47,552 nucleotides of DNA, taken from positions 1 through 47,552 of the forward strand of contig CAZYHL010000001.1 of the NCBI GenBank assembly GCA_964646795.1, read 5' to 3'. Made by a program: the position numbers and the translations under genes. The notes under the pieces are model-generated. The model did not search any database, had not been told where the DNA came from, and worked only from the letters and a program-made list of their open reading frames with translations. Each line of letters opens with the position of its first letter. Positions within the stretch are counted from its first letter, which is position 1. Shown one piece after another: positions 1-47,552 of this stretch. Source of the stretch: an uncultured Syntrophomonadaceae bacterium. Its GTDB lineage: Bacteria > Bacillota > Dethiobacteria > PWVN01.

Positions 1-55
1 AGCGTGATAACCCAGTTGGCCTTCGCATTGCTCAGAATAGCCTTTTCTCCAAACT
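1..55. repeat. terminal overlap, identical to 47498-47552 (circular closure of the contig)
   Basis: Direct comparison: the first 55 nt (agcgtgataacccagttggccttcgcattgctcagaatagccttttctccaaact) recur as the last 55 nt. An ORF stays in frame only if the two copies are merged. Confidence 0.95.
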
Positions 56-194
56 GAGCTACCGCTTCAGCCAGAGCAGCTTTAGGATCTGCGTCGATGT
101 CAGGGAACTTCACTGTGAGAGTTGCCAAGAGATCGGCAGGTCTGTTATCTTTTTCTGACTTCGGAAGTTTCGCATCAATTTTAAGGTCGATCAT
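1..194 (-). CDS. hypothetical protein, N-terminal part of a 127-aa gene crossing the window ends (ATG at 194; continues 47497 down to 47308)
   Basis: Manual translation gives MIDLKIDAKLPKSEKDNRPADLLATLTVKFPDIDADPKAALAEAVAQFGEKAILSNAKANWVITL, then across the junction QGNMRSRLKK...KAFIQELMK-TAA. It has its own promoter (273-302) and terminator (47251-47281). Confidence 0.7.
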   Translation of the reverse strand, partial: MIDLKIDAKLPKSEKDNRPADLLATLTVKFPDIDADPKAALAEAVAQFGEKAILSNAKANWVIT

Positions 195-272
195 TTAATC
201 AGTCCTTTCATTAGTTGTTTCGAAAATACTAATTGGTTGTTAAAGTTTGTCGTCACGATTGACGATTTTTGA

Positions 273-302
273 ATTGTAACATTACTGCGATGGAGTTGTC
301 AA
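273..302 (-). promoter_or_regulatory. sigma70-type promoter with extended -10 (early class with conserved spacer box)
   Basis: The minus strand reads TTGACA-actccatcGCAGTAATGt-TACAAT (18-nt spacer, TGn before the -10). It lies about 80 nt upstream of the ATG at 194 and has the same layout as 3545-3574 and 4753-4782. Confidence 0.6.
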
Positions 303-317
303 TAACAATTTTGCGTA

Positions 318-539
318 CTAGTCAAAATAATTTTCCTCCTCATCTTTTCCAAAGACATCATCCTGACAACTTTGACACATTCCTGAGATCTCGTACTCCT
401 TTCGTGATAAGTCATTTTTAAATTCAGTAATAGGATTCTTACAGAGTGTACATATCTGCCTCTCTGCAGCTTCTTAACGTGAGACACCTGTGATGGATGT
501 TAGGAAGTTATCTATTTCTGGTGATTTGTTAGTAGGCAT
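318..539 (-). pseudogene. small CxxC...CxxC zinc-ribbon gene interrupted by a single in-frame TAA (474-476)
   Basis: ATG at 539 (TAATG overlap with the upstream stop, GGAGG just upstream). One frame reads MPTNKSPEIDNFLTSITGVSR-TAA-EAAERQICTLCKNPITEFKNDLSRKEYEISGMCQSCQDDVFGKDEEENYFD-TAG. The N-terminus resembles that of 2198..2404. Confidence 0.5.
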
Positions 540-850
540 TATTCCTCCTCATTAAAGACAAGATACGAAGTATCTAACTCGCCATAAGTTACATATACTA
601 TACTCCAATGATGAGTTGCTTTTAGTAGTTCCATGAACCATTTCCTTCTTTTATCTCCTTCATCACTTTCGTTCCAGCCTTCTTTACTTCCATCAGGAGG
701 GCAGAGGATAGTACAGTATCCATTAACATTAGCCCTATGGAATAGGAAGTAATCATTAAGTTTCTCTTTCTCTATCTTGCTACATACTTGATTAAATACT
801 TCTTCATCCCAAGTTGTAGCAATTATAGCATGATGCTGAATTAGGCTCAT
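539..850 (-). CDS. hypothetical early protein (103 aa)
   Basis: ORF track. AAAGGA RBS upstream of the ATG at 850, with a PAL25 copy 17 nt upstream. Confidence 0.75.
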   Translation of the reverse strand: MSLIQHHAIIATTWDEEVFNQVCSKIEKEKLNDYFLFHRANVNGYCTILCPPDGSKEGWNESDEGDKRRKWFMELLKATHHWSIVYVTYGELDTSYLVFNEEE

Positions 851-867
851 AGTCGTCCTTTCTTGTT

Positions 868-892
868 AGTTCATACAAAATTTGTAGAGACT
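868..892. repeat. PAL25 copy (intergenic)
   Basis: agttcatacaaaatttgtagagact. The right end overlaps the minus-strand TAG stop (891-893) of 891..1091. It lies 17 nt upstream of the start at 850. Confidence 0.85.
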
Positions 893-1091
893 ATATTTGA
901 ATCGTAGGCCTCTTACTCTTAGCCCATTCTTGAAAGAGTTCTCTAACTTGCTCATAACAACTACGACATAAATCAGATGACTCTGGAACTAGGAAGTTTA
1001 ACTCTCCTGAAAGCTTCACCTTGAAATGGTCTGCAGGGCCAAGGATTTTATCTTGGCAAGCATCACATCGAACTCCATATTCCCTAGTCAT
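891..1091 (-). CDS. small 4-Cys zinc-ribbon protein (66 aa)
   Basis: Start revised to the ATG at 1091, with GAGGAGGAA 5 nt upstream. Sequence MTREYGVRCDACQDK...SDLCRSCYEQV carries CxxC...CxxC. Confidence 0.7.
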   Translation of the reverse strand: MTREYGVRCDACQDKILGPADHFKVKLSGELNFLVPESSDLCRSCYEQVRELFQEWAKSKRPTIQI

Positions 1092-1248
1092 CAGATTCCT
1101 CCTCTTCATTGTCATAGTCATCTAAGTCATAGATTTCTTCATCTGCAAAGCCATACTCTTCTATAGTACAAAGTCTACATAGAGTACGTTCACCTGCTTT
1201 GTAAAGTTTGTTTACAAATCTATCACATTCATCACAGAAACCTGCCAT
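1084..1248 (-). CDS. small zinc-ribbon protein with acidic tail (54 aa; below the ORF-track cutoff)
   Basis: Manual translation: MAGFCDECDRFVNKLYKAGERTLCRLCTIEEYGFADEEIYDLDDYDNEEEESDD. GGAGG from PAL25 copy 1255-1279 lies 7 nt upstream. ATGACTAG overlap with the next gene. Confidence 0.65.
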   Translation of the reverse strand: MAGFCDECDRFVNKLYKAGERTLCRLCTIEEYGFADEEIYDLDDYDNEEEESDD

Positions 1249-1254
1249 GGTTTA

Positions 1255-1279
1255 AGTTCCTCCAAATTTTGGATGGACT
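1255..1279. repeat. PAL25 copy (intergenic, CCTCC variant)
   Basis: agttcctccaaattttggatggact. On the minus strand the arm reads GGAGG and serves as the SD for the ATG at 1248. Confidence 0.85.
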
Positions 1280-1281
1280 AT

Positions 1282-1533
1282 TTAACCTTCTAATTTCTCA
1301 AGAGTTTTAGAATCATACTTTTGGCCATTACCTATGCCAAATATTCCATAAGTTACATTGTCAAAACACTTAGGACAAAATAGTCCCCAATGACCGCTTA
1401 TAGATCTAGCATCTGCAAACCAGTTAGTATTAGCTAAATCTACTTTGCATTCATCACAGGTATGAGGCCAACTACCTTCCCACTTCTTCTTTTCCATAAC
1501 TACCTCCACAATTAGATGAGTGTCTAAGCTCAT
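1282..1533 (-). CDS. small 4-Cys zinc-ribbon protein (83 aa)
   Basis: ORF track: CDECKVDLANTNWF...GLFCPKCF. Confidence 0.7.
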   Translation of the reverse strand: MSLDTHLIVEVVMEKKKWEGSWPHTCDECKVDLANTNWFADARSISGHWGLFCPKCFDNVTYGIFGIGNGQKYDSKTLEKLEG

Positions 1534-1537
1534 GAGA

Positions 1538-1681
1538 TTATCCTTTTAATGCAAGGAGCCACAACACCAAGTTGCCCAAACCTAACAAGGCGATAGTTAT
1601 TTTATATATAACTATCCGCCTATTCTGTTTTTCGTGAAAGTGTACTAGACGTATATAGTCTACGTGGTCGTTGAGTGACAT
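1538..1681 (-). CDS. possible 47-aa protein with hydrophobic C-terminus
   Basis: Manual translation: MSLNDHVDYIRLVHFHEKQNRRIVIYKITIALLGLGNLVLWLLALKG. Preceded by GGAGGATTAGTTATG, the same 15-mer as at 1804-1818. It contains the hairpin 1589-1620, so it may instead be non-coding. Confidence 0.35.
   Translation of the reverse strand: MSLNDHVDYIRLVHFHEKQNRRIVIYKITIALLGLGNLVLWLLALKG
1589..1620 (-). terminator. hairpin, possible attenuator/terminator inside the early operon
   Basis: ggcgatagttat / ataactatccgcc arms (one bulge) around an AT loop. Moderately T-rich flanks on both strands. Confidence 0.3.
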
Positions 1682-1692
1682 AACTAATCCTC

Positions 1693-1806
1693 CTACCAAT
1701 ATTTACTAATGAAATGCCAAACTACATAAGCAATAGTTCCAACTGTTGCTATCCATAAGGCTAGTGCAACTATGACTACTATAAGTGGAACATATATAGT
1801 TCTCAT
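1693..1806 (-). CDS. 37-aa hydrophobic micro-protein
   Basis: Manual translation: MRTIYVPLIVVIVALALWIATVGTIAYVVWHFISKYW. GGAGGATTAGTTATG context. Its stop TAG overlaps the next RBS. Confidence 0.5.
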   Translation of the reverse strand: MRTIYVPLIVVIVALALWIATVGTIAYVVWHFISKYW

Positions 1807-1808
1807 AA

Positions 1809-2195
1809 CTAATCCTCCATCTCAGGAATTTCCTCTACTTCACTCGGTAAAGGTACTTCCTCTACCTCTGGTAATACTATATTCATTTCCTTGAGCATGT
1901 TAGCTAATTCGTTAGCAGTGAGGCCACCTAAGTATTGCTTAGCCTCTTCAGCCTGATCTATCCTAGCCATCTTAGCATTGCGAATGCTTCTGGATGACTT
2001 GGCTTCTTCAATCCTCTGTAGTCTACCATCAACTTCTGCAAGTGCATAGTCTGCACGCTCAAACTCTGCCTTAGCATCTTCGTATTGCTTGAGGAAGGCT
2101 TCATAAGTAATGCGAATCCCTTCGTACATATCCTTTGTACGAACAAGCTCTTTCCAAGCTGCAGTGCGTCTAGTTTGTAATGTAGCTATATCCAT
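1809..2195 (-). CDS. hypothetical coiled-coil protein (128 aa)
   Basis: Start revised to the ATG at 2195 (MDIATLQ...), with GAGGAAGG 7 nt upstream. Confidence 0.7.
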   Translation of the reverse strand: MDIATLQTRRTAAWKELVRTKDMYEGIRITYEAFLKQYEDAKAEFERADYALAEVDGRLQRIEEAKSSRSIRNAKMARIDQAEEAKQYLGGLTANELANMLKEMNIVLPEVEEVPLPSEVEEIPEMED

Positions 2196-2197
2196 AA

Positions 2198-2404
2198 CTA
2201 TTCCTTCCTCTTCTGATTCAACCACAAAGGTTTCATTTCACTAAACTCACGATAACTACGCGATAGACAACAGATAATTGCTTCAGGTAGAGAACCCTTA
2301 AATTCCATCTCACTTGGATAATACTCTTTATGTTCTCTACCTGTATGAAGTAAGTGAGATGTGAGGTATGGATTGAGTGACTTTGAATTTGGATTAGTTG
2401 GCAT
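2198..2404 (-). CDS. hypothetical early protein (68 aa)
   Basis: ORF track. GAGGATGAATAATG context. The N-terminus MPTNPNSKSLNPYLTS is paralogous to the N-terminus of 318..539. Confidence 0.6.
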   Translation of the reverse strand: MPTNPNSKSLNPYLTSHLLHTGREHKEYYPSEMEFKGSLPEAIICCLSRSYREFSEMKPLWLNQKRKE

Positions 2405-2468
2405 TATTCATCCTCATGATACATTTTACCACAAGTCCCAACCAGTTGTCAAGAACTAATGAAGTGAA

Positions 2469-2493
2469 AGTTCATACATAATTTGTACGAACT
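2469..2493. repeat. PAL25 copy (intergenic)
   Basis: agttcatacataatttgtacgaact. The right end overlaps the minus-strand TAG stop (2492-2494) of 2492..3103. Confidence 0.9.
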
Positions 2494-3103
2494 ATTCAAT
2501 AGAACCTTTCTTCATATCCTCTAGTGACATTCCATCTAGAGTATTCATTAACTTCTTATCATTTTCAACAACTTGCTCAATTGTAGATTCTGAAATAAAG
2601 CCTTGTTCTTTATAGGCCTTAGTTCTAGCCAGTTTTTCTCTCTGCCCTTCCTCATACCTCTCTCTCTGTTTCTCAAGCCTAGCCCTATTATAGGCGTCCA
2701 TGTCTAGATCACTGCTAGGTGCTGGAACTACACTATGTTGATTATGTAGTATTGCATACGCCAAAGGATCAACCTGCTTAGGTTCATATCCTTCCTTCCT
2801 CATCATCTCGAATCTAGTAGCTGAAGCTATCTTCTTATACCCTCTTTTATCATTGCTAGCCTGAGTTAATCCATAGTCTATCATAAACTGCCTAGCACTG
2901 ACAAAGTCCAAGTCTTTCTTAATAGCTCCATTCTGCTCTAGAATATCAGATAGTAATTGCATACTCCAGTTAATTACCTGACTCACAGACTTAATCCTAG
3001 CACCTTCCCCTACCCAATATCTAGCTACTTCTGCCAGCGTAGTTAAATCTACTCTAGCTGACACACCTATACTACGTTCCTGTTTAATCTCATCTTCGTA
3101 CAT
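2492..3103 (-). CDS. hypothetical early protein (203 aa)
   Basis: ORF track. No motif recognised. Confidence 0.75.
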   Translation of the reverse strand: MYEDEIKQERSIGVSARVDLTTLAEVARYWVGEGARIKSVSQVINWSMQLLSDILEQNGAIKKDLDFVSARQFMIDYGLTQASNDKRGYKKIASATRFEMMRKEGYEPKQVDPLAYAILHNQHSVVPAPSSDLDMDAYNRARLEKQRERYEEGQREKLARTKAYKEQGFISESTIEQVVENDKKLMNTLDGMSLEDMKKGSIE

Positions 3104-3106
3104 AAT

Positions 3107-3337
3107 CTATTTATTCTCCTGAGTAAGTAAATAATGAGCTGCCATAATATTCCTGTATGTTAGCTCATCTTCAAATTGTTCTGGATAGTCACCTGATGCC
3201 TCAAGTGTATTTATTCTACTAAGCCAACAACTAGCTATCCTTTCCACTTCAGATAACCTAAGTGGAATAAACACAGTTTCATCATCAAACAACTGTACCT
3301 TAGCTATATGTCCTTTAGCCTCAACTCGCCACGCCAT
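3107..3337 (-). CDS. hypothetical early protein (76 aa)
   Basis: ORF track. First gene downstream of promoter 3545-3574. Confidence 0.7.
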   Translation of the reverse strand: MAWRVEAKGHIAKVQLFDDETVFIPLRLSEVERIASCWLSRINTLEASGDYPEQFEDELTYRNIMAAHYLLTQENK

Positions 3338-3544
3338 AGTTTCTCCATTATATTGTCATTCCATTATCATGTTATCCGTCACTCTATCCCGGTAGGCATA
3401 TTGCGATAATGGTATAATTGAGTAATGTTATAGCGTATAGTGTTATATCATTATCCCATTATACGTTATATATTTTTTTTATTACTCAATTATCTTGCTA
3501 CCCCCCTTTGGATAGCATAACACATAACACCATAATCAAATAAC

Positions 3545-3574
3545 ATCATAACATTACTACATACCAAATGTCAA
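3545..3574 (-). promoter_or_regulatory. sigma70-type promoter with extended -10 (early class)
   Basis: The minus strand reads TTGACA-tttggtatGTAGTAATGt-TATGAT (18-nt spacer). Confidence 0.6.
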
Positions 3575-3595
3575 TAACTACCTAACTACTCAAGA

Positions 3596-3618
3596 AAGAG
3601 GTAATCACACTACCTCTT
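3596..3618 (-). terminator. weak intrinsic terminator after 3645..4001
   Basis: 8-bp stem aagaggta/tacctctt with a 7-nt loop. The minus strand continues ttcttg. Confidence 0.4.
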
Positions 3619-3644
3619 GTCTTGAATAGTCGGTGCAAGACCTA

Positions 3645-4001
3645 TTACTTCTTAGGTCTGTCAAATCCAGTTAGAGCCTTAAACTCTTCATCAGAACAGG
3701 TTGCTAAATAGTTCTTAGCATTCTGTTTTTGGTCAACTGGAGTGCGTCCTCCCCTATAGTCCACAACTGTTACTCCAGACTGGATAGAGTTAAAGTTCTT
3801 ACGGGCACTAGCCTGCCAGTTGATGCGCTTATCCTTAAGGCTGGACTGGATGATATCAGAGAGTGGTATGCTGTCCAACTTGAAGCGTAACGTCCCTGTT
3901 TTCTTCTCTCTAGAGTCTTCATCACTCTTGATCGAAAACTCGATGTTAAACTCACCTGTTACACAATACTCACTCACTTTATCCTTAGCTATGTTATTCA
4001 T
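3645..4001 (-). CDS. hypothetical early protein (118 aa)
   Basis: Start revised to the ATG at 4001 (MNNIAKDK...), with AGGAG 5 nt upstream. The longer track ORF would run into PAL25 copy 4018-4042. Confidence 0.7.
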   Translation of the reverse strand: MNNIAKDKVSEYCVTGEFNIEFSIKSDEDSREKKTGTLRFKLDSIPLSDIIQSSLKDKRINWQASARKNFNSIQSGVTVVDYRGGRTPVDQKQNAKNYLATCSDEEFKALTGFDRPKK

Positions 4002-4017
4002 ACTCTCTCCTTTAAAT

Positions 4018-4042
4018 AGTCCATACATTTATTGTATGGACT
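4018..4042. repeat. PAL25 copy (intergenic, perfect 10-bp arms)
   Basis: agtccatacatttattgtatggact. Lies 16 nt upstream of the ATG at 4001. Confidence 0.9.
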
Positions 4043-4270
4043 GGTTATTGTTATCCACTCAATCCATCATATAGCCTCTCAACTCGTTTGTCAAGAGGCT
4101 AAATCATGAATCATTCAACGACTACTTCACAAACTACATACCAGTCACCTTGAATAGACTGGATTAGCTTACCAGGATATATTCTCTCTGGAAAGGATGT
4201 ATAGATCCTATGTACACTCTTTATTCCTGCTAGATGACCTTGCAGGTACATGATAGAATACTCTACATGC

Positions 4271-4372
4271 TTAAGCACGTTCCCACCTCCTATTCCTCCA
4301 ACTCCACTTCCATCCTTGAGACTTCATCCACTCGATGTACTTCCCGGTGTTCTTAATCAGGTTGTATCTCAT
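4271..4372 (-). CDS. possible 33-aa Trp/Arg-rich peptide, first ORF after the leftward promoter
   Basis: Manual translation: MRYNLIKNTGKYIEWMKSQGWKWSWRNRRWERA. Weak AAGGA RBS. Confidence 0.3.
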   Translation of the reverse strand: MRYNLIKNTGKYIEWMKSQGWKWSWRNRRWERA

Positions 4373-4412
4373 ATCCTATGTCCTTTCGTTCCAATTTGCT
4401 CGAACCATTACA

Positions 4413-4440
4413 ATCATACCACGCTGGCCATGTATGTCAA
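4413..4440 (-). promoter_or_regulatory. leftward sigma70-type promoter with extended -10
   Basis: The minus strand reads TTGACA-tacatggccagcgTGg-TATGAT (16-nt spacer). Confidence 0.65.
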
Positions 4441-4589
4441 GCTAATCGTGTAAATCATTTGTTTCCAACAATTTACGGCCAGATGGGGAAAATAGGCGCG
4501 GGAATGGGCTGGTTATGAGTCTCACATTTTGTCCCAACTATTAAACTTCGTACCAAATTGCACCATTAGTAACACTAACGAATGTGACG

Positions 4590-4614
4590 AGATTGTACAT
4601 TTTATGTATGAACT
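4590..4614. repeat. PAL25 copy in the divergent control region
   Basis: agattgtacattttatgtatgaact. Lies between the leftward (4413-4440) and rightward (4699-4782) promoters. Confidence 0.85.
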
Positions 4615-4698
4615 ATTTACGCTCATGCAGGGCAGCCTCCAGTGTGAAAGATAAGCTCTGCTTATCCTGCCAAATCCACCCAGATTAAAACGTTAAAG

Positions 4699-4727
4699 TT
4701 AGCAACTGTAGTAATGAGTACTATAGT
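4699..4727 (+). promoter_or_regulatory. rightward sigma70-like promoter (weaker -35)
   Basis: TTAGCA-actGTAGTAATGagtac-TATAGT (17-nt spacer). Contains the same GTAGTAATG box as the other early promoters. Confidence 0.45.
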
Positions 4728-4752
4728 ATGTCACTACGTACCAACTATTACA

Positions 4753-4782
4753 TTGACACATTAATTGCAGTAATGTTATCAT
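4753..4782 (+). promoter_or_regulatory. rightward sigma70-type promoter with extended -10 (early class)
   Basis: TTGACA-cattaattGCAGTAATGt-TATCAT (18-nt spacer). Lies about 80 nt upstream of the ATG at 4862. Confidence 0.6.
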
Positions 4783-4810
4783 ACAAATGATGGCAGTTAC
4801 TCCTTTGTAT

Positions 4811-4851
4811 ATGAGTGCTTAGGTTCCTTTGGAGGGTTCCTAGGCACTCAT
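4811..4851 (+). promoter_or_regulatory. 13-bp stem-loop / inverted repeat in the leader of the first rightward gene
   Basis: atgagtgcttagg (4811-4823) pairs with cctaggcactcat (4839-4851), including one G-U. The real RBS GAGGA starts 2 nt after the stem. Confidence 0.55.
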
Positions 4852-4861
4852 TGAGGATCAG

Positions 4862-5452
4862 ATGGCAACCGAACTTAATGACAAAGCAGATAGACAAAAC
4901 TTAATGTACGGTCAACTCATACGTGACTTCGATCAGCGTAGAGTTCCCAGGGAGGAACGTGGAACTTACGACATTAAACAGTTCTGGCAACGCCATCATG
5001 AAATCTGCAACCTAGCTGCCCAAGGTTACAAGCAAACAGATATTGCATACATCCTTGGGATCACTCCGCAGACAGTTTCCAACACCTTGAATTCGACATT
5101 AGGTGAAGAGAAACTTTCAGTAATCAGGGAAGAACGTGACCAAGATGCCAAGCGTACTGTGGAACGCATCCGAGTCCTTCGTGACAAAGCTCTTAAAGTC
5201 TATCAAGAGTTATTTGATGGCCAGGATGAAGATGGTAATCCTGTAGACTGTTCCATGGCTCAGCGTATCCACGCAGCTGACGTAGTCACTCTCGAACTCG
5301 CAGCTATGAAAGCCCCTACCAAGATCCAGGCCACATCCACCCACACTGTTCTCACAGGCGAAGAACTCCTTGCCATCAAGCAACGTGCCATTGATGAGGG
5401 CAAGAAGTGTGGGATGATAGTAGAAACTACCGCAGAGGAGGTCAAAGAGTGA
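4862..5452 (+). CDS. HTH DNA-binding protein (LuxR/GerE-like helix-turn-helix); regulator or small terminase candidate
   Basis: GYKQTDIAYILGITPQTVSNTL motif at about aa 55-76, followed by a charged coiled-coil region. First gene of the rightward arm. Confidence 0.5.
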   Translation: MATELNDKADRQNLMYGQLIRDFDQRRVPREERGTYDIKQFWQRHHEICNLAAQGYKQTDIAYILGITPQTVSNTLNSTLGEEKLSVIREERDQDAKRTVERIRVLRDKALKVYQELFDGQDEDGNPVDCSMAQRIHAADVVTLELAAMKAPTKIQATSTHTVLTGEELLAIKQRAIDEGKKCGMIVETTAEEVKE

Positions 5453-5892
5453 ACCAACGCACTATCGACCTCATCAAACAAAACGAAGGCTTCTCTGCCA
5501 CAGTCTATCTTTGCCCTGCAGGGTTTCATACAATAGGTTACGGCCACAACTGCGACGCTCACGGTGACCTCAATGCTTACATCAATCGCACTCTTTCTCC
5601 AGCAGAAGCTGATGATCTTCTTCTCTCCGATATAAGTGATGTTGAAAAAGATCTTACAAAATTTGTACGAACTTTTGATTCCCTAGATGAAGTACGCCAG
5701 GGTGTACTCATAGATATGTGCTTCAACTTAGGCATTGGTGGTCTGAAAAATTTCAAAAAATTTCTGAGACATTTGCTAGTTGGTAACTACAGATGGGCTG
5801 CACGTGAGATGTATGACTCTAAGTGGTTTAAGCAAGTCCCTCTTCGTGCCTCCAAGAATATGTTCATGATCCTCACAGGAGAATACTTCTAA
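5449..5892 (+). CDS. endolysin, GH24 (T4-type) lysozyme
   Basis: IDLIKQNEGFSATVYLCPAGFHTIGYGH matches the E..G..Y.D..G..TIGYGH lysozyme signature. GTG start in a GTGA overlap, preceded by GAGGAGG. Confidence 0.85.
   Translation: MNQRTIDLIKQNEGFSATVYLCPAGFHTIGYGHNCDAHGDLNAYINRTLSPAEADDLLLSDISDVEKDLTKFVRTFDSLDEVRQGVLIDMCFNLGIGGLKNFKKFLRHLLVGNYRWAAREMYDSKWFKQVPLRASKNMFMILTGEYF
5649..5673. repeat. PAL25 copy inside the endolysin CDS
   Basis: agatcttacaaaatttgtacgaact, coding KDLTKFVRT. Confidence 0.9.
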
Positions 5893-6377
5893 TGGGTGGC
5901 ATCTTGACAACCATAGGCTCTATCGCTGGAGGAGGGGTTAAAGACCTTGTCCTCGGCGTCTTAGATCGTATCAAGTTAGCCCCTGAAAAGAAGGCCGAAG
6001 TTGAACTTGCCATGGCTAACAATGCCCTCGAGTTGCAAAAGCTAGACTTCGAACTCCAGAAGAAACAACAGGACTATGAGCAATCTGTTACTGAATCTCA
6101 GAAGGCAATCATCGTAGCTGAGATGTCTCAAGGTGATGCCTACACAAAGAGAGCTCGTCCAACAATAGTCTACGCTGGTCTCGTCTTTGTAATCCTCAAT
6201 TACATAGTCCCTACCTACATGGGTTTCTTTGCAAACAAAGCAGTCCCAGAAGTCCCTATTCCTGCTGATTTCTGGTGGGTATGGGGAGGTGTTTGTGGTA
6301 CCTGGATCGTAGGCCGCTCTATGGAGCGTCGCGGTATAGGTATGTCTAAAACTACTAAATCCCTCACAGGAGTTTAA
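5892..6377 (+). CDS. holin candidate (resembles the GTA-type 3-TM holin family)
   Basis: The N-terminal LDRIKLAPEKKAEVELAM segment, coiled coil, then ARPTIVYAGLVFVILNYIV and further TM segments match my recollection of PF11351-like holins. Adjacent to the endolysin. Confidence 0.55.
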   Translation: MGGILTTIGSIAGGGVKDLVLGVLDRIKLAPEKKAEVELAMANNALELQKLDFELQKKQQDYEQSVTESQKAIIVAEMSQGDAYTKRARPTIVYAGLVFVILNYIVPTYMGFFANKAVPEVPIPADFWWVWGGVCGTWIVGRSMERRGIGMSKTTKSLTGV

Positions 6378-6683
6378 ATGTCTCATATCCTCGAAAGGTT
6401 TTTCACCCACTTTGCTGCATCGACTTTCTTAACCCTAGCATTTTTCTACGCACTTAATTATTGGCTTAGAAGAACATCCAAAGTCGGCATCTGGCTATCT
6501 TCTCGCAAAGAGCATTTATTAGTAACTTCAGCATTACTAGTCTTCTCCCTAATGACTCTTCGAGAGCCTTTCGATGTTTACTTTGGTACACAGGTATGGT
6601 ACAAAGCTATCACAGATCAAGTCTCCTGGTTCTTAGGTGCAGCAACTAGCGTATATGGCCTTTACAGATATAGTAAATCCTAA
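6378..6683 (+). CDS. multi-pass membrane protein (lysis accessory?)
   Basis: Three hydrophobic segments. AGGAG RBS. Follows the holin. Confidence 0.6.
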   Translation: MSHILERFFTHFAASTFLTLAFFYALNYWLRRTSKVGIWLSSRKEHLLVTSALLVFSLMTLREPFDVYFGTQVWYKAITDQVSWFLGAATSVYGLYRYSKS

Positions 6684-6734
6684 TGACTTAGCTAGAATTC
6701 TCCGAGTACCACACGACGAACTTTGGAAAGTTAG

Positions 6735-7190
6735 ATGAAGTCACTACTTCTTCTCCCATTCTTAGCAATTAATCTATTCGCAGGTGAAGTATGGCTAGCG
6801 TGGGATCCTTCTGAAACGTCAGAAGTTACTGGGTACAGAGTATATATAGGTACAGCTTCACGTAACTATTCTGGATTCAAAGATGCTGGAAACGCCCTCG
6901 AATACAAGGCCAAAGACCTTCCGAATGGAATAGTCCATTACTTCGCGGCGACCGCCTACGACGCCGACGGCAACGAAAGTGACTATTCCAATGAGGCCTC
7001 AACCAAAGTTATCACCTGCGACCTTAACAACGATAGTTCAGTAAATGTCCTTGATCTCCAGCTCATGATAAACCTTATCCAAACCAACCAGCTCACTCAA
7101 GCTCACGATCTTAACAAGGATAGTGTATTAAACATTCTAGATTTCCAAACTCTCATAAACGTCTTATCAGGAAAACAGTCGTGTCGATAG
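6735..7190 (+). CDS. secreted FN3 domain protein with C-terminal dockerin-like module
   Basis: Signal-peptide-like MKSLLLLPFLAINLFAGE. FN3 signature LAWDPSE..VTGYRVYIG...YFAATAYDADGNESDYSNE. Two dockerin-type repeats, DLNNDSSVNVLDLQLMINLI and DLNKDSVLNILDFQTLINVL. Confidence 0.7.
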   Translation: MKSLLLLPFLAINLFAGEVWLAWDPSETSEVTGYRVYIGTASRNYSGFKDAGNALEYKAKDLPNGIVHYFAATAYDADGNESDYSNEASTKVITCDLNNDSSVNVLDLQLMINLIQTNQLTQAHDLNKDSVLNILDFQTLINVLSGKQSCR

Positions 7191-7201
7191 GAAGTGAAAC
7201 T

Positions 7202-7474
7202 ATGGTCATAGCAAATGTTTCGTGTAGTGCAAACCCAGCTGAAGAAGCCATTACTGGGTATAACTTTTACCTCAACGGTGCAATCCAGGGAAACTCTCCC
7301 ATCCCTTCATTCACCATCGAGAATGTTCCTGCAGGGACTAATTCGTTTGAAGTCTCAGCTTTCAACCTCCTCGGGGAAGGTCCTAAGAGTGATCCATTCA
7401 TTCTGGCCGTCCCAGCAGGTGGGCCGTCCAAAACTGTCAATGTTCAAGTCACAGTGAGTGTAACCGTTTCCTAA
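7202..7474 (+). CDS. FN3/Ig-like domain protein (90 aa)
   Basis: ITGYNFYLNGA...FTIENVPAGTNSFEVSAFNLLGEGPKSDP. Start taken at the ATG at 7202 (the track gives GTG at 7181). Confidence 0.6.
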   Translation: MVIANVSCSANPAEEAITGYNFYLNGAIQGNSPIPSFTIENVPAGTNSFEVSAFNLLGEGPKSDPFILAVPAGGPSKTVNVQVTVSVTVS

Positions 7475-7788
7475 TGAAAACTATCCTGTTTGTCAATAAG
7501 GAAGTTGCTTCACTCCAATGTGACGTACTAACTTCAGGGAGGGTAACTTTGATAGTCGATGCAGCAAAAGAGAAATCAATCCAGGTTTCTCCCCTCCCTG
7601 ATGGTTTCATACGGATTATGGTATTCGGAATGAACCAGAATTTATTCTCTGGAGCTTTTGTTCACGTAGATGACTTCATCTCCTCTATCACCAATGTGGT
7701 GTGTGCAGATGCTAACGCTGGTAATGCTCACGCTGTTATTTCGAAGATATCGTCCCCAGCTAATGTTGTTGCTGAGACCGTTAAATAA
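7474..7788 (+). CDS. hypothetical beta-rich protein, tentatively cohesin-like (104 aa)
   Basis: The pattern LQCDVL..G.V / DGFIRIMVFGMNQNLFSGAFVHV / ITNVVCADANAGNAHAVI is reminiscent of cohesin beta-sandwich segments. This rests on eye-level similarity only. Confidence 0.3.
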   Translation: MKTILFVNKEVASLQCDVLTSGRVTLIVDAAKEKSIQVSPLPDGFIRIMVFGMNQNLFSGAFVHVDDFISSITNVVCADANAGNAHAVISKISSPANVVAETVK

Positions 7789-7799
7789 TTAAACGAACT
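7775..7799. repeat. degenerate PAL25 copy abutting the ATG at 7800
   Basis: agaccgttaaataattaaacgaact. The right arm and following bases (acgaactatgaa, 7793-7804) are repeated at 10683-10694. Confidence 0.5.
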
Positions 7800-8543
7800 A
7801 TGAAAATAGCCATTCACTCCATGATCCGAGATGCTTACAAGCCTTACCTAGACGAATGGCTTGCTCATCATAGGGCTTTAGGCATAGATCATTTCTTCAT
7901 CTATGATCATGATAGTGTAGAACCCTTAGCTAGAATTCTCAAAAATGCCTCAGATGTGACGGTAAAACCTATTCATGGCACACCTAGTGCAAACCTAGGC
8001 GTACATAAAACATCCTATTTAGACTTCCTTGGGCTCCTCAAAGAAGGCTACCTCCCTCATTATGATCGCGTAGCTTTCATAGACGAAGATGAGTTCATCA
8101 TCTGTTCAAATGGCAGCATAAAGGACACCTTAGCAAATTATCAAGACTGCCCTGCAATAGGCGTGAGTTGGCGCATCTTTGGCTCTTCAGGTGTGCAAAC
8201 AAGAACTCCCGAACTCCAAGCAAAGAAGTTCACTAAGCACACAAGTAGATTCTACCACTCCAACATCAATATGAAGAGTATAGTTAATCCTTACCTAGTA
8301 AAGGACTATCTATCCCCTCACTCATTTTCCTATCACTTAGGCAACGCAGTCAATGAGCATCACATAGTAATTCCATCACACTATACCTACCCCTCCTATG
8401 ACTACATCTGGATAAACCACTATTGGACACGTAGTAGGGAGGAATTCATAGTTAAAGCCGACAGAGGATTGGCTGATACAGGTGAGAAACGCGACTACTC
8501 AATGTTTGATGATGTAGAGATTAATTGTACAGAATCTATATGA
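7800..8543 (+). CDS. glycosyltransferase (GT2_4/GT92-like fold)
   Basis: YLDEWLAHHRALGIDHFFIYDHDS and FIDEDEFII (DxD-type) motifs, typical of this family. Confidence 0.65.
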   Translation: MKIAIHSMIRDAYKPYLDEWLAHHRALGIDHFFIYDHDSVEPLARILKNASDVTVKPIHGTPSANLGVHKTSYLDFLGLLKEGYLPHYDRVAFIDEDEFIICSNGSIKDTLANYQDCPAIGVSWRIFGSSGVQTRTPELQAKKFTKHTSRFYHSNINMKSIVNPYLVKDYLSPHSFSYHLGNAVNEHHIVIPSHYTYPSYDYIWINHYWTRSREEFIVKADRGLADTGEKRDYSMFDDVEINCTESI

Positions 8544-10666
8544 AGACACTATTAATAGCCCTCTACCCTTATAACGCGCAAGGCCTTGATGCCTGGCTCG
8601 ATCATTCCTCTGGAATGACCTACACAGCTGCTAAAAACGCTGGATGTGACATAGACTTCCTCGACATGAAGTCCCTCCACAACGATGAACAACTCAAGTC
8701 AGCTATGCAAGGCTACGATCTCATCGCATTCGGCCTAAAAAGCTCATACTACCCATTAGGCATGAAAGTGATTCAATTCGCTAAAGCTCAAGGATCTAAA
8801 ACCATCGTAGGAGGATACCACGCTACTGCAGCTCCCGAGGAGCTTCTCGAAAACCCACTTATCGACTACGTCTTCCACAAAGAAAGTGAACTAACTTTCC
8901 CTCAATTTCTGCTTAACCCTGCCCAATTCCCCAGGGAAATCTTCGGCGAGTCTGTACAAAATTTGGACGAACTACCATTCATGGACCGTTCTATGTTCCG
9001 CAGTCCACTAGAACCAGTCCTTTCCTGGTGGCATGGCGGACAGAGGGCATTCATGACTTCCATCATCACTAGTCGTGGATGCCCTTATCGCTGTGCTTTC
9101 TGCCAGCCAATAGAAGATAATCACTTTGGGAAGAAACTTAGACGTAGGAGTGTAGATTCAGTAATTGAAGAACTTGCACTTCTCAAGTACTTATACAATC
9201 CAGACTGCTTAATGATCCATGATGATACCTTTCTACTCCAACGTAACTGGCTTGAAGAATTCATAGAGAAGTATCCTCAAATAGGTCTCCCTTTCTGGGC
9301 TGCGGGACGTGCAGATGGAATCATCAAGTATGAAGACTTGGTTCGTAAATTAGTAAATGTAGGCTGGGAACTCATCTCTGTCGGCTTCGAAAGTGGCTCT
9401 CAAAAAATCCTCAACAAGATGAAGAAGGATACCACTGTCGAGCAAAACCTCGAAGCTGCTCGCATCATCAAGTCCACTGGAGCAAAGATATATGCCAACT
9501 ATATGCTTGGCCTTCCTTGGGAAACCAAAGCAGATGTTCAAGCTACAATGTCCATGGCTGACGCCATCGATGCAGAGATGCCTTCATGGGCCTACTTCAC
9601 TCCCTACCCTGGCTGCGAACTTGCCAACGAGATCAACGAGAACAACTGGTCCCTCCTCGACCGAAACAACTACTATCGTCTTCCTTCAGGTGAAAAGGTA
9701 ACTAATGTCGACTACTCTTATCTTCTCTCGTGTCTTAGAGGATTCAGGGAATCCAGGCCTGCACTACTTACAGACATTATCATTCCAACCTATGAAAATG
9801 AACAACTCACAGTGGATTGCTTTGAATCTATCAAGGCTTCTACTACTCCAGGAACTTATCGAATCATCTGGGTGGACAACGGATCTAGAAACTTCGAGTT
9901 GGCTAAACGAGCTATTAGAGATATAGAGCATTTATCATACAGGTTTGACACTAATCAAGGTTTCGTAGTTGCAGTAAACAAAGGCCTCACTCTCAGCGAC
10001 GCACCTACAGTAATGCTCCTCAACAACGACACTCGCGTGTACAAAGGGTGGCTAGACAAACTCATTCGTATCCTCTGGTCCGACGAGAAGATTGGCATTG
10101 TAGGCCCACTAACAGGCTATGCACCTCCAAGCAAAGAAGACTCTCCTCATTGCCTTAATCTCCACAAAGATCTTCTCCCTCCTGAGGCTCGAGAGTGGAA
10201 CTTTGAAAAGCTTAATGAAGCATTAGAGAATGGCTACACTGGTCGTACTGCAGAAGCACCATTCGTAGCTTTCCTCGCAGCACTCATTCGTCGAGAAGTA
10301 ATCAACGTCATAGGCCCTCTTGACACCAACTTCAAACACGGAATGTGGGATGATGTTGACTATAATCGTAATGTAAGGAACATAGGCTACAAGTGCCTCT
10401 ATGCCCTTGACACAGTAATCTACCATCGTGGGCGCAGCACTTTTAACATGATAGAAAAAGAGGAAGGCTTCAATGTAGGCAAGCTCCTTGCCACAAACAA
10501 AGAGTACCTTGATCGCAAGTGGAATGATAACGTAGTGCTTGGTGTACCTAAGAAATCCATAACAGCTTCTCCAACTCTGAGCATACTAACTCGTCGTAAC
10601 TCCTGGCGAAGTCGTATAGAAAAGCCTAAATTCGTAACTGATTACGATAAGCCTAAAGACCTATAG
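8540..10666 (+). CDS. fusion protein: B12-binding-like domain + radical SAM core + GT2 glycosyltransferase (708 aa)
   Basis: ATGA overlap start. N-terminal Rossmann-like segment (DLIAFGLKSS...TIVGGYHATAAPEELL). CxxxCxxC cluster GCPYRCAFC (nt 9080-9103). C-terminal IIIPTYENE...IIWVDNGS...LLNNDT...WDDVDY GT2 motifs. Confidence 0.8.
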   Translation: MKTLLIALYPYNAQGLDAWLDHSSGMTYTAAKNAGCDIDFLDMKSLHNDEQLKSAMQGYDLIAFGLKSSYYPLGMKVIQFAKAQGSKTIVGGYHATAAPEELLENPLIDYVFHKESELTFPQFLLNPAQFPREIFGESVQNLDELPFMDRSMFRSPLEPVLSWWHGGQRAFMTSIITSRGCPYRCAFCQPIEDNHFGKKLRRRSVDSVIEELALLKYLYNPDCLMIHDDTFLLQRNWLEEFIEKYPQIGLPFWAAGRADGIIKYEDLVRKLVNVGWELISVGFESGSQKILNKMKKDTTVEQNLEAARIIKSTGAKIYANYMLGLPWETKADVQATMSMADAIDAEMPSWAYFTPYPGCELANEINENNWSLLDRNNYYRLPSGEKVTNVDYSYLLSCLRGFRESRPALLTDIIIPTYENEQLTVDCFESIKASTTPGTYRIIWVDNGSRNFELAKRAIRDIEHLSYRFDTNQGFVVAVNKGLTLSDAPTVMLLNNDTRVYKGWLDKLIRILWSDEKIGIVGPLTGYAPPSKEDSPHCLNLHKDLLPPEAREWNFEKLNEALENGYTGRTAEAPFVAFLAALIRREVINVIGPLDTNFKHGMWDDVDYNRNVRNIGYKCLYALDTVIYHRGRSTFNMIEKEEGFNVGKLLATNKEYLDRKWNDNVVLGVPKKSITASPTLSILTRRNSWRSRIEKPKFVTDYDKPKDL
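8949..8973. repeat. PAL25 copy inside the radical-SAM/GT2 CDS
   Basis: agtctgtacaaaatttggacgaact, coding ESVQNLDEL. Confidence 0.85.
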
Positions 10667-10689
10667 ATCCTCCAAAAATTGTACGAACT
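10665..10689. repeat. PAL25 copy (intergenic, CCTCC variant)
   Basis: agatcctccaaaaattgtacgaact. Its first two bases are the AG of the TAG stop at 10664-10666. The ATG at 10690 abuts the right end. Confidence 0.9.
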
Positions 10690-10827
10690 ATGAATAGATT
10701 CCTAGACACATTCAACAAGTTTCCAACCGACAAGCCTCAATATGCGGACTTCTACAATAGGATTTTCACAGGGATAAATCCAAAGATCATTCTTGAACAA
10801 AATATAGTAATGTTGAGGAAGAGATAG
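10690..10827 (+). CDS. 45-aa ORF, possibly the N-terminal remnant of a SAM-dependent methyltransferase
   Basis: MNRFLDTFNKFPTDKPQYADFYNRIFTGINPKIILEQNIVMLRKR resembles the GTDK..H.Y...Y...F......ILE start of LPS-cluster methyltransferases. The stop overlaps the terminase GTG (TAGTG). Confidence 0.35.
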   Translation: MNRFLDTFNKFPTDKPQYADFYNRIFTGINPKIILEQNIVMLRKR

Positions 10828-12386
10828 TGGAAGATAATCAACTTCAGGAAATCTTATACCAATGCAGTATATCCACCAGGATGACTGCTAAGACTTTCTT
10901 TCCTGAGCGGTTTAGTCTTCCATTTGCTCCAGCAATTCACGACAAGATCTTCTCTATGATCGACGATCCTACCCATCAAATGATAGCTATTGCCGCACCT
11001 CGTGGTTATGGGAAGACTTCTATTGATGCACTTGCGTTGCCTGCTAGATACATTATGTTCAGACTAGCCAACTTCATAGTCTACATCAACAAGTCTGAAA
11101 CTGCTGCAATTATGCAGACTGAGAACCTTCGTCGTGAATTAGTAACCAACAGAGACATCAAAGGCATCTTTGGTAATGTGCGAGTCAGGGCAACTTCCAA
11201 TGATGAGATGGAAGAGCAGTTTAGTAAAAAATCCTGGGTTGCATATGACACTATGGTACTCCCTCGAGGGGCAGGCCAGCAAGTTCGCGGAATCCTCTAC
11301 AAGAATTCTCGACCTTTACTATTCATCATTGACGACTTGGAAGATCCAGAACTTATAGAAAACAAGGATTATCGTGACAAGTTGTACCAGTGGCTCTATG
11401 CAGATGTTATCAAAGCAGTCCCACGTATAGGTCCTGATGCTAAACGGTGGAAAGTAATCTACATCGACACTCTCAAACACGAAGACTCTGTCCTCCAAAG
11501 GTTAATGGACTCACCTGACTGGCACTCCATTCGTCTCGAGGCTTGTGATGATAACTTCAAATCAACCGCTCCGGAATTCCTCAGCGATGAAGACATTGCT
11601 CTTGAATGGGACAAGCATGTCAACTCAGGACAAACAGATGTATTCTTTAGAGAGTTGCGCAATCTGCCGATTAGCACGAAGGACTCTGCATTCCAGCAAC
11701 AGTATTTTAAATACTACAATACACCACCTGAACGTACACTTAGAGCAGATATAGACCTTAAAGTTACTGATGCAGAACTTCAATACAACAAAGAAGTTGA
11801 AACAATAGTCATTGTTGACCCTGCCAAAACAGTCAAGATGAACTCTGCTGAATCAGCTGTCATAGGCATAGGCATCGACATAGCCAATGCTCGCCTTTAC
11901 ATCCGTGATGCTATATCGAAGAAAGTAATGCCTGATGAGCTTTACGACGAAGCCTTTGGAATGGCAATCCGCTTAGGGGCTAAAGTCATAGGCGTTGAAA
12001 CTACTGGCCTCGAAGAGTTCATCAAACAACCTTTCAAAAATGAGATGTTTCGCAGAGGGAAGTTCTTTGAGCTAGTGTGGCTCAAGGCGCGTGGTGGTAG
12101 CAAGAATGAAAAAGGCAAGATACTCCGCATTAGGGAGATGGTTCCTTATTATCGTCTAGGTTACATCTACCATAATGCCTCCTGTCCTGATGTGAAGAAG
12201 TTAGAACAGCAATTGCTTAAGTTTCCTCGTTCCAAACTACTGGATCTTATGGATGCTGAGGCTTACATCATAGAGATGCTCGAATTAGGCGAACGTTACT
12301 TTGCAACAACCAATACTGATGACCCCGAATCAGAGTTTAAAGAACTAGATTATGAAGATCCTGTGGAACGTTGGAGAATTGCATGA
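10827..12386 (+). CDS. terL: terminase large subunit
   Basis: Walker A AAPRGYGKTS and Walker B LLFIIDDLED, with a C-terminal nuclease-like half. GTG start. Confidence 0.9.
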   Translation: MEDNQLQEILYQCSISTRMTAKTFFPERFSLPFAPAIHDKIFSMIDDPTHQMIAIAAPRGYGKTSIDALALPARYIMFRLANFIVYINKSETAAIMQTENLRRELVTNRDIKGIFGNVRVRATSNDEMEEQFSKKSWVAYDTMVLPRGAGQQVRGILYKNSRPLLFIIDDLEDPELIENKDYRDKLYQWLYADVIKAVPRIGPDAKRWKVIYIDTLKHEDSVLQRLMDSPDWHSIRLEACDDNFKSTAPEFLSDEDIALEWDKHVNSGQTDVFFRELRNLPISTKDSAFQQQYFKYYNTPPERTLRADIDLKVTDAELQYNKEVETIVIVDPAKTVKMNSAESAVIGIGIDIANARLYIRDAISKKVMPDELYDEAFGMAIRLGAKVIGVETTGLEEFIKQPFKNEMFRRGKFFELVWLKARGGSKNEKGKILRIREMVPYYRLGYIYHNASCPDVKKLEQQLLKFPRSKLLDLMDAEAYIIEMLELGERYFATTNTDDPESEFKELDYEDPVERWRIA

Positions 12387-12604
12387 CAGAAGGCATAATC
12401 ATAGGAGTCACTGTGGCATTATTTACTGGAATGTTAGGCATTATTCTTGGAAGTAAGAAAAAAGTATCTGAAGAAGACTTTGGCAGGCACAAGTCAGATC
12501 CCTTCCCTCATCAGAATTGCGCAGTACATAAAAGCAAGATTGATGATATAAAGTCTCAATTAACTCACATGGATGGGAAACTTGATAAGTTGCTTGAACG
12601 ATAG
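12383..12604 (+). CDS. small N-terminally membrane-anchored protein (73 aa)
   Basis: Start revised to the ATG at 12383 (ATGA overlap). TEGIIIGVTVALFTGMLGIILG TM segment, then a coiled coil. Confidence 0.6.
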   Translation: MTEGIIIGVTVALFTGMLGIILGSKKKVSEEDFGRHKSDPFPHQNCAVHKSKIDDIKSQLTHMDGKLDKLLER

Positions 12605-12627
12605 TTCCTACAAAATTTGTACAAACT
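12603..12627. repeat. PAL25 copy (intergenic), at the left edge of the GC-rich island
   Basis: agttcctacaaaatttgtacaaact. Embeds the AG of the TAG stop at 12602-12604. Confidence 0.9.
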
Positions 12628-12723
12628 TATAAATTTATTAGTTATTGTTGTAAGCGACCCATGCAGGTAAATATTCATGAGCGCACTAATTGAGTCGGAA
12701 GAAGGAATGAGTCGGAGATAAAC

Positions 12724-13773
12724 ATGGCACTATTACACGTTGACGGCATCCCATACGATAGTCCAACGGCGGCAGCGCCGCGCAAATGGACCACCGTGTC
12801 CATATCAGGGTATGGATCTAATCTCACGGTACAGACATCTTCTGGCCGTTTTGGCGGTAGATGGTTGAATTTCAGCTGCTCTACATCCCAAACGGGCTCA
12901 TATGTTACGGCAGCAAAGACATTCGGCGGGACGTCATCGACTATAATAGCTCAGTTTGGCTATTTGCCGATTGTTAATAATGCAGGCACTATAAAATTGA
13001 TGCAGCTCAGAGATGGTACGGCCCCGCAAATAACACTGAATGACAACGCTGGGATATTGGAAGTGCGCAGAGGGGATTACAATGGGACTTTATTGGGCGC
13101 GGCGTCGTTGGCAATTTCAACAAATGTGTGGCACCAGATTGAAGTCAAGGCGGTCATAAACAACAGCGCTGGAAGCGTACTCATCAAGGTAGACGGGGTA
13201 ACGCTAATTGACATCAGCGGTGCCGATACCCAGGCAACGGCAAATGCATACGCTAATGGTATATCTTTCGAAGCATATGGGATGCATAGAAGATTCGGTC
13301 TGTCTGATTTAGTGGTAATGGATACGTCTGGAAGCTACTGCAACGACCTGCTTGGCTCGATAATAGTGGAGCTAAAATCACCTACTGGAGATGGGTATTA
13401 CCATGACTTTGTTCCCTTAACTGGCAGTGATAACTATGCCATGGTTGATGATTTGCCCCCGGATGATGACACTAGTTATAATACCGGGAGCGTAGGTGAT
13501 CGGGACACGTTCACCTTCGACGATATAGCTAATGTCTCCGCAACGATACATGGAGTGGCGTGTACAATGTTTGCAAAACTCAATGATGGAGGGTCTGCCT
13601 CCGTTAAGGGCATGGTGCGATCAAATGGAGTTGACGCGGAAGGCGCTGCTGTTGCGGTCCCGTCGTCTTATGATTTCCTGCAAGACTTCATTTATGTAGA
13701 CCCCAATACATCCCAGCCGTTCACGGTATCATCCCTGAATAGCGCTGAATTCGGATATAAGAGGGAATCATAA
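12724..13773 (+). CDS. hypothetical virion/fibre-associated protein (349 aa), GC-rich module
   Basis: ORF track. Beta-rich sequence (possibly a lectin/LamG-like jelly roll, unverified). Composition is clearly GC-richer than the genome. Confidence 0.6.
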   Translation: MALLHVDGIPYDSPTAAAPRKWTTVSISGYGSNLTVQTSSGRFGGRWLNFSCSTSQTGSYVTAAKTFGGTSSTIIAQFGYLPIVNNAGTIKLMQLRDGTAPQITLNDNAGILEVRRGDYNGTLLGAASLAISTNVWHQIEVKAVINNSAGSVLIKVDGVTLIDISGADTQATANAYANGISFEAYGMHRRFGLSDLVVMDTSGSYCNDLLGSIIVELKSPTGDGYYHDFVPLTGSDNYAMVDDLPPDDDTSYNTGSVGDRDTFTFDDIANVSATIHGVACTMFAKLNDGGSASVKGMVRSNGVDAEGAAVAVPSSYDFLQDFIYVDPNTSQPFTVSSLNSAEFGYKRES

Positions 13774-14015
13774 TGGCCGATGCCGATAAAGTGGTAATTA
13801 GCCAGGCGGTTGCTGAAGTGGTCCACGGAGGAGCGTCCTCTGATGCCAGGGTGTCTCAGTTTGTCATAGAGTTATTACAGCAGGTAGTGGATCTCAATGT
13901 TTCTATATCTACCCTTGCAATCGAAGTAATCCGCGACACCCCAACGACATCATTCAATCCATCGTGGCTCAGTTGCCATTCGCGAATAATCGGAGGAGGT
14001 TTAAATGTATCCTAG
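13773..14015 (+). CDS. hypothetical protein (80 aa), GC-rich module
   Basis: TAATG overlap start. Same composition as its neighbours. Confidence 0.6.
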   Translation: MADADKVVISQAVAEVVHGGASSDARVSQFVIELLQQVVDLNVSISTLAIEVIRDTPTTSFNPSWLSCHSRIIGGGLNVS

Positions 14016-15996
14016 GGATGCGGCATCTCCGCCAGAGATAGCAGTTGGTGCGGTTGTGCAAATCAGTGATGGCGCAGTGCAAACTTCGGACACAACCACT
14101 AAGGTCAAGCCCAAAGGTGGAGCGTGGACAGCCGCAGGCGGAACCACGTCATTCGGTGACGGCGGCACCGCCACATACATTCCGATTCAGGCCGAGACTA
14201 ACTATGAGTCGTTCATGGTTGAAGTTTATAAGAGTGGGTGTATTCCAGCTTCTGCAACTGTTGTTACCTCCGCTTCTGCAACAGCAGGTCAGACTGTCGT
14301 GGCGACCAATAACGACAAGACCGGGTACGGCCTCGCTGACGACGCCATCACCAGCGCCAAGTTTGATGAGTCCACCGCGTTCCCTCTCAAGAGTGCAGAT
14401 ACTGGCGCTACCGCAGTCGCCCGTACTGGGTCCGGTAGTGACACGCTGGAGACATTGAGTGATCAGATGGATGCACTGCCAGCTGGAGTTCGAGACGTGA
14501 GCAACGCCGCTCCTGCCGCCGGGTCACTGGGAGAGAAGGTCAATAGTGCGGCGTCTGCTGGAGACCCGTTGGCGTCGAGCGTCCCCGGAGCATATGAAGC
14601 CGGAACCGCTGGATATATTCTCGGCACAAACCTTGATGCAAAGGTAAGTGAAGCTGGAGGCGGGGCAGCTCTGACAGTGGAGGAGATCCGCGCCGAAATC
14701 GATTCCAACTCAACGAGGCTTGCTTCTATTGATGGGAAGACAACGAATTTACCTTCCGATCCTGCCGACCAGTCGCTTGTTATCGCTGCTACCGATGCCA
14801 TCCTGACCAGGCTGGGCGCGCCAGCTGGAGCCTCTATGTCGGATGATATTGCGAATATAGTCGCAGACCTCGGGACTATCGTCCCGACGACAGATGCCCC
14901 TGATGCAGAGGTTGTCGCCAAGGGGACCGTCATTGCGGGCAGCTACGTAAACTGCCAGACAGACGACAATAATCAATACACAATTGCCCCAGTAAACCCA
15001 GGTGGAATTGACGTAGAACTCGACTTCACGATCGTGGGATCTAGAGCTCCTGTGAGTCTGAGTATCAACGGTTACTTTAAAGGTTCTGGCCGGGCGGTAG
15101 ATGTTTATGTTCTCGACTCGGAAATCGATTATTGGGACAAGCTCACCAACACTTCCACCCGGATGGCCAGTCGCAATTCCGAGACTAATTACAGTTTCCT
15201 TTTGAACCGAGAGCACATCAATCCATCGACAGGGGTAGTCAAGGTTCGATTTGTCTCAACCTCAACTACTACCTCCCATCGTCTTTACCTTGACCGTGTT
15301 CTTGTAGGCACTGTCGATATCAGTACGGGGCAAACCCCGGGTATCACTGCCCAAGATATCTGGACATATCCGGATCGCACCACGACCAACAGTGATACTG
15401 GCGATCCAGTTAACCCTCCGTCTGTTGACGAGATAGCTGCTGGCATTTTAGTTACCCCGGCACAGAAGGTTGTTACTGACGCGAGCGGATTTGTGACGGC
15501 AAATGTGAATGGCTCCATCAGTGTTTCCGGGGATGTCACCCTGGCTGCGAATCAGCCGAACTATGCTCCAGCTAAGGTGAGCGATATCCCAACGGCCGAT
15601 ATTGCGGAGATTAAGGCTAAGACTGATAATCTCCCAGTAGCTCCATCATCTCTTACAGCGCAGCAAGTATGGGAATATGCAACTCGTACTTTGAGTGCAT
15701 TTGGATTTAGTGTAACTGTAGGAACTAATAATGATAAAACTGGATATACTTTGACAGCAACGCCGCCAACATCAGAAGAAATAGCTGATAAGTTATTGGG
15801 TAGAAATCTTGCTGGCGGGTCTGATGGTGGGCGTACAGTACAAGATGCTTTAAGATTTAGTAGGAATAAGGTAGTAGTTAATCTAGTAGCAAAAACTATT
15901 ACTGTCTATGAAGAGGATGATACTACCATTGCTTGGGAAGGGGTACTTACAACTTCAGCAGCTGCTCAACATATAACAGGATTAGATCCATCATGA
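14005..15996 (+). CDS. tail fibre / host-recognition protein (663 aa), chimeric in composition
   Basis: GGAGGAGG RBS. Ala/Thr/Gly-rich fibre-like sequence with recurring NNDKTGY.L and KT.NLP motifs. The first ~1.6 kb is GC-rich and the last ~0.35 kb has genome-typical GC. Confidence 0.65.
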   Translation: MYPRDAASPPEIAVGAVVQISDGAVQTSDTTTKVKPKGGAWTAAGGTTSFGDGGTATYIPIQAETNYESFMVEVYKSGCIPASATVVTSASATAGQTVVATNNDKTGYGLADDAITSAKFDESTAFPLKSADTGATAVARTGSGSDTLETLSDQMDALPAGVRDVSNAAPAAGSLGEKVNSAASAGDPLASSVPGAYEAGTAGYILGTNLDAKVSEAGGGAALTVEEIRAEIDSNSTRLASIDGKTTNLPSDPADQSLVIAATDAILTRLGAPAGASMSDDIANIVADLGTIVPTTDAPDAEVVAKGTVIAGSYVNCQTDDNNQYTIAPVNPGGIDVELDFTIVGSRAPVSLSINGYFKGSGRAVDVYVLDSEIDYWDKLTNTSTRMASRNSETNYSFLLNREHINPSTGVVKVRFVSTSTTTSHRLYLDRVLVGTVDISTGQTPGITAQDIWTYPDRTTTNSDTGDPVNPPSVDEIAAGILVTPAQKVVTDASGFVTANVNGSISVSGDVTLAANQPNYAPAKVSDIPTADIAEIKAKTDNLPVAPSSLTAQQVWEYATRTLSAFGFSVTVGTNNDKTGYTLTATPPTSEEIADKLLGRNLAGGSDGGRTVQDALRFSRNKVVVNLVAKTITVYEEDDTTIAWEGVLTTSAAAQHITGLDPS

Positions 15997-16178
15997 TACA
16001 GTGGTTTTATTGGCTTTGGGGAGCAGTAGGTATTTACACTGGAGAAGTATGTGCAGTGCCTAAAATCTCTGCTATATCAACAATATTAGTTGGAGAATCT
16101 GAAATATCTACAGAAATTCCAATAGTATCTAAAATTACTTCTGAGGTACAATATAGTGAGAGAGACATTTGTAGGTAA
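15993..16178 (+). CDS. hypothetical small protein (61 aa)
   Basis: ATGA overlap with the fibre stop (MIQWFYWLWGAVGIY...). Confidence 0.45.
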   Translation: MIQWFYWLWGAVGIYTGEVCAVPKISAISTILVGESEISTEIPIVSKITSEVQYSERDICR

Positions 16179-16452
16179 TACTCCAAAACTTATACTAAAG
16201 ACATCTATAGATCTTAGCGACTTCGATGCTCTTTATATAAAGTATAAAACTCCTAGTGGACTAACTGGATATTTTGCCGCTAATAAGAGTAGTGATAATA
16301 ACCAGTGGATGGAAGCTCAACTTGGACCGACTGATTTACCTGAAGCAGGTGAATGGACTCTTCAAGCATTAGTTTCTGATATAGGAGGTGATCCTATATT
16401 TGATGGGGACTTCGTTAACTTGAAAGTGAAAACTCCTATAGCTTTACCATAG
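16156..16452 (+). CDS. hypothetical beta-sandwich-like structural protein (98 aa)
   Basis: ORF track, GTG start. Lies between the fibre and portal genes. Confidence 0.55.
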   Translation: MRETFVGNTPKLILKTSIDLSDFDALYIKYKTPSGLTGYFAANKSSDNNQWMEAQLGPTDLPEAGEWTLQALVSDIGGDPIFDGDFVNLKVKTPIALP

Positions 16453-16475
16453 TCTCTACATAAATTGTACGAACT
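16451..16475. repeat. PAL25 copy (intergenic, upstream of portal)
   Basis: agtctctacataaattgtacgaact. Embeds the AG of the TAG stop at 16450-16452. The portal ATG is 9 nt downstream. Confidence 0.9.
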
Positions 16476-16484
16476 GGAGATAAA

Positions 16485-18443
16485 ATGCCTTACATTGTAA
16501 CATCAGATCCTGCATCTTGGAAAGGGATGGATTATAGTAGGAAGAACTATGACTATAATTATCCAGAAGGACTTGATCTCAAACCAGGATCTAAGCTTCA
16601 TGACTCTATACGTGATAAAGTCTGGCAACGTGCCAGGGCATCACGTAATGAGATACAGAAGAGATTTAGTTCTTGGAAGGAAATAGATAGGACGTTGACA
16701 TCTTATATTCCACTTAAGGAAGTAGAGCAGATTTCTAAAGACGCTGATTCCACAAAGCCTGTTTCCATAGTATTTCCTTACTCGTATGCATCCCTTGAGG
16801 CAATGCTCACTTACTTAATGCAAGCTTTCATTCAAGACCCTATTTGGAAATACGAAGGTGTAGAGAGTGATGATACAGTAGGGGCTGCATTACTTGAATT
16901 GTTAATCAGGCTCCACTGCATCGAATCCAAAGTAGCACTCAACCTGCATACACTCTTCAGGGACGGTATGGCCTATGGCATTGGAGCTGCAATTCCAGAG
17001 TGGAATCGCAAGTTTGGGAAGAAAGCAGTACGTTCATCTGTAACTACTACTTCTCCAATAGGTACCATGTCTGACGAGTCCATACAATTTTTGGATGATC
17101 TATTATTTGAAGGGAATGCGCTAAGTAATATAGATCCCTACATGCTTCTCTTAGATCCTTCTGTTTCCAGTGTAGATATTCAAAAGGGAGAATACTTCGG
17201 CTGGGTTGAACGAGACAACTATATGAACTTGCTTTCCGAAGAAGGTCAGCAAGATTCAGGTATGTTCAATGTCAAGTATCTACGCGACAAGCAGAATAAA
17301 CGATCTGTGTTTGCATTAGATCAGAGTGATAGGGAGGTCAAGTTCGGCTCAGCTACTAACCTATATGGCATGGCTGATGTGACAAATCCAGTGGATCGTA
17401 TTAAGATGTACATCACCTTAATACCTTCCGAGTGGGATTTGTCTGACTCTGATTATCCTGAGAAGTGGTTATTCGAACTTGATTCTGACGACATAGTAAC
17501 GCGTTGTGAACCTGCCAATCACAATCACGGGATGTATCCTGCAGCTGTGATCTCACCAGAGTATGACGGCTACTCTATGACCCCCATAGGTAGATTGGAG
17601 ATAGCTTATGGATTACAGAACACACTGGACTTCCTCTTCAACTCCCATATCAGTAATGTACGTAAAGCCATCAACGACATGCTCGTTGTGGATCCCTACT
17701 TGGTCAACATCGAAGACCTCAAAGATCCTCAGCCTGGAAAGCTTATACGTTTGCGTAGGCCTGCCTGGGGACGTGGAGTAGATAAGGTAGTCCAGCAACT
17801 AGGAATTCAAGACATAACTCGCCTCAATGTCCAAGATGCAGGGATTGTTCAGAGCATGATGGATAGGATATTGGGCACTGATTCTTCATTGCAGGGTGTT
17901 CAACGCCAAGGTGGACCTGAGCGTCTTACACTCGGAGAGTTCCAAGGTACTCGTGCTTCATCTGTAAGCCGATTGCAGAGAGTAGCCCAAATAATCAGCC
18001 TCCAAGGCATGTCTGACATTGGTAAGATGTTTGCAGTTCACACTCAACAATATACCACTAAGGATACCTATGTTAAAGCAACTGGCAGGTATGCTGAGAA
18101 ACTTATCAAAACTTTTGGCAACGATAGGATCAAAGTATCTCCTAGGGATTTAGCTATTAGTTATGATGTCATACCTCATGATGGTTCAGTTCCAGGTGCA
18201 GGTTTCTCACCTGCCTGGTTGGAGATGTTTAAGACTATTGGGACGTCAGAGTTGTTGGCACCTCAGTTTGATGTGGTTAGACTATTCGAATATATAGCTT
18301 ATCAACTAGGCGCTAAGAACATAGATGATTTCAAAGCTAAATCAAATCAAATCAATCCAACTATGATGCCTGACCAACAGGTAATGTCTGAGGTACAAAA
18401 AGGTAACATGATACCTACTTCACAAATGGAGTCTGCTGCATGA
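16485..18443 (+). CDS. portal protein
   Basis: 652 aa, positioned after terL and before the scaffold/capsid genes. GGAG RBS. Confidence 0.75.
   Translation: MPYIVTSDPASWKGMDYSRKNYDYNYPEGLDLKPGSKLHDSIRDKVWQRARASRNEIQKRFSSWKEIDRTLTSYIPLKEVEQISKDADSTKPVSIVFPYSYASLEAMLTYLMQAFIQDPIWKYEGVESDDTVGAALLELLIRLHCIESKVALNLHTLFRDGMAYGIGAAIPEWNRKFGKKAVRSSVTTTSPIGTMSDESIQFLDDLLFEGNALSNIDPYMLLLDPSVSSVDIQKGEYFGWVERDNYMNLLSEEGQQDSGMFNVKYLRDKQNKRSVFALDQSDREVKFGSATNLYGMADVTNPVDRIKMYITLIPSEWDLSDSDYPEKWLFELDSDDIVTRCEPANHNHGMYPAAVISPEYDGYSMTPIGRLEIAYGLQNTLDFLFNSHISNVRKAINDMLVVDPYLVNIEDLKDPQPGKLIRLRRPAWGRGVDKVVQQLGIQDITRLNVQDAGIVQSMMDRILGTDSSLQGVQRQGGPERLTLGEFQGTRASSVSRLQRVAQIISLQGMSDIGKMFAVHTQQYTTKDTYVKATGRYAEKLIKTFGNDRIKVSPRDLAISYDVIPHDGSVPGAGFSPAWLEMFKTIGTSELLAPQFDVVRLFEYIAYQLGAKNIDDFKAKSNQINPTMMPDQQVMSEVQKGNMIPTSQMESAA
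17077..17101. repeat. PAL25 copy inside the portal CDS
   Basis: agtccatacaatttttggatgatct, coding ESIQFLDDL. Confidence 0.8.
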
Positions 18444-18700
18444 TACGAGCTACTAAAGTACAAATAGAAGAATTCAAAGACTCTTTGCTTTGGCAAGATA
18501 TTCTTGAGGAAGTTGCCAAGTGGAAAGCTCAGGCAGCTGATGAGTATGATGCAATAGTTGCCGAAGCTGAACATACAAATCCTACCACCGCAAAGGTACT
18601 CCTTCACTTGGGTCACATAGCTGGGCGACGCTCAACTGTGGACTTCTTTGAAGGGATACTAGATATGTTACTTAGTTTCAAAGAAGCTGAACAAAAATAG
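18440..18700 (+). CDS. hypothetical head-assembly protein (86 aa)
   Basis: ATGA overlap with the portal stop. Confidence 0.65.
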   Translation: MIRATKVQIEEFKDSLLWQDILEEVAKWKAQAADEYDAIVAEAEHTNPTTAKVLLHLGHIAGRRSTVDFFEGILDMLLSFKEAEQK

Positions 18701-18723
18701 ATCATACAATTATTGTACGAACT
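18699..18723. repeat. PAL25 copy (intergenic, upstream of scaffold)
   Basis: agatcatacaattattgtacgaact. Embeds the AG of the TAG stop at 18698-18700. Confidence 0.9.
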
Positions 18724-18738
18724 TAGAAAGGACTAGAA

Positions 18739-19557
18739 ATGGAGCCGACTGGAGAAGAAATCAATCAACTATTAAATGCCCTTGAAGGCAGTGTTGAGGA
18801 GGTTAAGGAAGATGGCAAGGATGAAGTGCAAGAAGAAAAAGAAGTAGTTGAAGAATCTGATGACTCTAAGGAGGAGGAAACTTCAGAAGAGCAACCTGCT
18901 GAAGAAGAGGTTGAAGAGGCTGAAGAGCCGAAGGAAGATAATCCTCCTCCTGCAGACGACAAGGATGCTACGATAGCTACTCTTCGAGCACAGATTGAAG
19001 AACTATCTAAACCTAAACCTGAGGAGAAGAAAGAGGAGGTTACTGAACCTGAACCTGAAATCCAGGAACAGGACTTTGTATCTGACATAGATATTGATGA
19101 AGTATCTAGAGACCCAAAGTTATTCAACTCCTTACTCAACAAAGTATATGCTAAGGCAACTAAAGATGTAATGAAGGTAGTAGCTGAGGCTAATGCGAAA
19201 ACTGTACCAGATGCAGTAGTTAAACGGCTTGAAGAAATTAGCAAGCTCAAAGCTATGCATGACCAGTTCTACGCAGAAAATCCTCAACTCGCCAACTTCA
19301 AGAAAGTCGTGGCTGCGGTATTCAACGAGCTTCAGGCAGAAGGTAAAGGCAAGTCTTACGATGAGCTTCTAACCAAAACTGCTGAAGATACTTATAAACG
19401 TCTAGGTCTTAAGAAGGAACCTGTAAAAAAGGCTCCTTTGAAAGAAGTCCCTAAACTCCCTTCGAAATCAAAAGGGGGTGCTAGACCTGGCCCTGCTCAA
19501 GAGACGAAGGGATTACAATCTGAAATAGATGACTTACTAAAGTCAGAAGGAGCTTAA
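18739..19557 (+). CDS. scaffolding protein
   Basis: Highly acidic, Glu/Lys-rich, helical 272-aa protein between the portal and capsid genes. Confidence 0.6.
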   Translation: MEPTGEEINQLLNALEGSVEEVKEDGKDEVQEEKEVVEESDDSKEEETSEEQPAEEEVEEAEEPKEDNPPPADDKDATIATLRAQIEELSKPKPEEKKEEVTEPEPEIQEQDFVSDIDIDEVSRDPKLFNSLLNKVYAKATKDVMKVVAEANAKTVPDAVVKRLEEISKLKAMHDQFYAENPQLANFKKVVAAVFNELQAEGKGKSYDELLTKTAEDTYKRLGLKKEPVKKAPLKEVPKLPSKSKGGARPGPAQETKGLQSEIDDLLKSEGA

Positions 19558-19561
19558 ACTT

Positions 19562-19912
19562 ATGGGTCTTGAACAGAACAACGAACAGCAGTATAGGGAG
19601 GTAGTGGATAAGTTTATCACTCCTCTTGTTGACACTCAGATGACTACAAGGGATTATGTAGTTAGGCCTGATGCTACTGCTGGAGCAATCACTATCACCC
19701 TCCCTCCTGTTGCGGAAGCAAAAGGGAGGTTCTATTCCATAGTCTCGCGCTTTGCAAGTGCGCAGAACACTATCACCATTGCTGACAAGGATGATTCCGA
19801 GTGCTGGATTGGTGATATAGTCTTCAATGGCAAATGTGATCGAGTTGTACTCTATAGCGATGGCCTTTGCTGGATACCTGTATCTGTTATTGACGAGGCT
19901 GTTAGATACTAA
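19562..19912 (+). CDS. hypothetical head protein (116 aa)
   Basis: ORF track. Lies between the scaffold and capsid genes. Confidence 0.6.
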   Translation: MGLEQNNEQQYREVVDKFITPLVDTQMTTRDYVVRPDATAGAITITLPPVAEAKGRFYSIVSRFASAQNTITIADKDDSECWIGDIVFNGKCDRVVLYSDGLCWIPVSVIDEAVRY

Positions 19913-19931
19913 CTAAAGGAGAATACTTAAT

Positions 19932-21239
19932 ATGTTTCGAGGTATGCGTGGAACTGGCGATTGGGTAACAGATCAGAGGCCTAAGAGTTGGAGAGAGGCT
20001 ATTATGTACCTCTACCCCAACGGTATGGCTCCGTTGACTGCTATCCTTTCTATGATGAAGTCTTCCCGTGTAGATGATCCTGAATTCTACTGGTGGACGC
20101 AGACGCAAGGATCAGTGCAGGGTGCAGTGAGTGGTGTGTACACTTTGCCTGATTTGAGTGTGGCTTATGTAAAGGGTGGAGTTGCAGGTACGGTACTTTA
20201 TGTTGTTGTGTCTACAACTCTTGGAAAGAGCATTCGCGAAGGCCATCAGATCCTTCTGAGAGATGCTTCTGATTATTCCGTAGATGTCAATGGGAAGGTG
20301 ACCAATGTCACTATTGGTGGAGCTAACACAGTTCTAGCAGTTAAGCTGCTGGAAGGTGATGATAACTCCCTTACTCACGACCTTAGTGATTGTGATACCT
20401 TCAAAATCATCGGTAACATCAACCCTGAAGGTGGCGAGATGCCTGATGCTATTGCGCAGGACGTTACCAAAGTCTACAACAAAACCCAGATCTTCCGTAC
20501 TCCTTTGTCTCTCACTCGCACTGCGATGAAGACTAAGCTTCGCACTCCTGATGCGTATCAGAAGGCGAAGAAAGAAGCTCTGGAGATGCACTCTTTCGAA
20601 ATGGAACTTGCTTTCATCTTCGGAATTATGACTGAGAACACAGGTGATAATGGTAAGCCTGAGCGTACGACTCGGGGACTTATAGATTTCATTAAAACCT
20701 ATGCTTCGGCCAACTGTGATGATTTTCAAGCTAATGCCACTTACGCTGGTAAGGATTGGACTGACACCTTCAACGGTACTACTGCAGGCCAAGATTGGCT
20801 TGATACTTATTTCGAACAGATCTTCCGTTATGGGGCAGGTGAGAAACTAATGTTGTGTGGGTCTGGTGCGTTGTTAGGTATTCAACGCCTCGCTGCTGCT
20901 GGCGGTACTGTGCAGCTCCAGCCTGGTGCCAAAACCTACGGAATGCAGATCATGGAATGGCTGACGCCGTTTGGTAAGATCAACCTGAAGACTCATCCAC
21001 TCTTCAGCCATGATGCAACTACTCGCAACATGGGAATTATCATCGAGCCTTCGGAACTTGAGTACTGCTACATTGATGATACTCAGTTCTACGGTGAGAG
21101 TAATTCCAAGTCTCATGCTGAGGGCTATGGCAATCGACGCCTTGACGGTCTCAACGAGGAGTTCCTCACTGAATGTGGGCTTCGATTTGGTCTTGCTGAA
21201 AAGTGCGGAATTCTTAACGGAATTGGCCTGAACGCATAG
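19932..21239 (+). CDS. major capsid protein
   Basis: 435 aa. AAGGAG RBS. Follows the scaffold gene and is followed by GC-rich hairpins. Confidence 0.75.
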   Translation: MFRGMRGTGDWVTDQRPKSWREAIMYLYPNGMAPLTAILSMMKSSRVDDPEFYWWTQTQGSVQGAVSGVYTLPDLSVAYVKGGVAGTVLYVVVSTTLGKSIREGHQILLRDASDYSVDVNGKVTNVTIGGANTVLAVKLLEGDDNSLTHDLSDCDTFKIIGNINPEGGEMPDAIAQDVTKVYNKTQIFRTPLSLTRTAMKTKLRTPDAYQKAKKEALEMHSFEMELAFIFGIMTENTGDNGKPERTTRGLIDFIKTYASANCDDFQANATYAGKDWTDTFNGTTAGQDWLDTYFEQIFRYGAGEKLMLCGSGALLGIQRLAAAGGTVQLQPGAKTYGMQIMEWLTPFGKINLKTHPLFSHDATTRNMGIIIEPSELEYCYIDDTQFYGESNSKSHAEGYGNRRLDGLNEEFLTECGLRFGLAEKCGILNGIGLNA

Positions 21240-21291
21240 CCGTAGTTAATGGCCAATTGGCTACGGGTCAGTGTCGCGGACTGGCCCGTAG
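21240..21291 (+). promoter_or_regulatory. two mutually exclusive GC-rich hairpins downstream of the capsid gene
   Basis: ccgtag (21240-45) can pair with ctacgg (21261-66). Alternatively ctacgggtcagt (21261-72) pairs with actggcccgtag (21280-91), 11 of 12 bp. No T tract follows. The last 2 nt are the first 2 nt of PAL25 copy 21290-21314. Confidence 0.5.
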
Positions 21292-21314
21292 TTCATACAT
21301 TTTTTGGATGGACT
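21290..21314. repeat. PAL25 copy (intergenic)
   Basis: agttcatacattttttggatggact. The ATG at 21316 follows after 1 nt, with no separate SD. Confidence 0.9.
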
Positions 21315-21315
21315 T

Positions 21316-22056
21316 ATGAACTTGTTAGGGATTAGAAAACAGTTTCGAGACATCTCTGGAAGGTATGATCTAGTCAACGATGACTTCAGTGATAACGGCT
21401 GTGATGTGTATATTAATGAAGGTAGTAGATGGCTAGATCGGAATGTGAATGTAGGGAAACGTAAAGCTAGTCACATGACCTTAATGGCTGCAGGGGATTG
21501 GTATACTGAGATAAGCACAACGAGGTCAGTGAAGGAAGTCTGGTTGACTACCACGGAAGGTAAGTGGTTGCCTACTAAGATTCATTTGAAGGAATTGATC
21601 AATAGTTTCTTCACAGCTATACCAGCTAATTGGACTAATGGTACACCTATTGCGTATGCTTTGGGATTGTCGAGGTACCTGCCTGCAGACATAGATGCTG
21701 GAGACTTAGCCATCATGCAGGCTTTAACAGGTATGGTTAATAGCTCAGGTGATGACTATGACGCAATCATCTTCTCGTGTCCAGTAGATGTGCAAACTTT
21801 GGTGGAAGTTATAGGTGACTTCTACTCACCTTCACTTGTTGAGGATGATGATACTAACTTTTGGTCCTCAGTGCATCCGCTGTTACTTGTCAACGCTTCA
21901 ATTCGTCAGACGTTTGTAGCTAGTGGGAATACTCCAATGTTGAAAACCTTCAACGATGCCATAGCTCAGGATCTCAAAACTCTTGAAATGGACACAGTGG
22001 AAAGTGAAATAGCTGGAGTAAATCAGATGAACGACACAGATTATTTGGTGGACTAA
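21316..22056 (+). CDS. head-tail adaptor/connector candidate (246 aa)
   Basis: Start revised to the ATG at 21316 (the track start TTG at 21304 lies inside PAL25). Position is just after the capsid gene. Confidence 0.45.
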   Translation: MNLLGIRKQFRDISGRYDLVNDDFSDNGCDVYINEGSRWLDRNVNVGKRKASHMTLMAAGDWYTEISTTRSVKEVWLTTTEGKWLPTKIHLKELINSFFTAIPANWTNGTPIAYALGLSRYLPADIDAGDLAIMQALTGMVNSSGDDYDAIIFSCPVDVQTLVEVIGDFYSPSLVEDDDTNFWSSVHPLLLVNASIRQTFVASGNTPMLKTFNDAIAQDLKTLEMDTVESEIAGVNQMNDTDYLVD

Positions 22057-22401
22057 ATGATCACAGATGAAGAACGTGAGTCTATAATTAATGAAGCAGT
22101 TGAACGTACCTTGTTGGCTATCCCTGAAGTGATAGGGAACTTAATAACCAACAGGGCTACAATGATGAAGCTGCAACGTGAGTTGTTTGCAGCTAATCCT
22201 GAGTTTCAAGGTAATAGGGATGTAGTGTCTACAGTAATCCAGTCTATCGAATCAGGCAATCCTGGGATGAAGTATGAGGAAGTGATTAAGAAAGCTGTGC
22301 CTATTATCAAGGAGCATTTGAAAACAGCTAAAGATCTCAACACTTCAGAAGTCAAAAGGCCTTCACGTAATCTCGAGAATATTGACTTAGGAGAACTCTA
22401 A
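22057..22401 (+). CDS. hypothetical structural protein (114 aa)
   Basis: ORF track. Preceded by the PAL25 half-site ttggtggacta (22045-22055). Confidence 0.6.
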   Translation: MITDEERESIINEAVERTLLAIPEVIGNLITNRATMMKLQRELFAANPEFQGNRDVVSTVIQSIESGNPGMKYEEVIKKAVPIIKEHLKTAKDLNTSEVKRPSRNLENIDLGEL

Positions 22402-22402
22402 G

Positions 22403-22912
22403 ATGCCTTGGTCACCTAATGGAGAATTCACCTTTATAATTAAACCTGCTGAACTTGCCAAAGGTTTAAGATGGACTCGTAGGAATTCTCGTAATGAGAA
22501 GTTTTTGACAGAGTGTTATGGAGCAGTAGGCTATGACAATGTGCTACAGGCACTTGAAGATATAACAGGTGATTGGATAGATACTTCGGCATTGGTAGAA
22601 GCAGCATTTCCATTTCCTCAGTTGTTTGTGTTTACTAATTTGATTGTCCTAGCTACGCAGACTAAGATATATGAAGTAGATCCAGTTGCTAAGACTTTGA
22701 CTGAGAAACTCACTATAGCTGAAGGCGTGTTATGGTCAGCTGTGGATTTTGGCGAGTTTGTGTATATGAGTAACGGAGTAGTTGCTGTGACGAGAAGTGC
22801 CACTAGTATGGTGTGGGCAACTACTACTGACGTTCCCCTTTGTGGTGCGATGTGTAACTTTAATGGGCAAGTAATTATTGGCTCTGCTGATGTTGAACAG
22901 GTTCCTCTATGA
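22403..22912 (+). CDS. hypothetical tail protein (169 aa)
   Basis: ORF track. GGAG RBS. Confidence 0.6.
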   Translation: MPWSPNGEFTFIIKPAELAKGLRWTRRNSRNEKFLTECYGAVGYDNVLQALEDITGDWIDTSALVEAAFPFPQLFVFTNLIVLATQTKIYEVDPVAKTLTEKLTIAEGVLWSAVDFGEFVYMSNGVVAVTRSATSMVWATTTDVPLCGAMCNFNGQVIIGSADVEQVPL

Positions 22913-24882
22913 CAGATTGGAAAGCTAACAAAGGATTAGGTCCTTGGCCCTTTGCAAAGCAGCCTAATAAATGGGGCTACTTGAATAATCCTAACTGGGT
23001 TAATGATGGAGTAGCACCTATTAGTTATGACGGCAACGAGTCTGCCGAGCCTATTGTATGGTCAATAGATCCTACAAATAATGTACGAACTAGAGGGACG
23101 CAAGATAAGCATAATCCCTGTGGGCATTGGCATAGACCGGTTGATGTAGCCCCTCCTGAACCTCTCTATCCACAAGATGTCTACTTTGCTGAGAACTGCC
23201 AAGCAAAAGTATTTTCACTTGATGACGAATTAGCTGATAAAATAGCTCCAGTAAGTAGTGGGATTAATTGGGGATGCTGTACTGATGGATTACACTTTTA
23301 TGTATGTAACTACTCTCAAAATAGGTTGGAGAAGAGGTCATTAACTGATCTATCTGTAATATCTTATATATCAGGTAGACCTTATGGAAATTGTACAGAC
23401 GGCAGCGATATACTTTGGGGAAACGGATATGGATATATATCTAGGGGAATCTCTAAATATACAAAGTCTACGTTAGCTCACTTACATTACTACAATGAGA
23501 CTGAGTTAGGTCATCTATGTCCACAATACGCTTTGGATATGACAGTTGATGATCAATACTTATATGTAGCAGATGCTTGGGGATATAGAATACAAAGATA
23601 TAATAAAAGTTCTATGGTGTTATCTCAATCTTATGGGATGCCTAGATCATATAATTTTGCTTCTAATGGTATATGGGTTAGTGGAGACTATGCTTATATA
23701 GTAAGCTCTGGCTCTTTATTAAAGGTAGATAAAGTTACTTGGGAAATAGTAGATATCTTAGGAGATGATTACTCATATGACTTTACTGGATATAAGCATG
23801 ATGGGAATTTGGCTGCTTATGATGTAATAGTTGTAGGTAGTTACTTATATACTATAGGATATGCAGGGGTAAATAGATTTGACATAAGTAACTTTGATAT
23901 AGATGGAGTTAATATAATTCCTAATACAGATAGTGGATATGGTACATTAGGAGATAGCTCATATCAAGCTTGTTATGATGGGACTTATATTTACATATGT
24001 AGTCTGGATGCTTATATAACTAAATGGAATTTAGCTACTGGAGCATTTGTAGCTGAAAATGGTGATAGGTCATATGAGACTGAGGATGGCGAGAATGCTT
24101 ATAACTATCCTTGTGGTATAGCTTGTGATGATACTTATCTGTATATAATAGATCAGAATGACACATTTAGAGTTATTAAAAGGTTAAAGTCAGATTTATC
24201 ATATGTATCTGAATATAGAAGTACTGAATATTGGGAAGACCCTATTACATCTTATGAGTGGGCCAATCCTCAGGGCCTGATATGTGATGATACCTACTTA
24301 TATATTTCTTCTCCTCAATATCCTGCAGGTTTTGTAAGGATGGATAAAGCTACTTTAACATTTGTAGACTTTATAAATATAGATGATGGAGATCATAGCG
24401 GTAACGGTGTGCATGAAGCTATGGATATGTTTATTGATGGAAGTTATTTATATGTAAGTGATTATGATAGTGGGGCGGCTAGATTTAATTTAGCAGACTT
24501 TTCATTTGTGAGTAGAAGTCCTGAAGATACTACCTTCTATGATGAAGAAGATATATTTGATGATTTAACTGGAATTACGGTAGATGAAGACTATGTATAT
24601 GTAGTAAGTAGTAGCGTAGTGAAGATATATAATAAATTAACTTTTACATTTGTAGACTCATTTACTCCTGCACTTGGGAATATGATGTACCCGGCAGTCG
24701 ATAGTAAATATTTATACATCTGTCATCATTTTTCTACGTTGCAGAATCAATTTTTAACAGACTACGTAAAGAAGTACTTGAAGGTGCCACCTTATACAGA
24801 AATAGGATCTAATAGCACTCATCATCCAATAAGTTGTGATAAGGCTTGGTTGTATCAACTTGGACATTATACAGAGGATTAA
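22909..24882 (+). CDS. receptor-binding tail protein with beta-propeller-type repeats (657 aa)
   Basis: ATGA overlap start. About ten repeats, 45-55 aa apart, end in Y.Y[IV] (DQYLYVAD, GDYAYIVS, GSYLYTIG, GTYIYICS, DTYLYIID, DTYLYISS, GSYLYVSD, EDYVYVVS, SKYLYICH). Very AT-rich from about 23,200 onward. Confidence 0.6.
   Translation: MTDWKANKGLGPWPFAKQPNKWGYLNNPNWVNDGVAPISYDGNESAEPIVWSIDPTNNVRTRGTQDKHNPCGHWHRPVDVAPPEPLYPQDVYFAENCQAKVFSLDDELADKIAPVSSGINWGCCTDGLHFYVCNYSQNRLEKRSLTDLSVISYISGRPYGNCTDGSDILWGNGYGYISRGISKYTKSTLAHLHYYNETELGHLCPQYALDMTVDDQYLYVADAWGYRIQRYNKSSMVLSQSYGMPRSYNFASNGIWVSGDYAYIVSSGSLLKVDKVTWEIVDILGDDYSYDFTGYKHDGNLAAYDVIVVGSYLYTIGYAGVNRFDISNFDIDGVNIIPNTDSGYGTLGDSSYQACYDGTYIYICSLDAYITKWNLATGAFVAENGDRSYETEDGENAYNYPCGIACDDTYLYIIDQNDTFRVIKRLKSDLSYVSEYRSTEYWEDPITSYEWANPQGLICDDTYLYISSPQYPAGFVRMDKATLTFVDFINIDDGDHSGNGVHEAMDMFIDGSYLYVSDYDSGAARFNLADFSFVSRSPEDTTFYDEEDIFDDLTGITVDEDYVYVVSSSVVKIYNKLTFTFVDSFTPALGNMMYPAVDSKYLYICHHFSTLQNQFLTDYVKKYLKVPPYTEIGSNSTHHPISCDKAWLYQLGHYTED
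23067..23091. repeat. PAL25 copy inside the receptor-binding protein CDS
   Basis: agatcctacaaataatgtacgaact, coding IDPTNNVRT. Lies about 130 nt before the drop in GC. Confidence 0.9.
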
Positions 24883-24899
24883 CATCTAGGAGAATACGA

Positions 24900-25325
24900 A
24901 TGGCTAATGTAACATCAAACTATATGCGTTACTTCCTTTTACGTAAAGGAATGGATTTTTCATCTGACACGTTTAAGATTGCTTTGATGGCTAGTGGATT
25001 TGCCTATAATCCTGCTACTCATCAACAATATGCAGATGTGTCAGCGAGTGAGTTGGCTAACGGAAGTGGGTATTCGACAGGAGGAGCAACGTTAGGTGCT
25101 GCTACAATCACTGAAGATGATGTTAATAGGAATGTGACTGTATCTTGGCCTAACCCTTCCTGGACTGCAAGTGTTGGAGCTATTGGCCCGACACCAGGGG
25201 CGATTATCTATAATGATACAACTGCTGGAAAAGATATAGTTGGATATATCGACTTCGGCTCCAATTACACCCAAGCAGACGGTGGTACTGCAGCACTCAC
25301 TGGAGTTTCTTTAGTTCTTGACTAG
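24900..25325 (+). CDS. hypothetical tail/virion protein (141 aa)
   Basis: Start revised to the ATG at 24900 (MANVTSNYMRYF...), with AGGAG 7 nt upstream. Confidence 0.6.
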   Translation: MANVTSNYMRYFLLRKGMDFSSDTFKIALMASGFAYNPATHQQYADVSASELANGSGYSTGGATLGAATITEDDVNRNVTVSWPNPSWTASVGAIGPTPGAIIYNDTTAGKDIVGYIDFGSNYTQADGGTAALTGVSLVLD

Positions 25326-25333
25326 AGGAAATT

Positions 25334-26434
25334 ATGAGTACTAACTTTCTTTCAGTAAGTCCTTTATATATCCACTCCGAAATTGGAGGTGAGGTATTTA
25401 ATCTATCTATTGCTGTAGATCCTTTAGAGTTGACTTTGGCTCAGGAAGGATCTTCATTAGTAGCTGGATTTGTAGTGGACTGCTTACCTCTTGAACTTAC
25501 GCTATCACTCCTATCTGATTACACTACTCTTGAGAATGTCAAGGATAATTGGATTAAGTGGTCGAAGATAGGTAGTTTAGACTTCACCATCGACCAGTCT
25601 AATATTGCAGGTGAACGTAACTTAGATTGGAAGGGCCTAGTCTATGACATTAAGAAGCTAGGCAACAAGTCCTTTGTAGTCTACGGGGCTAATGGAGTTA
25701 CAGTATTCCAACCTTCCACGTTGAAGAACTATAATGTCTCTACCAGGTTGTCAGGGCAAGATAGTTACCAAATCACACCTACTTTTGCTATAGATACTTT
25801 GTCAAGAGTAGGTGTGTTGTGGAAAGGTGCAGTAGCTGGTAATGAGTCACAGCACTTCTGGATTGATAAGAAGGATAGGTTGTGTACTATGACTGGTGAA
25901 GGGCCTAAGATACTTGATTATTCTGAGTATCTGGAAACCCTCACTAATCCAGTAATGAGCTTTGATGAAGAGACAGGGTTAGTATATATTAGTGATGGAA
26001 CTTATGGTTTCATATATAGTTCTAAAACTAATTCATTTGGCTCAGGAATTGAGTTTATTACTGGAATTGGGAAGCAGAGTGGGACTAGTTATCTTGCAGC
26101 ATCTGAAGAATTTGAGATGCCTAAGTTTGAGATCTGTACAGATACATATGACTTTGGTACACGTAAGCCTAAGACAATTCAGCAGATTGAACTTGGAGTG
26201 AATCTTAGTTATAAGTTAGAAGTGCAGGTTGAGACTAGACTTAACAACTTTGATCCATTCAAGAAGAGCGCGTGGAAACTTGTTAATCCATCAGGTATAG
26301 CGCATATACCTTGCTTTGGTGTTGAGTTTCGTTTCCGTGTAAGGTCTCAAATCTACGAGTGGTTCACATTAGATTATATAAAAATTGTAGGAACTGGTCA
26401 TGGCATCAGGCCTGGATTGGAGTTGAGTGAGTAA
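25334..26434 (+). CDS. hypothetical tail protein (366 aa)
   Basis: ORF track. GAGGAA RBS. Confidence 0.65.
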   Translation: MSTNFLSVSPLYIHSEIGGEVFNLSIAVDPLELTLAQEGSSLVAGFVVDCLPLELTLSLLSDYTTLENVKDNWIKWSKIGSLDFTIDQSNIAGERNLDWKGLVYDIKKLGNKSFVVYGANGVTVFQPSTLKNYNVSTRLSGQDSYQITPTFAIDTLSRVGVLWKGAVAGNESQHFWIDKKDRLCTMTGEGPKILDYSEYLETLTNPVMSFDEETGLVYISDGTYGFIYSSKTNSFGSGIEFITGIGKQSGTSYLAASEEFEMPKFEICTDTYDFGTRKPKTIQQIELGVNLSYKLEVQVETRLNNFDPFKKSAWKLVNPSGIAHIPCFGVEFRFRVRSQIYEWFTLDYIKIVGTGHGIRPGLELSE

Positions 26435-26865
26435 TGGTTATTAGGGCAATGCCTACACAGATACCAAAGCTATGGGATGCAATTAAGTTTGCTGCTAAGG
26501 CTGCGACACAGATGGAAGGTAAAGAGTTTGAAGCTTACCTTGTTAAATTGTTAGCTGCTCTTCTTAGTGATTCTGCACAGTGCTTTGTGCGCACTGATGA
26601 TGCTAAACAGTTACTCGCTCTAATGATTACTAGGCTTATTGGAGATGAAGTTACAGGGAAGAGGACTTTGTTCATTGAATGTCTGTATTCATTCCAAAGG
26701 GTTTTAGATAAAGAGTGGGATGAGGATATAGTAGTGATTAAGGAATTTGCTAAGACTAACAAATGTAACTATATCTCAACCTACTCTCAAATCCCTAGAG
26801 TTTATGAAATAGTAGAAAAGCTAGGCTTCAAAGAACGCTTCAGGTGTTTCTACACGGAGGTATAG
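26434..26865 (+). CDS. hypothetical virion protein (143 aa)
   Basis: TAATG overlap start. Confidence 0.6.
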   Translation: MVIRAMPTQIPKLWDAIKFAAKAATQMEGKEFEAYLVKLLAALLSDSAQCFVRTDDAKQLLALMITRLIGDEVTGKRTLFIECLYSFQRVLDKEWDEDIVVIKEFAKTNKCNYISTYSQIPRVYEIVEKLGFKERFRCFYTEV

Positions 26866-27714
26866 ATGAGTATGGGTGGAAAAGGTAATCCTCAGTATAC
26901 TGAGTCGAAGATAAGGTATGCCCCTTACGTTGAGGATCATCATCAGACTTTGCTGGATTCAGTGCAAGCATTAGTGCAGAGTACTGCAGCTGATAATCCT
27001 TATGAAGGATACACAGATGTAGAAATCGAGAGTGCCTTCTTTGGGACAGGGTATCTGCTAAGTTCATTCCCGTCACTGTATGATATGTATGGGAAGTTCA
27101 TGGCAGGACTAGATCTTGAAGTGTTGTTTGATGAGATATTGGAAGACTCTATTAATGGCCCTGTACTTGATGACAATATAGCAGCTCAAGGAGTAGCTCT
27201 TCAAGATGATATAGAAACTGTTCAGCTTCCAGAGTTTGAAGCAGGGATGAGGGATATTAATGCAGTGAATTCTAGTTCGTTTGTTATAGGGAAGGCACTC
27301 ATTGCTGCTTCAAGAACGAAGTCACTTGCTTCGTATAGCGCTAATCTTCGTACTAAGATGCTCCCAGTAGCAGAAGATAGATTTGCACGACACCTTGAGT
27401 GGAATAGAAGTGTTATTGATGCATACTCGCAGATATTGAAACTATACATTTCCGCCAAGATGGATGTGGATAGTCATAACTTGGAGATTGATTCCAGGAG
27501 GTCTGTGTGGGCACTTTCGATGTGGAAGTATGATATGGATGCTTTGGGTGTACTACAACATGCTATTAATGAACGTACAGATCAACACAAGAATAAAGTT
27601 GCTGGCGCACTTGGTGGGGCATTGAGTGGGGCTGCTGCAGGAAGTATGATAGCTCCTGGAATAGGTACAGGGATTGGGGCAGCTGTAGGTTTAATAGGTG
27701 GATTATTTTCCTAG
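26866..27714 (+). CDS. internal virion protein candidate with C-terminal glycine-zipper membrane segment
   Basis: C-terminus GALGGALSGAAAGSMIAPGIGTGIGAAVGLIGGLFS. Confidence 0.5.
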   Translation: MSMGGKGNPQYTESKIRYAPYVEDHHQTLLDSVQALVQSTAADNPYEGYTDVEIESAFFGTGYLLSSFPSLYDMYGKFMAGLDLEVLFDEILEDSINGPVLDDNIAAQGVALQDDIETVQLPEFEAGMRDINAVNSSSFVIGKALIAASRTKSLASYSANLRTKMLPVAEDRFARHLEWNRSVIDAYSQILKLYISAKMDVDSHNLEIDSRRSVWALSMWKYDMDALGVLQHAINERTDQHKNKVAGALGGALSGAAAGSMIAPGIGTGIGAAVGLIGGLFS

Positions 27715-27722
27715 GAGGAATT

Positions 27723-28859
27723 ATGGCTTATAATGACTTTGGTATAGCAGGGCCGTTTACAGGTGGAGGTGGAGGTGGGTTCCTTGAAGGATTAGGGAAC
27801 TTGTTTAAGGATAAACAGTTTCTATCTTACTTGTCTGCGTTAGGTGCAGGGATAGCAGGGCCTAATAGTACTGCTAGTGCATTAGATACTAGAACTCAAC
27901 AGAATATACAGACACAGAACTATTCCTCATTGTTAGGTAAAATTCTAGGTGGAGAGATGCCTGGATATAGTTTATCAGTTGATGACAAAGGACTTACTAT
28001 GAAAGCTCAGAGGTCCACTCCTATTGGAGAATTAGGACCTAATCCAGGACAGACTGGGATTGAGCCTTTGCAAATGGATAGTCCTCAGCCAAAGATGGAT
28101 AAATACACAGGAGACCCTGCAAGCCCTTTCGCACTTGGCCAGCTTAATTTAACTGCATCTGATCTAGCTGGCCTTACTCCTGAATTGATTAGTAATTTGA
28201 TGCAGTTGAAGATGGCTAAAGATGAGCAAGTTGCGAATAGAGAATCTGCCGCAACTGAAAGAGACTACAAATCCAAGTTGATGCAGAAGATTGATGCTGA
28301 GATTGCAGCGGAAGCTGAGAATAGAAAGCTGCGTGGGGCTGAGGCTGATAATGATGCAGAGAAAAATCGCATAGCTTGGTATAAAGCTCAAAATCCTGAT
28401 AAGCCTGCTGATCAGTTGATGTATGAGTATGACGTTAAGTTTAATGGATTCAAAGGATCTATTAAAGACTGGAAGGATAAGGAGCCTAATGAACCTGCTG
28501 AGATGAGAATGTTGAATAGGGCTATGACTGATCCTGCATTTAAGAAGATCATGATAGAGATGAGGAGGGCAGGAGCGACGAATGTTAATATTAGCCCAGG
28601 TGAGAAGGTAATGCAGGAGGGGCTGGCGAAGGATAAGTTAACTGTGCTTGATCCGGACTTTGCTGACAATGTGAGGAAGCAAGTTGACAGTGGAGTTATA
28701 GCTATGCCTGAAGCAGAGTTGAAGCCTAAAGTAGTTAATGCTATGGGAGCTAAGATCAGGTCAGTTTTTGGAGATAAGAATGTAACTCCAGTGCAGGGCG
28801 GATGGATAGTTAAAGATCCTGATTCTAAAAGAGAGTACTTCATTAGAGGGCCTCAGTAA
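27723..28859 (+). CDS. internal virion protein candidate (378 aa)
   Basis: AGGAGG RBS. Gly-rich N-terminus, charged coiled-coil middle. Precedes the giant protein. Confidence 0.5.
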   Translation: MAYNDFGIAGPFTGGGGGGFLEGLGNLFKDKQFLSYLSALGAGIAGPNSTASALDTRTQQNIQTQNYSSLLGKILGGEMPGYSLSVDDKGLTMKAQRSTPIGELGPNPGQTGIEPLQMDSPQPKMDKYTGDPASPFALGQLNLTASDLAGLTPELISNLMQLKMAKDEQVANRESAATERDYKSKLMQKIDAEIAAEAENRKLRGAEADNDAEKNRIAWYKAQNPDKPADQLMYEYDVKFNGFKGSIKDWKDKEPNEPAEMRMLNRAMTDPAFKKIMIEMRRAGATNVNISPGEKVMQEGLAKDKLTVLDPDFADNVRKQVDSGVIAMPEAELKPKVVNAMGAKIRSVFGDKNVTPVQGGWIVKDPDSKREYFIRGPQ

Positions 28860-31800
28860 TGGATGATGCTGAAATTGTCTTAGGAAAGAAGACTGCTTCT
28901 CAACAAAGTGATGCTGATATAGTCCTAGGTAAACAACCTGCCCCTATTCAACCTACCCCTCCAAAGGAAGAACCTGGCTTTTTCTCTAAGCTGGGTTCTT
29001 CTATTATGGATGTAGCAGGGAAGTTAGGTGCAGATAGGATTGAGGCTCAGAATAGAGAGGCTGAAATATTGAGAGCTAATCCTCCAAAGCTTCCATCATT
29101 TACTGGTTCACCTATTACATCCAAAGACTATGGCCCTCTTGAGAAGAATGTACTTCTAAATATCTTTGGAGTTCTTCCTTATGAAAGAGAAGGAGCTTAT
29201 ATAGCTCAGACTACGAAGAGTAACTTTTCAATGAGTGCATTGAAACCTGCACAAGCAAAGGAGATATTGTCTAAACCTTTACCTCCTCCAGAGTATACAG
29301 GGAGCAAAGGCGAACAACTACTTGCTACATTCGCAGGGAACGCTGCTGAAGGATTGATTAGAACTGCTACATTTGGTATGTTAGGCGGAGTGGCTCCTAC
29401 TCCTCAGGGAATTACTGGTGAGGTTCCAGTAGGTATAGCAGGACAGATTACTGGAGCTTTTCCTAGCTTACTGTTAATAGGCCAAGGGTTTCATTTAGTA
29501 ACTAATGCCATTGTCAAAGGGTTACCTACAGGAATAAAGAATATAACTGAGGCGGCTATTAAGTTGGGATTCACAACTGATATGCTTAATAACGCGTTGA
29601 ACAACTCAGTTAACTTCGCTAATTCTGTAAAGGCTGGAGATACTAGAGGGATGATAGATAGTGGATCTGGAGTATTGATAGATTCACTATTCTCATTCTT
29701 GATTGCCAAAGGTTTGCCAGAGGATGCTAGGAAGATTGCAGACTTTAGGAAGAATAGATCTGCAGGGGGATCTTTCTTTGATGCTTCTAGCACACTTAAA
29801 GCTGCGGCTGAAAAGAAGTCTGTAGAACCTGAAGTAAAGAAGGAGATGGCAACTACGAATCAGAAAATAGTTCGTACAAAAAATGTACGGACTAAAGAGG
29901 AACCACAGCTAGAGCCTGATGAGTTTGATGAACTCCTTGCTCCGATGAAGGAAGACCTCAACAAGTTAAAAGACTGGTCTGATTATCCCAAGGATGAGGA
30001 AGTTGCTAAGGCGGTAGGAAAGCCAGTTGAGGAAGTAACTATTGAGGATACTAAGAGTGTTGTAGAGGAGGATCTGAATGAGATTGATTTTGAGCTAGGG
30101 AAGCCTGAGCCGGTAGAGATGAGGAATGAGAGTAGCCCTTTCAGGCAAGAAAAGGATGTTACCAAGGCACAGTTGAATAATTATAGAAGGAATCCAGTAG
30201 TTGCTAACACATATGAGGAGTTGACGAGTACAGATCCTGAGAATTATAAGAGTGCTGCGATTACTGCACGTAAGCTAGTTGCTGACTTCAACGCTTATTT
30301 GGATGGGGAGAAGGTTGATGTAACTAAGACACAAGAGATGGCTAGTAGGATGGCTGCCCAGCCTAATGACTTCGAGTGGCAGTTTATAGATGAGAAGGGA
30401 AGAGTTGATGAGGAAGGATTTAAAGAGTTTAGTACATATGTAAGTGACGCTGCTAAGTGGATGAGACAGGCACAGAAGCCTGGATTGGGGACATCACTAC
30501 ATTTTGGCTTGCCTATTGATGAAGCTTATCAGATGATGAAGCCTTGGTTTAGTTCACTTAGGAAATATGCTGAGGAGAAGTTACCTAAGATTGCTAGTGC
30601 AGAGCAGATACTTGCGACGTTGAGGAAAGGGAGTACTAAGGACGAATGGGAGAATGTAGGGCTTGAAGGAGTGTTGGAGAAAGGGAGGAAGTATAGTAGA
30701 GAGGAAATAGGGAAGATCATTGATGAAGGTAGTGTGGAGTTGAAGGATGTAGAACTTTCATATAGAAAAGATCAAGATCCATCTGATCCATACGATGAAG
30801 ATTCCTTTACTCCCAAATTCTCCTCCTACGTCGAACCTGGAGGGAGTAATTATAAAGAGTTGTTTGTGACGGCTCCTGAGAGGACTACTAGTGTAGATAT
30901 AACTAGAGAATCATTTGATTCTGTTAGATCGTATTTAAGCCAGTCTACTAGAGATGAGTTATGGAATAAGTATCAGAGTGGTGAGCTTACCCCTAATGAA
31001 TTAGTTCCTAATGGGCCTTCATGGCAAGACGGCCACGCTGACTACTCAGACATAGAAAATCCTGTTGTTAGATTAAGGATGAATGACAGAGTTGATAGTG
31101 AAGGAAAGAAAGTACTATTCCTAGAAGAAGTTCAACCACCTAATCCATCTGAACAAGAGAAGATGCCAGCCTATCTACAGAAGAGGTGGAGAGAGATAGG
31201 GATGAAGCGCGCCTTGAAGTATGCCATAGATAATGGCTATGACAAGGTGGCGTGGACTACTGGGGAGATGCAAGCGAAGAGGTATTCGTTAGATCAAACT
31301 ATCTCTGATATAGTCTATCATGATGCTACCAGTGGTGGTGTAGGATTACCTAATTTAGACGCTGAAGAGACGGGGGGAGTTCTTAAAATTAGATCTACTG
31401 ATGGAAGAATAATATATGATAGATATACAAACGTAGAAGAATTATCTAATATTATAGGAGAAGAAGCCACTGATAGATTATTATCCGCTAAGCCTAGGTC
31501 AGTTAGAACAGGTTCTGGATTAAATTCTAGAGAGAGGGCACTAACTGGACAAAATCTAGTAATGGAAAACAAAGGCCTCCGCAAACTCTACGACCAAGAC
31601 ATCCCTAATGTGGTGAAGAAGTTGGGAGGGGAGGTAGGAGAGTCTAATGTAAGATTTAAAGACTATCTTAAAGAGAGAAAGTATGTAGGTCCTGAACATG
31701 ATATAGAGTCTCTTCAGCACTTTATAAAAAATAATAGATTAGATGCTAGTGATGAGATGACTATAAAGGGTATTATAGAGGCTCTAAAACAAGATAGAAA

Positions 31801-34800
31801 TTTTGATAGAGTAATGTATGACTATGGAAGTGATAGTGTAGCTAGATTATTAGGAGGTAAATTTGTAGATAACCCTTCTTCAACTAAGGTCCAATCAGTC
31901 TCCCTCCAACCTCTCAAATCCAAAGCTTCAGGTGGGTTTAGTTTATATAGTGGAGTGCCTGTTGATAGACTAGAATCCTTAGGCAAAGACCTCACTAATT
32001 ACTACAAACGTCTCAGTGAAGCAAAGAGTAAGTCTATTGCTGAGATGTTTAGAGAGGCTAAGAAGATAGGTATAGCACACTGGTTAAATCAAAGTGGGAA
32101 TGCACGAGCACTTATAGAAGCAGAAGGTGATAAAGCTAAGGAGGTATTACAAGCTACAGCATTAGCAAGAGGTGGGCATTCCCTAGCAATTGCAAGATAT
32201 AAGCAAGCAGATAAGGAAGTCAATAGTGGACTGTCTAAAGCAGAGCAAGAGGCTAAAGATAGACTTATTATGGCCGAGCGTGTGCTGGCAGTTAATAAGA
32301 CTTCGCCTAAGACAATTAAGAATGTTCCGAAGGCATTCTCAGTAGAGAATAGTACTGATATTATAAATGCTATTGGCTCAAAGAAGATCAATGGTTCAGA
32401 AGATCTTACTCCTCAAGCAGAGTTGTTAGTTCGCAAAGCTAAGGATACTTACTTTGATGCAAATAGACAAGCTACTAAGGATCTTGCAGATGAGGGGATT
32501 ATAGGTCGTCAAGAGGAGAGGGATTTAGTAGCTAATAATTATGCAAAGTTTAGTCCAGTTACTAAACAGACAATAGACAAGATAACTGGGAATAGTGGAG
32601 TAGGCAGAACAAGCCAAGGGGCGTTTGATCCACTTAAGAGAATTAAAAAGGGTGGAAATGATGAGGTATTGTTGGAGACTAACTCAAGACTAACAATGCT
32701 TGAGTATTTTGATCAGGTATACACAGCTATTGCGATTAATAGAGCTAAGAGAACAATGGCTGACTTTGCTAAGAGTACTCCGGAGAATAAGTTTTCGTGG
32801 GTGGATACTTCGAAAGTGAAAGTGCTTGATGCTCAACCTAGTGATGTTACAGGATTGAAGAGAAGTATTAAGATCAAGAGATATGAGCAAGGAGTTAGTG
32901 ACTATGAGTTTAGGCAACTATTAAAAGCTAATGGGATAAAAGAGAAGTTTAGTGCTACTAAGAATATTACAGCATTGAGAGCTGTAGATAAGGCACTTGG
33001 GGATGTATCCAAGGGATATGAGAAAGTACTTACGCATCCTAAAGGTTGGGTTAGAGACTATTATCTTGAAGATGGAATTAAGAAAGAGATGTGGTTGGAA
33101 CCTTCGTTTGCTAAAGAATGGATGGCTGAGACGAAGGAGACTTCAGGGGCGTTTGCGAAGTTTGTGAGAGTGTTTAGTGGATCGCAGATAGTTAAGTTAT
33201 TCGCTACTGGCATTAATCCTGCATTTGCAATAGCTAATTTACCAAGGGATGCCGTGCATGCTTGGTTTGCTTCCAGAGTTATGGAAGGTGATAAGTGGAA
33301 GAGTTTGTATAGTATGAGGGCTCCTAGAGCTGTAGGACAGATGGCTAGAGATTATAAGGACGTATTTGTAGATGTAATGAAGGAGAAGGGAGTTATTGAC
33401 GACTTCATTGAAGATGGAGGAGGAAGTAACTATCTTTATACGCAGGGTAGGCTAACAGATGTTAATGCTAAGAATAGAGTTAGACTTGAAGGCCCATTTG
33501 ATGCCCTATATGACTTCATGAGTGGAATCAACAGACGCTCTGAAATGCTCACGAGGATGGCTATAAGAAATAGAGTTATCCGAATGAGGGCTAAGGAACA
33601 AGGCTTGACAGTGGAGCAGGCTAAGAAGGATCCTAAGATTCGTAGAGAGGCTTCGTTTGCAGCTATTGATCAGATGAACTTTGGTGAAGGTGGGTCTATA
33701 GCTAAAGCACTTGATAATGCCATACCTTATTTAAAGGCAAGGATTGTAGGTACTAGATCGTTGTGGAGAGTATTTGAACCTGGGAGTGGGACAGCTAAAG
33801 CATCAGCAGTAAAGTTAGGGCAATTTGCTGCTTTAGTTACTGGACTGTATCTATTGAATAGGCAGAGAAATCCTCAAGCTATAGATGATCTCAGGGATGA
33901 TCCTAGATCTAAGAACTCTTTTACACTTGTGATGGGAAAAGATGCAGGTGTTACAGTTGATGGTCAAAAGAGGCATGTATTCTTTAGAGCACCTTTGGAT
34001 TCTGGACAGGCGTTCTTCAAAGTACTATTCGAATCCATAGCAGGTAAAATGCTTGGGGATGAAATAGATCCTACAAAAATTGTACGGTCTTTGAAAGATG
34101 CACTTCCGGCAGATATTAGTAATTTGCCTCCCACAGCGCAGGGGCTGATAGGGTATTATACAAATACTAACATATGGTCAGGTAATGAAATATGGAAGGG
34201 GTATGAAGGGCCTATTCCTTACAAGCCTCCTCAATGGATGACTGGGGATAAGGTGGGAGGGAGTAATCTGGAGTACACAAAAAGGACACCTGAGATATAT
34301 AAAGACCTTGGTGATCTGACTGGCCTTAGTCCTGAGAGGTTAGGTTATGTGATACAGAGTTATTTAACTAATGATAATCTCTATTCTCAGTTGACTTTTA
34401 GTATGTATGACAAGATCTTTCATGGATTAGATGATGATCAGAAGAAACAGTTGTTAGCTGAGTCTATATCAAGATACCCAGGAACGAAGAGGTTCTTTGG
34501 GTTAACTAATCCAGCCTCCCAGGATATAAAGAAAGCTGAAGAGATTAACTGGAGGAGAATAGGGATTAAGGCAGAGCAGAATCAAGAGCTTGATAGGCTG
34601 TTAGATAGTTACCTTGCAGGTGGGAAGGTTACAGGAAAAGAGATAAATGAGTTCATTAGTAAACAACCTGACAAAGCAGACCAGGAGAGGTTAGCAGAGG
34701 ATGTGAAGAAGACTATGTCCTTGAAAGACTTACCTAGTGCAGGTTGGTGGAGAAAGCTGATGAAGATGGACTCACAGGGAAGAGCAGAGGCATTTGTTGA

Positions 34801-34963
34801 GAGGTATAATAAAGCTAAGAAGATGGATGAGCGTGCTGGTAATACTGAGGCTGTGGATCAGTTGTTGAGTGAAGCGAGTAGGTTTGGTGATGAAGGGAAG
34901 AAGATTAGAGGTGTGATTACTGATGACTTCAAGCAGAGGGTGAGAATCTTGATGAGTAAATAG
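28859..34963 (+). CDS. giant virion-associated (internal/ejected, polyvalent-type) protein, 2034 aa
   Basis: Single uninterrupted ORF, last gene of the structural arm, TAATG overlap start. A conserved-looking block (PGGSNYKELF...GHADYSDIENPVVRLRMNDRVDSEGKKVLFLEEVQ...YDKVAWTTGEMQAKRY...GLRKLYDQDIPNVVKKLGG) resembles modules I recall from very large phage/plasmid proteins. No polymerase motifs seen. Confidence 0.55.
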   Translation: MDDAEIVLGKKTASQQSDADIVLGKQPAPIQPTPPKEEPGFFSKLGSSIMDVAGKLGADRIEAQNREAEILRANPPKLPSFTGSPITSKDYGPLEKNVLLNIFGVLPYEREGAYIAQTTKSNFSMSALKPAQAKEILSKPLPPPEYTGSKGEQLLATFAGNAAEGLIRTATFGMLGGVAPTPQGITGEVPVGIAGQITGAFPSLLLIGQGFHLVTNAIVKGLPTGIKNITEAAIKLGFTTDMLNNALNNSVNFANSVKAGDTRGMIDSGSGVLIDSLFSFLIAKGLPEDARKIADFRKNRSAGGSFFDASSTLKAAAEKKSVEPEVKKEMATTNQKIVRTKNVRTKEEPQLEPDEFDELLAPMKEDLNKLKDWSDYPKDEEVAKAVGKPVEEVTIEDTKSVVEEDLNEIDFELGKPEPVEMRNESSPFRQEKDVTKAQLNNYRRNPVVANTYEELTSTDPENYKSAAITARKLVADFNAYLDGEKVDVTKTQEMASRMAAQPNDFEWQFIDEKGRVDEEGFKEFSTYVSDAAKWMRQAQKPGLGTSLHFGLPIDEAYQMMKPWFSSLRKYAEEKLPKIASAEQILATLRKGSTKDEWENVGLEGVLEKGRKYSREEIGKIIDEGSVELKDVELSYRKDQDPSDPYDEDSFTPKFSSYVEPGGSNYKELFVTAPERTTSVDITRESFDSVRSYLSQSTRDELWNKYQSGELTPNELVPNGPSWQDGHADYSDIENPVVRLRMNDRVDSEGKKVLFLEEVQPPNPSEQEKMPAYLQKRWREIGMKRALKYAIDNGYDKVAWTTGEMQAKRYSLDQTISDIVYHDATSGGVGLPNLDAEETGGVLKIRSTDGRIIYDRYTNVEELSNIIGEEATDRLLSAKPRSVRTGSGLNSRERALTGQNLVMENKGLRKLYDQDIPNVVKKLGGEVGESNVRFKDYLKERKYVGPEHDIESLQHFIKNNRLDASDEMTIKGIIEALKQDRNFDRVMYDYGSDSVARLLGGKFVDNPSSTKVQSVSLQPLKSKASGGFSLYSGVPVDRLESLGKDLTNYYKRLSEAKSKSIAEMFREAKKIGIAHWLNQSGNARALIEAEGDKAKEVLQATALARGGHSLAIARYKQADKEVNSGLSKAEQEAKDRLIMAERVLAVNKTSPKTIKNVPKAFSVENSTDIINAIGSKKINGSEDLTPQAELLVRKAKDTYFDANRQATKDLADEGIIGRQEERDLVANNYAKFSPVTKQTIDKITGNSGVGRTSQGAFDPLKRIKKGGNDEVLLETNSRLTMLEYFDQVYTAIAINRAKRTMADFAKSTPENKFSWVDTSKVKVLDAQPSDVTGLKRSIKIKRYEQGVSDYEFRQLLKANGIKEKFSATKNITALRAVDKALGDVSKGYEKVLTHPKGWVRDYYLEDGIKKEMWLEPSFAKEWMAETKETSGAFAKFVRVFSGSQIVKLFATGINPAFAIANLPRDAVHAWFASRVMEGDKWKSLYSMRAPRAVGQMARDYKDVFVDVMKEKGVIDDFIEDGGGSNYLYTQGRLTDVNAKNRVRLEGPFDALYDFMSGINRRSEMLTRMAIRNRVIRMRAKEQGLTVEQAKKDPKIRREASFAAIDQMNFGEGGSIAKALDNAIPYLKARIVGTRSLWRVFEPGSGTAKASAVKLGQFAALVTGLYLLNRQRNPQAIDDLRDDPRSKNSFTLVMGKDAGVTVDGQKRHVFFRAPLDSGQAFFKVLFESIAGKMLGDEIDPTKIVRSLKDALPADISNLPPTAQGLIGYYTNTNIWSGNEIWKGYEGPIPYKPPQWMTGDKVGGSNLEYTKRTPEIYKDLGDLTGLSPERLGYVIQSYLTNDNLYSQLTFSMYDKIFHGLDDDQKKQLLAESISRYPGTKRFFGLTNPASQDIKKAEEINWRRIGIKAEQNQELDRLLDSYLAGGKVTGKEINEFISKQPDKADQERLAEDVKKTMSLKDLPSAGWWRKLMKMDSQGRAEAFVERYNKAKKMDERAGNTEAVDQLLSEASRFGDEGKKIRGVITDDFKQRVRILMSK
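29869..29893. repeat. PAL25 copy inside the giant ORF
   Basis: agttcgtacaaaaaatgtacggact, coding IVRTKNVRT. Confidence 0.9.
34066..34090. repeat. PAL25 copy inside the giant ORF
   Basis: agatcctacaaaaattgtacggtct, coding IDPTKIVRS. Confidence 0.85.
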
Positions 34964-34986
34964 ATCATACAAATTTTGTATGGACT
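34962..34986. repeat. PAL25 copy at the end of the rightward arm
   Basis: agatcatacaaattttgtatggact. Embeds the AG of the TAG stop at 34961-34963 and is followed directly by the terminator. Confidence 0.9.
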
Positions 34987-34988
34987 TA

Positions 34989-35030
34989 AGAGGGACTAGT
35001 GAGTGATTGCTAGTCCCTCTTTTTGTTTGT
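34989..35030 (+). terminator. rho-independent terminator of the rightward (late) arm
   Basis: 11-bp stem agagggactag/ctagtccctct with a 10-nt loop, followed by ttttgtttgtg. Confidence 0.85.
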
Positions 35031-35119
35031 GCGTGTTTTTTTAGTGGATGCGCAGCCCCCACTATATCACAAAAGGTCCGATCGCCACGTTCGGATCGTT
35101 CACTCCACATCACCTCCTT

Positions 35120-35338
35120 TCATGCACACCCTGTGCTTTCACCACAGAGAGGACAGGATCTACAATAACCGGTAGGAATTGTAGGATGCCCGCATACTCT
35201 ACACAAATGCTTCACGTTTATTTCTTCAGGCCTTAGCTCCATAAAGTAAGGGCAATCCTTACGAAGGAACTTTTCATAGTAACAAGTTGGCTCTTTTCTA
35301 CACCATGTACAGATTGAGTTTCTATTAATCACAGCCAT
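35120..35338 (-). CDS. Cys-rich zinc-finger protein (72 aa), last gene of the leftward arm
   Basis: CTWC...C...C...CRVC...CRSCPLC pattern. Confidence 0.6.
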   Translation of the reverse strand: MAVINRNSICTWCRKEPTCYYEKFLRKDCPYFMELRPEEINVKHLCRVCGHPTIPTGYCRSCPLCGESTGCA

Positions 35339-36530
35339 TCGTTTTCTCCCTAATTATCTTCATCATAGTGTCTAATCCAGGACGACGGACTACTTCTATG
35401 TAACCTGATTGTTCAAGTGTATTGAGTAAGCGATCCATCAACATCTTATCCACATCACCTTCGAATCTACGATAGAAGAGGAAGATAGGAACTTCGTCTG
35501 CTACTGAGGATTCAAGGAAAGCGATAGCGTCACCAAGGAGATTAGATATATCACTGCGTCCAATCCCTCTAAAGACTGTAGACATTCTAACTTCTACTTC
35601 CTCAAGGAATTCCACTGCTCGTCGCATATCCTGTTCTTCAATGATGAGTTTGTTGCTTCGAGATGCAGCACAGATCATTGCTACTGATAACAAGTGAACT
35701 CTTCGTCGCCCAATGTAGGCTTCAAACTTTTTGTCTTGGAAAGGTGGATTATTGATAGATTTCATACACCAGTCGTAGTAAACGCTGATGGCATTTTCAG
35801 TGGTTTTATAAACTCCACTTAACAATGAGATTTGCTCCAAGTCACGGATCAAATACTGTTGTAATTGGAGTTGGTTGTCTGTGATATTTGGTAAGATAAC
35901 ATCCTTACCTTTCTTATATTCGTTGACGAAGATGATTCGAGAACTTAAGCCACCACCTATTGCTTCCATAGGGAAGGAAGCCTGGAGGGATTCATGAGTT
36001 GTGCCGGCAAGGATGTTAACCCACACTCCGCGGATCTCCTCTCTCCCACGCTTAATGGTATCATAGACCCATTTCTCCTTGCAGTCAAACCAGTCGCAAA
36101 GTGTAGCGATTAGTTCAGAGTTATGATATCCTAGGAAGACAGTAAACTCATTGGAGAATACTGTGAGGGAAGAGTGGAAGATCATCTGGCCTGTGTCTTT
36201 GTTAAGGTCGGTGAGGTTAGTCTCCTTGAGGTTTTTGATTAAGGCTTGAAGGGATGTAGCTTGGGCACTTATTTTGATGGAGGGAACTTTGTTGATGATG
36301 TCCTCAGCGAAACCCATAGCTGTTCCTTTGCCAGTTGCAGGTGGACCTACGAGGACCACGTAGAGATTTGGGTAGATAGTGATGGATAGGCCTAGTTCGA
36401 ACTTGATCTTTCTCTGTAATGCCGAAGCCACTGTTGATATGGCTACCCATTTCCTAAACAGCGTCGGAGGTTCTGAATCATCTGTGAGTGTCATGAAGCC
36501 ATTGATCCAGTCACTAAGATGCCTAGACAT
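35325..36530 (-). CDS. P-loop NTPase, DUF3987/D5-like replicative helicase candidate
   Basis: Walker A LVGPPATGKGT after an N-terminal region resembling DUF3987 proteins. Lies in the replication module. Confidence 0.55.
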   Translation of the reverse strand: MSRHLSDWINGFMTLTDDSEPPTLFRKWVAISTVASALQRKIKFELGLSITIYPNLYVVLVGPPATGKGTAMGFAEDIINKVPSIKISAQATSLQALIKNLKETNLTDLNKDTGQMIFHSSLTVFSNEFTVFLGYHNSELIATLCDWFDCKEKWVYDTIKRGREEIRGVWVNILAGTTHESLQASFPMEAIGGGLSSRIIFVNEYKKGKDVILPNITDNQLQLQQYLIRDLEQISLLSGVYKTTENAISVYYDWCMKSINNPPFQDKKFEAYIGRRRVHLLSVAMICAASRSNKLIIEEQDMRRAVEFLEEVEVRMSTVFRGIGRSDISNLLGDAIAFLESSVADEVPIFLFYRRFEGDVDKMLMDRLLNTLEQSGYIEVVRRPGLDTMMKIIREKTNGCD

Positions 36531-36831
36531 TAGAATCCTTTACGAAAATACCATCTACCATTTTGCCTTTTCTATCCTTGATTTGAAGATAGGCTGCAGT
36601 ATAGCAAGTGAACATATCAGTAAGTGCCTTATGTGCAAGGATAGTTAACACAACCTGCATATCACCAATAGCGTCTTGGAATTTTTCAAAGTCTCCTTGT
36701 TCAATAGCTTCACCTAACTCATCATACTCCTCCTTGAGTTTCTTATACTGAGCTTCAAAAGTTGTACCCTCAAGTATCCCACGATCATTAGCCCACTGAA
36801 TTACTCTCTTCTCTACTTCTTCGAAGTACAT
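36523..36831 (-). CDS. mazG: MazG-like all-alpha nucleoside triphosphate pyrophosphohydrolase
   Basis: KLKEEYDELGEAIEQGD...AIGDMQVVL carries the E..E...E/D motifs typical of phage MazG. AAGGAG RBS. Confidence 0.7.
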   Translation of the reverse strand: MYFEEVEKRVIQWANDRGILEGTTFEAQYKKLKEEYDELGEAIEQGDFEKFQDAIGDMQVVLTILAHKALTDMFTCYTAAYLQIKDRKGKMVDGIFVKDSNV

Positions 36832-36994
36832 TTTGTTTTCTCCTTATGTTGTGTTTCTGAGCGATTGAGTTTCTGCAACTTAAACAAAATAATCCTGATG
36901 CATGTTTAGAAGGTTTGCATAATGATAAGCCGCCGCACCTATCGCAGCTATATAGTTGATTCTTTAGCACTTTGGGTGGCTCTGAGCGTCCCAT
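36788..36994 (-). CDS. possible overlapping 68-aa zinc-ribbon ORF bridging the PolA-MazG gap
   Basis: ATG at 36994 with GGAGGAA 5 nt upstream. The CDRC...CLSC motif is encoded exactly in the 116-nt gap. It overlaps the PolA 3' end by 47 nt and the MazG 5' end by 44 nt. Confidence 0.4.
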   Translation of the reverse strand: MGRSEPPKVLKNQLYSCDRCGGLSLCKPSKHASGLFCLSCRNSIAQKHNIRRKQNVLRRSREESNSVG

Positions 36995-39476
36995 AAGTTT
37001 CCTCCAATTTCTCTGCAAGAAGTTCAGGAGTTGCAGGAAGTGATTTTGATTTGAACTCTTTCATTTGTTTCTTGTACATGTTAAGGCCTATGGATAGGTC
37101 AACAGGAGTTTTGATCTCTCTCTCATGCCATATTAAAGGACGTTCGAGAGAGTACTTGATGTGGAGAAGCATACGTGCATGCTCGATCCATGGGACTGAG
37201 ACAGGTATCTGGAATACTATAGAGTCATGTATCTGAGTTAGGATCTCTATAGGTTTGAACCACTGCTGGTTGTAGTAGATGTATTCAATACCTTGTTCGT
37301 TCATCTTATCTGCCGTAGTGCTCTGAGGCAACTGTGCATAAGCCTCACGAAAGGTAGTATCACAAGCGCTGGCAGGAGTAAAACGGTCAGGAAAAACAGG
37401 ACCAAGAAATAAACGGTTGCGACCAAATAGGTTAGTAACCATCCTATTGTTGCGTAGCATTTCTTTAATAACCTGGTGGTAACCGCCTCGTATTTGTGGA
37501 TAGCCTCGATGAATAGATTCGAGAGTTTGCTTTGCATCAGTTTCAGGCATCTCATTAACCAGTGCGAAGGTTTTATAGGAGACATCATAGTTGGTTGCAT
37601 GATTCCCTTTCTTCCCCCAGTAACGCTCAGATTGGCGGCCATCACCTAAGGATGATGAGCCATCTTCATCACTTATTTGGTTGTAGGGTTTGTTGAAGAT
37701 GATGGAGGCTGTGAGTCTGTGGAGGTCAACTCCGGTTTCAAAAGCCTCGATTTGCGATATAACTCCTCCAACATACGCGACAATACGGTTCTCAATTTGC
37801 GATAAGTCAAATGAGTAGAGGATATATCCTTCGTCGCAGAGGAAGAAACGAAGTAGATCATGCGGCCAGTTTTGCTGGTTCCCTCCAGTACCAAAGATAG
37901 TTTGACCTGACGACAGCCGTCCAGTTTCGGCACCAACTGGTTTATAGCTCGACCTATAGCGTCCATCTGGATCTACCTTTCCAATGTTGAGATAAGTTGA
38001 GATGCGTTTTGAGAGACCACGAATGTCAAGCATTAATCTTGCAACTGCTGAACCTTTTCCACCAAGTCTGAATATGCGCTTGAGAGCATCAACATCAGTT
38101 GAATCCCCATGTGTTGTTCTGGACTTATAAGGCTTAAGTCCACACTCTTGGTAGAAATAATTTTTGAGTTGCAGTGGAGAGTTAGGGTTAATATCGTGTC
38201 CGACCTCGGACTTAAGGTTGACAATCAGGGCATCGAGTTCCTTTTGTTGCTCTTCTTGGTAGGCAAGCATTCCTTGGACATCTACTCTAATCCCCCTTTC
38301 TCCCATATAGATGAGAGGTTCGATGAGTTTACGTTGACGATCATACGTGACTATATTCTTCTGCATCTCAAGATGTTTGAGTTGCTTAGGATGAGCTTCG
38401 ATAGGTACTATGGAGTCCATCCCGTTGTAATTCCACCAGGTTTCCCAAGTCCCACTCTGCATCTTCATCCATTTTTTACCATCTTGTTTATAATAAGGAA
38501 TATCAGTATGCATAGTGGTAACGAAGTCGAGGCCAGCAGGAAAGTCAGGATAGCTGATCTTCTGCGCGATCTGTGTGCAATGTAGATTGCCCCTAGGACG
38601 AATGCCGAACTTACGATATAAGAACTCAAGATCAAAAATAAAGTTTGCACCAATTTTAGATATTCGTTCATCTTCGATTATCCTCGCGAGGAGTTTAATT
38701 ATTTGCACTTCTTCATCTGGAGTGAAGTAGTCTCCTTGGGAGGAACGTAAGGGAATGGAGCAAGCCTTTTCTCTATCCCATCCGACAGAAAAGCAATCCA
38801 CTTCTTCGTTAACGACTTCGATGTCGATAGCAATTTCCTGTCCTTGGAGTCCAGCCTGGAAGCAGTGATTAAGGATAGCGACACTTTCATCAAATGTAGG
38901 TCTGATGATAACCGTTCGAGATCGTCGAGTGATACCTGCATAGTGGGATTCTTCTTCTGCACGGAGTAAGTCCTCAATGATTAAAGGTTTGTTGATGTAG
39001 TTACATTTAGGAGGGAGGATCGTGGCAGGGTGGTATGTAGGGATTACCTTAAGCCCTGGGACTAATGTAGATTCCAACACAGATCCTCTCCATTTACCTA
39101 TTCCAATACGATCGCATAGGGCGATTAGGGGTACGTTGCCGAATGCGAGGACAGCGTTTAGCTTCAGAGATTTAAGTTCTTGCCCAAGTTCTTGGATATA
39201 ACGATAGCCATTTGGGCTAATAGTAAACTTGCCTTTCTTGAAGTCTATGTCAATGTACTTGGCAAGAGGCTCGTCGAGATCTTTAATGACATTCGTTATA
39301 TACAAACTAGAACGAATAATCTTAGACATCATCAAGATGTCATCAAGCATCCTGCCAGCTTGGCCTATGAATGGTCTAGGTGGAGAACCCCTTATTTCGT
39401 CAATTCCAGGTTGTTCACCGATAAGGCCAAATGTTGCGCAGGTGTCGCCAGAAGGAGGTACATACGTCCGCTTCAT
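36948..39476 (-). CDS. DNA polymerase A with 3'-5' exonuclease and an N-terminal family-4-UDG-like domain (842 aa)
   Basis: UDG-like GEQPG..E...G.PFIGQAGRMLD and TYHPATIL. Exo I AIDIEV. Pol motif A FDLSQIENRI, motif B K..N..TNY, motif C QIHDSIVF. Start revised to the ATG at 39476 (GGAG RBS), because the track start TTG at 39497 lies inside PAL25. Confidence 0.9.
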   Translation of the reverse strand: MKRTYVPPSGDTCATFGLIGEQPGIDEIRGSPPRPFIGQAGRMLDDILMMSKIIRSSLYITNVIKDLDEPLAKYIDIDFKKGKFTISPNGYRYIQELGQELKSLKLNAVLAFGNVPLIALCDRIGIGKWRGSVLESTLVPGLKVIPTYHPATILPPKCNYINKPLIIEDLLRAEEESHYAGITRRSRTVIIRPTFDESVAILNHCFQAGLQGQEIAIDIEVVNEEVDCFSVGWDREKACSIPLRSSQGDYFTPDEEVQIIKLLARIIEDERISKIGANFIFDLEFLYRKFGIRPRGNLHCTQIAQKISYPDFPAGLDFVTTMHTDIPYYKQDGKKWMKMQSGTWETWWNYNGMDSIVPIEAHPKQLKHLEMQKNIVTYDRQRKLIEPLIYMGERGIRVDVQGMLAYQEEQQKELDALIVNLKSEVGHDINPNSPLQLKNYFYQECGLKPYKSRTTHGDSTDVDALKRIFRLGGKGSAVARLMLDIRGLSKRISTYLNIGKVDPDGRYRSSYKPVGAETGRLSSGQTIFGTGGNQQNWPHDLLRFFLCDEGYILYSFDLSQIENRIVAYVGGVISQIEAFETGVDLHRLTASIIFNKPYNQISDEDGSSSLGDGRQSERYWGKKGNHATNYDVSYKTFALVNEMPETDAKQTLESIHRGYPQIRGGYHQVIKEMLRNNRMVTNLFGRNRLFLGPVFPDRFTPASACDTTFREAYAQLPQSTTADKMNEQGIEYIYYNQQWFKPIEILTQIHDSIVFQIPVSVPWIEHARMLLHIKYSLERPLIWHEREIKTPVDLSIGLNMYKKQMKEFKSKSLPATPELLAEKLEETYGTLRATQSAKESTI

Positions 39477-39486
39477 TTTCTTCTCC

Positions 39487-39511
39487 AGTTTATACAAAAT
39501 TTGTAGGAACT
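39487..39511. repeat. PAL25 copy (intergenic)
   Basis: agtttatacaaaatttgtaggaact. The right end overlaps the minus-strand TAG stop at 39510-39512. Lies 10 nt upstream of the PolA ATG. Confidence 0.9.
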
Positions 39512-40835
39512 ATTTATGCAACAAGTTATGTGCTTTAACTAGAAAAGCATCCTTGTACTCACGACTCTTTTCAAATCCGAGTGCGCTGATGTTAAGTTCT
39601 GCTGCAGCAAGAAGTCCATTGCCACTTCCTAGGAATGGGATTAGTAAACGTGAACCTGGCATAGCAAAGGTCTCGTAGACTTCCCTCATTAATGCAAGTG
39701 GGCGTTCAGTAGGGTGGGTCTTCTGTGAAGGTGGAGTAGGTGCATAGTGGAAGACATTGGAACGCCCAGCCATGTTGATTACTGGGCGGCCTTTGTATGC
39801 GTAGAAGAACATTTCGTAGGAGTTGGCTAGGTGGATGTTAGGATTGTTAGTCTGACCTGGGCTAGTCTTAGCCCATATACCAGGAATGCGACGACAGTTG
39901 AAGCCTGCTCTATGGATCATCTTGAAGACTATGTTAAACCAAGGGTCTGGACCGAACCAGCATATGAGCCAAGAGTTATCAGTCATTACTCTGTAGCATC
40001 CCTTAAAGAGTTGTTCTAGGAATTCAGGATAAGCATCAGAGTCTATCTCGTTGTAGGATTCAGTGGTGTATTGGGAGACTGATTCCTTCTGCTTGATGTC
40101 CATTAGTTTGATGCCATAGGGAGGGTCGATTTCTACAGTGTGAAATAGCCCATCAGGGAGTTCTTTGACCCCTTGGAAGAAGTCCCTAATGATGTACGCA
40201 TCGTTGAGTTTTTGCAGGGTGACGGACATTCCTTTTTGTTCCATCTCTGAGACGACTTGTTGCTTTGCAATAGCCTCAGACATTTTGTTGATTACTTTGG
40301 ATGCATCTGAAGCGGTTTTGCACTCGGTGAAAAGTTCAGGGTGCTCGTCAAAAAGTTGGGCACGTTTAAGTGCTTCACTTACTTCAGTACGTGACTTTGC
40401 TCCAATAGCCTCAGCTGTTTCCTTAGTTCCCCATCCTTCAGATGAAGGGCCAGGAGCTTTGACACCATAGAGTTCTTGGTTGAGCCTGTGGATCTTGGAA
40501 GTTAGTTTATCCTTCTCAATCCAAGTCATCTCTTTACGATAGAGGTTTTCAGACTCCTCAATGATTGCCATCTCGAGTTCGTTTAGTTCTCGTTCATAAA
40601 TACGAGCAGGGATGTGAGTACAGCCTGGTTCGGTGGAGAGGACTGAGAATCGACGACCTCCAGCAAGGAGACGATAAGTACCGTCGTGCATGAGACGCAG
40701 TGCAAGTGGAGCGATTAGGCCACTCTTCTGCATGTTTGCTCTGAGGTCTTCAATATCTCCCATATCCTCACGAGTGCGATCTTCTACTATAATTTTTGAG
40801 ATTTCTACCATTCCTACTTTGCCAACATCTATCAT
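39510..40835 (-). CDS. ParB-like nuclease domain fused to an N6/N4 DNA methyltransferase
   Basis: N-terminal ParB/Srx-like LIAPLALRL..DGTYRLLAGGRRF. Motif IV DPPY (VEIDPPYG) precedes motif I FLGSGNG (beta-class order). Confidence 0.85.
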   Translation of the reverse strand: MIDVGKVGMVEISKIIVEDRTREDMGDIEDLRANMQKSGLIAPLALRLMHDGTYRLLAGGRRFSVLSTEPGCTHIPARIYERELNELEMAIIEESENLYRKEMTWIEKDKLTSKIHRLNQELYGVKAPGPSSEGWGTKETAEAIGAKSRTEVSEALKRAQLFDEHPELFTECKTASDASKVINKMSEAIAKQQVVSEMEQKGMSVTLQKLNDAYIIRDFFQGVKELPDGLFHTVEIDPPYGIKLMDIKQKESVSQYTTESYNEIDSDAYPEFLEQLFKGCYRVMTDNSWLICWFGPDPWFNIVFKMIHRAGFNCRRIPGIWAKTSPGQTNNPNIHLANSYEMFFYAYKGRPVINMAGRSNVFHYAPTPPSQKTHPTERPLALMREVYETFAMPGSRLLIPFLGSGNGLLAAAELNISALGFEKSREYKDAFLVKAHNLLHK

Positions 40836-41050
40836 TCATCTTCTCCTATCAATTCTAACAACTCTTGTTTCATTTCATCTGTTAATTGTGTAAAGTCGAA
40901 AGTCTTAGCAGGCTTCGACTTGGATGGTGCTTTAGATGTGGATTTCTTAGTTTCTCTACGACGTAGGCGAGTTTGCCTTATGAGTTCTAAGGCCTCATCA
41001 TTGTCCATAGAGAGGATTGATTTGTAGGGTAGATCGTCAAGGTTGGACAT
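40832..41050 (-). CDS. hypothetical basic/acidic small protein (72 aa)
   Basis: ORF track. ATGA overlap with the methyltransferase start. Confidence 0.6.
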   Translation of the reverse strand: MSNLDDLPYKSILSMDNDEALELIRQTRLRRRETKKSTSKAPSKSKPAKTFDFTQLTDEMKQELLELIGEDE

Positions 41051-41306
41051 TTTTGTCCTCCATATCTTTAATTAACTCATCTGCATGTTTCATAGATTGA
41101 ATCAAGTCAGATGGTTTAACTAACTGTGCTGTCATAGCAACGATGAACTTGTCACCATGAAGTTCGATTTTATCTAGGACGTCATCTAGGATGATGCCGA
41201 ACAAGGCTTTCTTAACTCCGTGAGCATCCAAGAGACGTTCGACACGAAACTTTTGCTCTTCAGAGATTTCGAAACTAAAGCGGGGTTTGTAGTCTTCATT
41301 TGACAT
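41037..41306 (-). CDS. putative ribbon-helix-helix DNA-binding protein (89 aa)
   Basis: N-terminal PRFSFEISEEQKFRVERLLDAHGVKKALFGIILDDVL fits a beta-strand/helix/helix (Arc/CopG-like) pattern. Confidence 0.4.
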   Translation of the reverse strand: MSNEDYKPRFSFEISEEQKFRVERLLDAHGVKKALFGIILDDVLDKIELHGDKFIVAMTAQLVKPSDLIQSMKHADELIKDMEDKNVQP

Positions 41307-41814
41307 TGAAAGTCCTTATCTTTACAGAGGAGTATTCTATAATAAATTTTGAGTATTTATCATAGTTAGACTTCTCAAGGCATACTATTTCAACTATCCC
41401 TGCATTGATAATAGTACTAAAACAATTCTGACAAGGTATTACGGTGTTGAGGTAGAGAGTTGCATTGTTGGTATATACTCCAACTTTAGCAGCATTAGTT
41501 ATAGCATTCTCCTCAGCATGTTGAGCAGTGCAGAGTTCCATGGAGGTTCCAGATGGGAAGCCCAGGACTTTGCGTGGACAGCTTTGGGTGAAATCTTTAG
41601 GGGGTATTTGCCTAGCGGTAATTATGTATTGTAACTCTTGGTCTTTCACAAGTCTGTCGATTCCACAGTGAGGGATACCACGAGCAGGGCCGTTATAACC
41701 AGTGGATAACACAGAGTTATCTCTAACTATAATAGCCCCTATCTTACGAGATAAACAAGGGCTTTTGTGTGCAACAGCATTGCAGATGTCTAGGAAGTAA
41801 TTGTCCCAGTTCAT
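41296..41814 (-). CDS. dCMP deaminase
   Basis: HAEENAI zinc-binding motif and PCQNC motif with the correct spacing. Confidence 0.9.
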   Translation of the reverse strand: MNWDNYFLDICNAVAHKSPCLSRKIGAIIVRDNSVLSTGYNGPARGIPHCGIDRLVKDQELQYIITARQIPPKDFTQSCPRKVLGFPSGTSMELCTAQHAEENAITNAAKVGVYTNNATLYLNTVIPCQNCFSTIINAGIVEIVCLEKSNYDKYSKFIIEYSSVKIRTFNVK

Positions 41815-42125
41815 TACTTTATCCCTTCATCAATGAGACAGCCTTTGCATAGATAAGTGTAATTGCGGATGTCTCGAAGTTTCTCATCCCATTTAGCTGG
41901 AGTATAGCTCCATGGGTTTCTAGACATTTTAACTATAGACACCATATGCTTGACCATGAACCAGATGCAGGCTGTAGAAGAAGGTTCCATAGTCATGCCT
42001 GCTGCCTGTTTGAAATTCTCTAGACGTTCGTCATTAGTAGCATACTCCTCAGCTTTACCTATAAGCATTTCATGTGAGGCTTCGTTCTCTTCTAAGAAGA
42101 GGTTATTGAATTGTTCTGATGTCAT
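41814..42125 (-). CDS. DUF1599-like (nucleotide-modification-associated) protein
   Basis: The pattern Y..ND.L.NF......G......I...M.KH..S resembles DUF1599. GGAGG is supplied by PAL25 copy 42129-42153. Confidence 0.45.
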   Translation of the reverse strand: MTSEQFNNLFLEENEASHEMLIGKAEEYATNDERLENFKQAAGMTMEPSSTACIWFMVKHMVSIVKMSRNPWSYTPAKWDEKLRDIRNYTYLCKGCLIDEGIK

Positions 42126-42128
42126 TTA

Positions 42129-42153
42129 AGTTCCTCCAAAAATTGTATGAACT
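42129..42153. repeat. PAL25 copy (intergenic, CCTCC variant)
   Basis: agttcctccaaaaattgtatgaact. On the minus strand it reads GGAGGAACT, followed by TAA and then the ATG of 41814..42125. Confidence 0.9.
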
Positions 42154-42218
42154 TCCCGGCTAACTTGACCACACTGAAACAAGTTACTTACGTCTTGGAG
42201 TTACCCAAGAACCGGGAA
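42152..42218 (-). other. structured intergenic element (closing stem plus two internal hairpins)
   Basis: cttcccgg (42152-59) pairs with ccgggaag (42211-18). Internal stems are taacttg/caagtta and cttgg/ccaag. It is not tRNA-shaped. Confidence 0.4.
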
Positions 42219-42226
42219 GAGGTTAG

Positions 42227-42670
42227 TTAGTAACTATCCGCCTTAGCAGCCGATCCACTCTGCGGAACCACGTATTTGGAAATAAAGTTCTTATCCCCAA
42301 ACTCTTCGTCCTTCTGCACACCAAGAATAGCCCAGCCTTTCTTACCTGGGAGGTCGTCGAAGTTGAATTTCTTCAGATCGAGACCAAAGCAGGCAACGAA
42401 CTGCTGGAAGTTATAATTGTTCTTCTGCCGCTGTTTCTCGTCCAACTTGGCATTGTCCAGAGGGTTCCAAAAGAAGGCATTGAATTCCTTAGCCATTGGA
42501 TCACTGGGGACATCGAAGGAAGGCATAAACCAGCGGCAGTTATTCCTGTCACTGACACCTTCACGGATATTAGTGATGCGGATCTGCACTTCACTTCCCT
42601 TGTCAAGAATATGAGGTGCCGGTGCATCGAGGATTTCTTTTTCTACATTTGAAAAGTCCATAAAGCTCAT
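42227..42670 (-). CDS. putative ssDNA-binding protein (DUF669-like), partner of the Sak4-like ATPase
   Basis: 147 aa, immediately downstream of the AAA_24-type ATPase module as in many phages. Weak eye-level similarity only. Confidence 0.4.
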   Translation of the reverse strand: MSFMDFSNVEKEILDAPAPHILDKGSEVQIRITNIREGVSDRNNCRWFMPSFDVPSDPMAKEFNAFFWNPLDNAKLDEKQRQKNNYNFQQFVACFGLDLKKFNFDDLPGKKGWAILGVQKDEEFGDKNFISKYVVPQSGSAAKADSY

Positions 42671-42696
42671 ACTAGGTGTTCTCCTTGTTGGTTGTT

Positions 42697-42721
42697 AGTT
42701 TGTACAAATTTTGGATGAACT
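42697..42721. repeat. PAL25 copy (intergenic)
   Basis: agtttgtacaaattttggatgaact. The right end overlaps the minus-strand TAG stop at 42720-42722. Confidence 0.9.
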
Positions 42722-43094
42722 ATTCATCCTGTTCGTTTAAAAGCTTCTTAGCATTGAAGACTTCTTTGTCTTTAGTTAGCTTAGTTAGGCAAGCATCACA
42801 GATAAAACCTTCTTTATCTGTATATTCTTTTTCCCAACTATGCTTATGCGGATAGGTTCTATTGGTGCAGGACTGGATGTCAAATACTCCTTGGCACTGG
42901 CAACAGTTTACAATAGTCTCTTTAGTGTCTCTATCATAGACTGAGAATGATCCTTTGCCGTCAGTAAACCTAACTCCAGAATCAGATATTTTAACATCTG
43001 ACCCTTTAGCAAAGTCCATTAGAGCTTTGTCTCTGGACTGTACATCAGAAAACTCTATTCCAATATCTCCAATACGTAAGCCAAATTTTTTCAT
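42720..43094 (-). CDS. Cys/His-rich metal-binding protein (124 aa)
   Basis: CCQCQ....C......H.H ... CDAC cluster. Confidence 0.6.
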   Translation of the reverse strand: MKKFGLRIGDIGIEFSDVQSRDKALMDFAKGSDVKISDSGVRFTDGKGSFSVYDRDTKETIVNCCQCQGVFDIQSCTNRTYPHKHSWEKEYTDKEGFICDACLTKLTKDKEVFNAKKLLNEQDE

Positions 43095-43096
43095 AC

Positions 43097-43951
43097 TTAT
43101 TCTCCCTTGATAGTATCCAACCTAGGTTTATCCTCGTCAGGCATACCTACCTTACGAAGTAAAGACTTAATGTCTGCAGGTTCTTTGACGTTGAGCATGT
43201 TACTTCCCTTAAGACGAGAACGAGCTTGATACTCACCTTGAGCTTCTGTGAGTAAGTATCGTTCAAGTCCTCCAGGATGGTCTTCTGTTTGAAGTACATA
43301 GACTTCATCAAATAGAAGAGGGATGGTTATTACAGCTTTGCCAATTGTTAAGAAGCGATAGTTATCCTCAGTACGTCTGACCCCGGTTTTAGTATCCACT
43401 GCAAGAACCTTTTCTTTCTTATCAAGATGTCCAATAAGGAAGAAGTCACAAGGAATGGACATGAGTTTTTTGATATAGATCTGCATGTCATTCTTGACAG
43501 GGACGTAGTCTTTAGACCACTGAGGAACGCCACCATTTGTTTGGCCATACATAGCGGAAGCAGACCAGGAGGTTGCACTGTCAATAGCGTAGGTGCCGAA
43601 GTACTTGAAGTATCCAGTTTGGATACGATAGTCTACAGCTTTCTTCCATTTGGCAAAGCGGTCAGGGGAGAGAGGATCTTCATCTTCCCACTGGGTGTCA
43701 ACTATGATGTCGCCAGAATCTATCCACTTCTTAAGGCACTTTGTTCCGCCAGGATCGAAGCTGTCGATGTGAATAGGACGACGACAGCTACGGAGTAGGT
43801 AAGTCTTACCAGAACCAGATTCTCCAATAACTAATGCGCTAAATCGTTTTTGGAGGAAGTCCTGTTCGTAGTAAGTGCGAACTTTGTTGAGTTCGTTTAG
43901 GATGTTTGAGTTAGACAACTGATGCTTCCTTTCTAGGTTGAATAGCCTCAC
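43097..43951 (-). CDS. sak4: Sak4-like (AAA_24) RecA-fold recombination ATPase
   Basis: Walker A VIGESGSGKTYLL and Walker B-like FFLIGHLD. The start is uncertain: GTG at 43951, or TTG near 43918, because the upstream 52-aa ORF overlaps. Confidence 0.65.
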   Translation of the reverse strand: MRLFNLERKHQLSNSNILNELNKVRTYYEQDFLQKRFSALVIGESGSGKTYLLRSCRRPIHIDSFDPGGTKCLKKWIDSGDIIVDTQWEDEDPLSPDRFAKWKKAVDYRIQTGYFKYFGTYAIDSATSWSASAMYGQTNGGVPQWSKDYVPVKNDMQIYIKKLMSIPCDFFLIGHLDKKEKVLAVDTKTGVRRTEDNYRFLTIGKAVITIPLLFDEVYVLQTEDHPGGLERYLLTEAQGEYQARSRLKGSNMLNVKEPADIKSLLRKVGMPDEDKPRLDTIKGE

Positions 43952-44069
43952 TTAAACGCTTGTATAGAGCATGCTCAGCTACTCCATAAAGATGTACTGG
44001 AAGTATTTCAAGGACTTCAAATACTGTAACTATCTCTTCCCAAGAAAGTGTGAATGGTTCTTCTCCCAT
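43911..44069 (-). CDS. hypothetical 52-aa protein (below the track cutoff)
   Basis: Manual translation: MGEEPFTLSWEEIVTVFEVLEILPVHLYGVAEHALYKRLSEAIQPRKEASVV. AGGAG 6 nt upstream. Confidence 0.5.
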   Translation of the reverse strand: MGEEPFTLSWEEIVTVFEVLEILPVHLYGVAEHALYKRLSEAIQPRKEASVV

Positions 44070-44078
44070 TGTGGTCTC

Positions 44079-45080
44079 CTATTGTGGAAATGAAAGTTCA
44101 AGTTTAACTTTAGTTTCAGCCTCCTCAGGGTTCCAAAACTCTTCGCGGTATCCCAGTGGAGGATTACCACATCTTTGAAGTGGATTAGTCCATGATAAAC
44201 AGAAGTCATGGAAGGTACAGCCTCGATAGTCACCACAGGATTTAGGATTCTGCCTGAAGGCAAAGAGCAAGTTATCCTCTATGTTGCAGTGGTGAAGCCT
44301 ATCCATGTCTATCTCTAATTCATTAACTATCTCATTCACGTTCCAGAGCCAAGTGTTCATTTGGCTAGGATTCTTAAACGCTGGTACTCGCCTAAGAGTT
44401 GCATGATACCCTGCCGAACGAGCAGAACTGCCTCTAGAGAGGTACTCAAAGCCTGTTCCACAGAACTCTATGCCGAGTACATCTTCGATTGGATATAGAC
44501 AGTACAGGCAATGGGTGTAAGTTCCATTCTGGATTGAGAGATAGAATTGGTTTGCCCACTGGTCGTTATTGATATACTTGCCAGAAGTACTCTTATGATC
44601 CCAGGAGAAAATCTTCCTATCTTTCAATCTACGAATATGTGAGTCCATTTTGTAATGGAGTTTACGTTTCTCACTGATAGGAACAGTACCTGAGATTTCA
44701 GTGAGTTTTACACCGTCTTTTTCGACAACCTCGTAGTCAATTAGGTCATTGCTCCTTTCTTGGGCGAACTTGATGAGTGCCTTGAGAACGCCCATAGGTG
44801 TCTTCGGCTGATACATTTCATCAGTGGCTTCATCGAACTGGAGGCGGTAGTATTGGAGGAACTTGGTGAAGGCACCATCTACGTCGTTGTAGCCATATAA
44901 CAACTGGTGTTCACGAGCTATATGCCAAGCTTGGCCAAAATACAAGTCATGAGCTGGCAAGTCACGACGCCAGCCTAGAATGTGCTCGTAGAAGTACTTA
45001 CGAGGACAGGAGATATAGGTATCTAACTTAGATGAGTCATAGATATTCCACTCAGGTTTTGAGGTAAGAGGAAAAGTCAT
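44079..45080 (-). CDS. PD-(D/E)XK exonuclease, Cas4/RecB-like with C-terminal Cys cluster
   Basis: N-terminal ISCPRKYFYEHILGW motif. C-terminal C..YRGC.F.DFC cysteines typical of Cas4-like Fe-S nucleases. Confidence 0.75.
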   Translation of the reverse strand: MTFPLTSKPEWNIYDSSKLDTYISCPRKYFYEHILGWRRDLPAHDLYFGQAWHIAREHQLLYGYNDVDGAFTKFLQYYRLQFDEATDEMYQPKTPMGVLKALIKFAQERSNDLIDYEVVEKDGVKLTEISGTVPISEKRKLHYKMDSHIRRLKDRKIFSWDHKSTSGKYINNDQWANQFYLSIQNGTYTHCLYCLYPIEDVLGIEFCGTGFEYLSRGSSARSAGYHATLRRVPAFKNPSQMNTWLWNVNEIVNELEIDMDRLHHCNIEDNLLFAFRQNPKSCGDYRGCTFHDFCLSWTNPLQRCGNPPLGYREEFWNPEEAETKVKLELSFPQ

Positions 45081-45232
45081 TTTACCTCCACTATAACTAG
45101 TGGTCCTCTAGACTCATAGTAGATATCATCTACTAAGAATTCCTGACCTCCACTATCTTGAATCTCAACTGGTAAATCAAGGTCATCTTGACACTGGACT
45201 TTTAGCCTTCTAATGAGTTCAGCTATAGTCAT
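45077..45232 (-). CDS. hypothetical 51-aa protein (below the track cutoff)
   Basis: Manual translation: MTIAELIRRLKVQCQDDLDLPVEIQDSGGQEFLVDDIYYESRGPLVIVEVK. ATGA overlap with the nuclease start. Confidence 0.55.
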   Translation of the reverse strand: MTIAELIRRLKVQCQDDLDLPVEIQDSGGQEFLVDDIYYESRGPLVIVEVK

Positions 45233-45234
45233 AA

Positions 45235-45414
45235 CTATCCTTTCTTCATAAGTTGAATGTCTAGCAATTCTTGAGTGAGGCGGAGGATTCTTTGGTGTAA
45301 TTCTTCTATATAAAGAATAGAAGTATTCAACGATTCAGGAGGCAAGTTATCTTTCATTAGCTTACCTTTAAGTGCATCCCTCCTCCACTGGCGAAGAGTT
45401 CGTTCAGTTATCAT
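45235..45414 (-). CDS. hypothetical 59-aa protein (below the track cutoff)
   Basis: Manual translation: MITERTLRQWRRDALKGKLMKDNLPPESLNTSILYIEELHQRILRLTQELLDIQLMKKG. ATGA overlap with the upstream stop. Confidence 0.55.
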   Translation of the reverse strand: MITERTLRQWRRDALKGKLMKDNLPPESLNTSILYIEELHQRILRLTQELLDIQLMKKG

Positions 45415-45731
45415 TTCCCTAATCCTTTCTGTTTAACCAAGTTAGCCAAACCTTGAGGCATTTCGGTAGTTTTGACGGCATCACTAGAACGTCTATCTCC
45501 AGGATCGAAAGTAGGTGTTGGGTTTAGATCGTTCAATTTTTGTACGAACTTGCCGAATACAGGTGCAGGGACAGGATCTGGAGTGATACCAAGGGATTCC
45601 AAATCCTTAAATTCCTGACAGTTATGTGGAGAGACTAACATGATAACCTTCTCGGAAAGCTGAGCAGTGGCTTTGGTGGTTATCTTGAGTTCTACTCCAC
45701 ACTCGGAACATCGTAGTTTACGATCAGCCAT
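45411..45731 (-). CDS. hypothetical protein with N-terminal CxxC (106 aa)
   Basis: Start revised to the ATG at 45731 (MADRKLRCSECGVELK...), with AGGAG 7 nt upstream. The longer track ORF overlaps the HIRAN gene. Confidence 0.6.
   Translation of the reverse strand: MADRKLRCSECGVELKITTKATAQLSEKVIMLVSPHNCQEFKDLESLGITPDPVPAPVFGKFVQKLNDLNPTPTFDPGDRRSSDAVKTTEMPQGLANLVKQKGLGK
45526..45550. repeat. PAL25 copy inside a minus-strand CDS
   Basis: agatcgttcaatttttgtacgaact. On the minus strand it codes KFVQKLNDL. Confidence 0.8.
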
Positions 45732-45741
45732 TTTTGAACTC

Positions 45742-46188
45742 CTATTCATCATCTCTTTCGAGTAAGTTGTCTTTAGCAAAGTCTTCATTTTCAGTAAGTT
45801 CGTCAGGATCATCTGGCTCTTCATAGCCATCGTCGTCGAGATCATCAATCTCTTCTTCAGATAGAAGGTCCTCTTCCTCATTAAAGGTTTTAACTACTAC
45901 CTCACACTGATAAGACTTCTCTCCATTGGCAACTACGATGCAAATCAAAGGTTCGAGTTCCATAGCTACGGAGATTTCAGATGAGATTACTTTGGGAACG
46001 TAGCCTATGTGATGAGTATCTCCGAAGTCATCTTCGTAGATAATCTTGATGGCGTTAGGATCGTAGACATTAGTAGGCTCAGCCTCAAGTGAGAGAATCT
46101 GACCCTCCTCAAGACCTTTGACTAACTCTACTATATCACGACCTCGGTATTGAACACCAGCGATAAAGAACTTACGATTGACAGTCAT
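45742..46188 (-). CDS. HIRAN-domain protein with long acidic tail
   Basis: FFIAGVQYRG....L..G..L.LE.EPTN.YDPNAIKI......IGYVP is the HIRAN pattern. The C-terminal ~45 aa are Asp/Glu-rich. Confidence 0.65.
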   Translation of the reverse strand: MTVNRKFFIAGVQYRGRDIVELVKGLEEGQILSLEAEPTNVYDPNAIKIIYEDDFGDTHHIGYVPKVISSEISVAMELEPLICIVVANGEKSYQCEVVVKTFNEEEDLLSEEEIDDLDDDGYEEPDDPDELTENEDFAKDNLLERDDE

Positions 46189-46340
46189 TAGTTTTTCTCC
46201 TTTAGTTTAGTGTAAAAATCACCTTTGTACTCGATGGATTTTAGGTACTGTATAACACTGTAGGATTTACACTCGATAACTCCTCCAGCAGGGATGATGC
46301 CTGTTAAGTGGCATAGGAAATCTTTAAGCCAGTTACGCAT
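46188..46340 (-). CDS. hypothetical 50-aa protein (below the track cutoff)
   Basis: Manual translation: MRNWLKDFLCHLTGIIPAGGVIECKSYSVIQYLKSIEYKGDFYTKLKEKN. ATGCGTAA overlap with the ligase stop and TAATG overlap with the HIRAN start. Confidence 0.5.
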   Translation of the reverse strand: MRNWLKDFLCHLTGIIPAGGVIECKSYSVIQYLKSIEYKGDFYTKLKEKN

Positions 46341-47181
46341 TTACCTTAACCTCCACGAAGACAGGAAATCTAGGCACTTTCTTTCCTGAAGTTATATGCT
46401 GATACTTCACGGTGGCACGTTGTCCGATGATGAGGTCTCTTCCTTCCCAGAGTTGTTTTCTTCTATCATCTGTGAATCCTGTCCCAACATTGAAGACGTT
46501 ACCATCACCACTGCGACAGATAATAGCGCCGAGAGTATCTTTCGGCGTCCCATACTGGTCAACTTCTTCTTGGAATCCAATGATGTCATAGTCGTCCCGT
46601 TGTTTAGGTTTGAACTTCATTACTAAAGTTGAACGCTTACGTTCGTAGTAGTTTTCAATGTTACGGACTATGATACCTTCGTAGCCTTGGTTGATTAATG
46701 AGTCGTATACTCGAGTTATTTCGTCGAGATTATTGCATAAGAAGTAAGGAGACTTGACTAATGGTTCCTTGATGGCTAACTCTTTTAATTGAATAAGGCG
46801 CCGTGCCTGTATATCTTCATTGACTATGTCAAATACGTGATATTGCATAGATTGAAACTGAGGATGGAGGTTGACAGTGCGTGAGACTATTCCATGGACA
46901 AGTTCATGATTCATTCCGTGACAATACAACTCTCCATCAAGTTCAGATGGTAAATTTATACTGTTGTCATCTAAGTACTGATTAATGTGTGGACATGAAG
47001 ATATGATGTTTTCCTCAGATGACAACAGAATGAAGTTACCACTTGCGAGCTTGACAGCTCTACATCTATCACCGTCGTACTTCGGCTGTACTATATATGG
47101 TGGAGACCATTTAGCTAAACGCTTCTCCTCGAATGGATAACACTTCATGATGTTCTTCCATCGTTGCCACTGTTCGCCCAC
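46333..47181 (-). CDS. ATP-dependent DNA ligase
   Basis: Motif I KYDGDR, motif III LDGELY, motif IV EGIIVR, motif V MKFKPK. The start is probably GTG at 47181, 5 nt after the GGAGG supplied by PAL25 (the track start at 47193 lies inside the element). Confidence 0.9.
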   Translation of the reverse strand: MGEQWQRWKNIMKCYPFEEKRLAKWSPPYIVQPKYDGDRCRAVKLASGNFILLSSEENIISSCPHINQYLDDNSINLPSELDGELYCHGMNHELVHGIVSRTVNLHPQFQSMQYHVFDIVNEDIQARRLIQLKELAIKEPLVKSPYFLCNNLDEITRVYDSLINQGYEGIIVRNIENYYERKRSTLVMKFKPKQRDDYDIIGFQEEVDQYGTPKDTLGAIICRSGDGNVFNVGTGFTDDRRKQLWEGRDLIIGQRATVKYQHITSGKKVPRFPVFVEVKVNA

Positions 47182-47182
47182 C

Positions 47183-47207
47183 AGTCCCTCCAAATTATGT
47201 ATGAACT
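47183..47207. repeat. PAL25 copy (intergenic, CCTCC variant)
   Basis: agtccctccaaattatgtatgaact. Supplies the GGAGG for the ligase gene on the minus strand. Confidence 0.85.
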
Positions 47208-47250
47208 GTTCCTAATTGTAAAATTTGGTGCCTCATTACACATTTTAAAA

Positions 47251-47281
47251 GGGCCTACTGAGAACCACTCTCAGTAGACCC
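47251..47281 (-). terminator. rho-independent terminator after the junction-spanning gene
   Basis: 13-bp stem gggcctactgaga/tctcagtagaccc (one mismatch) with a 5-nt loop. The minus strand continues tttt (plus-strand aaaa at 47247-47250). Confidence 0.7.
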
Positions 47282-47307
47282 TTAGCACATTCTAGTTGTT
47301 GGAAAAG

Positions 47308-47552
47308 TTACTTCATCAATTCCTGGATGAACGCCTTCCGCTGTTCAGGAGTCAAGGTCTTCATGAAAGCGATAGCATTGGCCTTAGGATCAGCCGCAAT
47401 CTTAGCAGAAGCGACGCCCATTTTGGAAGCGCCAAGATCAGCCTGGATTTGATCCTGCGATTGGCCCTTCTTAAGTCGAGAGCGCATATTGCCCTGCAGC
47501 GTGATAACCCAGTTGGCCTTCGCATTGCTCAGAATAGCCTTTTCTCCAAACT
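47308..47552 (-). CDS. C-terminal part of the junction-spanning 127-aa gene (see 1..194)
   Basis: TAA stop at 47308-47310. Bases 47498-47552 duplicate 1-55. Confidence 0.7.
   Translation of the reverse strand, partial: FGEKAILSNAKANWVITLQGNMRSRLKKGQSQDQIQADLGASKMGVASAKIAADPKANAIAFMKTLTPEQRKAFIQELMK

Follow-up and report, generated by a model that had tools for sequence, protein, structure and literature searches.

The phage genome in our window (47,552 nt, the whole stretch of DNA analysed) carries a dispersed array of about 24 copies of a 25-bp palindrome, PAL25, which we consider, on sequence comparison, to be probably parS-like sites read by the phage's own fusion of a ParB domain, a helix-turn-helix (HTH), and a DNA methylase. 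The array itself, its presence across a family of related phages, the independent variation of its half-sites, and its covariation with the HTH were observed directly. If this reading is true, a widespread and functionally unexplained class of phage ParB-methylases would get its first testable job.

A 25-bp palindrome dispersed over the phage genome

We searched the window with the degenerate pattern AGWYCNTMCA-W5-TGKANGRWCT, exactly or with up to three mismatches, and compared the outcome with shuffled sequence. Exact matches numbered 14 (0.00 expected); allowing up to three mismatches raised the number to 23 (0.08 expected by chance; shuffle maximum, 1). All 22 starts listed in a preliminary description of this DNA were among the 23, every copy was 25 nt long as it had stated, and its degenerate copy at 7775, which is similar to CGTTAAAT-type variants in relatives, was recovered with the outer-arm pattern. 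The repeated 25-base palindrome in this phage is real. The copies (PAL25 unless another feature is named) and nearby elements are as follows.

868..892, gene boundary; shares its outer 2 nt with the stop codon of minus-strand ORF 891-1121
1255..1279, intergenic; right arm in sense orientation is TGGAGGAACT
2452-2423, minus strand, consensus sigma70-like promoter near the copy at 2469
2469..2493, gene boundary; a sigma70-like promoter has its -35 element 16 nt downstream
4018..4042, perfect 10-bp arms; just downstream of a promoter-like site
4094-4066, minus strand, promoter-like site near the copy at 4018
4590..4614, in the divergent promoter region separating the two genome arms
5649..5673, within lysozyme ORF 5407-5892
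7775..7799, degenerate copy AGACCGTTAAATAATTAAACGAACT; adjoins ATG at 7800
8949..8973, within radical-SAM/glycosyltransferase ORF 8525-10666
10665..10689, gene boundary; overlaps TAG stop; ATG adjoins at 10690
12603..12627, gene boundary
16451..16475, portal gene start 9 nt downstream
17077..17101, within portal ORF
18699..18723, gene boundary
21290..21314, separates the major capsid gene from the one that follows
23067..23091, within ORF 22909-24882
26371..26395, within ORF 25334-26434; 2 mismatches; additional to the earlier list
29869..29893, within the ORF for a 2034-aa protein
34066..34090, within the ORF for the 2034-aa protein
34962..34986, plus-arm end; followed by a conventional terminator, 34988-35021
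39487..39511, between the ParB-methylase stop and the DNA polymerase start
42129..42153, intergenic
42697..42721, gene boundary
45526..45550, within ORF 45411-45881
47183..47207, upstream of the DNA ligase gene

The half-site pattern matched 39 times in the window, and 37 of these matches lay within full copies; the two isolated ones (13586 and 44853) compare with 2.07 expected by chance. Three isolated half-sites described earlier, at about 15717, 22045, and 8527, did not fit the pattern. Full copies were spaced more evenly than random (CV 0.59, P 0.005), with a genome-wide density of about one per 2 kb.

About 16 copies sat at gene boundaries, and eight (5649, 8949, 17077, 23067, 26371, 29869, 34066, and 45526) lay within long ORFs, where two different reading frames were used. 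Nine reported overlaps with TAG stops were consistent with ORF ends in the window, and the start codons said to adjoin copies at 7800 and 10690 were both ATG. Across the family, TAG occurred at 64 of 310 palindrome copies and its mirror image, CTA, at 73 of 310; the stop overlap is a peculiarity of this one genome, not a family trait. The right arm at 1255 (TGGAGGAACT) contains a Shine-Dalgarno (SD)-like GGAGG, 6 nt ahead of an ATG. As had been noted, no T tract follows the copies 3', and the sole real terminator (34988-35021) looks conventional.

Consensus sigma70 promoters in the window were confined to 273-4782. The lack of strong ones elsewhere could suggest that PAL25 is itself a middle or late promoter, for a phage-modified host RNA polymerase or an unrecognised phage one, maybe as an N4-like extruded hairpin. 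Its copy number and position just upstream of SD sequences recall T7-type promoters, its centre is AT-rich, mismatches are biased to G.T on the template strand, and an unannotated 2034-aa protein is encoded at the end of the virion arm. Against this, the near-perfect dyad symmetry gives no direction, and since some right arms contain the SD, the transcript would have to start upstream. Long genes also have copies in their interior, about one-third of the window copies have inner-stem mismatches, and a scan of about 45 proteins revealed neither an RNA polymerase nor a sigma factor. We regard a promoter role as very improbable.

A family trait with lineage-specific sequence

Nearly all of about 80 related uncultured phage contigs had their own 25-bp (12+1+12) palindrome, at 2 to 6 copies per 10 kb and at syntenic positions, for example just ahead of the DNA polymerase gene. 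The palindrome is thus a family trait, with an inner sequence specific to each lineage. In 55 related loci, the locus's own 12+1+12 palindrome was present at least four times (367 copies in total; mean spacing CV for the family, 0.48), and most loci beyond these 55 had more degenerate palindromes. At the portal gene junction (16451), a lineage-specific palindrome was also present in L001, L020, L026, and L029, and the copy after the major capsid gene (21290) was syntenic with palindromes of L020, L026, L027, and L029. The junction of the ParB-methylase and DNA polymerase genes (39487) carried a site in 30 of 51 related loci, and homologues of ORF 45411-45881 carried an intragenic one in 11 of 13.

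The close relative L119 retains three homologous copies. Those at 42129 and 42697 are both identical at 25 of 25 positions, and that at 45526 is retained inside a stretch of 64% identity with three positions changed, its L119 version being an exact fit to the degenerate consensus. We count this retention, together with the even spacing, in favour of selection on the sites. Counting against the fusion as reader, no confident palindrome family was detected in four distant loci with a ParB-methylase (L104, L105, L107, and L109), nor in the cultured Microcystis phage Mel-JY34, whose full-length ParB-methylase homologue is 24% identical.

A short, dispersed, lineage-specific, and mainly intergenic palindrome might also be a selfish or REP-like miniature element that spreads within each genome without serving the phage. 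We find this scarcely credible, as relatives have their copies at syntenic positions even though the sequence changes in concert, the 25-bp length is constant over about 80 genomes, and intragenic copies are read in frame in conserved genes and kept in divergent relatives. There was also no Y1 or other transposase among the scanned proteins.

DNA site for a dimer or RNA hairpin

The two arms vary independently, and changes in a single arm are common. Positions 3 and 12 show nearly random W/W pairs, and the pairs at position 8 are A-T (14), A-G (6), C-T (2), and C-G (1). When 20 copies were folded as RNA, 13 reached only -4 kcal/mol or weaker, and two had no fold. Across the family, sense-strand mismatches were more often A.C (222) than G.U (114). 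The independent arms, the weak RNA folds, and the occurrence of half-sites solely in pairs point to a DNA site for a protein dimer, not a hairpin.

The hairpin had been put forward earlier and would act in polycistronic mRNA, in RNase III-like processing, as a 3'-end stabiliser, or in stop-start translational coupling. In its favour, copies are transcribed, lie between stop and start codons, and carry an SD in some right arms; three fold at -10 to -13 kcal/mol. However, besides the weak folds and the excess of A.C over G.U, there are no compensatory changes (position 8 is an example), one-third of the copies are inside genes, a 10-bp stem is short for RNase III, and PAL25 has no Rfam match. 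A hairpin function is, in our judgement, highly unlikely.

A ParB-HTH-methylase fusion as candidate reader

The gene next to the copy at 39487 encodes the protein that we propose to read PAL25.

39510..40835, minus strand, ParB-HTH-methylase fusion, 441 aa, proposed PAL25 reader
40356..40436, minus strand, HTH of the fusion, residues 134-160, GWGTKETAEAIGAKSRTEVSEALKRAQ
40389-40394, minus strand, S148 and R149 of the HTH, top covarying columns

The product has the Pfam domains ParB_N and N6_N4_Mtase. It combines a ParB N-terminal NTPase fold (GGRR, ENLYRKE) with an HTH of the ParB/Noc type and a beta-class N6/N4 DNA methylase (DPPY, FLGSG). Residues 18-202 gave a match to Noc structures 7ng0/7nfu (E 2e-10), and the C-terminal half gave one to CcrM/DpnA-type methylases. 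The fusion lacks the canonical ParB C-terminal dimerisation domain, a point against the proposal. Box II RR, ENxxR, the HTH scaffold, DPPY, and FxGSG show no or almost no variation among 50 homologues.

We compared palindrome sequence with 2055 variable columns from 13 conserved protein families in 48 non-redundant loci, handling shared ancestry through an empirical null over the other proteins and not through a phylogeny. The two top columns were residues 148 and 149, neighbours where the fusion's HTH recognition helix begins (z 11.2 and 11.1; 99th percentile, 6.9). K149 went with YGT at motif positions 5-7 in 24 of 24 cases, D/N149 with AAT/GAT in 10 of 10, and Q149 with xCA/xAA/ATA in 5 of 5. 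Among held-out loci, YGT was found in 14 of 15 further K149 cases, the exception being L111 (K149 with CAT), and L114 (TDAS..T) had the predicted AATTAAAT class. By our own reading of the alignment, residue 149 (here R149) corresponds to Noc Q158/ParB R173, an experimentally defined specificity residue that touches the outermost base of the parS/NBS half-site (PMC7383237).

A natural knockout is offered by L096 (21.6 kb, polymerase 67% identical), in which the interval from p72 to the polymerase contains no ParB-methylase gene and no palindrome family exceeds shuffle level; this is a single case, the sole long relative lacking the gene, and 10.7 kb of its contig was left out.

PAL25 had been described as an operator array for a dimeric phage regulator, and as to kind this holds, given the independent arms, the paired half-sites, and the co-evolution with a phage protein. 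The regulators then named were an HTH protein (4862-5452), here found to be homologous to the nearest deposited relative's small terminase subunit, and a ribbon-helix-helix (RHH)-like protein (41037-41306). Neither is probably the reader; the motif instead tracks the fusion, which was not among the proteins named earlier and by its sequence is the more likely candidate.

An operator or stoperator-like array for another dimeric or tetrameric regulator, blocking or gating transcription along the long operons, would still account for palindromic sites with independent half-sites, some of them 8-19 nt ahead of selected genes. As consensus sigma70 promoters are found solely at 273-4782, long read-through operons needing internal control are plausible. 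Such a regulator could be a fast-evolving early protein or the RHH-like protein (89 aa), which is conserved in 47 of 55 loci and whose pattern (PRFSFEI, helix, Gly, helix) resembles a ribbon-helix-helix by eye. Yet its putative DNA-facing R9 and E13 are invariant though the motif changes, and its best column (z 7.1) was not outstanding and far below the ParB-HTH signal. It is present in site-free L096, undetected in the distant site-bearing L111 and L116, and its AF2 model consists of helices only, with no PDB fold match. We also found no integrase or repressor in the phage and no integrated prophage in 185,579 genomes. Overall, another regulator seems unlikely.

Proposed role of the array

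We infer that the fusion physically binds PAL25, and the effect of binding likewise. In a fusion dimer, each HTH would occupy one half of the 17-bp core (motif positions 5-21), and the 4-bp outer flanks, AGWY/RWCT, may form an additional conserved contact. Sites would be required at a fairly even density of about one per 2 kb. Because protein-coding sequence does not easily accommodate a 25-bp palindrome, they would accumulate in short intergenic gaps, making the stop and ribosome-binding-site 'punctuation' a by-product.

Our tentative preference is for site-loaded methylation in cis. PAL25 copies would serve as loading points at which the NTP-gated ParB module clamps and then slides, carrying the methylase along phage DNA only; phage DNA would be marked and shielded from restriction, and the host left unmethylated. 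The main alternative, possible but doubtful, is that the same pair of fusion and PAL25 exerts KorB-like global transcription control across two long operons. Palindromes favour certain junctions, 8-19 nt ahead of certain start codons in related loci, so that a direct role in gene expression could be meant instead.

Comparison with known systems

Like PAL25, the RNase III hairpins of T7 are intergenic and punctuate long operons, but they are long irregular RNA stems conserved as structure, whereas PAL25 stems are at most 10 bp, mostly unstable, and without covariation. Cluster A mycobacteriophage stoperators, suggested earlier as a precedent, are apt as an analogy: they number in the tens genome-wide, are short, lie mainly at gene boundaries near stops or starts, and are bound by a phage protein, as is predicted for PAL25. 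The likeness goes no further. Stoperators measure 13-14 bp, lack symmetry, follow the direction of transcription, and are the targets of the immunity repressor in temperate phages; PAL25 is symmetric, has no orientation signal, and occurs in a phage that shows no lysogeny genes.

Cluster O mycobacteriophages carry a 17-bp dyad repeat, TGTTCGGNNNCCGAACA, with 34 copies in Corndog; its authors concluded that a dimeric protein probably binds it and that it serves some purpose other than transcription initiation (PMC4351075). It too is a dispersed palindrome of apparently non-temperate phages, inter- and intragenic, with no orientation bias, and its length equals that of the PAL25 core. Among the proteins of these phages is also one with a ParB-like domain (gp90), to which no link was proposed or tested (PMC4351075). 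Sequence and phage lineage are unrelated to ours, and the 4-bp outer flanks are lacking.

Among the nearest systems are ParB-parS, Noc-NBS, and KorB-OB. About 70 NBS are found on the Bacillus subtilis chromosome and 12 OB sites on RK2. Their proteins resemble the fusion in the ParB N-terminal fold, box II and box III arginines, and ParB/Noc-type HTH, and their sites, like PAL25, are palindromic, read by dimers (for PAL25, a prediction), and many over one replicon. The site-covarying residue aligns with the ParB R173/Noc Q158 specificity position (PMC7383237). The differences are several: the fusion has an N6/N4 methylase in place of the C-terminal dimerisation domain, no ParA was seen in the phage, and PAL25, unrelated in sequence to parS, NBS, and OB, has 25 bp (17 in the core and 4 in each conserved flank) against the 16 bp of parS, a greater length that counts against the parS-like reading. 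The carrier is an apparently lytic phage, site density is far higher, at about one per 2 kb, and specificity is split into many classes inside one phage family.

Fusions of a ParB-CTPase fold to an N6_N4 methyltransferase are frequent in phages and prophages, with a role described as unknown (PMC12704722), and share the Pfam architecture PF02195 plus PF01555 with ours. The steering of modification enzymes to loci by ParB homologues is still experimentally unconfirmed (PMC13229309). Neither of these two papers on phage ParB-fold proteins reports cognate DNA sites for such a fusion, whereas here we identify a candidate site array.

Organization of the phage genome and of the PAL25 array

The window is a phage genome with two arms, the main features of which are listed below.

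Principal features of the window
1-4278 and 35120-47552, minus strand: minus arm, with small early genes and a replication module (DNA ligase, PD-(D/E)XK nuclease, AAA_24 ATPase, dCMP deaminase, ParB_N + N6_N4 methylase fusion, 849-aa DNA polymerase, DUF3987 primase)
4250-34963, plus strand: plus arm, with small-terminase homologue, lysozyme, holin, glycosyltransferases, radical-SAM/B12/GT2 fusion, large terminase, SU10-type portal and capsid protein, and a 2034-aa protein
273-4782: six near-consensus sigma70-type promoters (exact TTGACA, 11/12 matches, five with an extended -10 TG)
34988-35021: conventional terminator that closes the plus arm
6735-7190: dockerin-domain protein, in the cassette at 6735-10666
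7800-8543: GT2/GT92 glycosyltransferase, in the same cassette
8525-10666: 713-aa fusion of B12-binding, radical-SAM, and GT2 glycosyltransferase domains

Five of the six promoters point along the minus arm and one (4753-4782) into the plus arm; none of comparable quality was found elsewhere in the window. Given these near-consensus sequences, the host probably uses canonical sigma70 promoters. The small early ORFs of this region (273-4782) have no homologues in relatives. No integrated copy or prophage was detected in 185,579 genomes; the matches there were limited to MAG contigs that were short or of phage size and whose bins were inconsistent.

Several other regions deserve mention in their own right. 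The cassette at 6735-10666, between the lysis genes and the terminase, has an unusual content, and its proteins have no homologues in related loci. A G+C-rich island at 13000-16000 (0.51-0.52, versus about 0.42 elsewhere) holds an ORF (14005-15996, 663 aa) with no Pfam or PHROG match and no homologue in any related locus; the island may have been acquired recently. The 2034-aa ORF (28859-34963) that ends the virion arm likewise matches nothing in Pfam or PHROG and shows 25-41% identity with giant ORFs in relatives, which in the Desulfofustis phage measures 1577 aa; its product is possibly an ejected or virion-associated enzyme. The replication module includes a weak match to a MazG-like pyrophosphohydrolase (36523-36831) and the dCMP deaminase (41296-41814), which, together with the methylase and the glycosyltransferases, hint at an altered nucleotide or DNA chemistry.

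The 25-nt palindrome PAL25 (AGWYCNTMCA-W5-TGKANGRWCT) has 14 exact matches in the window and 23 with up to three mismatches, against 0.00 and 0.08, respectively, in dinucleotide-preserving shuffles, which bears out the repetition first described. All 22 starts in the preliminary description were recovered by the degenerate-pattern scan, which added a copy at 26371, and the degenerate copy reported at 7775 was found through the outer-arm pattern. Isolated half-sites had been claimed as well, but there were 39 strict half-site matches in the window, of which 37 are arms of full copies and the two lone ones are at chance level, so this claim is unsupported; half-sites are essentially never found alone. 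About 16 copies lie at gene boundaries and 8 within long ORFs. The latter are read in two different frames and therefore encode no conserved peptide. Spacing is more even than random (coefficient of variation [CV], 0.59; P = 0.005). Conservation covers the 25 nt plus a weak AAT immediately upstream; nothing is conserved more than 3 nt upstream, and the flanks show no -35-like, sigma70-type, or other signal.

PAL25 has the pattern of a duplex-DNA site

PAL25 had been read alternatively as an RNA hairpin, possibly an RNase III site, and this reading was not supported. The arms do not covary among the window copies: A·A occurs at motif position 3 in seven of them, a mismatch is usual at position 6, and the pairs at position 8 are A-T (14), A-G (6), C-T (2), and C-G (1), so that compensatory changes are absent. 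Across 310 oriented copies from the wider family, positions 3 and 12 pair almost as random W/W, only half of the copies have a Watson-Crick pair at position 5, and sense-strand A·C mismatches are twice as frequent as G·U (222 versus 114). Most stems would also be unstable as RNA, with a median folding energy of about -3.4 kcal/mol; 13 of 20 window copies folded at -4 kcal/mol or weaker and two did not fold at all. Sequence scans matched no Rfam family and no tRNA. Because the arms lack covariation, A·C exceeds G·U, and folding is poor, what is under selection is the sequence of each half-site, together with the fixed distance between the two, and not pairing. This pattern is the signature of a duplex-DNA site, presumably one read by a protein dimer.

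The same observations also argue against N4-type hairpin promoters. Promoters of any kind are disfavored by the dyad symmetry, by Shine-Dalgarno sequences within the right arm of some copies, and by copies in mid-gene. The preliminary description was right that these are not ordinary intrinsic terminators, as PAL25 lacks the GC-rich stem followed by a T tract. Even a lax terminator pattern is matched only by the copy at 4018 and by one strand of the copy at 29869, and the true terminator at 34988-35021 differs from the PAL25 copies. A mobile palindrome of the REP/RAYT type was rejected, as no transposase was present among the scanned proteins and the copies keep syntenic positions and, within conserved genes, are in frame.

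Related phages carry lineage-specific palindromes of the same length

The nearest deposited genome is that of Desulfofustis phage LS06-2018-MD01, whose polymerase is 46% identical. PAL25 is absent from it, and nine copies of GCTATGTCCCAA-N-TTGGGACATAGC, likewise 25 bp, stand at its gene boundaries. In this phage we also observed tandem 42-nt and 132-nt repeats (L001:31674-32318) within a gene annotated "capsid protein" (31110-33392). No close DNA relative was found by megablast of 25 kb of the window against 50,697 phage records, and an exact IMG/VR scan for the right half of PAL25 gave single chance matches only.

We draw the comparison from about 100 related loci gathered by IMG/VR scans with the capsid protein and with a polymerase alignment. 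When 12+1+12 palindromes were searched for de novo, 55 loci proved to have a locus-specific family of at least four copies (367 copies in total; shuffled sequences yield families of 2-4), at a density of 2-6 per 10 kb. In most other related loci the palindromes are more degenerate or slightly asymmetric. Nearly every one of about 80 relatives carries such palindromes, and the 25-bp length is fixed across ~80 genomes. Close relatives keep the outer AG..CT and differ in the inner sequence, as in AGTTCGTTTAAT-N-ATTAAACGAACT, AGTTAATTAAAT-A-ATTTAATTAACT, AGATCGTTCAAA-A-TTTGAACGATCT, and AGTCCGTAAAAT-T-ATTTTACGGACT; distant relatives differ along the whole palindrome, e.g., CCTATGGAACAA-A-TTGTTCCATAGG. 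The palindrome of one relative is AGTTAATTAAATAATTTAATTAACT. Between lineages, all copies change in concert. In one locus, L084, the element is clearly asymmetric (CTATGGTTAAA-wwTTT-TACGGAG, at 4305, 5981, 9808, 13385, and 20608), which suggests either that the two half-sites form a heterologous pair or that specificity is drifting.

Positions proved syntenic in related phages. The polymerase junction has a site in 30 of 51 loci, in most of these 8-19 nt before the polymerase start, and palindromes recur upstream of a few further genes. Before the methylase, ATPase, nuclease, and primase genes they are almost never present. The intragenic site of ORF 45411-45881 is kept in 11 of 13 homologues. 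A close relative with 84-90% nucleotide identity (L119) retains three homologous PAL25 copies. Two are identical at 25/25 positions; the third, in a stretch of 64% identity, has three differences and in its L119 version fits the degenerate consensus exactly. L119 also has a HIRAN-domain gene (L119:166-576) in the place that other, small ORFs take up in the window (about 45900-46100), which shows a gene replacement adjoining a conserved palindrome copy. One third of all family copies are intragenic, versus roughly 93% coding sequence, and spacing in the relatives has a mean CV of 0.48 (32 loci).

A ParB-methylase fusion is the candidate reader

The ParB-methylase, a 441-aa fusion of ParB_N, helix-turn-helix (HTH), and N6_N4 methylase parts (39510-40835, minus strand), has the ParB N-terminal (CTPase) fold (PF02195, E = 3.3e-7) and the box II/III motifs GGRR and ENLYRKE, of which RR is the same in all 48 homologues compared and E-N-x-x-R in all 49. 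Residues 18-202 align with Noc (7ng0/7nfu; phmmer E = 2.4e-10) over a span that includes the ParB/Noc HTH region. The Pfam HTH_ParB model gave no match, and the HTH scaffold is conserved in homologues (G134, T140, V/I152, S153, A155, K157, and R158). The C-terminal half aligns with CcrM/DpnA-type methylases. GxRR, ENxxR, the HTH scaffold, DPPY, and FxGSG are all conserved across 50 homologues. The sites, for their part, have the build of a palindromic dimer site: 12+1+12, with independent arms and paired half-sites, although at 25 bp versus the 16 bp of parS.

We compared variable protein columns with variable motif positions by mutual information for 13 conserved protein families in 48 non-redundant loci. 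Against an empirical null formed by the other proteins, which is not tree-aware, the best two of 2055 columns were the adjacent residues S148 and R149 of the ParB-methylase (z = 11.2 and 11.1), at the start of the HTH recognition helix; the next best column reached 8.3, and the 99th percentile was 6.9. Both residues associate with motif positions 5-7.

Residue 149 of the ParB-methylase and bases at motif positions 5-7
K149: YGT, 24/24
D/N149: AAT or GAT, 10/10
Q149: xCA, xAA, or ATA, 5/5

The recognition-helix variants SKAT..Q/L, TDAS..T, and S(R/P)TE..E occur together with the GTTTAAT, ATTAAAT, and GT(A/C)CAAA classes, respectively; the window protein reads SRTE at residues 148-151. The rule held in loci from which it had not been derived, where 14 of 15 K149 proteins occurred with YGT. 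For a TDAS..T protein (L114), the AATTAAAT class was predicted and found, in two copies versus 0.00 expected, one of them just before the polymerase gene. Residues 148/149 and this hold-out prediction point to specificity in the recognition helix, as in ParB, whose specificity residues there are 173/179/184/201 (PMC7383237). In our own alignment, residue 149 would be the counterpart of Noc Q158 and Caulobacter ParB R173, one of four experimentally established specificity residues and in contact with the outermost base of the parS/NBS half-site (PMC7383237). Such a contact fits the geometry, as the core at motif positions 5-21 spans 17 bp, a size like that of parS; the conserved AGWY/RWCT flanks lie outside it.

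Locus L096 (21.6 kb; polymerase 67% identical) has the gene for the ribbon-helix-helix (RHH)-like protein and lacks the ParB-methylase gene; it is the only long close-family locus with no palindrome family above shuffle level, a single case in which part of the contig is unseen. Some distant relatives with a ParB-methylase gene have no confident palindrome family, and neither does the cultured Microcystis phage Mel-JY34 (homologue 24% identical) have one above shuffle level. From the sequence comparisons as a whole, we infer that the ParB-methylase binds PAL25 as a dimer.

Both regulators put forward in the preliminary description were dropped. The HTH protein (4862-5452) is a homologue of the annotated small terminase subunit of the Desulfofustis phage; a peptide-pattern scan found it no relatives. 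Nothing linked the RHH-like protein (41037-41306, 89 aa) to the sites, and it does not track the motif. It is conserved, with an RHH-like sequence pattern, but its presumed DNA-facing residues are invariant. A PDB profile search with it gave only an irrelevant best match (E = 0.05), and its AF2 model (pLDDT 80, helices only) matched nothing in the PDB by Foldseek. Whole-protein partial Mantel and ANOSIM tests against motif distance or class could not tell the proteins apart (R = 0.27-0.47 for six); only the column-level test separated them. The protein that scored highest in the partial Mantel test, p147 (42227-42670), was set aside as a reader, since its sequence pattern, as we read it, resembles that of an OB-fold single-strand-binding protein.

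A proposed role in marking phage DNA

Tentatively, we propose that the ParB-methylase could be a site-loaded sliding methyltransferase that marks phage DNA in cis, a possibility we would put at well short of even. PAL25 sites would load an NTP-gated ParB clamp, like parS. The clamp would diffuse a kilobase or two in each direction, dragging along a low-specificity N6-adenine methylase, so that only DNA with the phage's private PAL25 "postcode" would be rapidly and fully methylated. The outcome would be a cis-acting self-marking and anti-restriction device, whose specificity could diversify freely, with site and reader coevolving within each phage lineage.

The main alternative is that the same protein-site pair silences or gates transcription in the two long operons in the manner of KorB, a role that would fit the recurrent placement of sites just before certain genes. 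Of the two, sliding cis-methylation is favored because the NTPase motifs, the HTH, and the catalytic motifs are all conserved, because the sites are evenly spread genome-wide and also occupy long genes, which would otherwise leave the largest gaps, and because the sites have no consistent relation to promoters.

Under either cis-methylation or KorB-like gating, the overlap of sites with stop codons, Shine-Dalgarno sequences, and start codons is best explained by how little room the very short intergenic gaps leave for a 25-bp palindrome. The link between PAL25 and TAG stops noted in the preliminary description does not extend to the wider phage family, and the fact that only the gaps between genes have room for long palindromes is enough to produce a pattern resembling gene punctuation.

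Phages and plasmids commonly encode ParB-fold proteins that are fused to a DNA-modifying enzyme or have one as a partner, and for which no role is known. The window and its ~80 relatives supply candidate cognate sites, a residue-to-base specificity rule, and a natural knockout. If the proposed binding is true, a ParB-parS-like system has been reused across a whole lytic phage genome, orthogonal protein-site pairs become available for DNA labeling tools of the ParB/parS type, and an explanation is on offer for dispersed palindromes in other phages.

Comparison with known systems

Stoperators, T7 RNase III sites, intrinsic terminators, and REP elements can each be set apart from PAL25 by a defining feature that it lacks. 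Cluster A stoperators are asymmetric 13-14-bp sites, co-oriented with transcription and bound by the immunity repressor of a temperate phage, whereas PAL25 is symmetric with only weak arm asymmetry, and no integrase or repressor was found among the window proteins.

Mechanistically, ParB-parS, Noc-NBS, and KorB-OB come closest. The ParB-methylase system has in common with ParB/parS the fold, the HTH, the palindromic site, and the specificity residues, but the protein lacks the C-terminal dimerization domain and has a methylase as its C-terminal half. No ParA-like ATPase was present among the scanned window proteins, the sole match of that kind being AAA_24. Without a dimerization domain or a ParA partner, this is not a partition system. 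A 2025 survey found the ParB-N6/N4 methylase architecture to be frequent in phages and phage-enriched, without known function or sites (PMC12704722), and the directing of modification enzymes to loci by ParB homologues has been described as unconfirmed (PMC13229309, 2026).

In its phenomenology, PAL25 comes closest to the 17-bp dyad repeat of Cluster O mycobacteriophages (TGTTCGG-NNN-CCGAACA), which has 34 copies and an unexplained role, in phages that encode a ParB-like protein, Corndog gp90 (PMC4351075). As with PAL25, tens of copies of a short dyad-symmetric site are placed across a non-temperate phage genome, although the likeness is one of phenomenological class and not of a homologous family, and the sequences are unrelated. 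The Cluster O repeat has the outer TGTT..AACA of canonical parS. The Cluster O repeats may be the same kind of system as PAL25 and the ParB-methylase, and if the sliding-methyltransferase reading is true, it might explain both those repeats and many phage ParB-enzyme fusions.

Follow-up and report, generated by a model that had tools for sequence, protein, structure and literature searches.

A 25-base two-fold symmetric DNA site, evenly spaced around a phage genome, is maintained at the nucleotide level between and within genes

The window, which is the whole 47,552-nucleotide stretch of DNA that was analysed, is a phage genome carrying a 25-base DNA site of two-fold symmetry, termed PAL25, in 23 copies. 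In a scan with a position weight matrix (PWM) the copies score 27-36 bits, compared with 12.5 bits for the next best position, while in Markov-shuffled genomes the maximum averages 4.8 bits and hits above 12 bits number 0.04. A simpler 15-mer search returns 27 matches where 1.3 are expected. The invariant bases of the site are mirror-symmetric (A1 G2 T7 C9 A10 / T16 G17 A19 C24 T25), with a half-site of AGWYCNTMCAWW and an A/T-rich centre; at the variable pairs (3/23, 4/22, 6/20 and 8/18) a change affects just one of the two sides.

Non-coding DNA makes up 6.4% of the genome and holds the centres of 15 of the 23 copies (P=4e-13). These intergenic copies occupy short gaps between genes, often providing a TAG stop or a ribosome-binding site (PAL25 sites are listed without strand here and below):

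868..892, overlapped at its edge by the TAG stop of ORF 891-1121(-); 34.1 bits
1255..1279, GGAGG arm variant 10 nt before the ATG of ORF 1084-1248(-), as its Shine-Dalgarno sequence; 33.8 bits
2469..2493, shares bases with the stop of ORF 2492-3103(-) and precedes the -35 of promoter-like site 2452-2423(-) by 17 nt; 36.4 bits
4018..4042, in the first leftward gene's leader, at about +17 to +41 relative to promoter-like site 4094-4066(-); 32.0 bits
4590..4614, divergent control region, about midway between promoter-like sites 4440-4413(-) and 4753-4782(+); 29.0 bits
10665..10689, first bases overlap the TAG stop of ORF 8525-10666; 34.2 bits
12603..12627, overlaps the TAG stop of ORF 12371-12604; 35.7 bits
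16451..16475, overlaps the TAG stop of ORF 16156-16452, followed by GGAG and the portal ATG at 16485; 31.6 bits
18699..18723, overlaps the TAG stop of ORF 18440-18700; 34.7 bits
21290..21314, after the major capsid gene, adjoining a terminator-like hairpin (21259-21293) and 1 nt before the ATG at 21316; 32.4 bits
34962..34986, convergent junction, overlaps the TAG stop of the giant ORF and is followed by intrinsic terminator 34988-35021; 35.3 bits
39487..39511, between the ParB/MTase stop, which it overlaps, and the PolA start; 35.0 bits
42129..42153, GGAGG arm doubles as the Shine-Dalgarno sequence of the ATG at 42125(-); 35.5 bits
42697..42721, overlaps the stop of ORF 42720-43094(-); 34.0 bits
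47183..47207, upstream of the DNA ligase gene; 33.6 bits

Internal promoters had been suggested in the original prediction, but nothing found here supports this suggestion. No -35/-10 elements occur at a fixed distance from PAL25, the site abuts Shine-Dalgarno sequences and start codons with no room for a promoter, and all six near-consensus host-type promoters cluster at 273-4782, both long arms lacking strong ones. The same prediction also named sites of the operator or roadblock type, and this is the best-fitting class of DNA site for PAL25.

Eight further copies lie inside genes:

5649..5673, in the lysozyme gene 5407-5892, peptide KDLTKFVRT; 33.2 bits, synonymous-codon P=0.0001
8949..8973, in the B12/radical-SAM/GT2 gene 8525-10666, peptide ESVQNLDEL; 33.4 bits, P=0.00085
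17077..17101, in the SU10-like portal gene 16485-18443, peptide ESIQFLDDL; 32.9 bits, P=0.0005
23067..23091, in the 657-aa tail gene 22909-24882, peptide IDPTNNVRT; 33.6 bits, P=0.0002
26371..26395, in ORF 25334-26434, peptide LDYIKIVGT; 26.9 bits, P=0.00035
29869..29893, in the 2034-aa ORF 28859-34963, peptide IVRTKNVRT; 34.5 bits, P=0.0001
34066..34090, in the same 2034-aa ORF, peptide IDPTKIVRS; 32.9 bits, P=0.0001
45526..45550, in the minus-strand zinc-ribbon gene 45411-45881, which follows the HIRAN gene, peptide KFVQKLNDL; 31.4 bits, P=0.00095

Seven of these had been listed originally, and all seven lie where they were placed, within long ORFs, with the reading frames confirmed and the quoted peptides exact; the copy at 26371-26395 is an addition. 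The original prediction took the intragenic copies to be the phenomenon itself, but they are a minority (8 of 23) of a mostly intergenic, evenly spaced family.

Synonymous codons were re-sampled for each intragenic peptide and scored against the PAL25 PWM. The re-sampled sequences average -2 to +7 bits, compared with 27-35 bits observed for the eight copies, and the observed scores either reach the attainable maximum or miss it by no more than 1-3 bits (P of 0.0001 to 0.001 per site). Codon choice is thus at or near the best possible match in every intragenic copy, and therefore the constraint acts on nucleotides and not on a shared peptide, as had been proposed; the host proteins are indeed unrelated.

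Whether the element is an insertion or an overwrite relative to homologous proteins had been posed as a check, and the portal and lysozyme alignments, which contain no insertion, indicate an overwrite. In the alignment, the lysozyme copy matches a variable stretch around residues 76-87 of T4 lysozyme. The portal copy falls in a hypervariable loop preceding the conserved FEGN motif and is absent from the closest relative, L001; the copy at 8949 falls in the linker joining the B12-binding and radical-SAM domains; and at 34066 the homologue in L020 aligns gap-free with an unrelated peptide. Peptides of this kind can exist without the element, since the L001 portal keeps ESLQFIDDL and L179 keeps AFAKSLNAL, neither with a palindrome. 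The position of the 45526 copy nonetheless carries the element in L174, L178, L180 and L181, the opposite of what an ordinary protein motif would give. The peptide KF[VI]xxLNxL at 45526 is itself conserved in homologues, so that this site is truly dual-coding and not free of protein constraint.

PAL25 recurs about every 2 kb around the genome, with a largest gap of 4.5 kb (P=0.008) and a coefficient of variation (CV) of spacing of 0.59, versus 0.94 for random placement (P=0.0045). Removal of the eight intragenic copies would leave gaps of 6-14 kb. Given the 15 intergenic sites, the intragenic ones lower both the CV (P=0.0025) and the maximum gap (P=0.012) beyond random placement, and their likely purpose is to fill gaps within long genes. 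Thirteen relatives are also under-dispersed (summed CV 6.38 versus 10.31 +/- 0.90; Fisher p=1e-5). Gene-length structure could account for part of this even spacing.

Related uncultured phages, at least 17 of them, have 25-nt palindromes of their own that share the geometry and even spacing of PAL25 and, in part, its positions. Across this clade, geometry and positions are conserved while the sequence changes; palindromes differ, within an identical geometry, even between close relatives, some of which have capsid genes that are 70-80% identical. The zinc-ribbon site is kept in five phages (the window, L174, L178, L180 and L181) and matches each phage's own palindrome; L174 shares the window consensus and the other three relatives each have their own, the match being tested by leave-one-out PWM for three of the four relatives. 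Among intergenic positions, the copy at 18699 is syntenic in L001 (at 2072), that at 42129 is conserved in L174, and a palindrome lies 3' of the capsid gene, as at 21290, in most relatives examined. Most relatives have a palindrome either directly at the ParB/MTase-PolA junction or no more than about 300 nt from it; in L148 and L142 the distance is about 280-480 nt, and L020 has no palindrome at this junction. The window also holds one divergent palindrome:

7775..7799, no strand, AGACCGTTAAATAATTAAACGAACT, single copy; 12.5 bits to the PAL25 PWM

By consensus comparison it is closer to the L181/L178-type element than to PAL25, and it is located upstream of a glycosyltransferase/radical-SAM cassette that is absent from the relatives.

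Because each relative has its own sequence, we infer that the protein reading PAL25 is phage-encoded. Two candidates lie in the window:

39510..40835, minus strand, ParB/Noc-like N-terminal CTPase (GGRR and ENLYR motifs) and DNA-binding domain fused to an N6/N4 DNA methyltransferase
41037..41306, minus strand, conserved protein of 89 aa in which two helices come after an N-terminal YKPRFSFEISEEQ motif, similar to ribbon-helix-helix (RHH) proteins

The larger ORF matches Pfam ParB_N and N6_N4_Mtase, and Noc over residues 18-202 (E=1e-10); it is a putative PAL25 binder. L150, L156, L163 and Microcystis phage Mel-JY34, in which no 25-nt palindrome family was found, have ParB/MTase homologues too. 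The ParB helix-turn-helix diverges strongly (distance 0.57) between L178 and L181, though their palindromes are almost identical, and correlations between protein distance and palindrome distance are dominated by phylogeny. The 89-aa protein has 157 homologues, none with a Pfam family, and Pfam, PDB and Foldseek searches with it were negative. Its predicted helices fit a beta-alpha-alpha layout, and an hhalign match to CopG is in-register but weak; the putative RHH assignment comes from this sequence pattern.

Could PAL25 act as RNA? An mRNA hairpin might mark a site of processing, stabilise 3' ends or weakly terminate transcription between cistrons, like REP elements or T7 RNase III sites. 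The placement between stop codons and ribosome-binding sites would suit such a role, as would the near-perfect palindromes of some relatives (mean MFE of -13 and -9 kcal/mol in L020 and L013) and the fact that both arms change together between phages. However, only 75% of arm positions pair in the window, and the median hairpin energy is -4.7 kcal/mol, compared with -3.1 +/- 2.5 for random 31-mers and -16 for a perfect palindrome, many copies reaching only -1 to -4 kcal/mol, no better than random. G-U mismatches in the arms are not preferred over A-C mismatches (13 versus 10). Across 17 phages one-sided deviations number 334, and the 45 double deviations show no compensatory excess over the 58 expected under independence. 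Separate canonical terminators adjoin two of the sites, eight copies lie within essential genes, and no Rfam family matches. The arms thus vary independently and fold weakly, so a hairpin is very improbable, as is a role in mRNA processing, which the original prediction already disfavoured as the sole role; PAL25 is neither an RNA hairpin nor a peptide motif, and fits a symmetric protein on duplex DNA. Recombination linkers, another early suggestion, are also improbable. Shared 25-mers might drive cassette exchange between co-infecting relatives, or a mobile mini-element might have spread by transposition. The phage encodes a Sak4-like annealase and an exonuclease, the foreign-type palindrome at 7775 precedes its cassette, and homology between the window and L174 breaks about 13 nt from the copy at 42697, with a different gene upstream. 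The breakpoint evidence is anecdotal, coming from the one case examined. The intragenic copies are overwrites of a length that is not a multiple of 3; terminal repeats, target duplications and a transposase are all absent; and mirror-symmetric base conservation, even spacing and codon-level maintenance would go unexplained.

Two further alternatives retain a protein on DNA. A small phage repressor, such as the RHH-like protein, might block elongating RNA polymerase at every PAL25, silencing or timing the two long arms and leaving the ParB/MTase without a role. This stoperator-like possibility is unlikely, with the following in its favour: sites lie between cistrons and in the first leftward leader (4018), both arms are free of strong promoters, and a palindrome immediately upstream of the RHH-like gene in L143, L152, L154 and L180 suggests autoregulation. 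The outer block AGWTC pairs with a PRFSFE motif and CTWTG with PRLS[IV]D, and there are precedents in Cluster A stoperators and the Cluster O 17-bp repeats, one third of whose copies are in coding sequence (PMC4351075). Conversely, no integrase or other lysogeny gene was found in the phage, the RHH-like N-terminal motif is invariant across phages whose inner palindrome blocks differ, the RHH fold is putative, and a roadblock has no obvious need of even spacing or of a site after the last gene. The least probable alternative is recruitment of a host global regulator, nucleoid protein or gyrase. Many bacterial regulators typically have sites that are likewise palindromic and A/T-centred, and the phage-encoded readers are candidates; yet differing palindromes of identical geometry in close relatives better fit a co-evolving phage protein.

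We give about an even chance to the favoured explanation, that PAL25 is a genome-wide duplex-DNA site for a two-fold symmetric phage-encoded protein, with the ParB/Noc-like protein as first-choice reader. The phage would need sites at intervals of about 2 kb, with no interval exceeding about 4.5 kb. Sites would go into the few bases between genes, sharing bases with TAG stops and Shine-Dalgarno sequences; in over-long genes they would be written into the frame by codon choice and by tolerated amino-acid changes in variable protein segments. The CTPase-HTH-methyltransferase (39510-40835) might load at PAL25 in the manner of ParB at parS or KorB at OB and exert its effect over the flanking 1-2 kb, gating the transcription that enters the two promoter-poor arms from the early promoter cluster, methylating locally, or both. 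The RHH-like protein (41037-41306), alone or as a partner, would be the second choice. The 12-bp half-site of PAL25 is longer than those of parS, the Noc binding site (NBS) and the KorB OB operator. Transcription gating does not readily account for copy 34962, which lies past the last gene of its arm.

Among known systems, REP/BIME elements and T7 RNase III sites are likewise repeated imperfect palindromes between cistrons of polycistronic units, but they form RNA or DNA hairpins with stem conservation, whereas PAL25 arms vary independently and fold weakly. The closest precedents are stoperators, Cluster O dyad repeats and KorB/Noc sites. Cluster A stoperators are asymmetric, transcription-oriented sites of 13-14 bp bound by the monomeric immunity repressor of temperate phages; PAL25, in contrast, is a palindrome, in a phage where neither a repressor nor a lysogeny module was found. 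Like PAL25, with its roughly two dozen copies, stoperators such as the L5 gp71 sites recur genome-wide, one protein having at least two dozen binding sites, most of them in short gaps between genes and overlapping stop and start codons; they are phage-specific, co-evolving with their binding protein (PMC4351075, PMC9283540).

Cluster O mycobacteriophages (Corndog; TGTTCGGNNNCCGAACA) carry more than 30 copies of a 17-bp dyad-symmetry repeat whose function is unknown, many intergenic and about one third in coding regions, unoriented to transcription, in genomes lacking an integrase (PMC4351075). PAL25 is also a short palindrome in many copies, part intergenic and part coding and likewise unoriented, in a phage in which no integrase was found. 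The phages are unrelated, however, and the sequences differ; the Cluster O arms are invariant whereas those of the longer PAL25 are degenerate, the Cluster O repeats are denser at one genome end whereas PAL25 is evenly spaced, and codon-level maintenance, gap-filling and clade-wide co-evolution have not been reported for them.

ParB-family CTPase clamps (KorB at OB on plasmid RK2, Noc at its binding sites, ParB at chromosomal parS) differ from the PAL25 system in the length of their sites, 13-16 bp as opposed to 25 nt, and in that the window's ParB-like protein, a candidate PAL25 binder, has a methyltransferase replacing the C-terminal dimerisation domain; some relatives bearing the ParB/MTase lack palindromes. 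Nonetheless, these systems likewise use multiple scattered palindromes per replicon, some of them intragenic, and their reader is a ParB-fold CTPase that has a helix-turn-helix domain and is encoded by the replicon itself, just as the window encodes a Noc-like N-domain and a DNA-binding domain. Sliding carries KorB as far as 1.5 kb from its dispersed palindromes, an action range per site similar to the spacing of about 2 kb between PAL25 copies (PMC11790492).

A position weight matrix (PWM) built from the copies of PAL25, the 25-nt palindromic element of this phage, scores 23 sites in the window at 27 to 36 bits. The next best position scores 12.5 bits, and Markov-shuffled genomes yield 0.04 matches above 12 bits; this null and the shuffles rule out chance or a simple repeat as the origin of the element. 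Fifteen of the 23 copies are centred in non-coding DNA, which makes up 6.4% of the genome (P=4×10−13), and the inner 15 bp (NTACAAAWTTTGTAN) is never present without the outer blocks. The original prediction placed seven copies inside coding sequences and specified the peptides that they encode. All seven are found there with those peptides, and an eighth, absent from that list, lies at 26371.

The intragenic copies were assessed with a codon test in which the peptide was held fixed and synonymous codons were drawn afresh according to the codon usage of the phage. Scores of −2 to +7 bits would be expected, compared with the 27 to 35 bits observed, and each copy has the best attainable score or falls 1–3 bits below it (P of 0.0001–0.001 per site). 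This re-sampling confirms the prediction that the intragenic copies are conserved at the nucleotide rather than the protein level, and thereby supports its DNA-level reading. Together with the unrelatedness of the host proteins, it rules out a peptide motif.

The ends of the window carry an exact 55-bp direct repeat (1–55 = 47498–47552), which indicates a complete, circularly closed phage genome of 47,497 bp. Its genes form two arms.

Gene arms and selected features of the window
~4,100 through 1, then 47,497 down to 35,100, leftward arm: small early ORFs, then the replication module
Replication module, leftward: ligase, HIRAN protein, PD-(D/E)XK exonuclease, Sak4-like annealase, dCMP deaminase, ParB_N-N6/N4 methyltransferase fusion, UDG-PolA, DUF3987 primase
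4,250–34,963, rightward arm: HTH/TerS-like protein, lysozyme, holin, glycosyltransferases, B12/radical-SAM/GT2 protein, TerL, SU10-type portal and capsid, tail genes, 2034-aa ORF
6735–7190: dockerin-domain protein
7800–8543: GT2/GT92 glycosyltransferase
within 6735–10666: 713-aa fusion of B12-binding, radical-SAM and GT2 domains
36948–39497, minus strand: family A DNA polymerase with an N-terminal UDG-superfamily domain, a fusion kept in relatives

Pfam and PHROG scans of about 50 ORFs out of some 62, the remainder being mostly structural-module genes, revealed no integrase and no recognised repressor. No tRNAs were found in the window. No cultured phage matches it at the nucleotide level, and the closest deposited genome is that of Desulfofustis phage LS06-2018-MD01, with a capsid identity of 53%.

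Several regions of the rightward arm stand out in their own right. The auxiliary gene set at 6735–10666 is unusual for a podovirus-like phage. A lone palindrome at 7775–7799, AGACCGTTAAATAATTAAACGAACT, resembles the element of the related loci L181 and L178 rather than PAL25; it precedes the glycosyltransferase/radical-SAM cassette, which is without counterpart in relatives, and may be a footprint of horizontal acquisition. At 14005–15996 lies a 663-aa ORF that has no Pfam or PHROG match and no homologue in any related locus, and its G+C content of 51%, against ~42% for the genome, suggests recent acquisition. The 2034-aa ORF (28859–34963) at the end of the structural arm has no family match, and a metagenome scan with its C-terminus as query returned nothing. 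Relatives have giant ORFs at the same position, some with weak LPD23 or methyltransferase matches; the product may be, for instance, an ejection protein or a polyvalent protein.

The gaps that hold intergenic copies are almost wholly taken up by PAL25. For nine copies, the AG of the element and a flanking T form the TAG stop codon of the upstream gene, on either strand as the palindrome permits, and in at least two (1255 and 42129) a GGAGG arm variant provides the following gene with its Shine-Dalgarno sequence. The copies are also more evenly spaced than expected: the coefficient of variation (CV) of spacing is 0.59 versus 0.94 by chance (P=0.0045), no gap exceeds 4,525 bp, where 7,700 bp would be expected for the largest (P=0.008), and the smallest is 387 bp versus 90 bp expected (P=0.01). 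Intergenic copies alone would leave gaps of 13.7 kb and 6.1 kb, and six of the eight intragenic copies sit within these. When eight extra sites are placed randomly around the given intergenic sites, the observed CV and maximum gap have P values of 0.0025 and 0.012, and on this conditional test the intragenic copies look like gap-fillers within long genes.

Alignment with homologues, which the prediction proposed as a way to distinguish insertion from overwriting, shows that the portal, lysozyme and zinc-ribbon copies substitute existing codons and that none is inserted. The portal copy occupies a length-variable loop just before the conserved FEGN motif. The lysozyme copy aligns to a variable segment at about residues 76–87 of T4 lysozyme, with a three-residue deletion and not an insertion. 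From these two alignments, we conclude that intragenic copies arose by substitution in tolerant segments. A MITE- or REP-type mobile element is ruled out, as these three copies are uninserted and no transposase was found. The prediction had also held that the same peptide without the palindrome, in homologous proteins of unrelated phages, would mark an ordinary protein motif. In the closest relative, L001 (79% portal identity), the similar peptide ESLQFIDDL stands at this place, encoded by DNA that differs at 9 of the 25 bases and is not matched by the PWM.

The pattern of variation within PAL25 bears on whether it acts as DNA or as a folded transcript. Ten mirrored positions are essentially invariant (A1, G2, T7, C9 and A10; T16, G17, A19, C24 and T25), nine of them fixed in 23 of 23 copies and C9 in 22 of 23. 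Variable pairs are altered on one side at a time, with counts of TA 13, AA 7, TT 2 and AT 1 at pair 3/23, and AT 14, AG 5, CT 2 and CG 1 at pair 8/18. On the transcribed strand there is no excess of G-U over A-C mismatches (13 versus 10). Over the 125 sites of 17 related phages taken together, one-sided deviations from consensus number 334 and double ones 45, against an expectation of 58 doubles if the sides were independent. Predicted RNA folds of PAL25 have a median minimum free energy of −4.7 kcal/mol, compared to −3.1 ± 2.5 kcal/mol for random 31-mers and −16 kcal/mol for a perfect palindrome. These pair statistics and fold energies rule out a hairpin, terminator or RNase site, and PAL25 shows neither the compensatory changes nor the stable stem of the intrinsic terminator/REP-like hairpin class; Rfam contains no matching family. 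Canonical terminator-like hairpins adjoin two copies, at 21259–21293 (after the capsid gene) and 34988–35021 (at the convergent junction), and because these are separate structures, PAL25 is not the terminator itself. At the copy at 21290, the A/T centre provides the T-run of the neighbouring hairpin. Independent half-sites and mirrored invariant bases argue instead for a site recognised by a symmetric protein on double-stranded DNA.

Relatives were gathered by capsid, ParB/MTase (the methyltransferase fusion) and 89-aa protein searches and by a GTDB scan. They comprise dozens of related uncultured-phage loci, 43–52 kb long and organised in the same two arms; when the ParB/MTase protein was the sole query, a search for close relatives found none. 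A distinct 25-nt palindrome, A/T-rich at its centre, characterises each lineage, and at least ten different sequences occur across related genomes while the 25-bp geometry is constant.

Palindromes of the window phage and related loci
Window and close relatives: AGTTCNTACAAAWTTTGTANGAACT
L178: AGWTCRTTTAA...TTAAAYGAWCT
L180: AGWTYRTTYAAWWWTTRAAYRAWCT
L182: AGATCGTTTTGAACCAAAACGAACT
L142: AGWTYMATTGAAWTTCAATKRAWCT
L179: all-A/T version
L020: GCTATGTCCCAAATTGGGACATAGC
L013: CCTATGGAACAAATTGTTCCATAGG
L148, L151, L155, L004, L012 and L002: further variants

Among relatives, the consensus of the window is found only in L001, L174, L175 and L177, and a loosened PAL25 pattern sought elsewhere gave mostly chance single matches. 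The 125 sites of the 17 related loci include 87 intergenic ones (∼70%) and 38 spanned by ORFs, whereas random positions are 75–90% coding. Spacing is likewise under-dispersed among relatives (thirteen loci; summed CV 6.38 versus 10.31 ± 0.90; Fisher p=1×10−5), and certain positions recur across phages: after the capsid gene, at the ParB/MTase-PolA junction, at the convergent junction and upstream of the 89-aa gene. No dispersed palindrome is present in Microcystis phage Mel-JY34, a distant relative that is in culture and encodes a ParB/MTase. In two more distant loci without 25-nt palindromes, L163 and L161, 10-bp palindromes are strongly over-represented (TCGGCGCCGA, with some seven occurrences in 21 kb, and TTAGATCTAA, with some five in 12 kb). 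A 277-kb bacterial contig (CAZUHP010000001.1, a Desulfarculaceae MAG in GTDB) also contains a capsid homologue with 49% identity, some 100 kb in, which may mean that some members of the wider group are integrated prophages, or that the contig is chimeric.

The site at 45526 lies inside a zinc-ribbon gene that follows the HIRAN gene, and the homologous codons are occupied in L174, L178, L180 and L181. In the last three, the site matches that phage's own element in a leave-one-out PWM and uses near-optimal codons (P=0.0008–0.007). The peptides of the window and the four relatives are KFVQKLNDL, KFVQKLDEL, KFIKSLNDL, KFIQNLNKL and KFVKKLNEL; L179 has AFAKSLNAL at this position, without the element. 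The peptide itself is thus conserved, and its DNA follows each phage's own element. Judged from these alignments, the zinc-ribbon site, the most telling case, is true dual coding, with amino-acid change driven by the DNA signal. The annotated ORF (45411–45881, minus strand) probably starts at an internal ATG near 45731, giving a CxxC...HxC zinc ribbon of about 105 aa; its 50 upstream codons overlap the HIRAN gene and are missing from homologues.

Six near-consensus sigma-70-type promoters (perfect TTGACA, 11/12 matches) were located, all within 273–4782. Five are leftward and one is rightward (4753–4782), and five have a TG-extended −10 element. In the remaining 43 kb, comprising the replication and structural arms, no promoter match exceeds 10/12 and matches occur at background frequency. 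One PAL25 copy (4018) spans about +17 to +41 from a near-consensus promoter, and some copies end 1–9 nt before a start codon. No −35/−10 elements occur at a fixed offset from PAL25, and the scanned ORFs include no recognised RNA polymerase gene. The proposal that the copies act as internal promoters is therefore rejected, and PAL25 matches neither the host sigma-70 nor the phage RNA polymerase type of promoter.

Because the sequence differs among close relatives while the geometry is fixed, the simplest reader is a co-evolving phage protein, and two genes are candidates.

Candidate reader genes
39510–40835, minus strand: ParB/MTase, a ParB_N domain (Pfam, E=3×10−7) with GGRR and ENLYR motifs; residues 18–202 match Noc structures (E=1×10−10) over a span that includes the CTPase and the DNA-binding domain; an N6/N4 methyltransferase forms the C-terminal part
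41037–41306, minus strand: 89-aa protein with the N-terminal motif YKPRFSFEISEEQ (PRLSIDLTEDQ in the other group), then two helices

PAL25 thus shares its replicon with a gene for a ParB-fold protein that has nucleotide-binding motifs as well as a helix-turn-helix (HTH) DNA-binding domain. This protein is conserved across the clade, always in the order 89-aa protein, ∼72-aa basic protein, ParB/MTase, PolA. Within the group with the outer palindrome block AGWTC, its HTH segment diverges faster than the remainder (0.5–0.6 versus 0.3–0.45). Between L178 and L181, however, HTH distance and palindrome distance disagree, and the correlation of protein with palindrome distances is swamped by phylogeny, which makes co-variation non-discriminating. 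The 89-aa protein looks like a ribbon-helix-helix (RHH) protein, a putative assignment based on the fit of its family motif, PR[FL]S[FI]x[IL][ST]EEQ, and two helices to that fold. The class of its motif varies with the outer block of the palindrome, and in several phages a palindrome lies directly upstream of its gene. Pfam, a PDB profile search, and structure prediction with Foldseek gave no usable RHH support for this protein, and a Pfam scan of 42 family members returned one weak ParD match. With hhalign, the protein aligns to CopG in register at low probability and weakly to ParD, the CopG and ParD sequences used being approximate. Both genes also occur in loci without a detected palindrome family, where, as L141 demonstrates, the palindrome filter can overlook degenerate elements, and their presence or absence does not separate palindrome-positive from palindrome-negative loci. 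The ParB/MTase and the 89-aa protein are therefore candidate readers, neither of them established.

The confinement of promoters to 273–4782 makes it possible that a protein occupying, or spreading from, sites every ∼2 kb gates read-through into both arms, in the manner of stoperators or KorB. Alternatively, were the ParB/MTase the reader, methylation might be delivered locally. It is conceivable, though on balance improbable, that a CTP-dependent sliding clamp carrying a DNA methyltransferase loads at PAL25 and its phage-specific counterparts, which would then be parS-like sites. Such a protein would load only on DNA with the phage's own palindrome and diffuse 1–2 kb to each side, so that the phage chromosome would be methylated, and hence marked or protected, while host DNA is spared. 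The clamp-methyltransferase reading would account for the need for a site every ≤4.5 kb, for sites inside long genes and for co-divergence of sequence and reader. KorB can slide as far as 1.5 kb away from OB sites (PMC11790492), and ParB-MTase fusions are common in phages without an assigned function (PMC12704722); if true, this role would be the first assigned to them. Another proposal of the original prediction, that the copies are recombination linkers, gains from one breakpoint, between the window and L174 at the copy at 42697, and from the foreign-type palindrome at 7775 ahead of a cassette that relatives lack. Neither observation, however, accounts for the element's symmetry, its spacing or its maintenance at codon level.

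For comparative work, this clade is an unusually clean system, with constant geometry, at least ten sequences, shared positions and statistically even spacing, as well as intragenic sites kept by codon choice and co-evolving amino acids. As the zinc-ribbon gene shows, a DNA signal can drive the replacement of amino acids in a protein. One site per ∼2–4.5 kb is a quantitative constraint for any proposed mechanism, and concrete candidate readers, among them a ParB-CTPase-methyltransferase fusion, are to hand. When genomes of uncultured phages are annotated, such sites can flag the boundaries of genes and cassettes of horizontal origin.

Our literature search found no description of the PAL25 element or of this phage clade. 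Dispersed phage-specific repeats are known from stoperators and Cluster O, and to our knowledge their purpose is unknown outside temperate Cluster A phages. Cluster A stoperators are asymmetric 13–14-bp sites oriented with transcription in temperate phages. PAL25 resembles them in being genome-wide, with 15 of 23 copies intergenic, nine on TAG stops and at least two on Shine-Dalgarno sequences. Unlike stoperators, it is a 25-bp palindrome with mirrored invariant bases, the same on both gene arms, in a genome where scans of about 50 of the ∼62 ORFs recognised no repressor or integrase; asymmetry and repressor-based lysogeny being absent from this picture, a Cluster A-type stoperator is rejected. 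By the tests that define each class, PAL25 is not a stoperator, a hairpin element, a mobile element or a promoter. ParB-family clamps are the known class of proteins that use dispersed, partly intragenic palindromes, and like KorB, Noc and parS sites, PAL25 is palindromic, dispersed, partly intragenic and accompanied by a plausible class of reader. The parS, NBS and OB sites measure 13–16 bp compared with 25 bp for PAL25, whose inner 15 bp, although of matching size, is always accompanied by the outer blocks. Of the phenomena described so far, the 17-bp dyad repeat of Cluster O mycobacteriophages comes closest; it is of unknown function and present in more than 30 copies, one third of them in coding sequence (PMC4351075). 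Although its sequence is not homologous, PAL25 is likewise dyad-symmetric and present in tens of copies (23), eight of which (35%) are intragenic.

What the first reader, a model, noticed from the sequence alone, without database searches (positions are those of the whole stretch)
6735..7788. Secreted FN3-dockerin protein, a second FN3 protein and a possible cohesin-like partner encoded side by side in a phage
ORF 6735..7190 has a signal-peptide-like N-terminus, a clear FN3 domain and two dockerin-type calcium-binding repeats (DLNNDSSVNVLDLQLMINLI and DLNKDSVLNILDFQTLINVL). The next ORF is a stand-alone FN3-like domain. The third (7474..7788) is a small beta-rich protein whose segment pattern is reminiscent of cohesin modules. 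A dockerin/cohesin pair carried by a virus would be a self-contained tethering system, for example anchoring a phage product to the cell surface or to the virion. Even the dockerin alone is unusual for a phage late operon. The cohesin call is weak.
Basis: partly seen in the sequence, partly recalled or inferred. Interest (0 to 1): 0.6.

Follow-up and report, generated by a model that had tools for sequence, protein, structure and literature searches.

The report
Phage-encoded dockerin and mini-cohesin pair
A complete 47.5-kb phage genome carries an exported "plug" protein (FN3 + dockerin) right next to a shrunken "socket" (a ~100-residue cohesin relative), and this gene pairing recurs in at least 17 phage and Acidobacteriota loci, so phages seem to have borrowed the cellulosome's plug-and-socket coupling, though binding has not been tested.

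Summary

- **ORF1 (6735-7190):** signal peptide, FN3 and a dockerin that passes Pfam's threshold (38.7 bits against 22.9). It has two intact D-x-N-x-D...D calcium loops and a conserved bracketing cysteine pair.
- **ORF2 (7202-7474):** FN3-like, with a conserved C-terminal beta-strand tail.
- **ORF3 (7474-7788):** gets no Pfam hit. Its family profile matches Pfam-validated cohesins at 98.3% HHalign probability (E 2e-14). Its AlphaFold model (pLDDT 95) has cohesins as its six best PDB matches. It lacks about 18 N-terminal residues, which is strand 1.
- **Co-occurrence:** in 17 independent loci a dockerin gene sits directly upstream of a cohesin or cohesin-like gene.
  - Seven loci have the small trio.
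  - Three have fusions: one to ORF2, one to a tail protein, one to a connector-type protein.
  - Seven are cellular loci, mostly Acidobacteriota, with a large secreted cohesin-FN3 protein.
- **Export:** the plug always has an export signal. The phage socket usually does not.
- **Best reading:** a phage-captured, miniaturised cohesin-dockerin pair that clips exported adhesion modules onto a phage-made socket, probably on the virion.

Binding, location and role are all untested. I found no published phage cohesin-dockerin pair.

The parts
4753..4782 (+). Promoter-like site (TTGACA-18-TATCAT with extended -10 TG) ahead of the long + strand block that holds the lysis genes, the trio, the glycosyltransferases and the structural genes
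   Evidence: 11 of 12 matches. The total count of promoter-like sites in the region is no higher than in shuffles, so only this site stands out. No convincing terminator lies between 4862 and 10666.
5407..5892 (+). Endolysin (context: lysis cassette just upstream of the trio)
   Evidence: Pfam Phage_lysozyme E 1.2e-16; phrog_7 endolysin E 4.9e-26
5892..6377 (+). Holin (context)
   Evidence: Pfam GTA_holin_3TM E 1.3e-22; phrog_3427 holin. L002 has the same holin family upstream of its trio.
6378..6683 (+). Small hydrophobic protein of unknown role between holin and trio (context)
   Evidence: No family hit. A similar 116-aa protein sits at the same position in L002.
6735..6785 (+). ORF1 signal peptide (residues 1-17, MKSLLLLPFLAINLFAG)
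   Evidence: Hydropathy heuristic. An N-terminal hydrophobic segment ending in an A-x-A-type site is conserved in 15 homologues. SignalP was not run.
6786..7016 (+). ORF1 FN3 domain (residues 18-94)
   Evidence: Pfam fn3 residues 18-89, only 13.5 bits here. PF00041 is precomputed on most full-architecture homologues. Conserved LAWD...GY.VY...YYFAVTA.D..GNES.YSNE core.
7017..7190 (+). ORF1 dockerin (residues 95-151 plus stop). Two calcium-loop/helix repeats (DLNNDSSVNVLD..., DLNKDSVLNILD...) bracketed by C95 and C150
   Evidence: Pfam Dockerin_1 38.7 bits, above the 22.9 cut-off; 41.3 bits in the six-frame genome search. N98, D100, D107, Q109, D125, D129, D136 and Q138 are invariant, and C95 and C150 are >=90% conserved.
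7202..7474 (+). ORF2: FN3-like domain, no export signal (alternative start GTG 7181)
   Evidence: Gene callers give 90 aa; SD AGGAAG before ATG 7202. Orthologues in L002, L003, L009, L013, L019, L024 and L098. L009 orthologue scores fn3 24.0 bits.
7430..7471 (+). ORF2 C-terminal beta-strand tail (KTVNVQVTVSVTVS), the candidate donor of the cohesin's missing strand 1
   Evidence: An alternating-hydrophobic tail after a Pro/Gly/Ser linker is conserved in all orthologues. In the natural fusion P0167 the equivalent segment is a beta strand (pLDDT 74-84) leading into the cohesin-like module. There is no sequence-level support: shuffled tails score the same.
7474..7788 (+). ORF3: mini-cohesin, a cohesin-like beta-sandwich lacking strand 1, with no export signal. 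Its start overlaps the ORF2 stop (TAATG).
   Evidence: Family of 72 cluster representatives. HHalign 98.3%, E 2.2e-14 against 7 cellular cohesins, 4 of them above Pfam's Cohesin cut-off. AF2 pLDDT 95.3, pTM 0.82. Foldseek PDB ranks 1-6 are all cohesins. The ORF3 profile maps inside Pfam Cohesin stretches of P0159 and P0123, starting ~16 residues in.
7800..10666 (+). Two glycosyltransferase genes just downstream: GT92/GT2-like, then a B12-radical-SAM + GT2 fusion (context; any link to the trio is unproven)
   Evidence: Pfam. The radical-SAM/GT2 fusion also follows the trio in L002 but not in L003, L009 or L013.

Best explanation
ORF1, ORF2 and ORF3 are a phage-carried, miniaturised copy of a two-gene cohesin-dockerin cassette. 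The cellular form of that cassette, found here mainly in Acidobacteriota, is a small secreted FN3-dockerin protein followed by a large secreted cohesin-FN3 protein.

Shown:
- ORF1 has a signal-peptide-like leader, an FN3 domain and a bona fide dockerin with two intact calcium loops and a conserved cysteine pair at its two ends.
- ORF3 is a homologue of cohesin modules that has lost strand 1 and several loops.
- ORF2 is an FN3-like domain with a conserved beta tail, and is tightly coupled to ORF3.
- The order 'dockerin gene, then cohesin-like gene' is conserved in 17 loci.

Inferred:
- ORF1 is exported by Sec. Outside the cytoplasm it binds Ca2+ and forms a C95-C150 disulfide clasp.
- Its dockerin plugs into the ORF3 socket.
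- ORF2 pairs with ORF3, possibly by donating its tail as the missing strand. Together they rebuild the FN3-cohesin unit that exists as a single chain in P0167.
- The phage socket has no export signal, and in two other phage lineages it is the N-terminal domain of a tail or connector-type protein. Plug and socket would therefore meet only when the cell lyses.
- The most likely role is to clip exported FN3 modules (FN3+CBM in a relative) onto a phage-made socket, probably on the particle, as accessory adhesion modules.
For: Dockerin: Pfam 38.7 bits against 22.9; calcium-loop residues invariant and the Cys pair >=90% conserved in 15 homologues.

Cohesin homology of ORF3:
- HHalign 98.3%, E 2.2e-14 to cohesins that pass Pfam's threshold.
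- The ORF3 profile hits the multi-cohesin protein P0159 at E 9e-12, inside its Pfam Cohesin stretches.
- AF2 pLDDT 95.3; the six top PDB fold matches are cohesins, and cohesins top the list again for the fusion model.

Adjacency of the dockerin gene and the cohesin(-like) gene:
- Small trio: window, L002, L003, L009, L013, L019, L024.
- Fusions: L010/L011, L012 plus a 28-kb JGI contig, and the ENA contig of P0146.
- Cellular form: L005, L008, L017, L020-L023.
- Sources.

Self-containment: one dockerin, no cohesin above cut-off and no second copy of any module in the binned genome.

Virion link: P0127 is the mini-cohesin fused to a phrog_376 tail-protein domain, inside a tail-gene block. P0146 is the mini-cohesin fused to a phrog_12985 / adaptor-Ad3-like domain, near a P22-type Phage_stabilise gene. 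Each is directly preceded by an FN3-dockerin gene.

ORF2-ORF3 unit: the natural fusion P0167, the AF2 model, and close coupling in 8 loci.

Export asymmetry.
Against: - Pfam's Cohesin model gives no hit on ORF3 or its three closest orthologues, even at E<=10.
- The family profile finds no solved cohesin by sequence.
- Foldseek E-values are only ~0.02 with TM ~0.5 and rmsd 5-6 A.
- No complex prediction or binding test was possible.
- The strand-donation idea has no sequence support. The local profile alignment never enters the tail and shuffled tails score the same. P0127 and P0146 have a mini-cohesin without any ORF2.
- Plug and socket lie in different compartments until lysis, which is an awkward arrangement. 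In L010 the socket (P0167) does have a signal peptide, so one localisation model does not fit all loci.
- Nothing shows that ORF2 or ORF3 of this phage is in the virion. P0127's tail domain has no relative in the window.
- The host is unresolved.
Confidence: 0.62

Rival explanations
1. Host-directed mimicry. The phage modules do not mainly bind each other but plug into the host's own cohesin-dockerin surface system. The exported ORF1 would dock on the host's large cohesin protein, masking or re-tooling the surface, for example for superinfection exclusion or to keep progeny off debris. Alternatively, the phage mini-cohesin, on the tail in some lineages, would bind dockerin-bearing host surface proteins as a receptor.
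For: The closest named relatives of ORF1 are cellular Acidobacteriota proteins (41-48% identity) encoded next to large secreted cohesin proteins. Cellular copies lie beside exopolysaccharide genes: Bac_transf, UDP-glucose dehydrogenase, exosortase/EpsI. The plug is always exported, as host dockerin proteins are. Tail and connector fusions place the socket where a receptor-binding module would sit.
Against: The phage always carries both partners side by side, which is not needed if the targets are host proteins. The binned genome has no cohesin above threshold and no other dockerin, although the bin is unreliable. The phage mini-cohesins form their own diverged family, about 27% column identity and no Pfam hit, rather than close copies of host cohesins.
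Confidence: 0.17
2. Envelope or matrix complex of the infected cell, with no virion involvement. The trio is a moron-like cassette expressed with the lysis and glycosyltransferase genes. It assembles a small FN3-rich complex in the periplasm, at the cell surface or in the lysate. That complex would act on the cell wall or exopolysaccharide, for example by anchoring to glycans made or modified by the neighbouring glycosyltransferases.
For: The trio lies directly after the lysis genes in the window, L002, L003 and L010. It lies before glycosyltransferases in the window and L002. In L010 both partners have signal peptides and the plug carries a CBM_4_9 carbohydrate-binding module.
Against: ORF2 and ORF3 lack export signals in the window and the six other trio loci. 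The glycosyltransferase neighbourhood is not conserved in L003, L009 or L013. Two lineages fuse the socket to virion proteins.
Confidence: 0.13
3. No docking at all. ORF1-ORF3 are independent small beta-sandwich proteins of the Ig/FN3 decoration type. The dockerin is only a calcium-stabilised module and the cohesin resemblance is a remnant with no binding function.
For: FN3 and Ig-like domains are common on phage particles (established knowledge). Many non-cellulosomal dockerins have no known partner. ORF3 fails Pfam's Cohesin model, and fold scores are modest.
Against: The strict conservation of the order 'dockerin gene, then cohesin-like gene' over 17 loci, through fusions, fissions and transfer between cells and phages, is hard to explain without a joint function. 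Profile homology to true cohesins is strong.
Confidence: 0.08

Closest known systems
Non-cellulosomal cohesin-dockerin pairs, e.g. Clostridium perfringens glycoside-hydrolase/toxin complexes (cohesin 2jh2, 2vo8; cohesin+FN3 double module of GH84C, 2w1n) and the Archaeoglobus fulgidus cohesin (2xdh)
   Same: These are the best structural matches to the ORF3 model. They are single cohesins, not scaffoldin arrays, combined with FN3 modules and used outside cellulose degradation. The pairing of a cohesin with an FN3 module echoes ORF2+ORF3, P0167 and the Acidobacteriota cohesin-FN3 proteins.
   Different: Those cohesins are full 9-strand modules of ~135-140 residues that Pfam recognises, embedded in large enzymes of cellular organisms. 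Here the socket is a ~100-residue stand-alone protein lacking strand 1. It is not recognised by Pfam, is encoded by a phage, and has no export signal.
Type I cohesin-dockerin of clostridial cellulosomes (Pfam PF00963 / PF00404; e.g. C. cellulolyticum 1g1k, 2vn5/2vn6)
   Same: ORF1's dockerin passes the PF00404 model and has the duplicated 12-residue calcium loop plus helix. Cellulosomal cohesins appear among the fold matches. The logic is the same: a plug on a cargo protein and a socket on an anchor.
   Different: There is no scaffoldin with multiple cohesins and no enzymes. The cargo is FN3, or FN3+CBM in L010. The recognition positions 10-11 are hydrophobic (V-L / I-L) instead of the Ser-Thr I recall for C. 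thermocellum. A disulfide, rather than stacking contacts, appears to clasp the module's ends (my inference from C95/C150 conservation).
Acidobacteriota two-gene cassette: secreted FN3-dockerin (~140-215 aa) followed by a secreted cohesin-FN3-large C-terminal protein (710-1290 aa). Undescribed in the literature I could search.
   Same: It holds the closest sequence relatives of both ORF1 (41-48% identity) and ORF3 (HHalign 98.3%). Gene order is the same and the plug has the same FN3+dockerin architecture with a Cys pair.
   Different: In the cellular form the socket is a complete, exported cohesin at the N-terminus of a very large protein, followed by FN3. In the phage the order is FN3 then cohesin, split into two small polypeptides without export signals.
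Virus-encoded dockerin domains reported in viruses from alkane-oxidising enrichments (ISME J 2026, PMC13452462)
   Same: A viral contig has a signal-peptide protein next to dockerin domains, and the authors propose cell-surface adhesion roles.
   Different: No cohesin partner is reported there. The proteins are NosD-like or S-layer-like and related to ANME archaea, not FN3-dockerin.

Membership tests
Dockerin type I (Pfam PF00404) | Match to the family HMM above the curated gathering score | tested here: met
   38.7 bits against 22.9, E 1.1e-9, residues 96-144 covering profile 3-56 of 57; 41.3 bits in the six-frame search
Dockerin type I (Pfam PF00404) | Two tandem ~22-residue repeats, each a 12-residue EF-hand-like calcium loop (Asp/Asn at positions 1, 3, 5, 9, 12) followed by a helix | tested here: met
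   Read directly from the sequence: DLNNDSSVNVLD and DLNKDSVLNILD, each with D1 N3 D5 N9 D12. These residues are invariant or nearly so in 15 homologues.
Dockerin type I (Pfam PF00404) | Calcium-dependent binding to a cohesin | not testable with these tools
   No multimer prediction or wet-lab assay was available
Cohesin (Pfam PF00963) | Match to the family HMM above the gathering score (24.1 bits) | tested here: not met
   No hit for ORF3 at E<=1, nor for the L002, L003 and L009 orthologues at E<=10
Cohesin (Pfam PF00963) | Homology to recognised cohesin modules | tested here: met
   HHalign of the 51-sequence ORF3 family against 7 cellular cohesins: 98.3% probability, E 2.2e-14. Four of the seven pass Pfam Cohesin at 25.8-43.3 bits. 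The family profile also hits P0159, which has 7 Pfam Cohesin stretches, inside those stretches. It gives no hit to solved cohesins by sequence alone.
Cohesin (Pfam PF00963) | Nine-stranded flattened beta-sandwich (jelly-roll) of ~140 residues | tested here: inconclusive
   The AF2 model is all-beta with 8 strands in 104 residues (pLDDT 95.3). Foldseek ranks 1-6 are cohesins at probability 0.99-1.00, but E is 0.016-0.06, TM 0.46-0.52 and rmsd 5-6.5 A. About 16-18 N-terminal residues (strand 1) are absent.
Cohesin (Pfam PF00963) | Binds a dockerin on its 8-3-6-5 face | not testable with these tools
   Only indirect evidence: gene adjacency in 17 loci
Fibronectin type III (Pfam PF00041) | HMM match above the gathering score (25 bits), for ORF1 and ORF2 | tested here: not met
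   ORF1 scores 13.5 bits and ORF2 has no hit. At family level, most ORF1 homologues carry PF00041. The L009 ORF2 orthologue scores 24.0 bits. The ORF2-like half of P0167 matches CbhA FN3-like modules by fold (3pe9, probability 1.00, TM 0.60 on the target). So both are FN3-like by family and fold, though not by their own score.
Sec-type cleavable signal peptide (ORF1) | Positively charged n-region, hydrophobic h-region, A-x-A-type cleavage site | tested here: inconclusive
   Heuristic only: K2, a 10-mer of mean hydropathy 2.57, and an A-G/E site. The leader is conserved, with clearer A-x-A sites, in homologues. SignalP was not available. The conserved Cys pair fits an oxidising compartment (inference).
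Cellulosome | Scaffoldin with several cohesins that organises dockerin-tagged carbohydrate-active enzymes | tested here: not met
   One dockerin and one mini-cohesin in the phage, and none elsewhere in the bin. No enzyme domain on ORF1-ORF3.

The most novel reading that the evidence does not exclude
Tailed phages of soil and sediment bacteria use a cohesin-dockerin plug-and-socket to finish their particles outside the cytoplasm. A socket made in the cytoplasm is a mini-cohesin, either free and completed by a donor strand from the FN3 protein ORF2, or fused to a tail or connector protein. On lysis it captures calcium- and disulfide-dependent FN3 or FN3-CBM adhesion modules that had been exported beforehand. 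The virion thereby gains exchangeable glycan-binding tips. This would be a new mode of modular, post-lysis virion decoration, and the first natural split cohesin.
Probability: 0.22. Interest if true: 0.85.

Novelty: new variant of a known kind. Interest (0 to 1): 0.68.

Why it matters
Cohesin-dockerin is the classic high-affinity protein coupling of cellulosomes and is widely used as a protein-engineering tool. I could find no description of a natural phage-encoded pair.

This finding matters for four reasons.
1. It defines a family of ~100-residue mini-cohesins (72 clusters at 50% identity) that Pfam does not recognise.
2. It shows that these travel with FN3-dockerin genes between Acidobacteriota-type cells and phages, and that they are fused to tail or connector proteins in some phages.
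3. It suggests that phages can attach exchangeable adhesion modules non-covalently, which bears on how host range and matrix binding evolve in soil phages.
4. It offers a very small socket/plug pair, and possibly a split socket, for synthetic biology.

The cellular cassette in Acidobacteriota is itself uncharacterised.

Tried and rejected
- **Pfam on ORF3 and its orthologues:** no Cohesin hit even at E<=10.
- **Profile search of PDB sequences with the ORF3 family:** no cohesin found.
- **Word-indexed homologue searches for ORF3 and ORF2:** only the window and L002 copies were found. The exhaustive profile search was needed.
- **ORF2 tail as cohesin strand 1 at sequence level:** I joined each tail to its own ORF3 in silico and ran HHalign against cellular cohesins. 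The local alignment never entered the tail, and 20 shuffled-tail controls scored the same. This gives no support, so the idea is kept only as a hypothesis.
- **Programmed frameshift or read-through fusing ORF2 and ORF3:** rejected. Spacing (0, +8, +15, +19 nt) and relative frame differ among 8 loci, and there is no shared slippery site.
- **ORF1 as lipoprotein or spanin:** no conserved lipobox.
- **Relative of P0127's or P0146's virion domain in the window:** none found by tblastn.
- **Host assignment:**
  - The bin's L4 protein clusters with a 'Bacillota bacterium' protein.
  - The bin is heterogeneous (contig GC 0.30-0.70), the phage contig is a tetranucleotide outlier, and there are no spacer-like matches. 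The host is left open.
- **DNA-level similarity to deposited phages:** none.
- **L024, a trio inside a 199-kb Terriglobia contig:** its neighbourhood is not recognisably prophage.
- **Tool failures:**
  - The search for related loci failed on the diverse alignments A3 (viral contigs) and A4 (genome contigs).
Full report
**What is in the window**

The 47,552-base window is a whole contig whose first and last 55 bases are identical. That is the usual sign of a circular assembly, so this is a complete phage genome. It encodes:
- a large terminase, an SU10-type portal and major capsid protein;
- a lysis cassette;
- on the other arm, a family A DNA polymerase fused to a UDG domain, a methylase, a ligase and nucleases.

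There is no DNA-level match to deposited phages.

One strong promoter-like site at 4753-4782 precedes the long + strand block. No convincing terminator separates the genes from 4862 to 10666. In order, those genes are:
1. an HTH protein;
2. endolysin (5407-5892);
3. holin (5892-6377);
4. a small membrane protein (6378-6683);
5. the three ORFs of the finding;
6. a GT92/GT2-like glycosyltransferase;
7. a B12-radical-SAM/GT2 fusion;
8. the terminase.

**ORF1 (6735-7190)**

- Pfam Dockerin_1 matches residues 96-144 at 38.7 bits (cut-off 22.9, E 1.1e-9).
- The two repeats read DLNNDSSVNVLD and DLNKDSVLNILD. Each has Asp/Asn at loop positions 1, 3, 5, 9 and 12, followed by a helix-forming stretch.
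- Pfam fn3 is below threshold in this copy (13.5 bits).
- A search of 5.8 billion proteins found about 15 small proteins (140-170 aa) with the same full-length architecture. Most of them have both PF00041 and PF00404 on record.
- Their alignment shows a conserved hydrophobic leader ending in an A-x-A-type site and a strongly conserved FN3 core.
- It also shows invariant calcium-loop residues and two cysteines (C95, C150) that bracket the dockerin and are at least 90% conserved.
- From the leader plus the cysteine pair I infer Sec export and an extracytoplasmic disulfide clasp. SignalP was not available, so only a hydropathy heuristic was run.

**ORF2**

- The likelier start is ATG 7202, preceded by AGGAAG. 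It ends in TAA, whose last base is the A of ORF3's ATG.
- It has no significant Pfam hit of its own.
- It has orthologues in seven other loci. The L009 orthologue scores fn3 at 24.0 bits (cut-off 25).
- All orthologues share an FN3-like core, a Pro/Gly/Ser linker and an alternating-hydrophobic C-terminal tail (KTVNVQVTVSVTVS here).

**ORF3 (7474-7788): the cohesin question**

- Pfam finds nothing, and the word-indexed search found only one relative.
- A profile of three orthologues, searched exhaustively against 1.84 billion cluster representatives, found 72 proteins at E<=1e-3. Most are stand-alone proteins of about 100 residues.
- The same profile also hit multi-domain proteins. Pfam annotates several of these with Cohesin domains: P0159 (seven Cohesin stretches), P0182 and P0183.
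- Mapping shows that ORF3 position 3 aligns to P0159 residue 1181, while Pfam's Cohesin position 2 aligns to residue 1165. The offset is the same in P0123. ORF3 therefore starts about 16 residues into a cohesin.
- With a 51-sequence alignment, AlphaFold2 gives an all-beta model at mean pLDDT 95.3 and pTM 0.82.
- Foldseek against the PDB ranks six cohesin entries first: 2xdh, 2jh2 chains A, B and C, 2vo8 and 2w1n. Probability is 0.99-1.00. The scores are modest: E 0.016-0.06, TM 0.46-0.52.
- The ORF3 family profile was compared with an alignment of seven cellular cohesins. Four of those pass Pfam's Cohesin threshold (25.8-43.3 bits). HHalign gave 98.3% probability and E 2.2e-14.
- In that alignment ORF3 residues 9-87 align to cohesin residues 27-121.

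I conclude that ORF3 is a true but truncated cohesin homologue. It lacks strand 1 and has shortened loops. It fails Pfam's own model, and it does not match solved cohesins by sequence alone.

**Gene neighbourhoods**

The strongest evidence for a functional pair is conservation of gene order.

| Form | Loci |
|---|---|
| Small trio: FN3-dockerin, ORF2-like, mini-cohesin | window; L002 (73% identical ORF1; after an M15 endolysin and the same holin family; before the same radical-SAM/GT2 fusion); L003 (a 102-kb IMG/VR viral contig; after a holin-like and spanin-like block); L009; L013 (a 38-kb IMG/VR contig); L019 and L024 (Acidobacteriota/Terriglobia MAGs) |
| ORF2-ORF3 pair on a contig too short to show more | L098 |
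| Socket fused to ORF2 | L010/L011: a signal-peptide FN3-CBM_4_9-dockerin protein directly followed by P0167, a single chain of signal peptide, ORF2-like FN3, tail strand and mini-cohesin |
| Socket fused to a tail protein | L012 and a 28-kb JGI contig: a signal-peptide FN3-dockerin directly followed by P0127 (mini-cohesin + phrog_376 tail-protein domain), inside a tail-gene block |
| Socket fused to a connector-type protein | An ENA contig: an FN3-dockerin directly followed by P0146 (mini-cohesin + phrog_12985 / adaptor-Ad3-like domain), near a P22-type Phage_stabilise gene |
| Cellular form: large secreted cohesin-FN3 protein | L005, L008, L017, L020, L021, L022, L023. The FN3-dockerin gene is directly followed by, and often overlaps, a 710-1290-aa protein with a signal peptide, a complete N-terminal cohesin and an FN3/Pur_ac_phosph_N module |

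That makes 17 distinct loci. The contigs without the pair are either cut too short to show it or, for P0012's locus, have a downstream gene whose product could not be examined. In a scan of 185,579 species genomes, full-length FN3+dockerin matches came only from Acidobacteriota/Terriglobia MAGs. Several cellular copies lie next to exopolysaccharide genes.

**Self-containment**

The binned genome holds one dockerin (the phage's), no Pfam Cohesin above threshold, and no further copy of any of the three modules. This argument is weak, for two reasons:
- The bin is labelled Bacillota through its L4 protein, but it is compositionally heterogeneous, with contig GC from 0.30 to 0.70.
- The phage contig is a tetranucleotide outlier and there are no spacer-like matches.

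The host is therefore unresolved. The single-domain endolysins and the spanin-like pair in L003 point, by inference only, to diderm hosts.

**How ORF2 and ORF3 relate**

ORF2 and ORF3 are separate polypeptides. Across eight loci the junction spacing is 0, +8, +15 or +19 nt, the relative frame varies, and there is no shared slippery site.

Three observations suggest they form one FN3-cohesin unit:
- The P0167 fusion exists naturally.
- The missing strand 1 falls exactly at the gene boundary.
- The ORF2 beta tail is conserved.

In the AF2 model of P0167 (mean pLDDT 84), the tail segment (residues 97-101) is a strand at pLDDT about 74-84. It runs through a tight turn into the mini-cohesin, which has pLDDT 97-98. 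A disordered linker separates it from the FN3 domain. Cohesins again top the fold search with this model.

Sequence gives no support for the tail being strand 1. Local HHalign does not extend into the tail, and shuffled tails score the same. P0127 and P0146 also have mini-cohesins without an ORF2. I rate strand donation at about 40-50%.

**Mechanism**

Shown:
- the domain identities;
- homology to cohesin and dockerin;
- the conserved gene order;
- the export asymmetry: the plug always has a leader, and the phage socket has none except in P0167;
- fusion of the socket to virion proteins in two lineages.

Inferred:
- ORF1 is exported and matures with Ca2+ and a disulfide.
- ORF2 and ORF3 stay in the cytoplasm.
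- Plug and socket meet at lysis.
- Exported FN3 modules (FN3+CBM in L010) are thereby clipped to a phage-made socket, probably on the particle, where they would serve as accessory adhesion modules.

Rival readings are host-directed mimicry (docking onto, or recognising, the host's own cohesin-dockerin surface system), an envelope or matrix complex unrelated to the virion, and no docking at all. None is excluded.

**Comparison with what is known**

- **Closest structures:** non-cellulosomal cohesins of C. perfringens and A. fulgidus.
- **Closest sequences:** the uncharacterised Acidobacteriota cassette.
- **Literature:** full-text searches found no natural phage cohesin-dockerin pair.
  - One 2026 paper reports viral dockerin domains next to a signal-peptide protein, but no cohesin.
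- **Earlier notes of this scan (unchecked):**
  - e1-3295112 and e1-3295113 describe another soil phage with an exported dockerin-tagged enzyme, a tail-fibre cohesin and Acidobacteria relatives. This agrees with the pattern found independently here.
  - e1-3355165 covers the neighbouring radical-SAM/GT2 genes.

**Verdict**

This is a new variant of a known kind: a cohesin-dockerin pair in a phage, with a new mini-cohesin family. Physical binding, localisation and biological role all remain untested.

Noticed in passing
window 1-55 and 47498-47552: Exact 55-bp terminal direct repeat, the typical signature of a circular assembly. The contig is a complete ~47.5-kb phage genome that was binned into a bacterial MAG.
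   Followed up: partly
window 8525-10666 (and 7800-8543): A 713-aa fusion of a B12-binding domain, a radical-SAM domain and a GT2 glycosyltransferase, preceded by a GT92/GT2-like enzyme. The fusion is conserved right after the trio in L002. The scan's note e1-3355165 already covers it. Whether its sugar product is linked to the FN3/cohesin proteins is unknown.
   Followed up: no
G000 (whole bin): The MAG that holds the window is compositionally heterogeneous: contig GC ranges from 0.30 to 0.70 and the phage contig is a tetranucleotide outlier. Its L4 protein clusters with a 'Bacillota bacterium' protein. The phage's dockerin and cohesin relatives point instead to Acidobacteriota. The bin should not be used for host assignment.
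   Followed up: partly
L008, L017, L020-L023 (Acidobacteriota/Terriglobia MAGs): An uncharacterised cellular cassette. A secreted FN3-dockerin (~140-215 aa; duplicated in tandem in L021) is followed by a 710-1290-aa secreted protein with an N-terminal cohesin, an FN3/Pur_ac_phosph_N module and a large C-terminal region (DUF5719 in P0123). It often lies near exopolysaccharide or exosortase genes.
   Followed up: partly
L003 9267-10026: An overlapping gene pair that looks like an i-spanin/o-spanin set. One is a 151-aa protein with an N-terminal membrane segment and a coiled coil. The other is an out-of-frame overlapping ORF with a signal sequence ending in LLLC. The pair lies directly upstream of the trio in a 102-kb viral contig that also encodes a protein of more than 4000 aa with an SNF2-type helicase domain.
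   Followed up: no
window 4862-5452 and L002 174-776: A conserved ~196-200-aa HTH protein (weak GerE/HTH_23 hits and weak small-terminase PHROG hits) opens the late block just before the endolysin in both phages. It overlaps the endolysin start in the window. It could be a late regulator or a small terminase.
   Followed up: no
window 36948-39497 (-): The family A DNA polymerase carries an N-terminal uracil-DNA-glycosylase-superfamily domain in the same 849-aa ORF.
   Followed up: no
window 28859-34963: A 2034-aa ORF at the end of the structural arm has no Pfam hit at all. It follows a protein with weak similarity to the P22 gp7 ejection protein (26866-27714).
   Followed up: no
P0190 (291 aa): A cellular protein that combines, in one chain, a signal peptide, a full-length ORF3-family cohesin-like module, a weak dockerin (18.4 bits) with a Cys pair, and a TIG domain. 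Having a socket and a plug on one polypeptide might allow chain formation.
   Followed up: no

Follow-up and report, generated by a model that had tools for sequence, protein, structure and literature searches.

In the gentamicin pathway, GenD1 and GenK are cobalamin-dependent radical S-adenosylmethionine (SAM) enzymes that C-methylate sugars and act after glycosylation (PMC4340712). The GT2 glycosyltransferase HpnI installs a sugar that the B12-type radical-SAM enzyme HpnJ is proposed to rearrange (PMC13459092). Among viruses, the A064R protein of PBCV-1 has a GT-GT-MTase organization and builds a non-canonical glycan on a capsid protein (PMC9614988). Here we analyzed a phage locus within a DNA stretch of 47,552 nucleotides (contig CAZYHL010000001.1, hereafter the window), in which one protein unites a Rossmann domain of the B12-binding type with a radical-SAM core and a GT2 domain. 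The phage and its host are both uncultured.

An earlier note, made from the DNA letters, had proposed this three-domain composition. It was borne out by profile searches, in which B12-binding, Radical_SAM and GT2 each scored above their Pfam cut-offs, and the motifs GCPYRCAFC, IIIPTYENE, WVDNGS, NND and DDVDY were all located where that reader had put them. AlphaFold2 (AF2) and Foldseek likewise gave a confident model (pLDDT 88) whose radical-SAM part matched AprD4 and whose GT2 part matched GalNAc-transferases. The open reading frame starts at the ATG at 8540 and ends at 10666; the TTG at 8525 was rejected as a start, as the homologues all begin MKTL. No transmembrane segments are predicted in the 708 residues, indicating a soluble protein. 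The ATGA overlap with the preceding GT92-type transferase gene, which the earlier note had read as translational coupling, is present in the sequence, and the lack of a Shine-Dalgarno site 5' of 8540 is consistent with such coupling. The fusion is a real, highly conserved and previously uncharacterised enzyme.

Table 1. Features of the fusion locus and its neighbors in the window
Feature	Position	Strand	Evidence
HTH protein, left border of variable slot	4862..5452	+	weak Pfam HTH matches; nearly every related phage has a homologue at this position
Lysozyme	5407..5892	+	PF00959, E = 1.2e-16
3-TM holin (GTA_holin_3TM)	5892..6377	+	PF11351, E = 1.3e-22
Dockerin protein with signal-like hydrophobic N-terminus (aa 3-23), same slot	6735..7190	+	PF00404, E = 1.1e-9
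GT92-fold GT-A glycosyltransferase, 247 aa, directly 5' of radical-SAM gene	7800..8543	+	PF13704 54.8 bits (cut-off 27.5); PF01697 51.3 bits (cut-off 23)
ATGA start/stop overlap of GT92 and fusion genes	8540..8543	+	read from sequence
Fusion protein, 708 aa: Rossmann (B12-binding type), radical-SAM core, GT2	8540..10666	+	Pfam, NCBIfam, alignment, AF2, Foldseek
B12-binding-type Rossmann domain, aa 30-123	8627..8908	+	PF02310 38.7 bits (cut-off 32.1)
Radical-SAM core, aa 175-339	9062..9556	+	PF04055 62.5 bits (cut-off 29.5)
CxxxCxxC [4Fe-4S] motif, GCPYRCAFC, C181/C185/C188	9080..9103	+	invariant in 43 homologues
GT2 (GT-A) glycosyltransferase domain, aa 413-640	9776..10459	+	PF00535 55.7 bits (cut-off 23.3), aa 413-556; PF13641, aa 413-640
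C-terminal tail of fusion, aa 664-708, low confidence, poorly conserved	10530..10663	+	pLDDT <50; no consensus in homologue alignment
TerL (large terminase), right border of variable slot	10827..12386	+	phrog_38, E = 9e-66

The cluster motif, profile score and fold together place the core in the radical-SAM superfamily (PF04055), with SAM cleavage as its predicted activity. The best Foldseek match was AprD4 (6fd2; E = 1.8e-21; target-normalised TM 0.69; 445 columns), which is also the best solved relative by sequence (E = 7e-14), followed by MgmA, the glutamine C-methylase of MCR (9ccb; E = 8e-18). Matches to AprD4, MgmA, TsrM, OxsB, MiaB, CysS and TokK, all at a Foldseek probability of 1.00, indicate a partial TIM-barrel fold. 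The top NCBIfam match was HpnJ (TIGR03471; aa 57-395), and an identity as HpnJ was rejected on a score of 128.7 bits against an equivalog cut-off of 577.6. Membership of the AprD4 family (NF033070) was rejected as well, at 53.7 bits against a cut-off of 500, with only the core (aa 171-378) aligned and the N-terminal domain unaligned. The KedN5 and PhpK families reached 34-61 bits against cut-offs of 600-700, and TIGR04014, RiPP C-methylases, ApyD and the mycofactocin glycosyltransferase MftF (42.8 bits) also matched below cut-off. Since these scores lie far below the equivalog cut-offs, no specific chemistry is transferable from a known enzyme. Two homologues (P0028 and P0092) carry inteins inserted just before C185 within CxxxCxxC, which marks the cluster site as essential.

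The Rossmann fold extends over approximately aa 1-135 and shows five strands and five helices in the AF2 secondary structure (five and five within aa 1-125), the layout assigned to class I enzymes in a review (PMC12931638). Its profile matches the cobalamin domain of TokK (E = 0.007) and 4Q37, and the HpnJ, HpnR, MJ_1487 and RiPP-methylase profiles align across it. The K67-S68..Y70 loop and G92-Y93-H94 are invariant in homologues; in TokK, the loop that aligns with the conserved KSSYY stretch bears the lower-axial Trp76, and the residue type at this place in the fusion is ambiguous between Ser and Tyr. Cobalamin-dependent radical-SAM enzymes bind base-off cobalamin without a protein ligand, and so have no diagnostic binding motif (PMC12931638). 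The B12-type label given in the earlier note is supported by the sequence of the N-terminal domain, but cobalamin is not bound by AprD4 (PMC12931638), whose core is the nearest to that of the fusion among solved structures. Cobalamin use by the phage fusion is plausible, and C-methylation is only one among several possible chemistries.

In the GT2 domain, the DxD position is occupied by NND (N495-N496-D497) and is accompanied by a catalytic acidic motif, D604-D605-x-D607; all six named residues are invariant among 43 homologues, and D446 is nearly so. The best glycosyltransferase matches in Foldseek were polypeptide GalNAc-transferases (E = 8e-12), with PcManGT and others also matching a GT-A fold; the ranking of GalNAc-transferases may merely mirror the abundance of such PDB entries. 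For the upstream protein, score, DxD-type motif (D95-E-D97-E98, with D95, D97 and E98 invariant in 28 homologues) and fold all indicate membership of the GT92 family (PF01697). Its AF2 model (pLDDT 93.2) is closest in the PDB to the GT92 enzyme GalS1 of poplar (8d3t; E = 1.9e-10; TMq 0.61), and shows a further resemblance to SunS and ThuS, two peptide S-glycosyltransferases; the protein has no predicted transmembrane segments. The GT92-then-radical-SAM gene order recurs in L142, L146, L166 and the separate lineage L141, and a 4-nucleotide overlap of the two genes is called in L141 and L142.

As the earlier note had supposed, the fusion has no characterised phage precedent: it was found in none of 50,697 GenBank phages, and no paper describing a phage radical-SAM/GT2 fusion was found. 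It is not a singleton, however. The radical-SAM-then-GT2 architecture is shared by approximately 95 metagenomic clusters, a large and uncharacterised family of metagenomic phages, and the radical-SAM and GT2 unit is also present in distant cellular megaproteins. In one homologue the two units are fused in reverse order (P0092), in another a third GT-like domain is added (P0009), and in four loci they are adjacent separate genes (L005, L141, L149 and L154). Across IMG/VR loci with enough flanking DNA, the radical-SAM unit and its cognate GT2 always co-occur, fused in either order or adjacent, and the linkage is obligate. Strong selection on the activity is indicated independently by the intein placed at the cluster cysteine and by the existence of the fusion in either domain order.

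At least three phage lineages carry this cassette, without exception in late or structural regions, and its radical-SAM halves are 56-82% identical across three of them. Sites include the interval between lysis genes and TerL, positions downstream of the cement and major capsid genes (directly so in L141; also L149) and a position after a large LPD38 protein. Its partners are mixed and comprise GT92, GT2_330, a rhamnosyltransferase-like domain, SAM-MTases and a protein annotated as a sialyltransferase PHROG with a sub-threshold MptE-like match. We propose that it is an accessory, horizontally mobile, mix-and-match 'glyco-cassette' expressed with the late genes. The distant cellular megaproteins repeat the radical-SAM and GT2 unit with a SAM-MTase, several GT2 domains and TPR repeats, and one adjoins a sugar-nucleotide epimerase/dehydratase.

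These partners bear on the possibility that the radical-SAM domain modifies an amino-acid side chain or peptide, as do MgmA/QCMT, Mmp10 and RiPP methylases, and that the GT2 domain glycosylates the same protein. The MgmA match, the NCBIfam matches to TIGR04014, RiPP C-methylases and ApyD, the resemblance of the GT92 model to SunS and ThuS, and the TPR repeats, which are protein-binding modules, of the cellular relatives would all suit such an activity. However, those NCBIfam scores are far below the family cut-offs, the top structural (AprD4) and top profile (HpnJ) matches both act on sugars, the recurrent partners are all glycan enzymes or small SAM-MTases, and the cassettes showed neither a precursor peptide nor a conserved partner other than enzymes. 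We consider this explanation quite improbable.

Profiles confirmed the reported position between the lysis genes and the terminase, with lysozyme, holin, dockerin protein and TerL as neighbors. The dockerin assignment is confirmed, but the FN3 proteins described alongside it gave just a faint signal (a J-like phrog_31 match, and a faint fn3 in the L142 homologue). Nor is the location unusual for this phage family, since relatives show a conserved hypervariable slot there with tail-spike, glycosyltransferase and methyltransferase genes. Nine of the 27 relatives in this phage family carry the cassette in the slot. A tail-spike-like β-helix gene occupies the slot in many relatives and is often coupled to the fusion, and the two are distributed independently among relatives.

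The main rival to a role on virion proteins is modification of the host envelope, in which the cassette would alter a precursor on the cytoplasmic face (a lipid-linked O-antigen, a capsule or EPS unit, teichoic acid or a hopanoid-type glycolipid); the changed receptor would keep progeny from being trapped on debris or would exclude competing phages. In the window-type lineage, the lysis genes, the secreted dockerin protein and the relatives' tail-spike gene adjoining the cassette fit host-surface glycan biology as well as they fit a virion acceptor. In P22-type phages, the gtr O-antigen conversion genes adjoin the tail-spike gene. Furthermore, GT2 enzymes are typically polysaccharide makers, EpsD is the best GT-side NCBIfam match of the fusion, weak matches to GtrB-like PHROGs were obtained for the GT2 that L005 encodes separately, and HpnJ works on a membrane glycolipid after HpnI. 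Against this, the fusion and GT92 proteins lack transmembrane segments, no flippase (GtrA/Wzx-like) partner was seen, late expression leaves little time for remodelling, in L141 and L149 the cassette follows the capsid genes and so belongs to the head module, and the β-helix gene occurs independently of the fusion. The window yielded neither an integrase nor a lysogeny module, and 185,579 species genomes yielded no prophage copy of the fusion, so that classical seroconversion during lysogeny does not apply. On balance, we regard the envelope as an unlikely target.

DNA glycosylation, which the earlier note had considered less likely, is unlikely. Here the GT domains would glycosylate a modified base, and either this base or the sugar would be tailored by the radical-SAM domain. 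DNA glycosyltransferases of GT-A fold are common among phages (preprint 10.1101/2023.12.21.572611), and other genes of the window code for a dCMP deaminase, MazG, a ParB-N6/N4 methylase and a PolA whose N-terminus is UDG-like. However, known DNA-glycosylation pathways cluster with TS- and 5mYOX-type base-modifying genes (10.1101/2023.12.21.572611), and among window ORFs of at least 90 aa we found no thymidylate-synthase homologue, 5mYOX/TET enzyme, C5-methyltransferase or dNMP kinase; enzymes making hydroxylated bases are absent from the relatives' cassettes too. In all three lineages the cassette lies in late or structural regions, never in the replication module, and it is missing from two thirds of close relatives with the same replication genes. 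Hypermodification of DNA is accordingly highly improbable in our estimation. A comparably slight probability attaches to a soluble glycoside acting on host physiology, made or modified by the pair in the manner of MftF or aminoglycoside tailoring. The weak MftF match and the small pseudo-oligosaccharide substrates of AprD4 and GenD1/GenK are in line with such a product, but scaffold-forming genes occur in no cassette, the profile scores are far below cut-off, and the structural-module context would be hard to account for.

Most likely, the fusion both builds and tailors a glycan late in infection, on an acceptor that lies in the cytoplasm and is probably a virion protein. Sugar tailoring by the nearest characterised relatives, AprD4 (structure), HpnJ (NCBIfam) and GenD1/GenK, supports a tailoring role, the glycan enzymes among the cassette partners support a glycan-building one, and the absence of transmembrane segments in the fusion and GT92 proteins points to a cytoplasmic acceptor. 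The structural proximity of the GT2 half to protein O-GalNAc-transferases was counted in favor of a protein acceptor. Soluble glycosyltransferases in a late or structural gene context, as in virion-glycosylation systems, were found in three lineages. A064R of PBCV-1 (PMC9614988) and the capsid and tail-tube glycans of mycobacteriophages (cited in PMC12619734) are precedents for virions glycosylated by enzymes of the virus itself. Counting against this role, capsid length and C-terminus did not differ between fusion-carrying and fusion-lacking relatives. The earlier proposal, in which virion proteins or a host envelope polymer receive a modified sugar, is compatible with everything found; these findings do not in themselves indicate the acceptor. 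We tentatively favor, at not quite even probability, a bifunctional glycan-building enzyme in a late-expressed mobile glyco-cassette, with its product most probably on a virion protein.

In this mechanism, the soluble GT2 domain would move a sugar from a host nucleotide-sugar to a cytoplasmic acceptor, and the N-terminal class-B-like radical-SAM domain would tailor that sugar, which we infer to be the radical substrate, at an unactivated carbon by means of a 5'-deoxyadenosyl radical derived from [4Fe-4S]/SAM. With cobalamin bound, the outcome would be C-methylation; otherwise deoxygenation or ring rearrangement may result. Tailoring could precede transfer, with the nucleotide-sugar as substrate, or follow it, with the glycoside as substrate, and the coupled GT92-type enzyme would attach a further sugar. 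The resulting glycan would be short and non-canonical. Its most probable carrier is a virion protein made by the phage, for instance a component of capsid, fibre or spike, on which it could serve as a protective or recognition-altering coat. In a narrower version, the radical-SAM enzyme depends on cobalamin and, in physical linkage with the glycosyltransferase, furnishes virion proteins with a sugar that is C-methylated, deoxygenated or ring-contracted; as a whole, this version is somewhat unlikely. If it is true, the glycan would be the first in viruses to be tailored by radical-SAM chemistry and the enzyme would represent a new functional subfamily within class B; phage particle properties would be tied to host Fe-S and B12 supply, and the cassette would be a plug-in 'glycan coat' module moving horizontally between unrelated phage lineages.

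Radical-SAM chemistry is not known from viral glycan synthesis, and tailoring of a sugar by this enzyme would add a new reaction type to phages; its function is probably to give an unusual, radically modified sugar coat built late in infection. For enzymology, the locus offers a compact, conserved class-B-like radical-SAM enzyme fused to its own substrate supplier or consumer, and the fused glycosyltransferase should make the substrate easier to find than for most orphan B12-radical-SAM enzymes. For phage biology, a mobile glycan module could have effects on the stability of virions, on adhesion and recognition, or on host-surface chemistry; it would also tie phage fitness to the host supply of Fe-S and possibly cobalamin.

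Compared with known systems, GenD1 and GenK resemble the fusion in their N-terminal B12-type Rossmann domain and radical-SAM core and in the presence of glycosyltransferases in the same pathway. However, they are stand-alone actinobacterial natural-product enzymes of approximately 600-700 aa without a GT domain, and the fusion has no family-level match to them, the scores for the related KedN5 and PhpK families included. AprD4, the radical-SAM 1,2-diol dehydratase of apramycin biosynthesis (6FD2), has a Rossmann-like N-terminal domain and a sugar substrate, but lacks cobalamin (PMC12931638) and a GT domain, and the fusion is far from its family (NF033070, 53.7 versus 500 bits). The HpnI-HpnK-HpnJ system pairs a GT2 and a B12-type radical-SAM enzyme on one sugar, as the cassette would, with the HpnJ chemistry itself only proposed; its proteins are not fused and have a membrane lipid as substrate, and no hopanoid genes occur in the phage cassettes. 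A Gtr-type O-antigen conversion module was rejected, given the lack of transmembrane segments in the fusion and GT92 proteins, of an integrase in the window and of prophage copies in species genomes.

Mycobacteriophages share accessory GT genes with the cassette, and theirs decorate virion proteins (Freeman et al. 2023, as cited in PMC12619734). The glycans are located at the C-termini of capsid and tail-tube proteins, and no radical-SAM enzyme is reported there; a matching capsid-tail signature is absent here, and mycobacteriophage hosts and lineages are unrelated to this phage. A064R is, like the fusion, a virus-encoded, soluble, cytoplasmic multidomain glycosyltransferase with a sugar-tailoring (methyl) domain (PMC9614988). 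It differs in belonging to a eukaryotic giant virus, in using a class-I SAM O-methyltransferase rather than a radical-SAM domain, and in having no sequence relationship. The uncharacterised cellular megaproteins (P0122, P0167, P0205 and the Nitrospiraceae locus L062) differ in size (1,000-2,000+ aa), in their TPR repeats and in their cellular genomes, with approximately 25-35% identity at the genome level, but they share the radical-SAM and GT2 unit itself and sometimes the same kinds of extra domains.

Two ORFs lie where the earlier note had placed them, a GT92 gene and, downstream of it, a gene encoding a fusion of a B12-binding-type Rossmann domain, a radical SAM (rSAM) domain, and a GT2 domain; the pair, like the corresponding rSAM and GT2 gene sets of other phages, is referred to here as the cassette. 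The start of the fusion was assigned to the ATG at 8540 and not to the TTG at 8525 because all fusion homologs begin with MKTL(I/L)IALYPY, and this ATG overlaps the TGA of the GT92 gene in the ATGA coupling that had been described. No Shine-Dalgarno site was found ahead of 8540, which fits the presumed translational coupling of the two genes. HMM searches bore out the proposed domains, each of which exceeded its curated Pfam cut-off. In public annotation, the GT92 protein (P0267, 240 aa) begins 7 codons after the ATG at 7800 (window 7800-7821), and homologs of 245 to 255 aa that align across the entire longer form support it as the probable product. AlphaFold2 models were obtained with a mean pLDDT of 88 for the fusion, in which disorder was confined to the last 45 residues, and a pLDDT of 93 for the GT92 protein. 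Neither protein contains a transmembrane-like segment or bears a name in public databases.

Positions of the cassette, its domains, and other features of the window (nt unless marked aa; curated cut-offs in brackets)
Feature	Position	Score	Remark
HTH gene	4862-5452		left border of slot
Dockerin gene	6735-7190	E = 1e-9	type I dockerin, PF00404
GT92 gene	7800-8543		247 aa
PF13704 Glyco_tranf_2_4	aa 15-107	54.8 bits (27.5)	GT92 protein
PF01697 Glyco_transf_92	aa 17-203	51.3 bits (23)	GT92 protein
Fusion gene	8540-10666		708 aa
PF02310 B12-binding	aa 30-123	38.7 bits (32.1)	fusion
PF04055 Radical_SAM	aa 175-339	62.5 bits (29.5)	fusion
CxxxCxxC	9080-9103		fusion
PF00535 Glycos_transf_2	aa 413-556	55.7 bits (23.3)	fusion
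TerL gene	10827-12386		right border of slot
Ala/Ser/Thr/Gly-rich protein	14005-15996		663 aa
Structural-arm ORF	28859-34963		2,034 aa
MazG	36523-36831
PolA	36948-39497 (-)
PF03167 uracil-DNA glycosylase superfamily	aa 24-161	E = 8.5e-10	PolA
ParB N-terminal domain-N6/N4 DNA methylase	39510-40835 (-)		PF02195 + PF01555
dCMP deaminase	41296-41814
HIRAN protein	45742-46188
Palindrome copies	2469-2493, 5649-5673, 8949-8973, 10665-10689, 12603-12627, 18699-18723
Palindrome copies, further	23067-23091, 29869-29893, 39487-39511, 42129-42153, 42697-42721, 45526-45550

An alignment of 43 full-length homologs showed that C181, C185, and C188 of the CxxxCxxC motif and the acidic GT2 residues D497, D604, D605, and D607 are invariant, with D446 of the GT2 domain and C223 of the rSAM half nearly so. 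The three motif cysteines are the only invariant ones in the rSAM half, in which no further conserved cysteine set for an auxiliary Fe-S cluster was found. Inteins typically occupy essential catalytic motifs, and the homologs P0028 and P0092 carry inteins (CLSGDT...VHN) between R184 and C185, equivalent to window nt ~9092, an HNH_3 domain lying within that of P0028. From this insertion point, C185, the second cluster cysteine, is therefore the +1 splice nucleophile.

The rSAM and GT2 domains are found in four arrangements. The commonest is the fusion with rSAM followed by GT2; the order is reversed in P0092 (GT2 at aa 139-413, rSAM at aa 482-1171), the two are neighboring separate genes in four loci (L005, L141, L149, and L154), and elsewhere the fusion is lengthened by a third glycosyltransferase-like domain. 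A cognate GT2 accompanied the rSAM domain wherever the flank sufficed among 31 IMG/VR loci retrieved by an rSAM profile search. These arrangements are classic fusion/fission evidence for domains predicted to serve a single pathway. The rSAM halves aligned across three phage lineages showed 56 to 74% identity to that of the window and a mean column identity of 79%. By tblastn across loci, the rSAM half is 56 to 82% identical versus 41 to 67% for the GT2 domain, weak evidence that the substrate of the rSAM domain may stay constant as the transferase adapts; constraints from three cofactors could be an alternative cause of this difference.

The closest solved relative of the rSAM half is AprD4 (sequence E = 7e-14; fold E = 1.8e-21, target-normalized TM 0.69), a radical SAM 1,2-diol dehydratase whose substrate is an aminoglycoside sugar, followed among structural matches by the cobalamin enzymes MgmA, TsrM, OxsB, CysS, and TokK. 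The best NCBIfam profile for the fusion was HpnJ, a putative ring-contracting rSAM enzyme that acts after the GT2 enzyme HpnI in making the hopanoid side chain (PMC13459092). However, at 128.7 bits, with 577.6 required, the phage enzyme is no member of HpnJ, and AprD4, BchE, MgmA, PhpK, and the other NCBIfam equivalogs were likewise rejected, all scoring far under their cut-offs. According to a recent review, AprD4 itself does not bind cobalamin, and class B enzymes bind it base-off without a protein ligand, so that no sequence motif can decide cobalamin use (PMC12931638). In the N-domain model, five strands and five helices form the Rossmann arrangement known from class I enzymes, and a profile of this domain alone retrieved 4Q37 and, at E = 0.007, the TokK cobalamin domain. 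In the alignment to TokK, the most conserved loop of the family, K67-S68-S69-Y70-Y71, aligns with the TokK loop bearing the lower-axial Trp76, and a GG(Y/P)H(A/V)T motif is common to both. The Pfam match, the modeled layout, and the TokK and 4Q37 profile matches favor a genuine B12 domain, and cobalamin use by the fusion is plausible.

The GT2 half is a COG1216-type soluble GT-A enzyme whose best solved matches are polypeptide GalNAc-transferases, a likeness to be taken only as a lead because many PDB entries exist for those enzymes. The GT92 protein best matches poplar GalS1 (8d3t), which as a galactan synthase lengthens glycans already present, and next the peptide S-glycosyltransferases SunS and ThuS. 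Resemblance to MgmA, RiPP methylases, and SunS could indicate that the rSAM domain modifies an amino acid and not a sugar, but neither a precursor peptide nor a conserved nonenzymatic partner was seen, and we regard an amino acid target as improbable.

By tblastn, none of 50,697 GenBank phages encodes the fusion, whose halves appear there only apart from each other, with about 27% identity; PHROGs hold no family for the rSAM half and only weak GT2 matches, and BFVD gave no full-length structural match. A metagenome protein collection, on the other hand, contains about 95 clusters with the complete B12, rSAM, and GT2 architecture at 53 to 74% identity, many from contigs of 40 to 52 kb, and clustering at 50% reduces this tight family to about five representatives. 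Variants there include fusions of ~930 to 965 aa with an additional C-terminal rhamnosyltransferase-like domain, rSAM-only proteins of 404 aa (about 70% identity), and intein-containing homologs. No prophage copy was present in 185,579 species-representative genomes, whose closest relatives are 32 to 35% identical over the rSAM half only. Distant cellular megaproteins combine B12-rSAM with a SAM-methyltransferase, three GT2 domains, a GT1-like domain, and TPR (P0122) or with four GT2 domains and TPR (P0167), and at a Nitrospiraceae locus an rSAM protein with two GT2 domains and TPR adjoins a sugar-nucleotide epimerase/dehydratase. The possibility raised earlier that the fusion is a common, characterized family held for its frequency in metagenomes but not for its characterization, as a full-text literature search returned no characterized B12-rSAM/glycosyltransferase fusion and no phage example. 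The fusion is real, not an artifact, and previously undescribed.

TerL-anchored sampling, unbiased as to the fusion, provided 51 IMG/VR loci of the same phage family, and the fusion occurs in 9 of the 27 that span the whole interval from the conserved HTH gene to TerL. This interval is a hypervariable slot. Its contents include GT92 (window, L007/L008, L142, L146, and L166), a 330-aa GT2, a rhamnosyltransferase-like gene or domain, a 314-aa SAM-methyltransferase, a 191-aa methyltransferase-like protein (phrog_21658), and a ~870-aa beta-helix protein matching a tail-spike PHROG; none of these occurs in L028 and L050. The fusion and the beta-helix gene are not obligately linked, as either can be present alone. 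In the window, L142, L146, L166, and L141, the rSAM gene is directly preceded by GT92, with a 4-nt overlap like that of the window called in L141 and L142, and several of the 29 clusters of this small family share contigs with the fusion or an rSAM-only gene; GT92 is therefore a recurrent, not universal, partner. Since no cassette contains scaffold-forming genes, a soluble small-molecule product is very improbable.

In a second lineage (L141 and L149), the cassette follows the genes for a cement protein (Pfam, 29.8 bits versus 24) and a major capsid protein (Pfam, 37.9 versus 27) and includes a protein that matches a sialyltransferase-annotated PHROG, with a subthreshold MptE-like Pfam match. 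In a third (L005/L006), it comes after the gene for a 1,758-aa LPD38 protein, with two SAM-methyltransferases among its members. Across the three phage lineages, the cassette was never found inside a replication module. GC skew is negative across the rightward genes from HTH to TerL (4800-12000; e.g., -0.175 at 8001-9000) and strongly positive, up to +0.37, in the same-strand structural genes (12000-35000); the break coincides with the slot, and that region may be of foreign or recent origin. In a close relative, an Acb2/Tad1-hairpin-type gene (PF24729, anti-CBASS/Thoeris sponge family; L001 327-701, L002 5217-5591) lies just upstream of the slot-bordering HTH gene.

By appearance, the window is a tailed-phage genome, complete or nearly so. 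Its rightward arm runs from the HTH protein through lysis genes, cassette, and TerL to portal, capsid, and tail genes, an order that resembles the lambda late operon. The placement of the fusion between lysis genes and TerL was confirmed, as were its neighbors, a lysozyme, a 3-TM holin, and a dockerin protein with a signal-like N-terminus; of the secreted FN3/dockerin proteins in the earlier note, the dockerin stands and FN3 is no more than faintly supported. The dockerin gene follows the lysis genes, and a related phage (L142) encodes a faint-fn3 protein at the matching position. No integrase was found among window ORFs of at least 90 aa, no tRNAs were found in the window, and megablast with 20 kb of it returned no close relative among the GenBank phages. 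Classical Shine-Dalgarno sites suggest that the host is not a Bacteroidota-type organism. PADLOC gave only one generic 23-bit match for a defense-system role of the cassette. No PHROG matches the 2,034-aa ORF located where the structural arm ends. Between TerL and a portal-like gene, an unusually GC-rich stretch (0.56 versus about 0.42) encodes a 663-aa protein that has an NNDKTGY(G/T)L motif repeated close to either end and matches nothing in Pfam or PHROGs; it looks fiber-like and is a candidate glycosylation target.

Replication genes occupy the leftward arm: DUF3987 primase, MazG, PolA with a UDG-like N-terminus, ParB-N6/N4 methylase, dCMP deaminase, Sak4, PD-(D/E)XK exonuclease, HIRAN protein, and ATP ligase. 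The UDG-type domain precedes the 3'-5' exonuclease and family A polymerase domains of PolA, and the dCMP deaminase, MazG, and HIRAN genes lie near the fused ParB-methylase. Known DNA-glycosylating transferases cluster with base-modifying genes, but no TS homolog, 5mYOX/TET enzyme, C5-methylase, or dNMP kinase was found among window ORFs of at least 90 aa, and the cassette sits in structural regions. DNA glycosylation by the cassette is accordingly a very unlikely reading, and the doubt already expressed about it is upheld.

A dispersed 25-bp palindrome, AGTTCGTACAA-NNN-TTGTACGAACT, is present in the window in 12 copies with at most 3 mismatches versus 0 expected, and its 11-mer half-site occurs 55 times versus about 11 expected. 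One copy lies within the fusion gene and another abuts its stop codon, and copies at the matching two positions recur in L007/L008, the closest relative. Perfect half-sites lie just upstream of several late-gene starts (10679, 16465, and 18713), and the palindrome is rare or absent in more distant relatives and cellular loci. The palindrome may serve a phage regulator as an operator or as a site tied to promoters.

The cassette obligately links two catalytic modules, both intact and strongly conserved, and its distribution is accessory and horizontally mobile; its partners are glycan enzymes, its proteins are soluble, and its gene context is late or structural. We propose that the GT2 domain would transfer a host-supplied sugar, which the rSAM domain would tailor at an unactivated carbon; this step would be C-methylation given bound cobalamin, and deoxygenation or rearrangement without it. 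GT92 and other partners may then extend or O-methylate the glycan. The close characterized relatives GenD1/GenK (PMC4340712), AprD4, and HpnJ all give precedent for sugar tailoring. Remodeling of the host envelope would agree with the lysis genes, secreted dockerin protein, and tail-spike gene of the slot and with the usual polysaccharide roles of GT2 enzymes. However, the enzymes lack transmembrane segments and the cassette lacks flippase partners, lysogeny genes and prophage copies are absent, and timing is late, making such remodeling unlikely. A phage-made protein as the acceptor is favored, tentatively and at slightly less than even confidence, because the cassette of L141 and L149 sits in the head module, the enzymes are soluble, the phage is apparently nontemperate, and PBCV-1 A064R and mycobacteriophage virion glycans give precedents. 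As a proxy, capsid length and C-terminus were alike in fusion-carrying and fusion-lacking relatives, which neither supports nor excludes virion glycosylation. That virions carry a cobalamin-dependent, radical-tailored glycan is a rather doubtful possibility.

Among the precedents for a phage-made acceptor, PBCV-1 A064R is a soluble fusion of two glycosyltransferases and a methyltransferase that builds a capsid glycan (PMC9614988), and the mycobacteriophage virion glycans are those cited in PMC12619734. Virus-encoded glycan cassettes, multidomain viral glycosyltransferase fusions, and B12-type rSAM sugar tailoring are already known separately; what is new is their combination in an rSAM domain joined to its glycosyltransferase and distributed over several lineages of uncultured phages.
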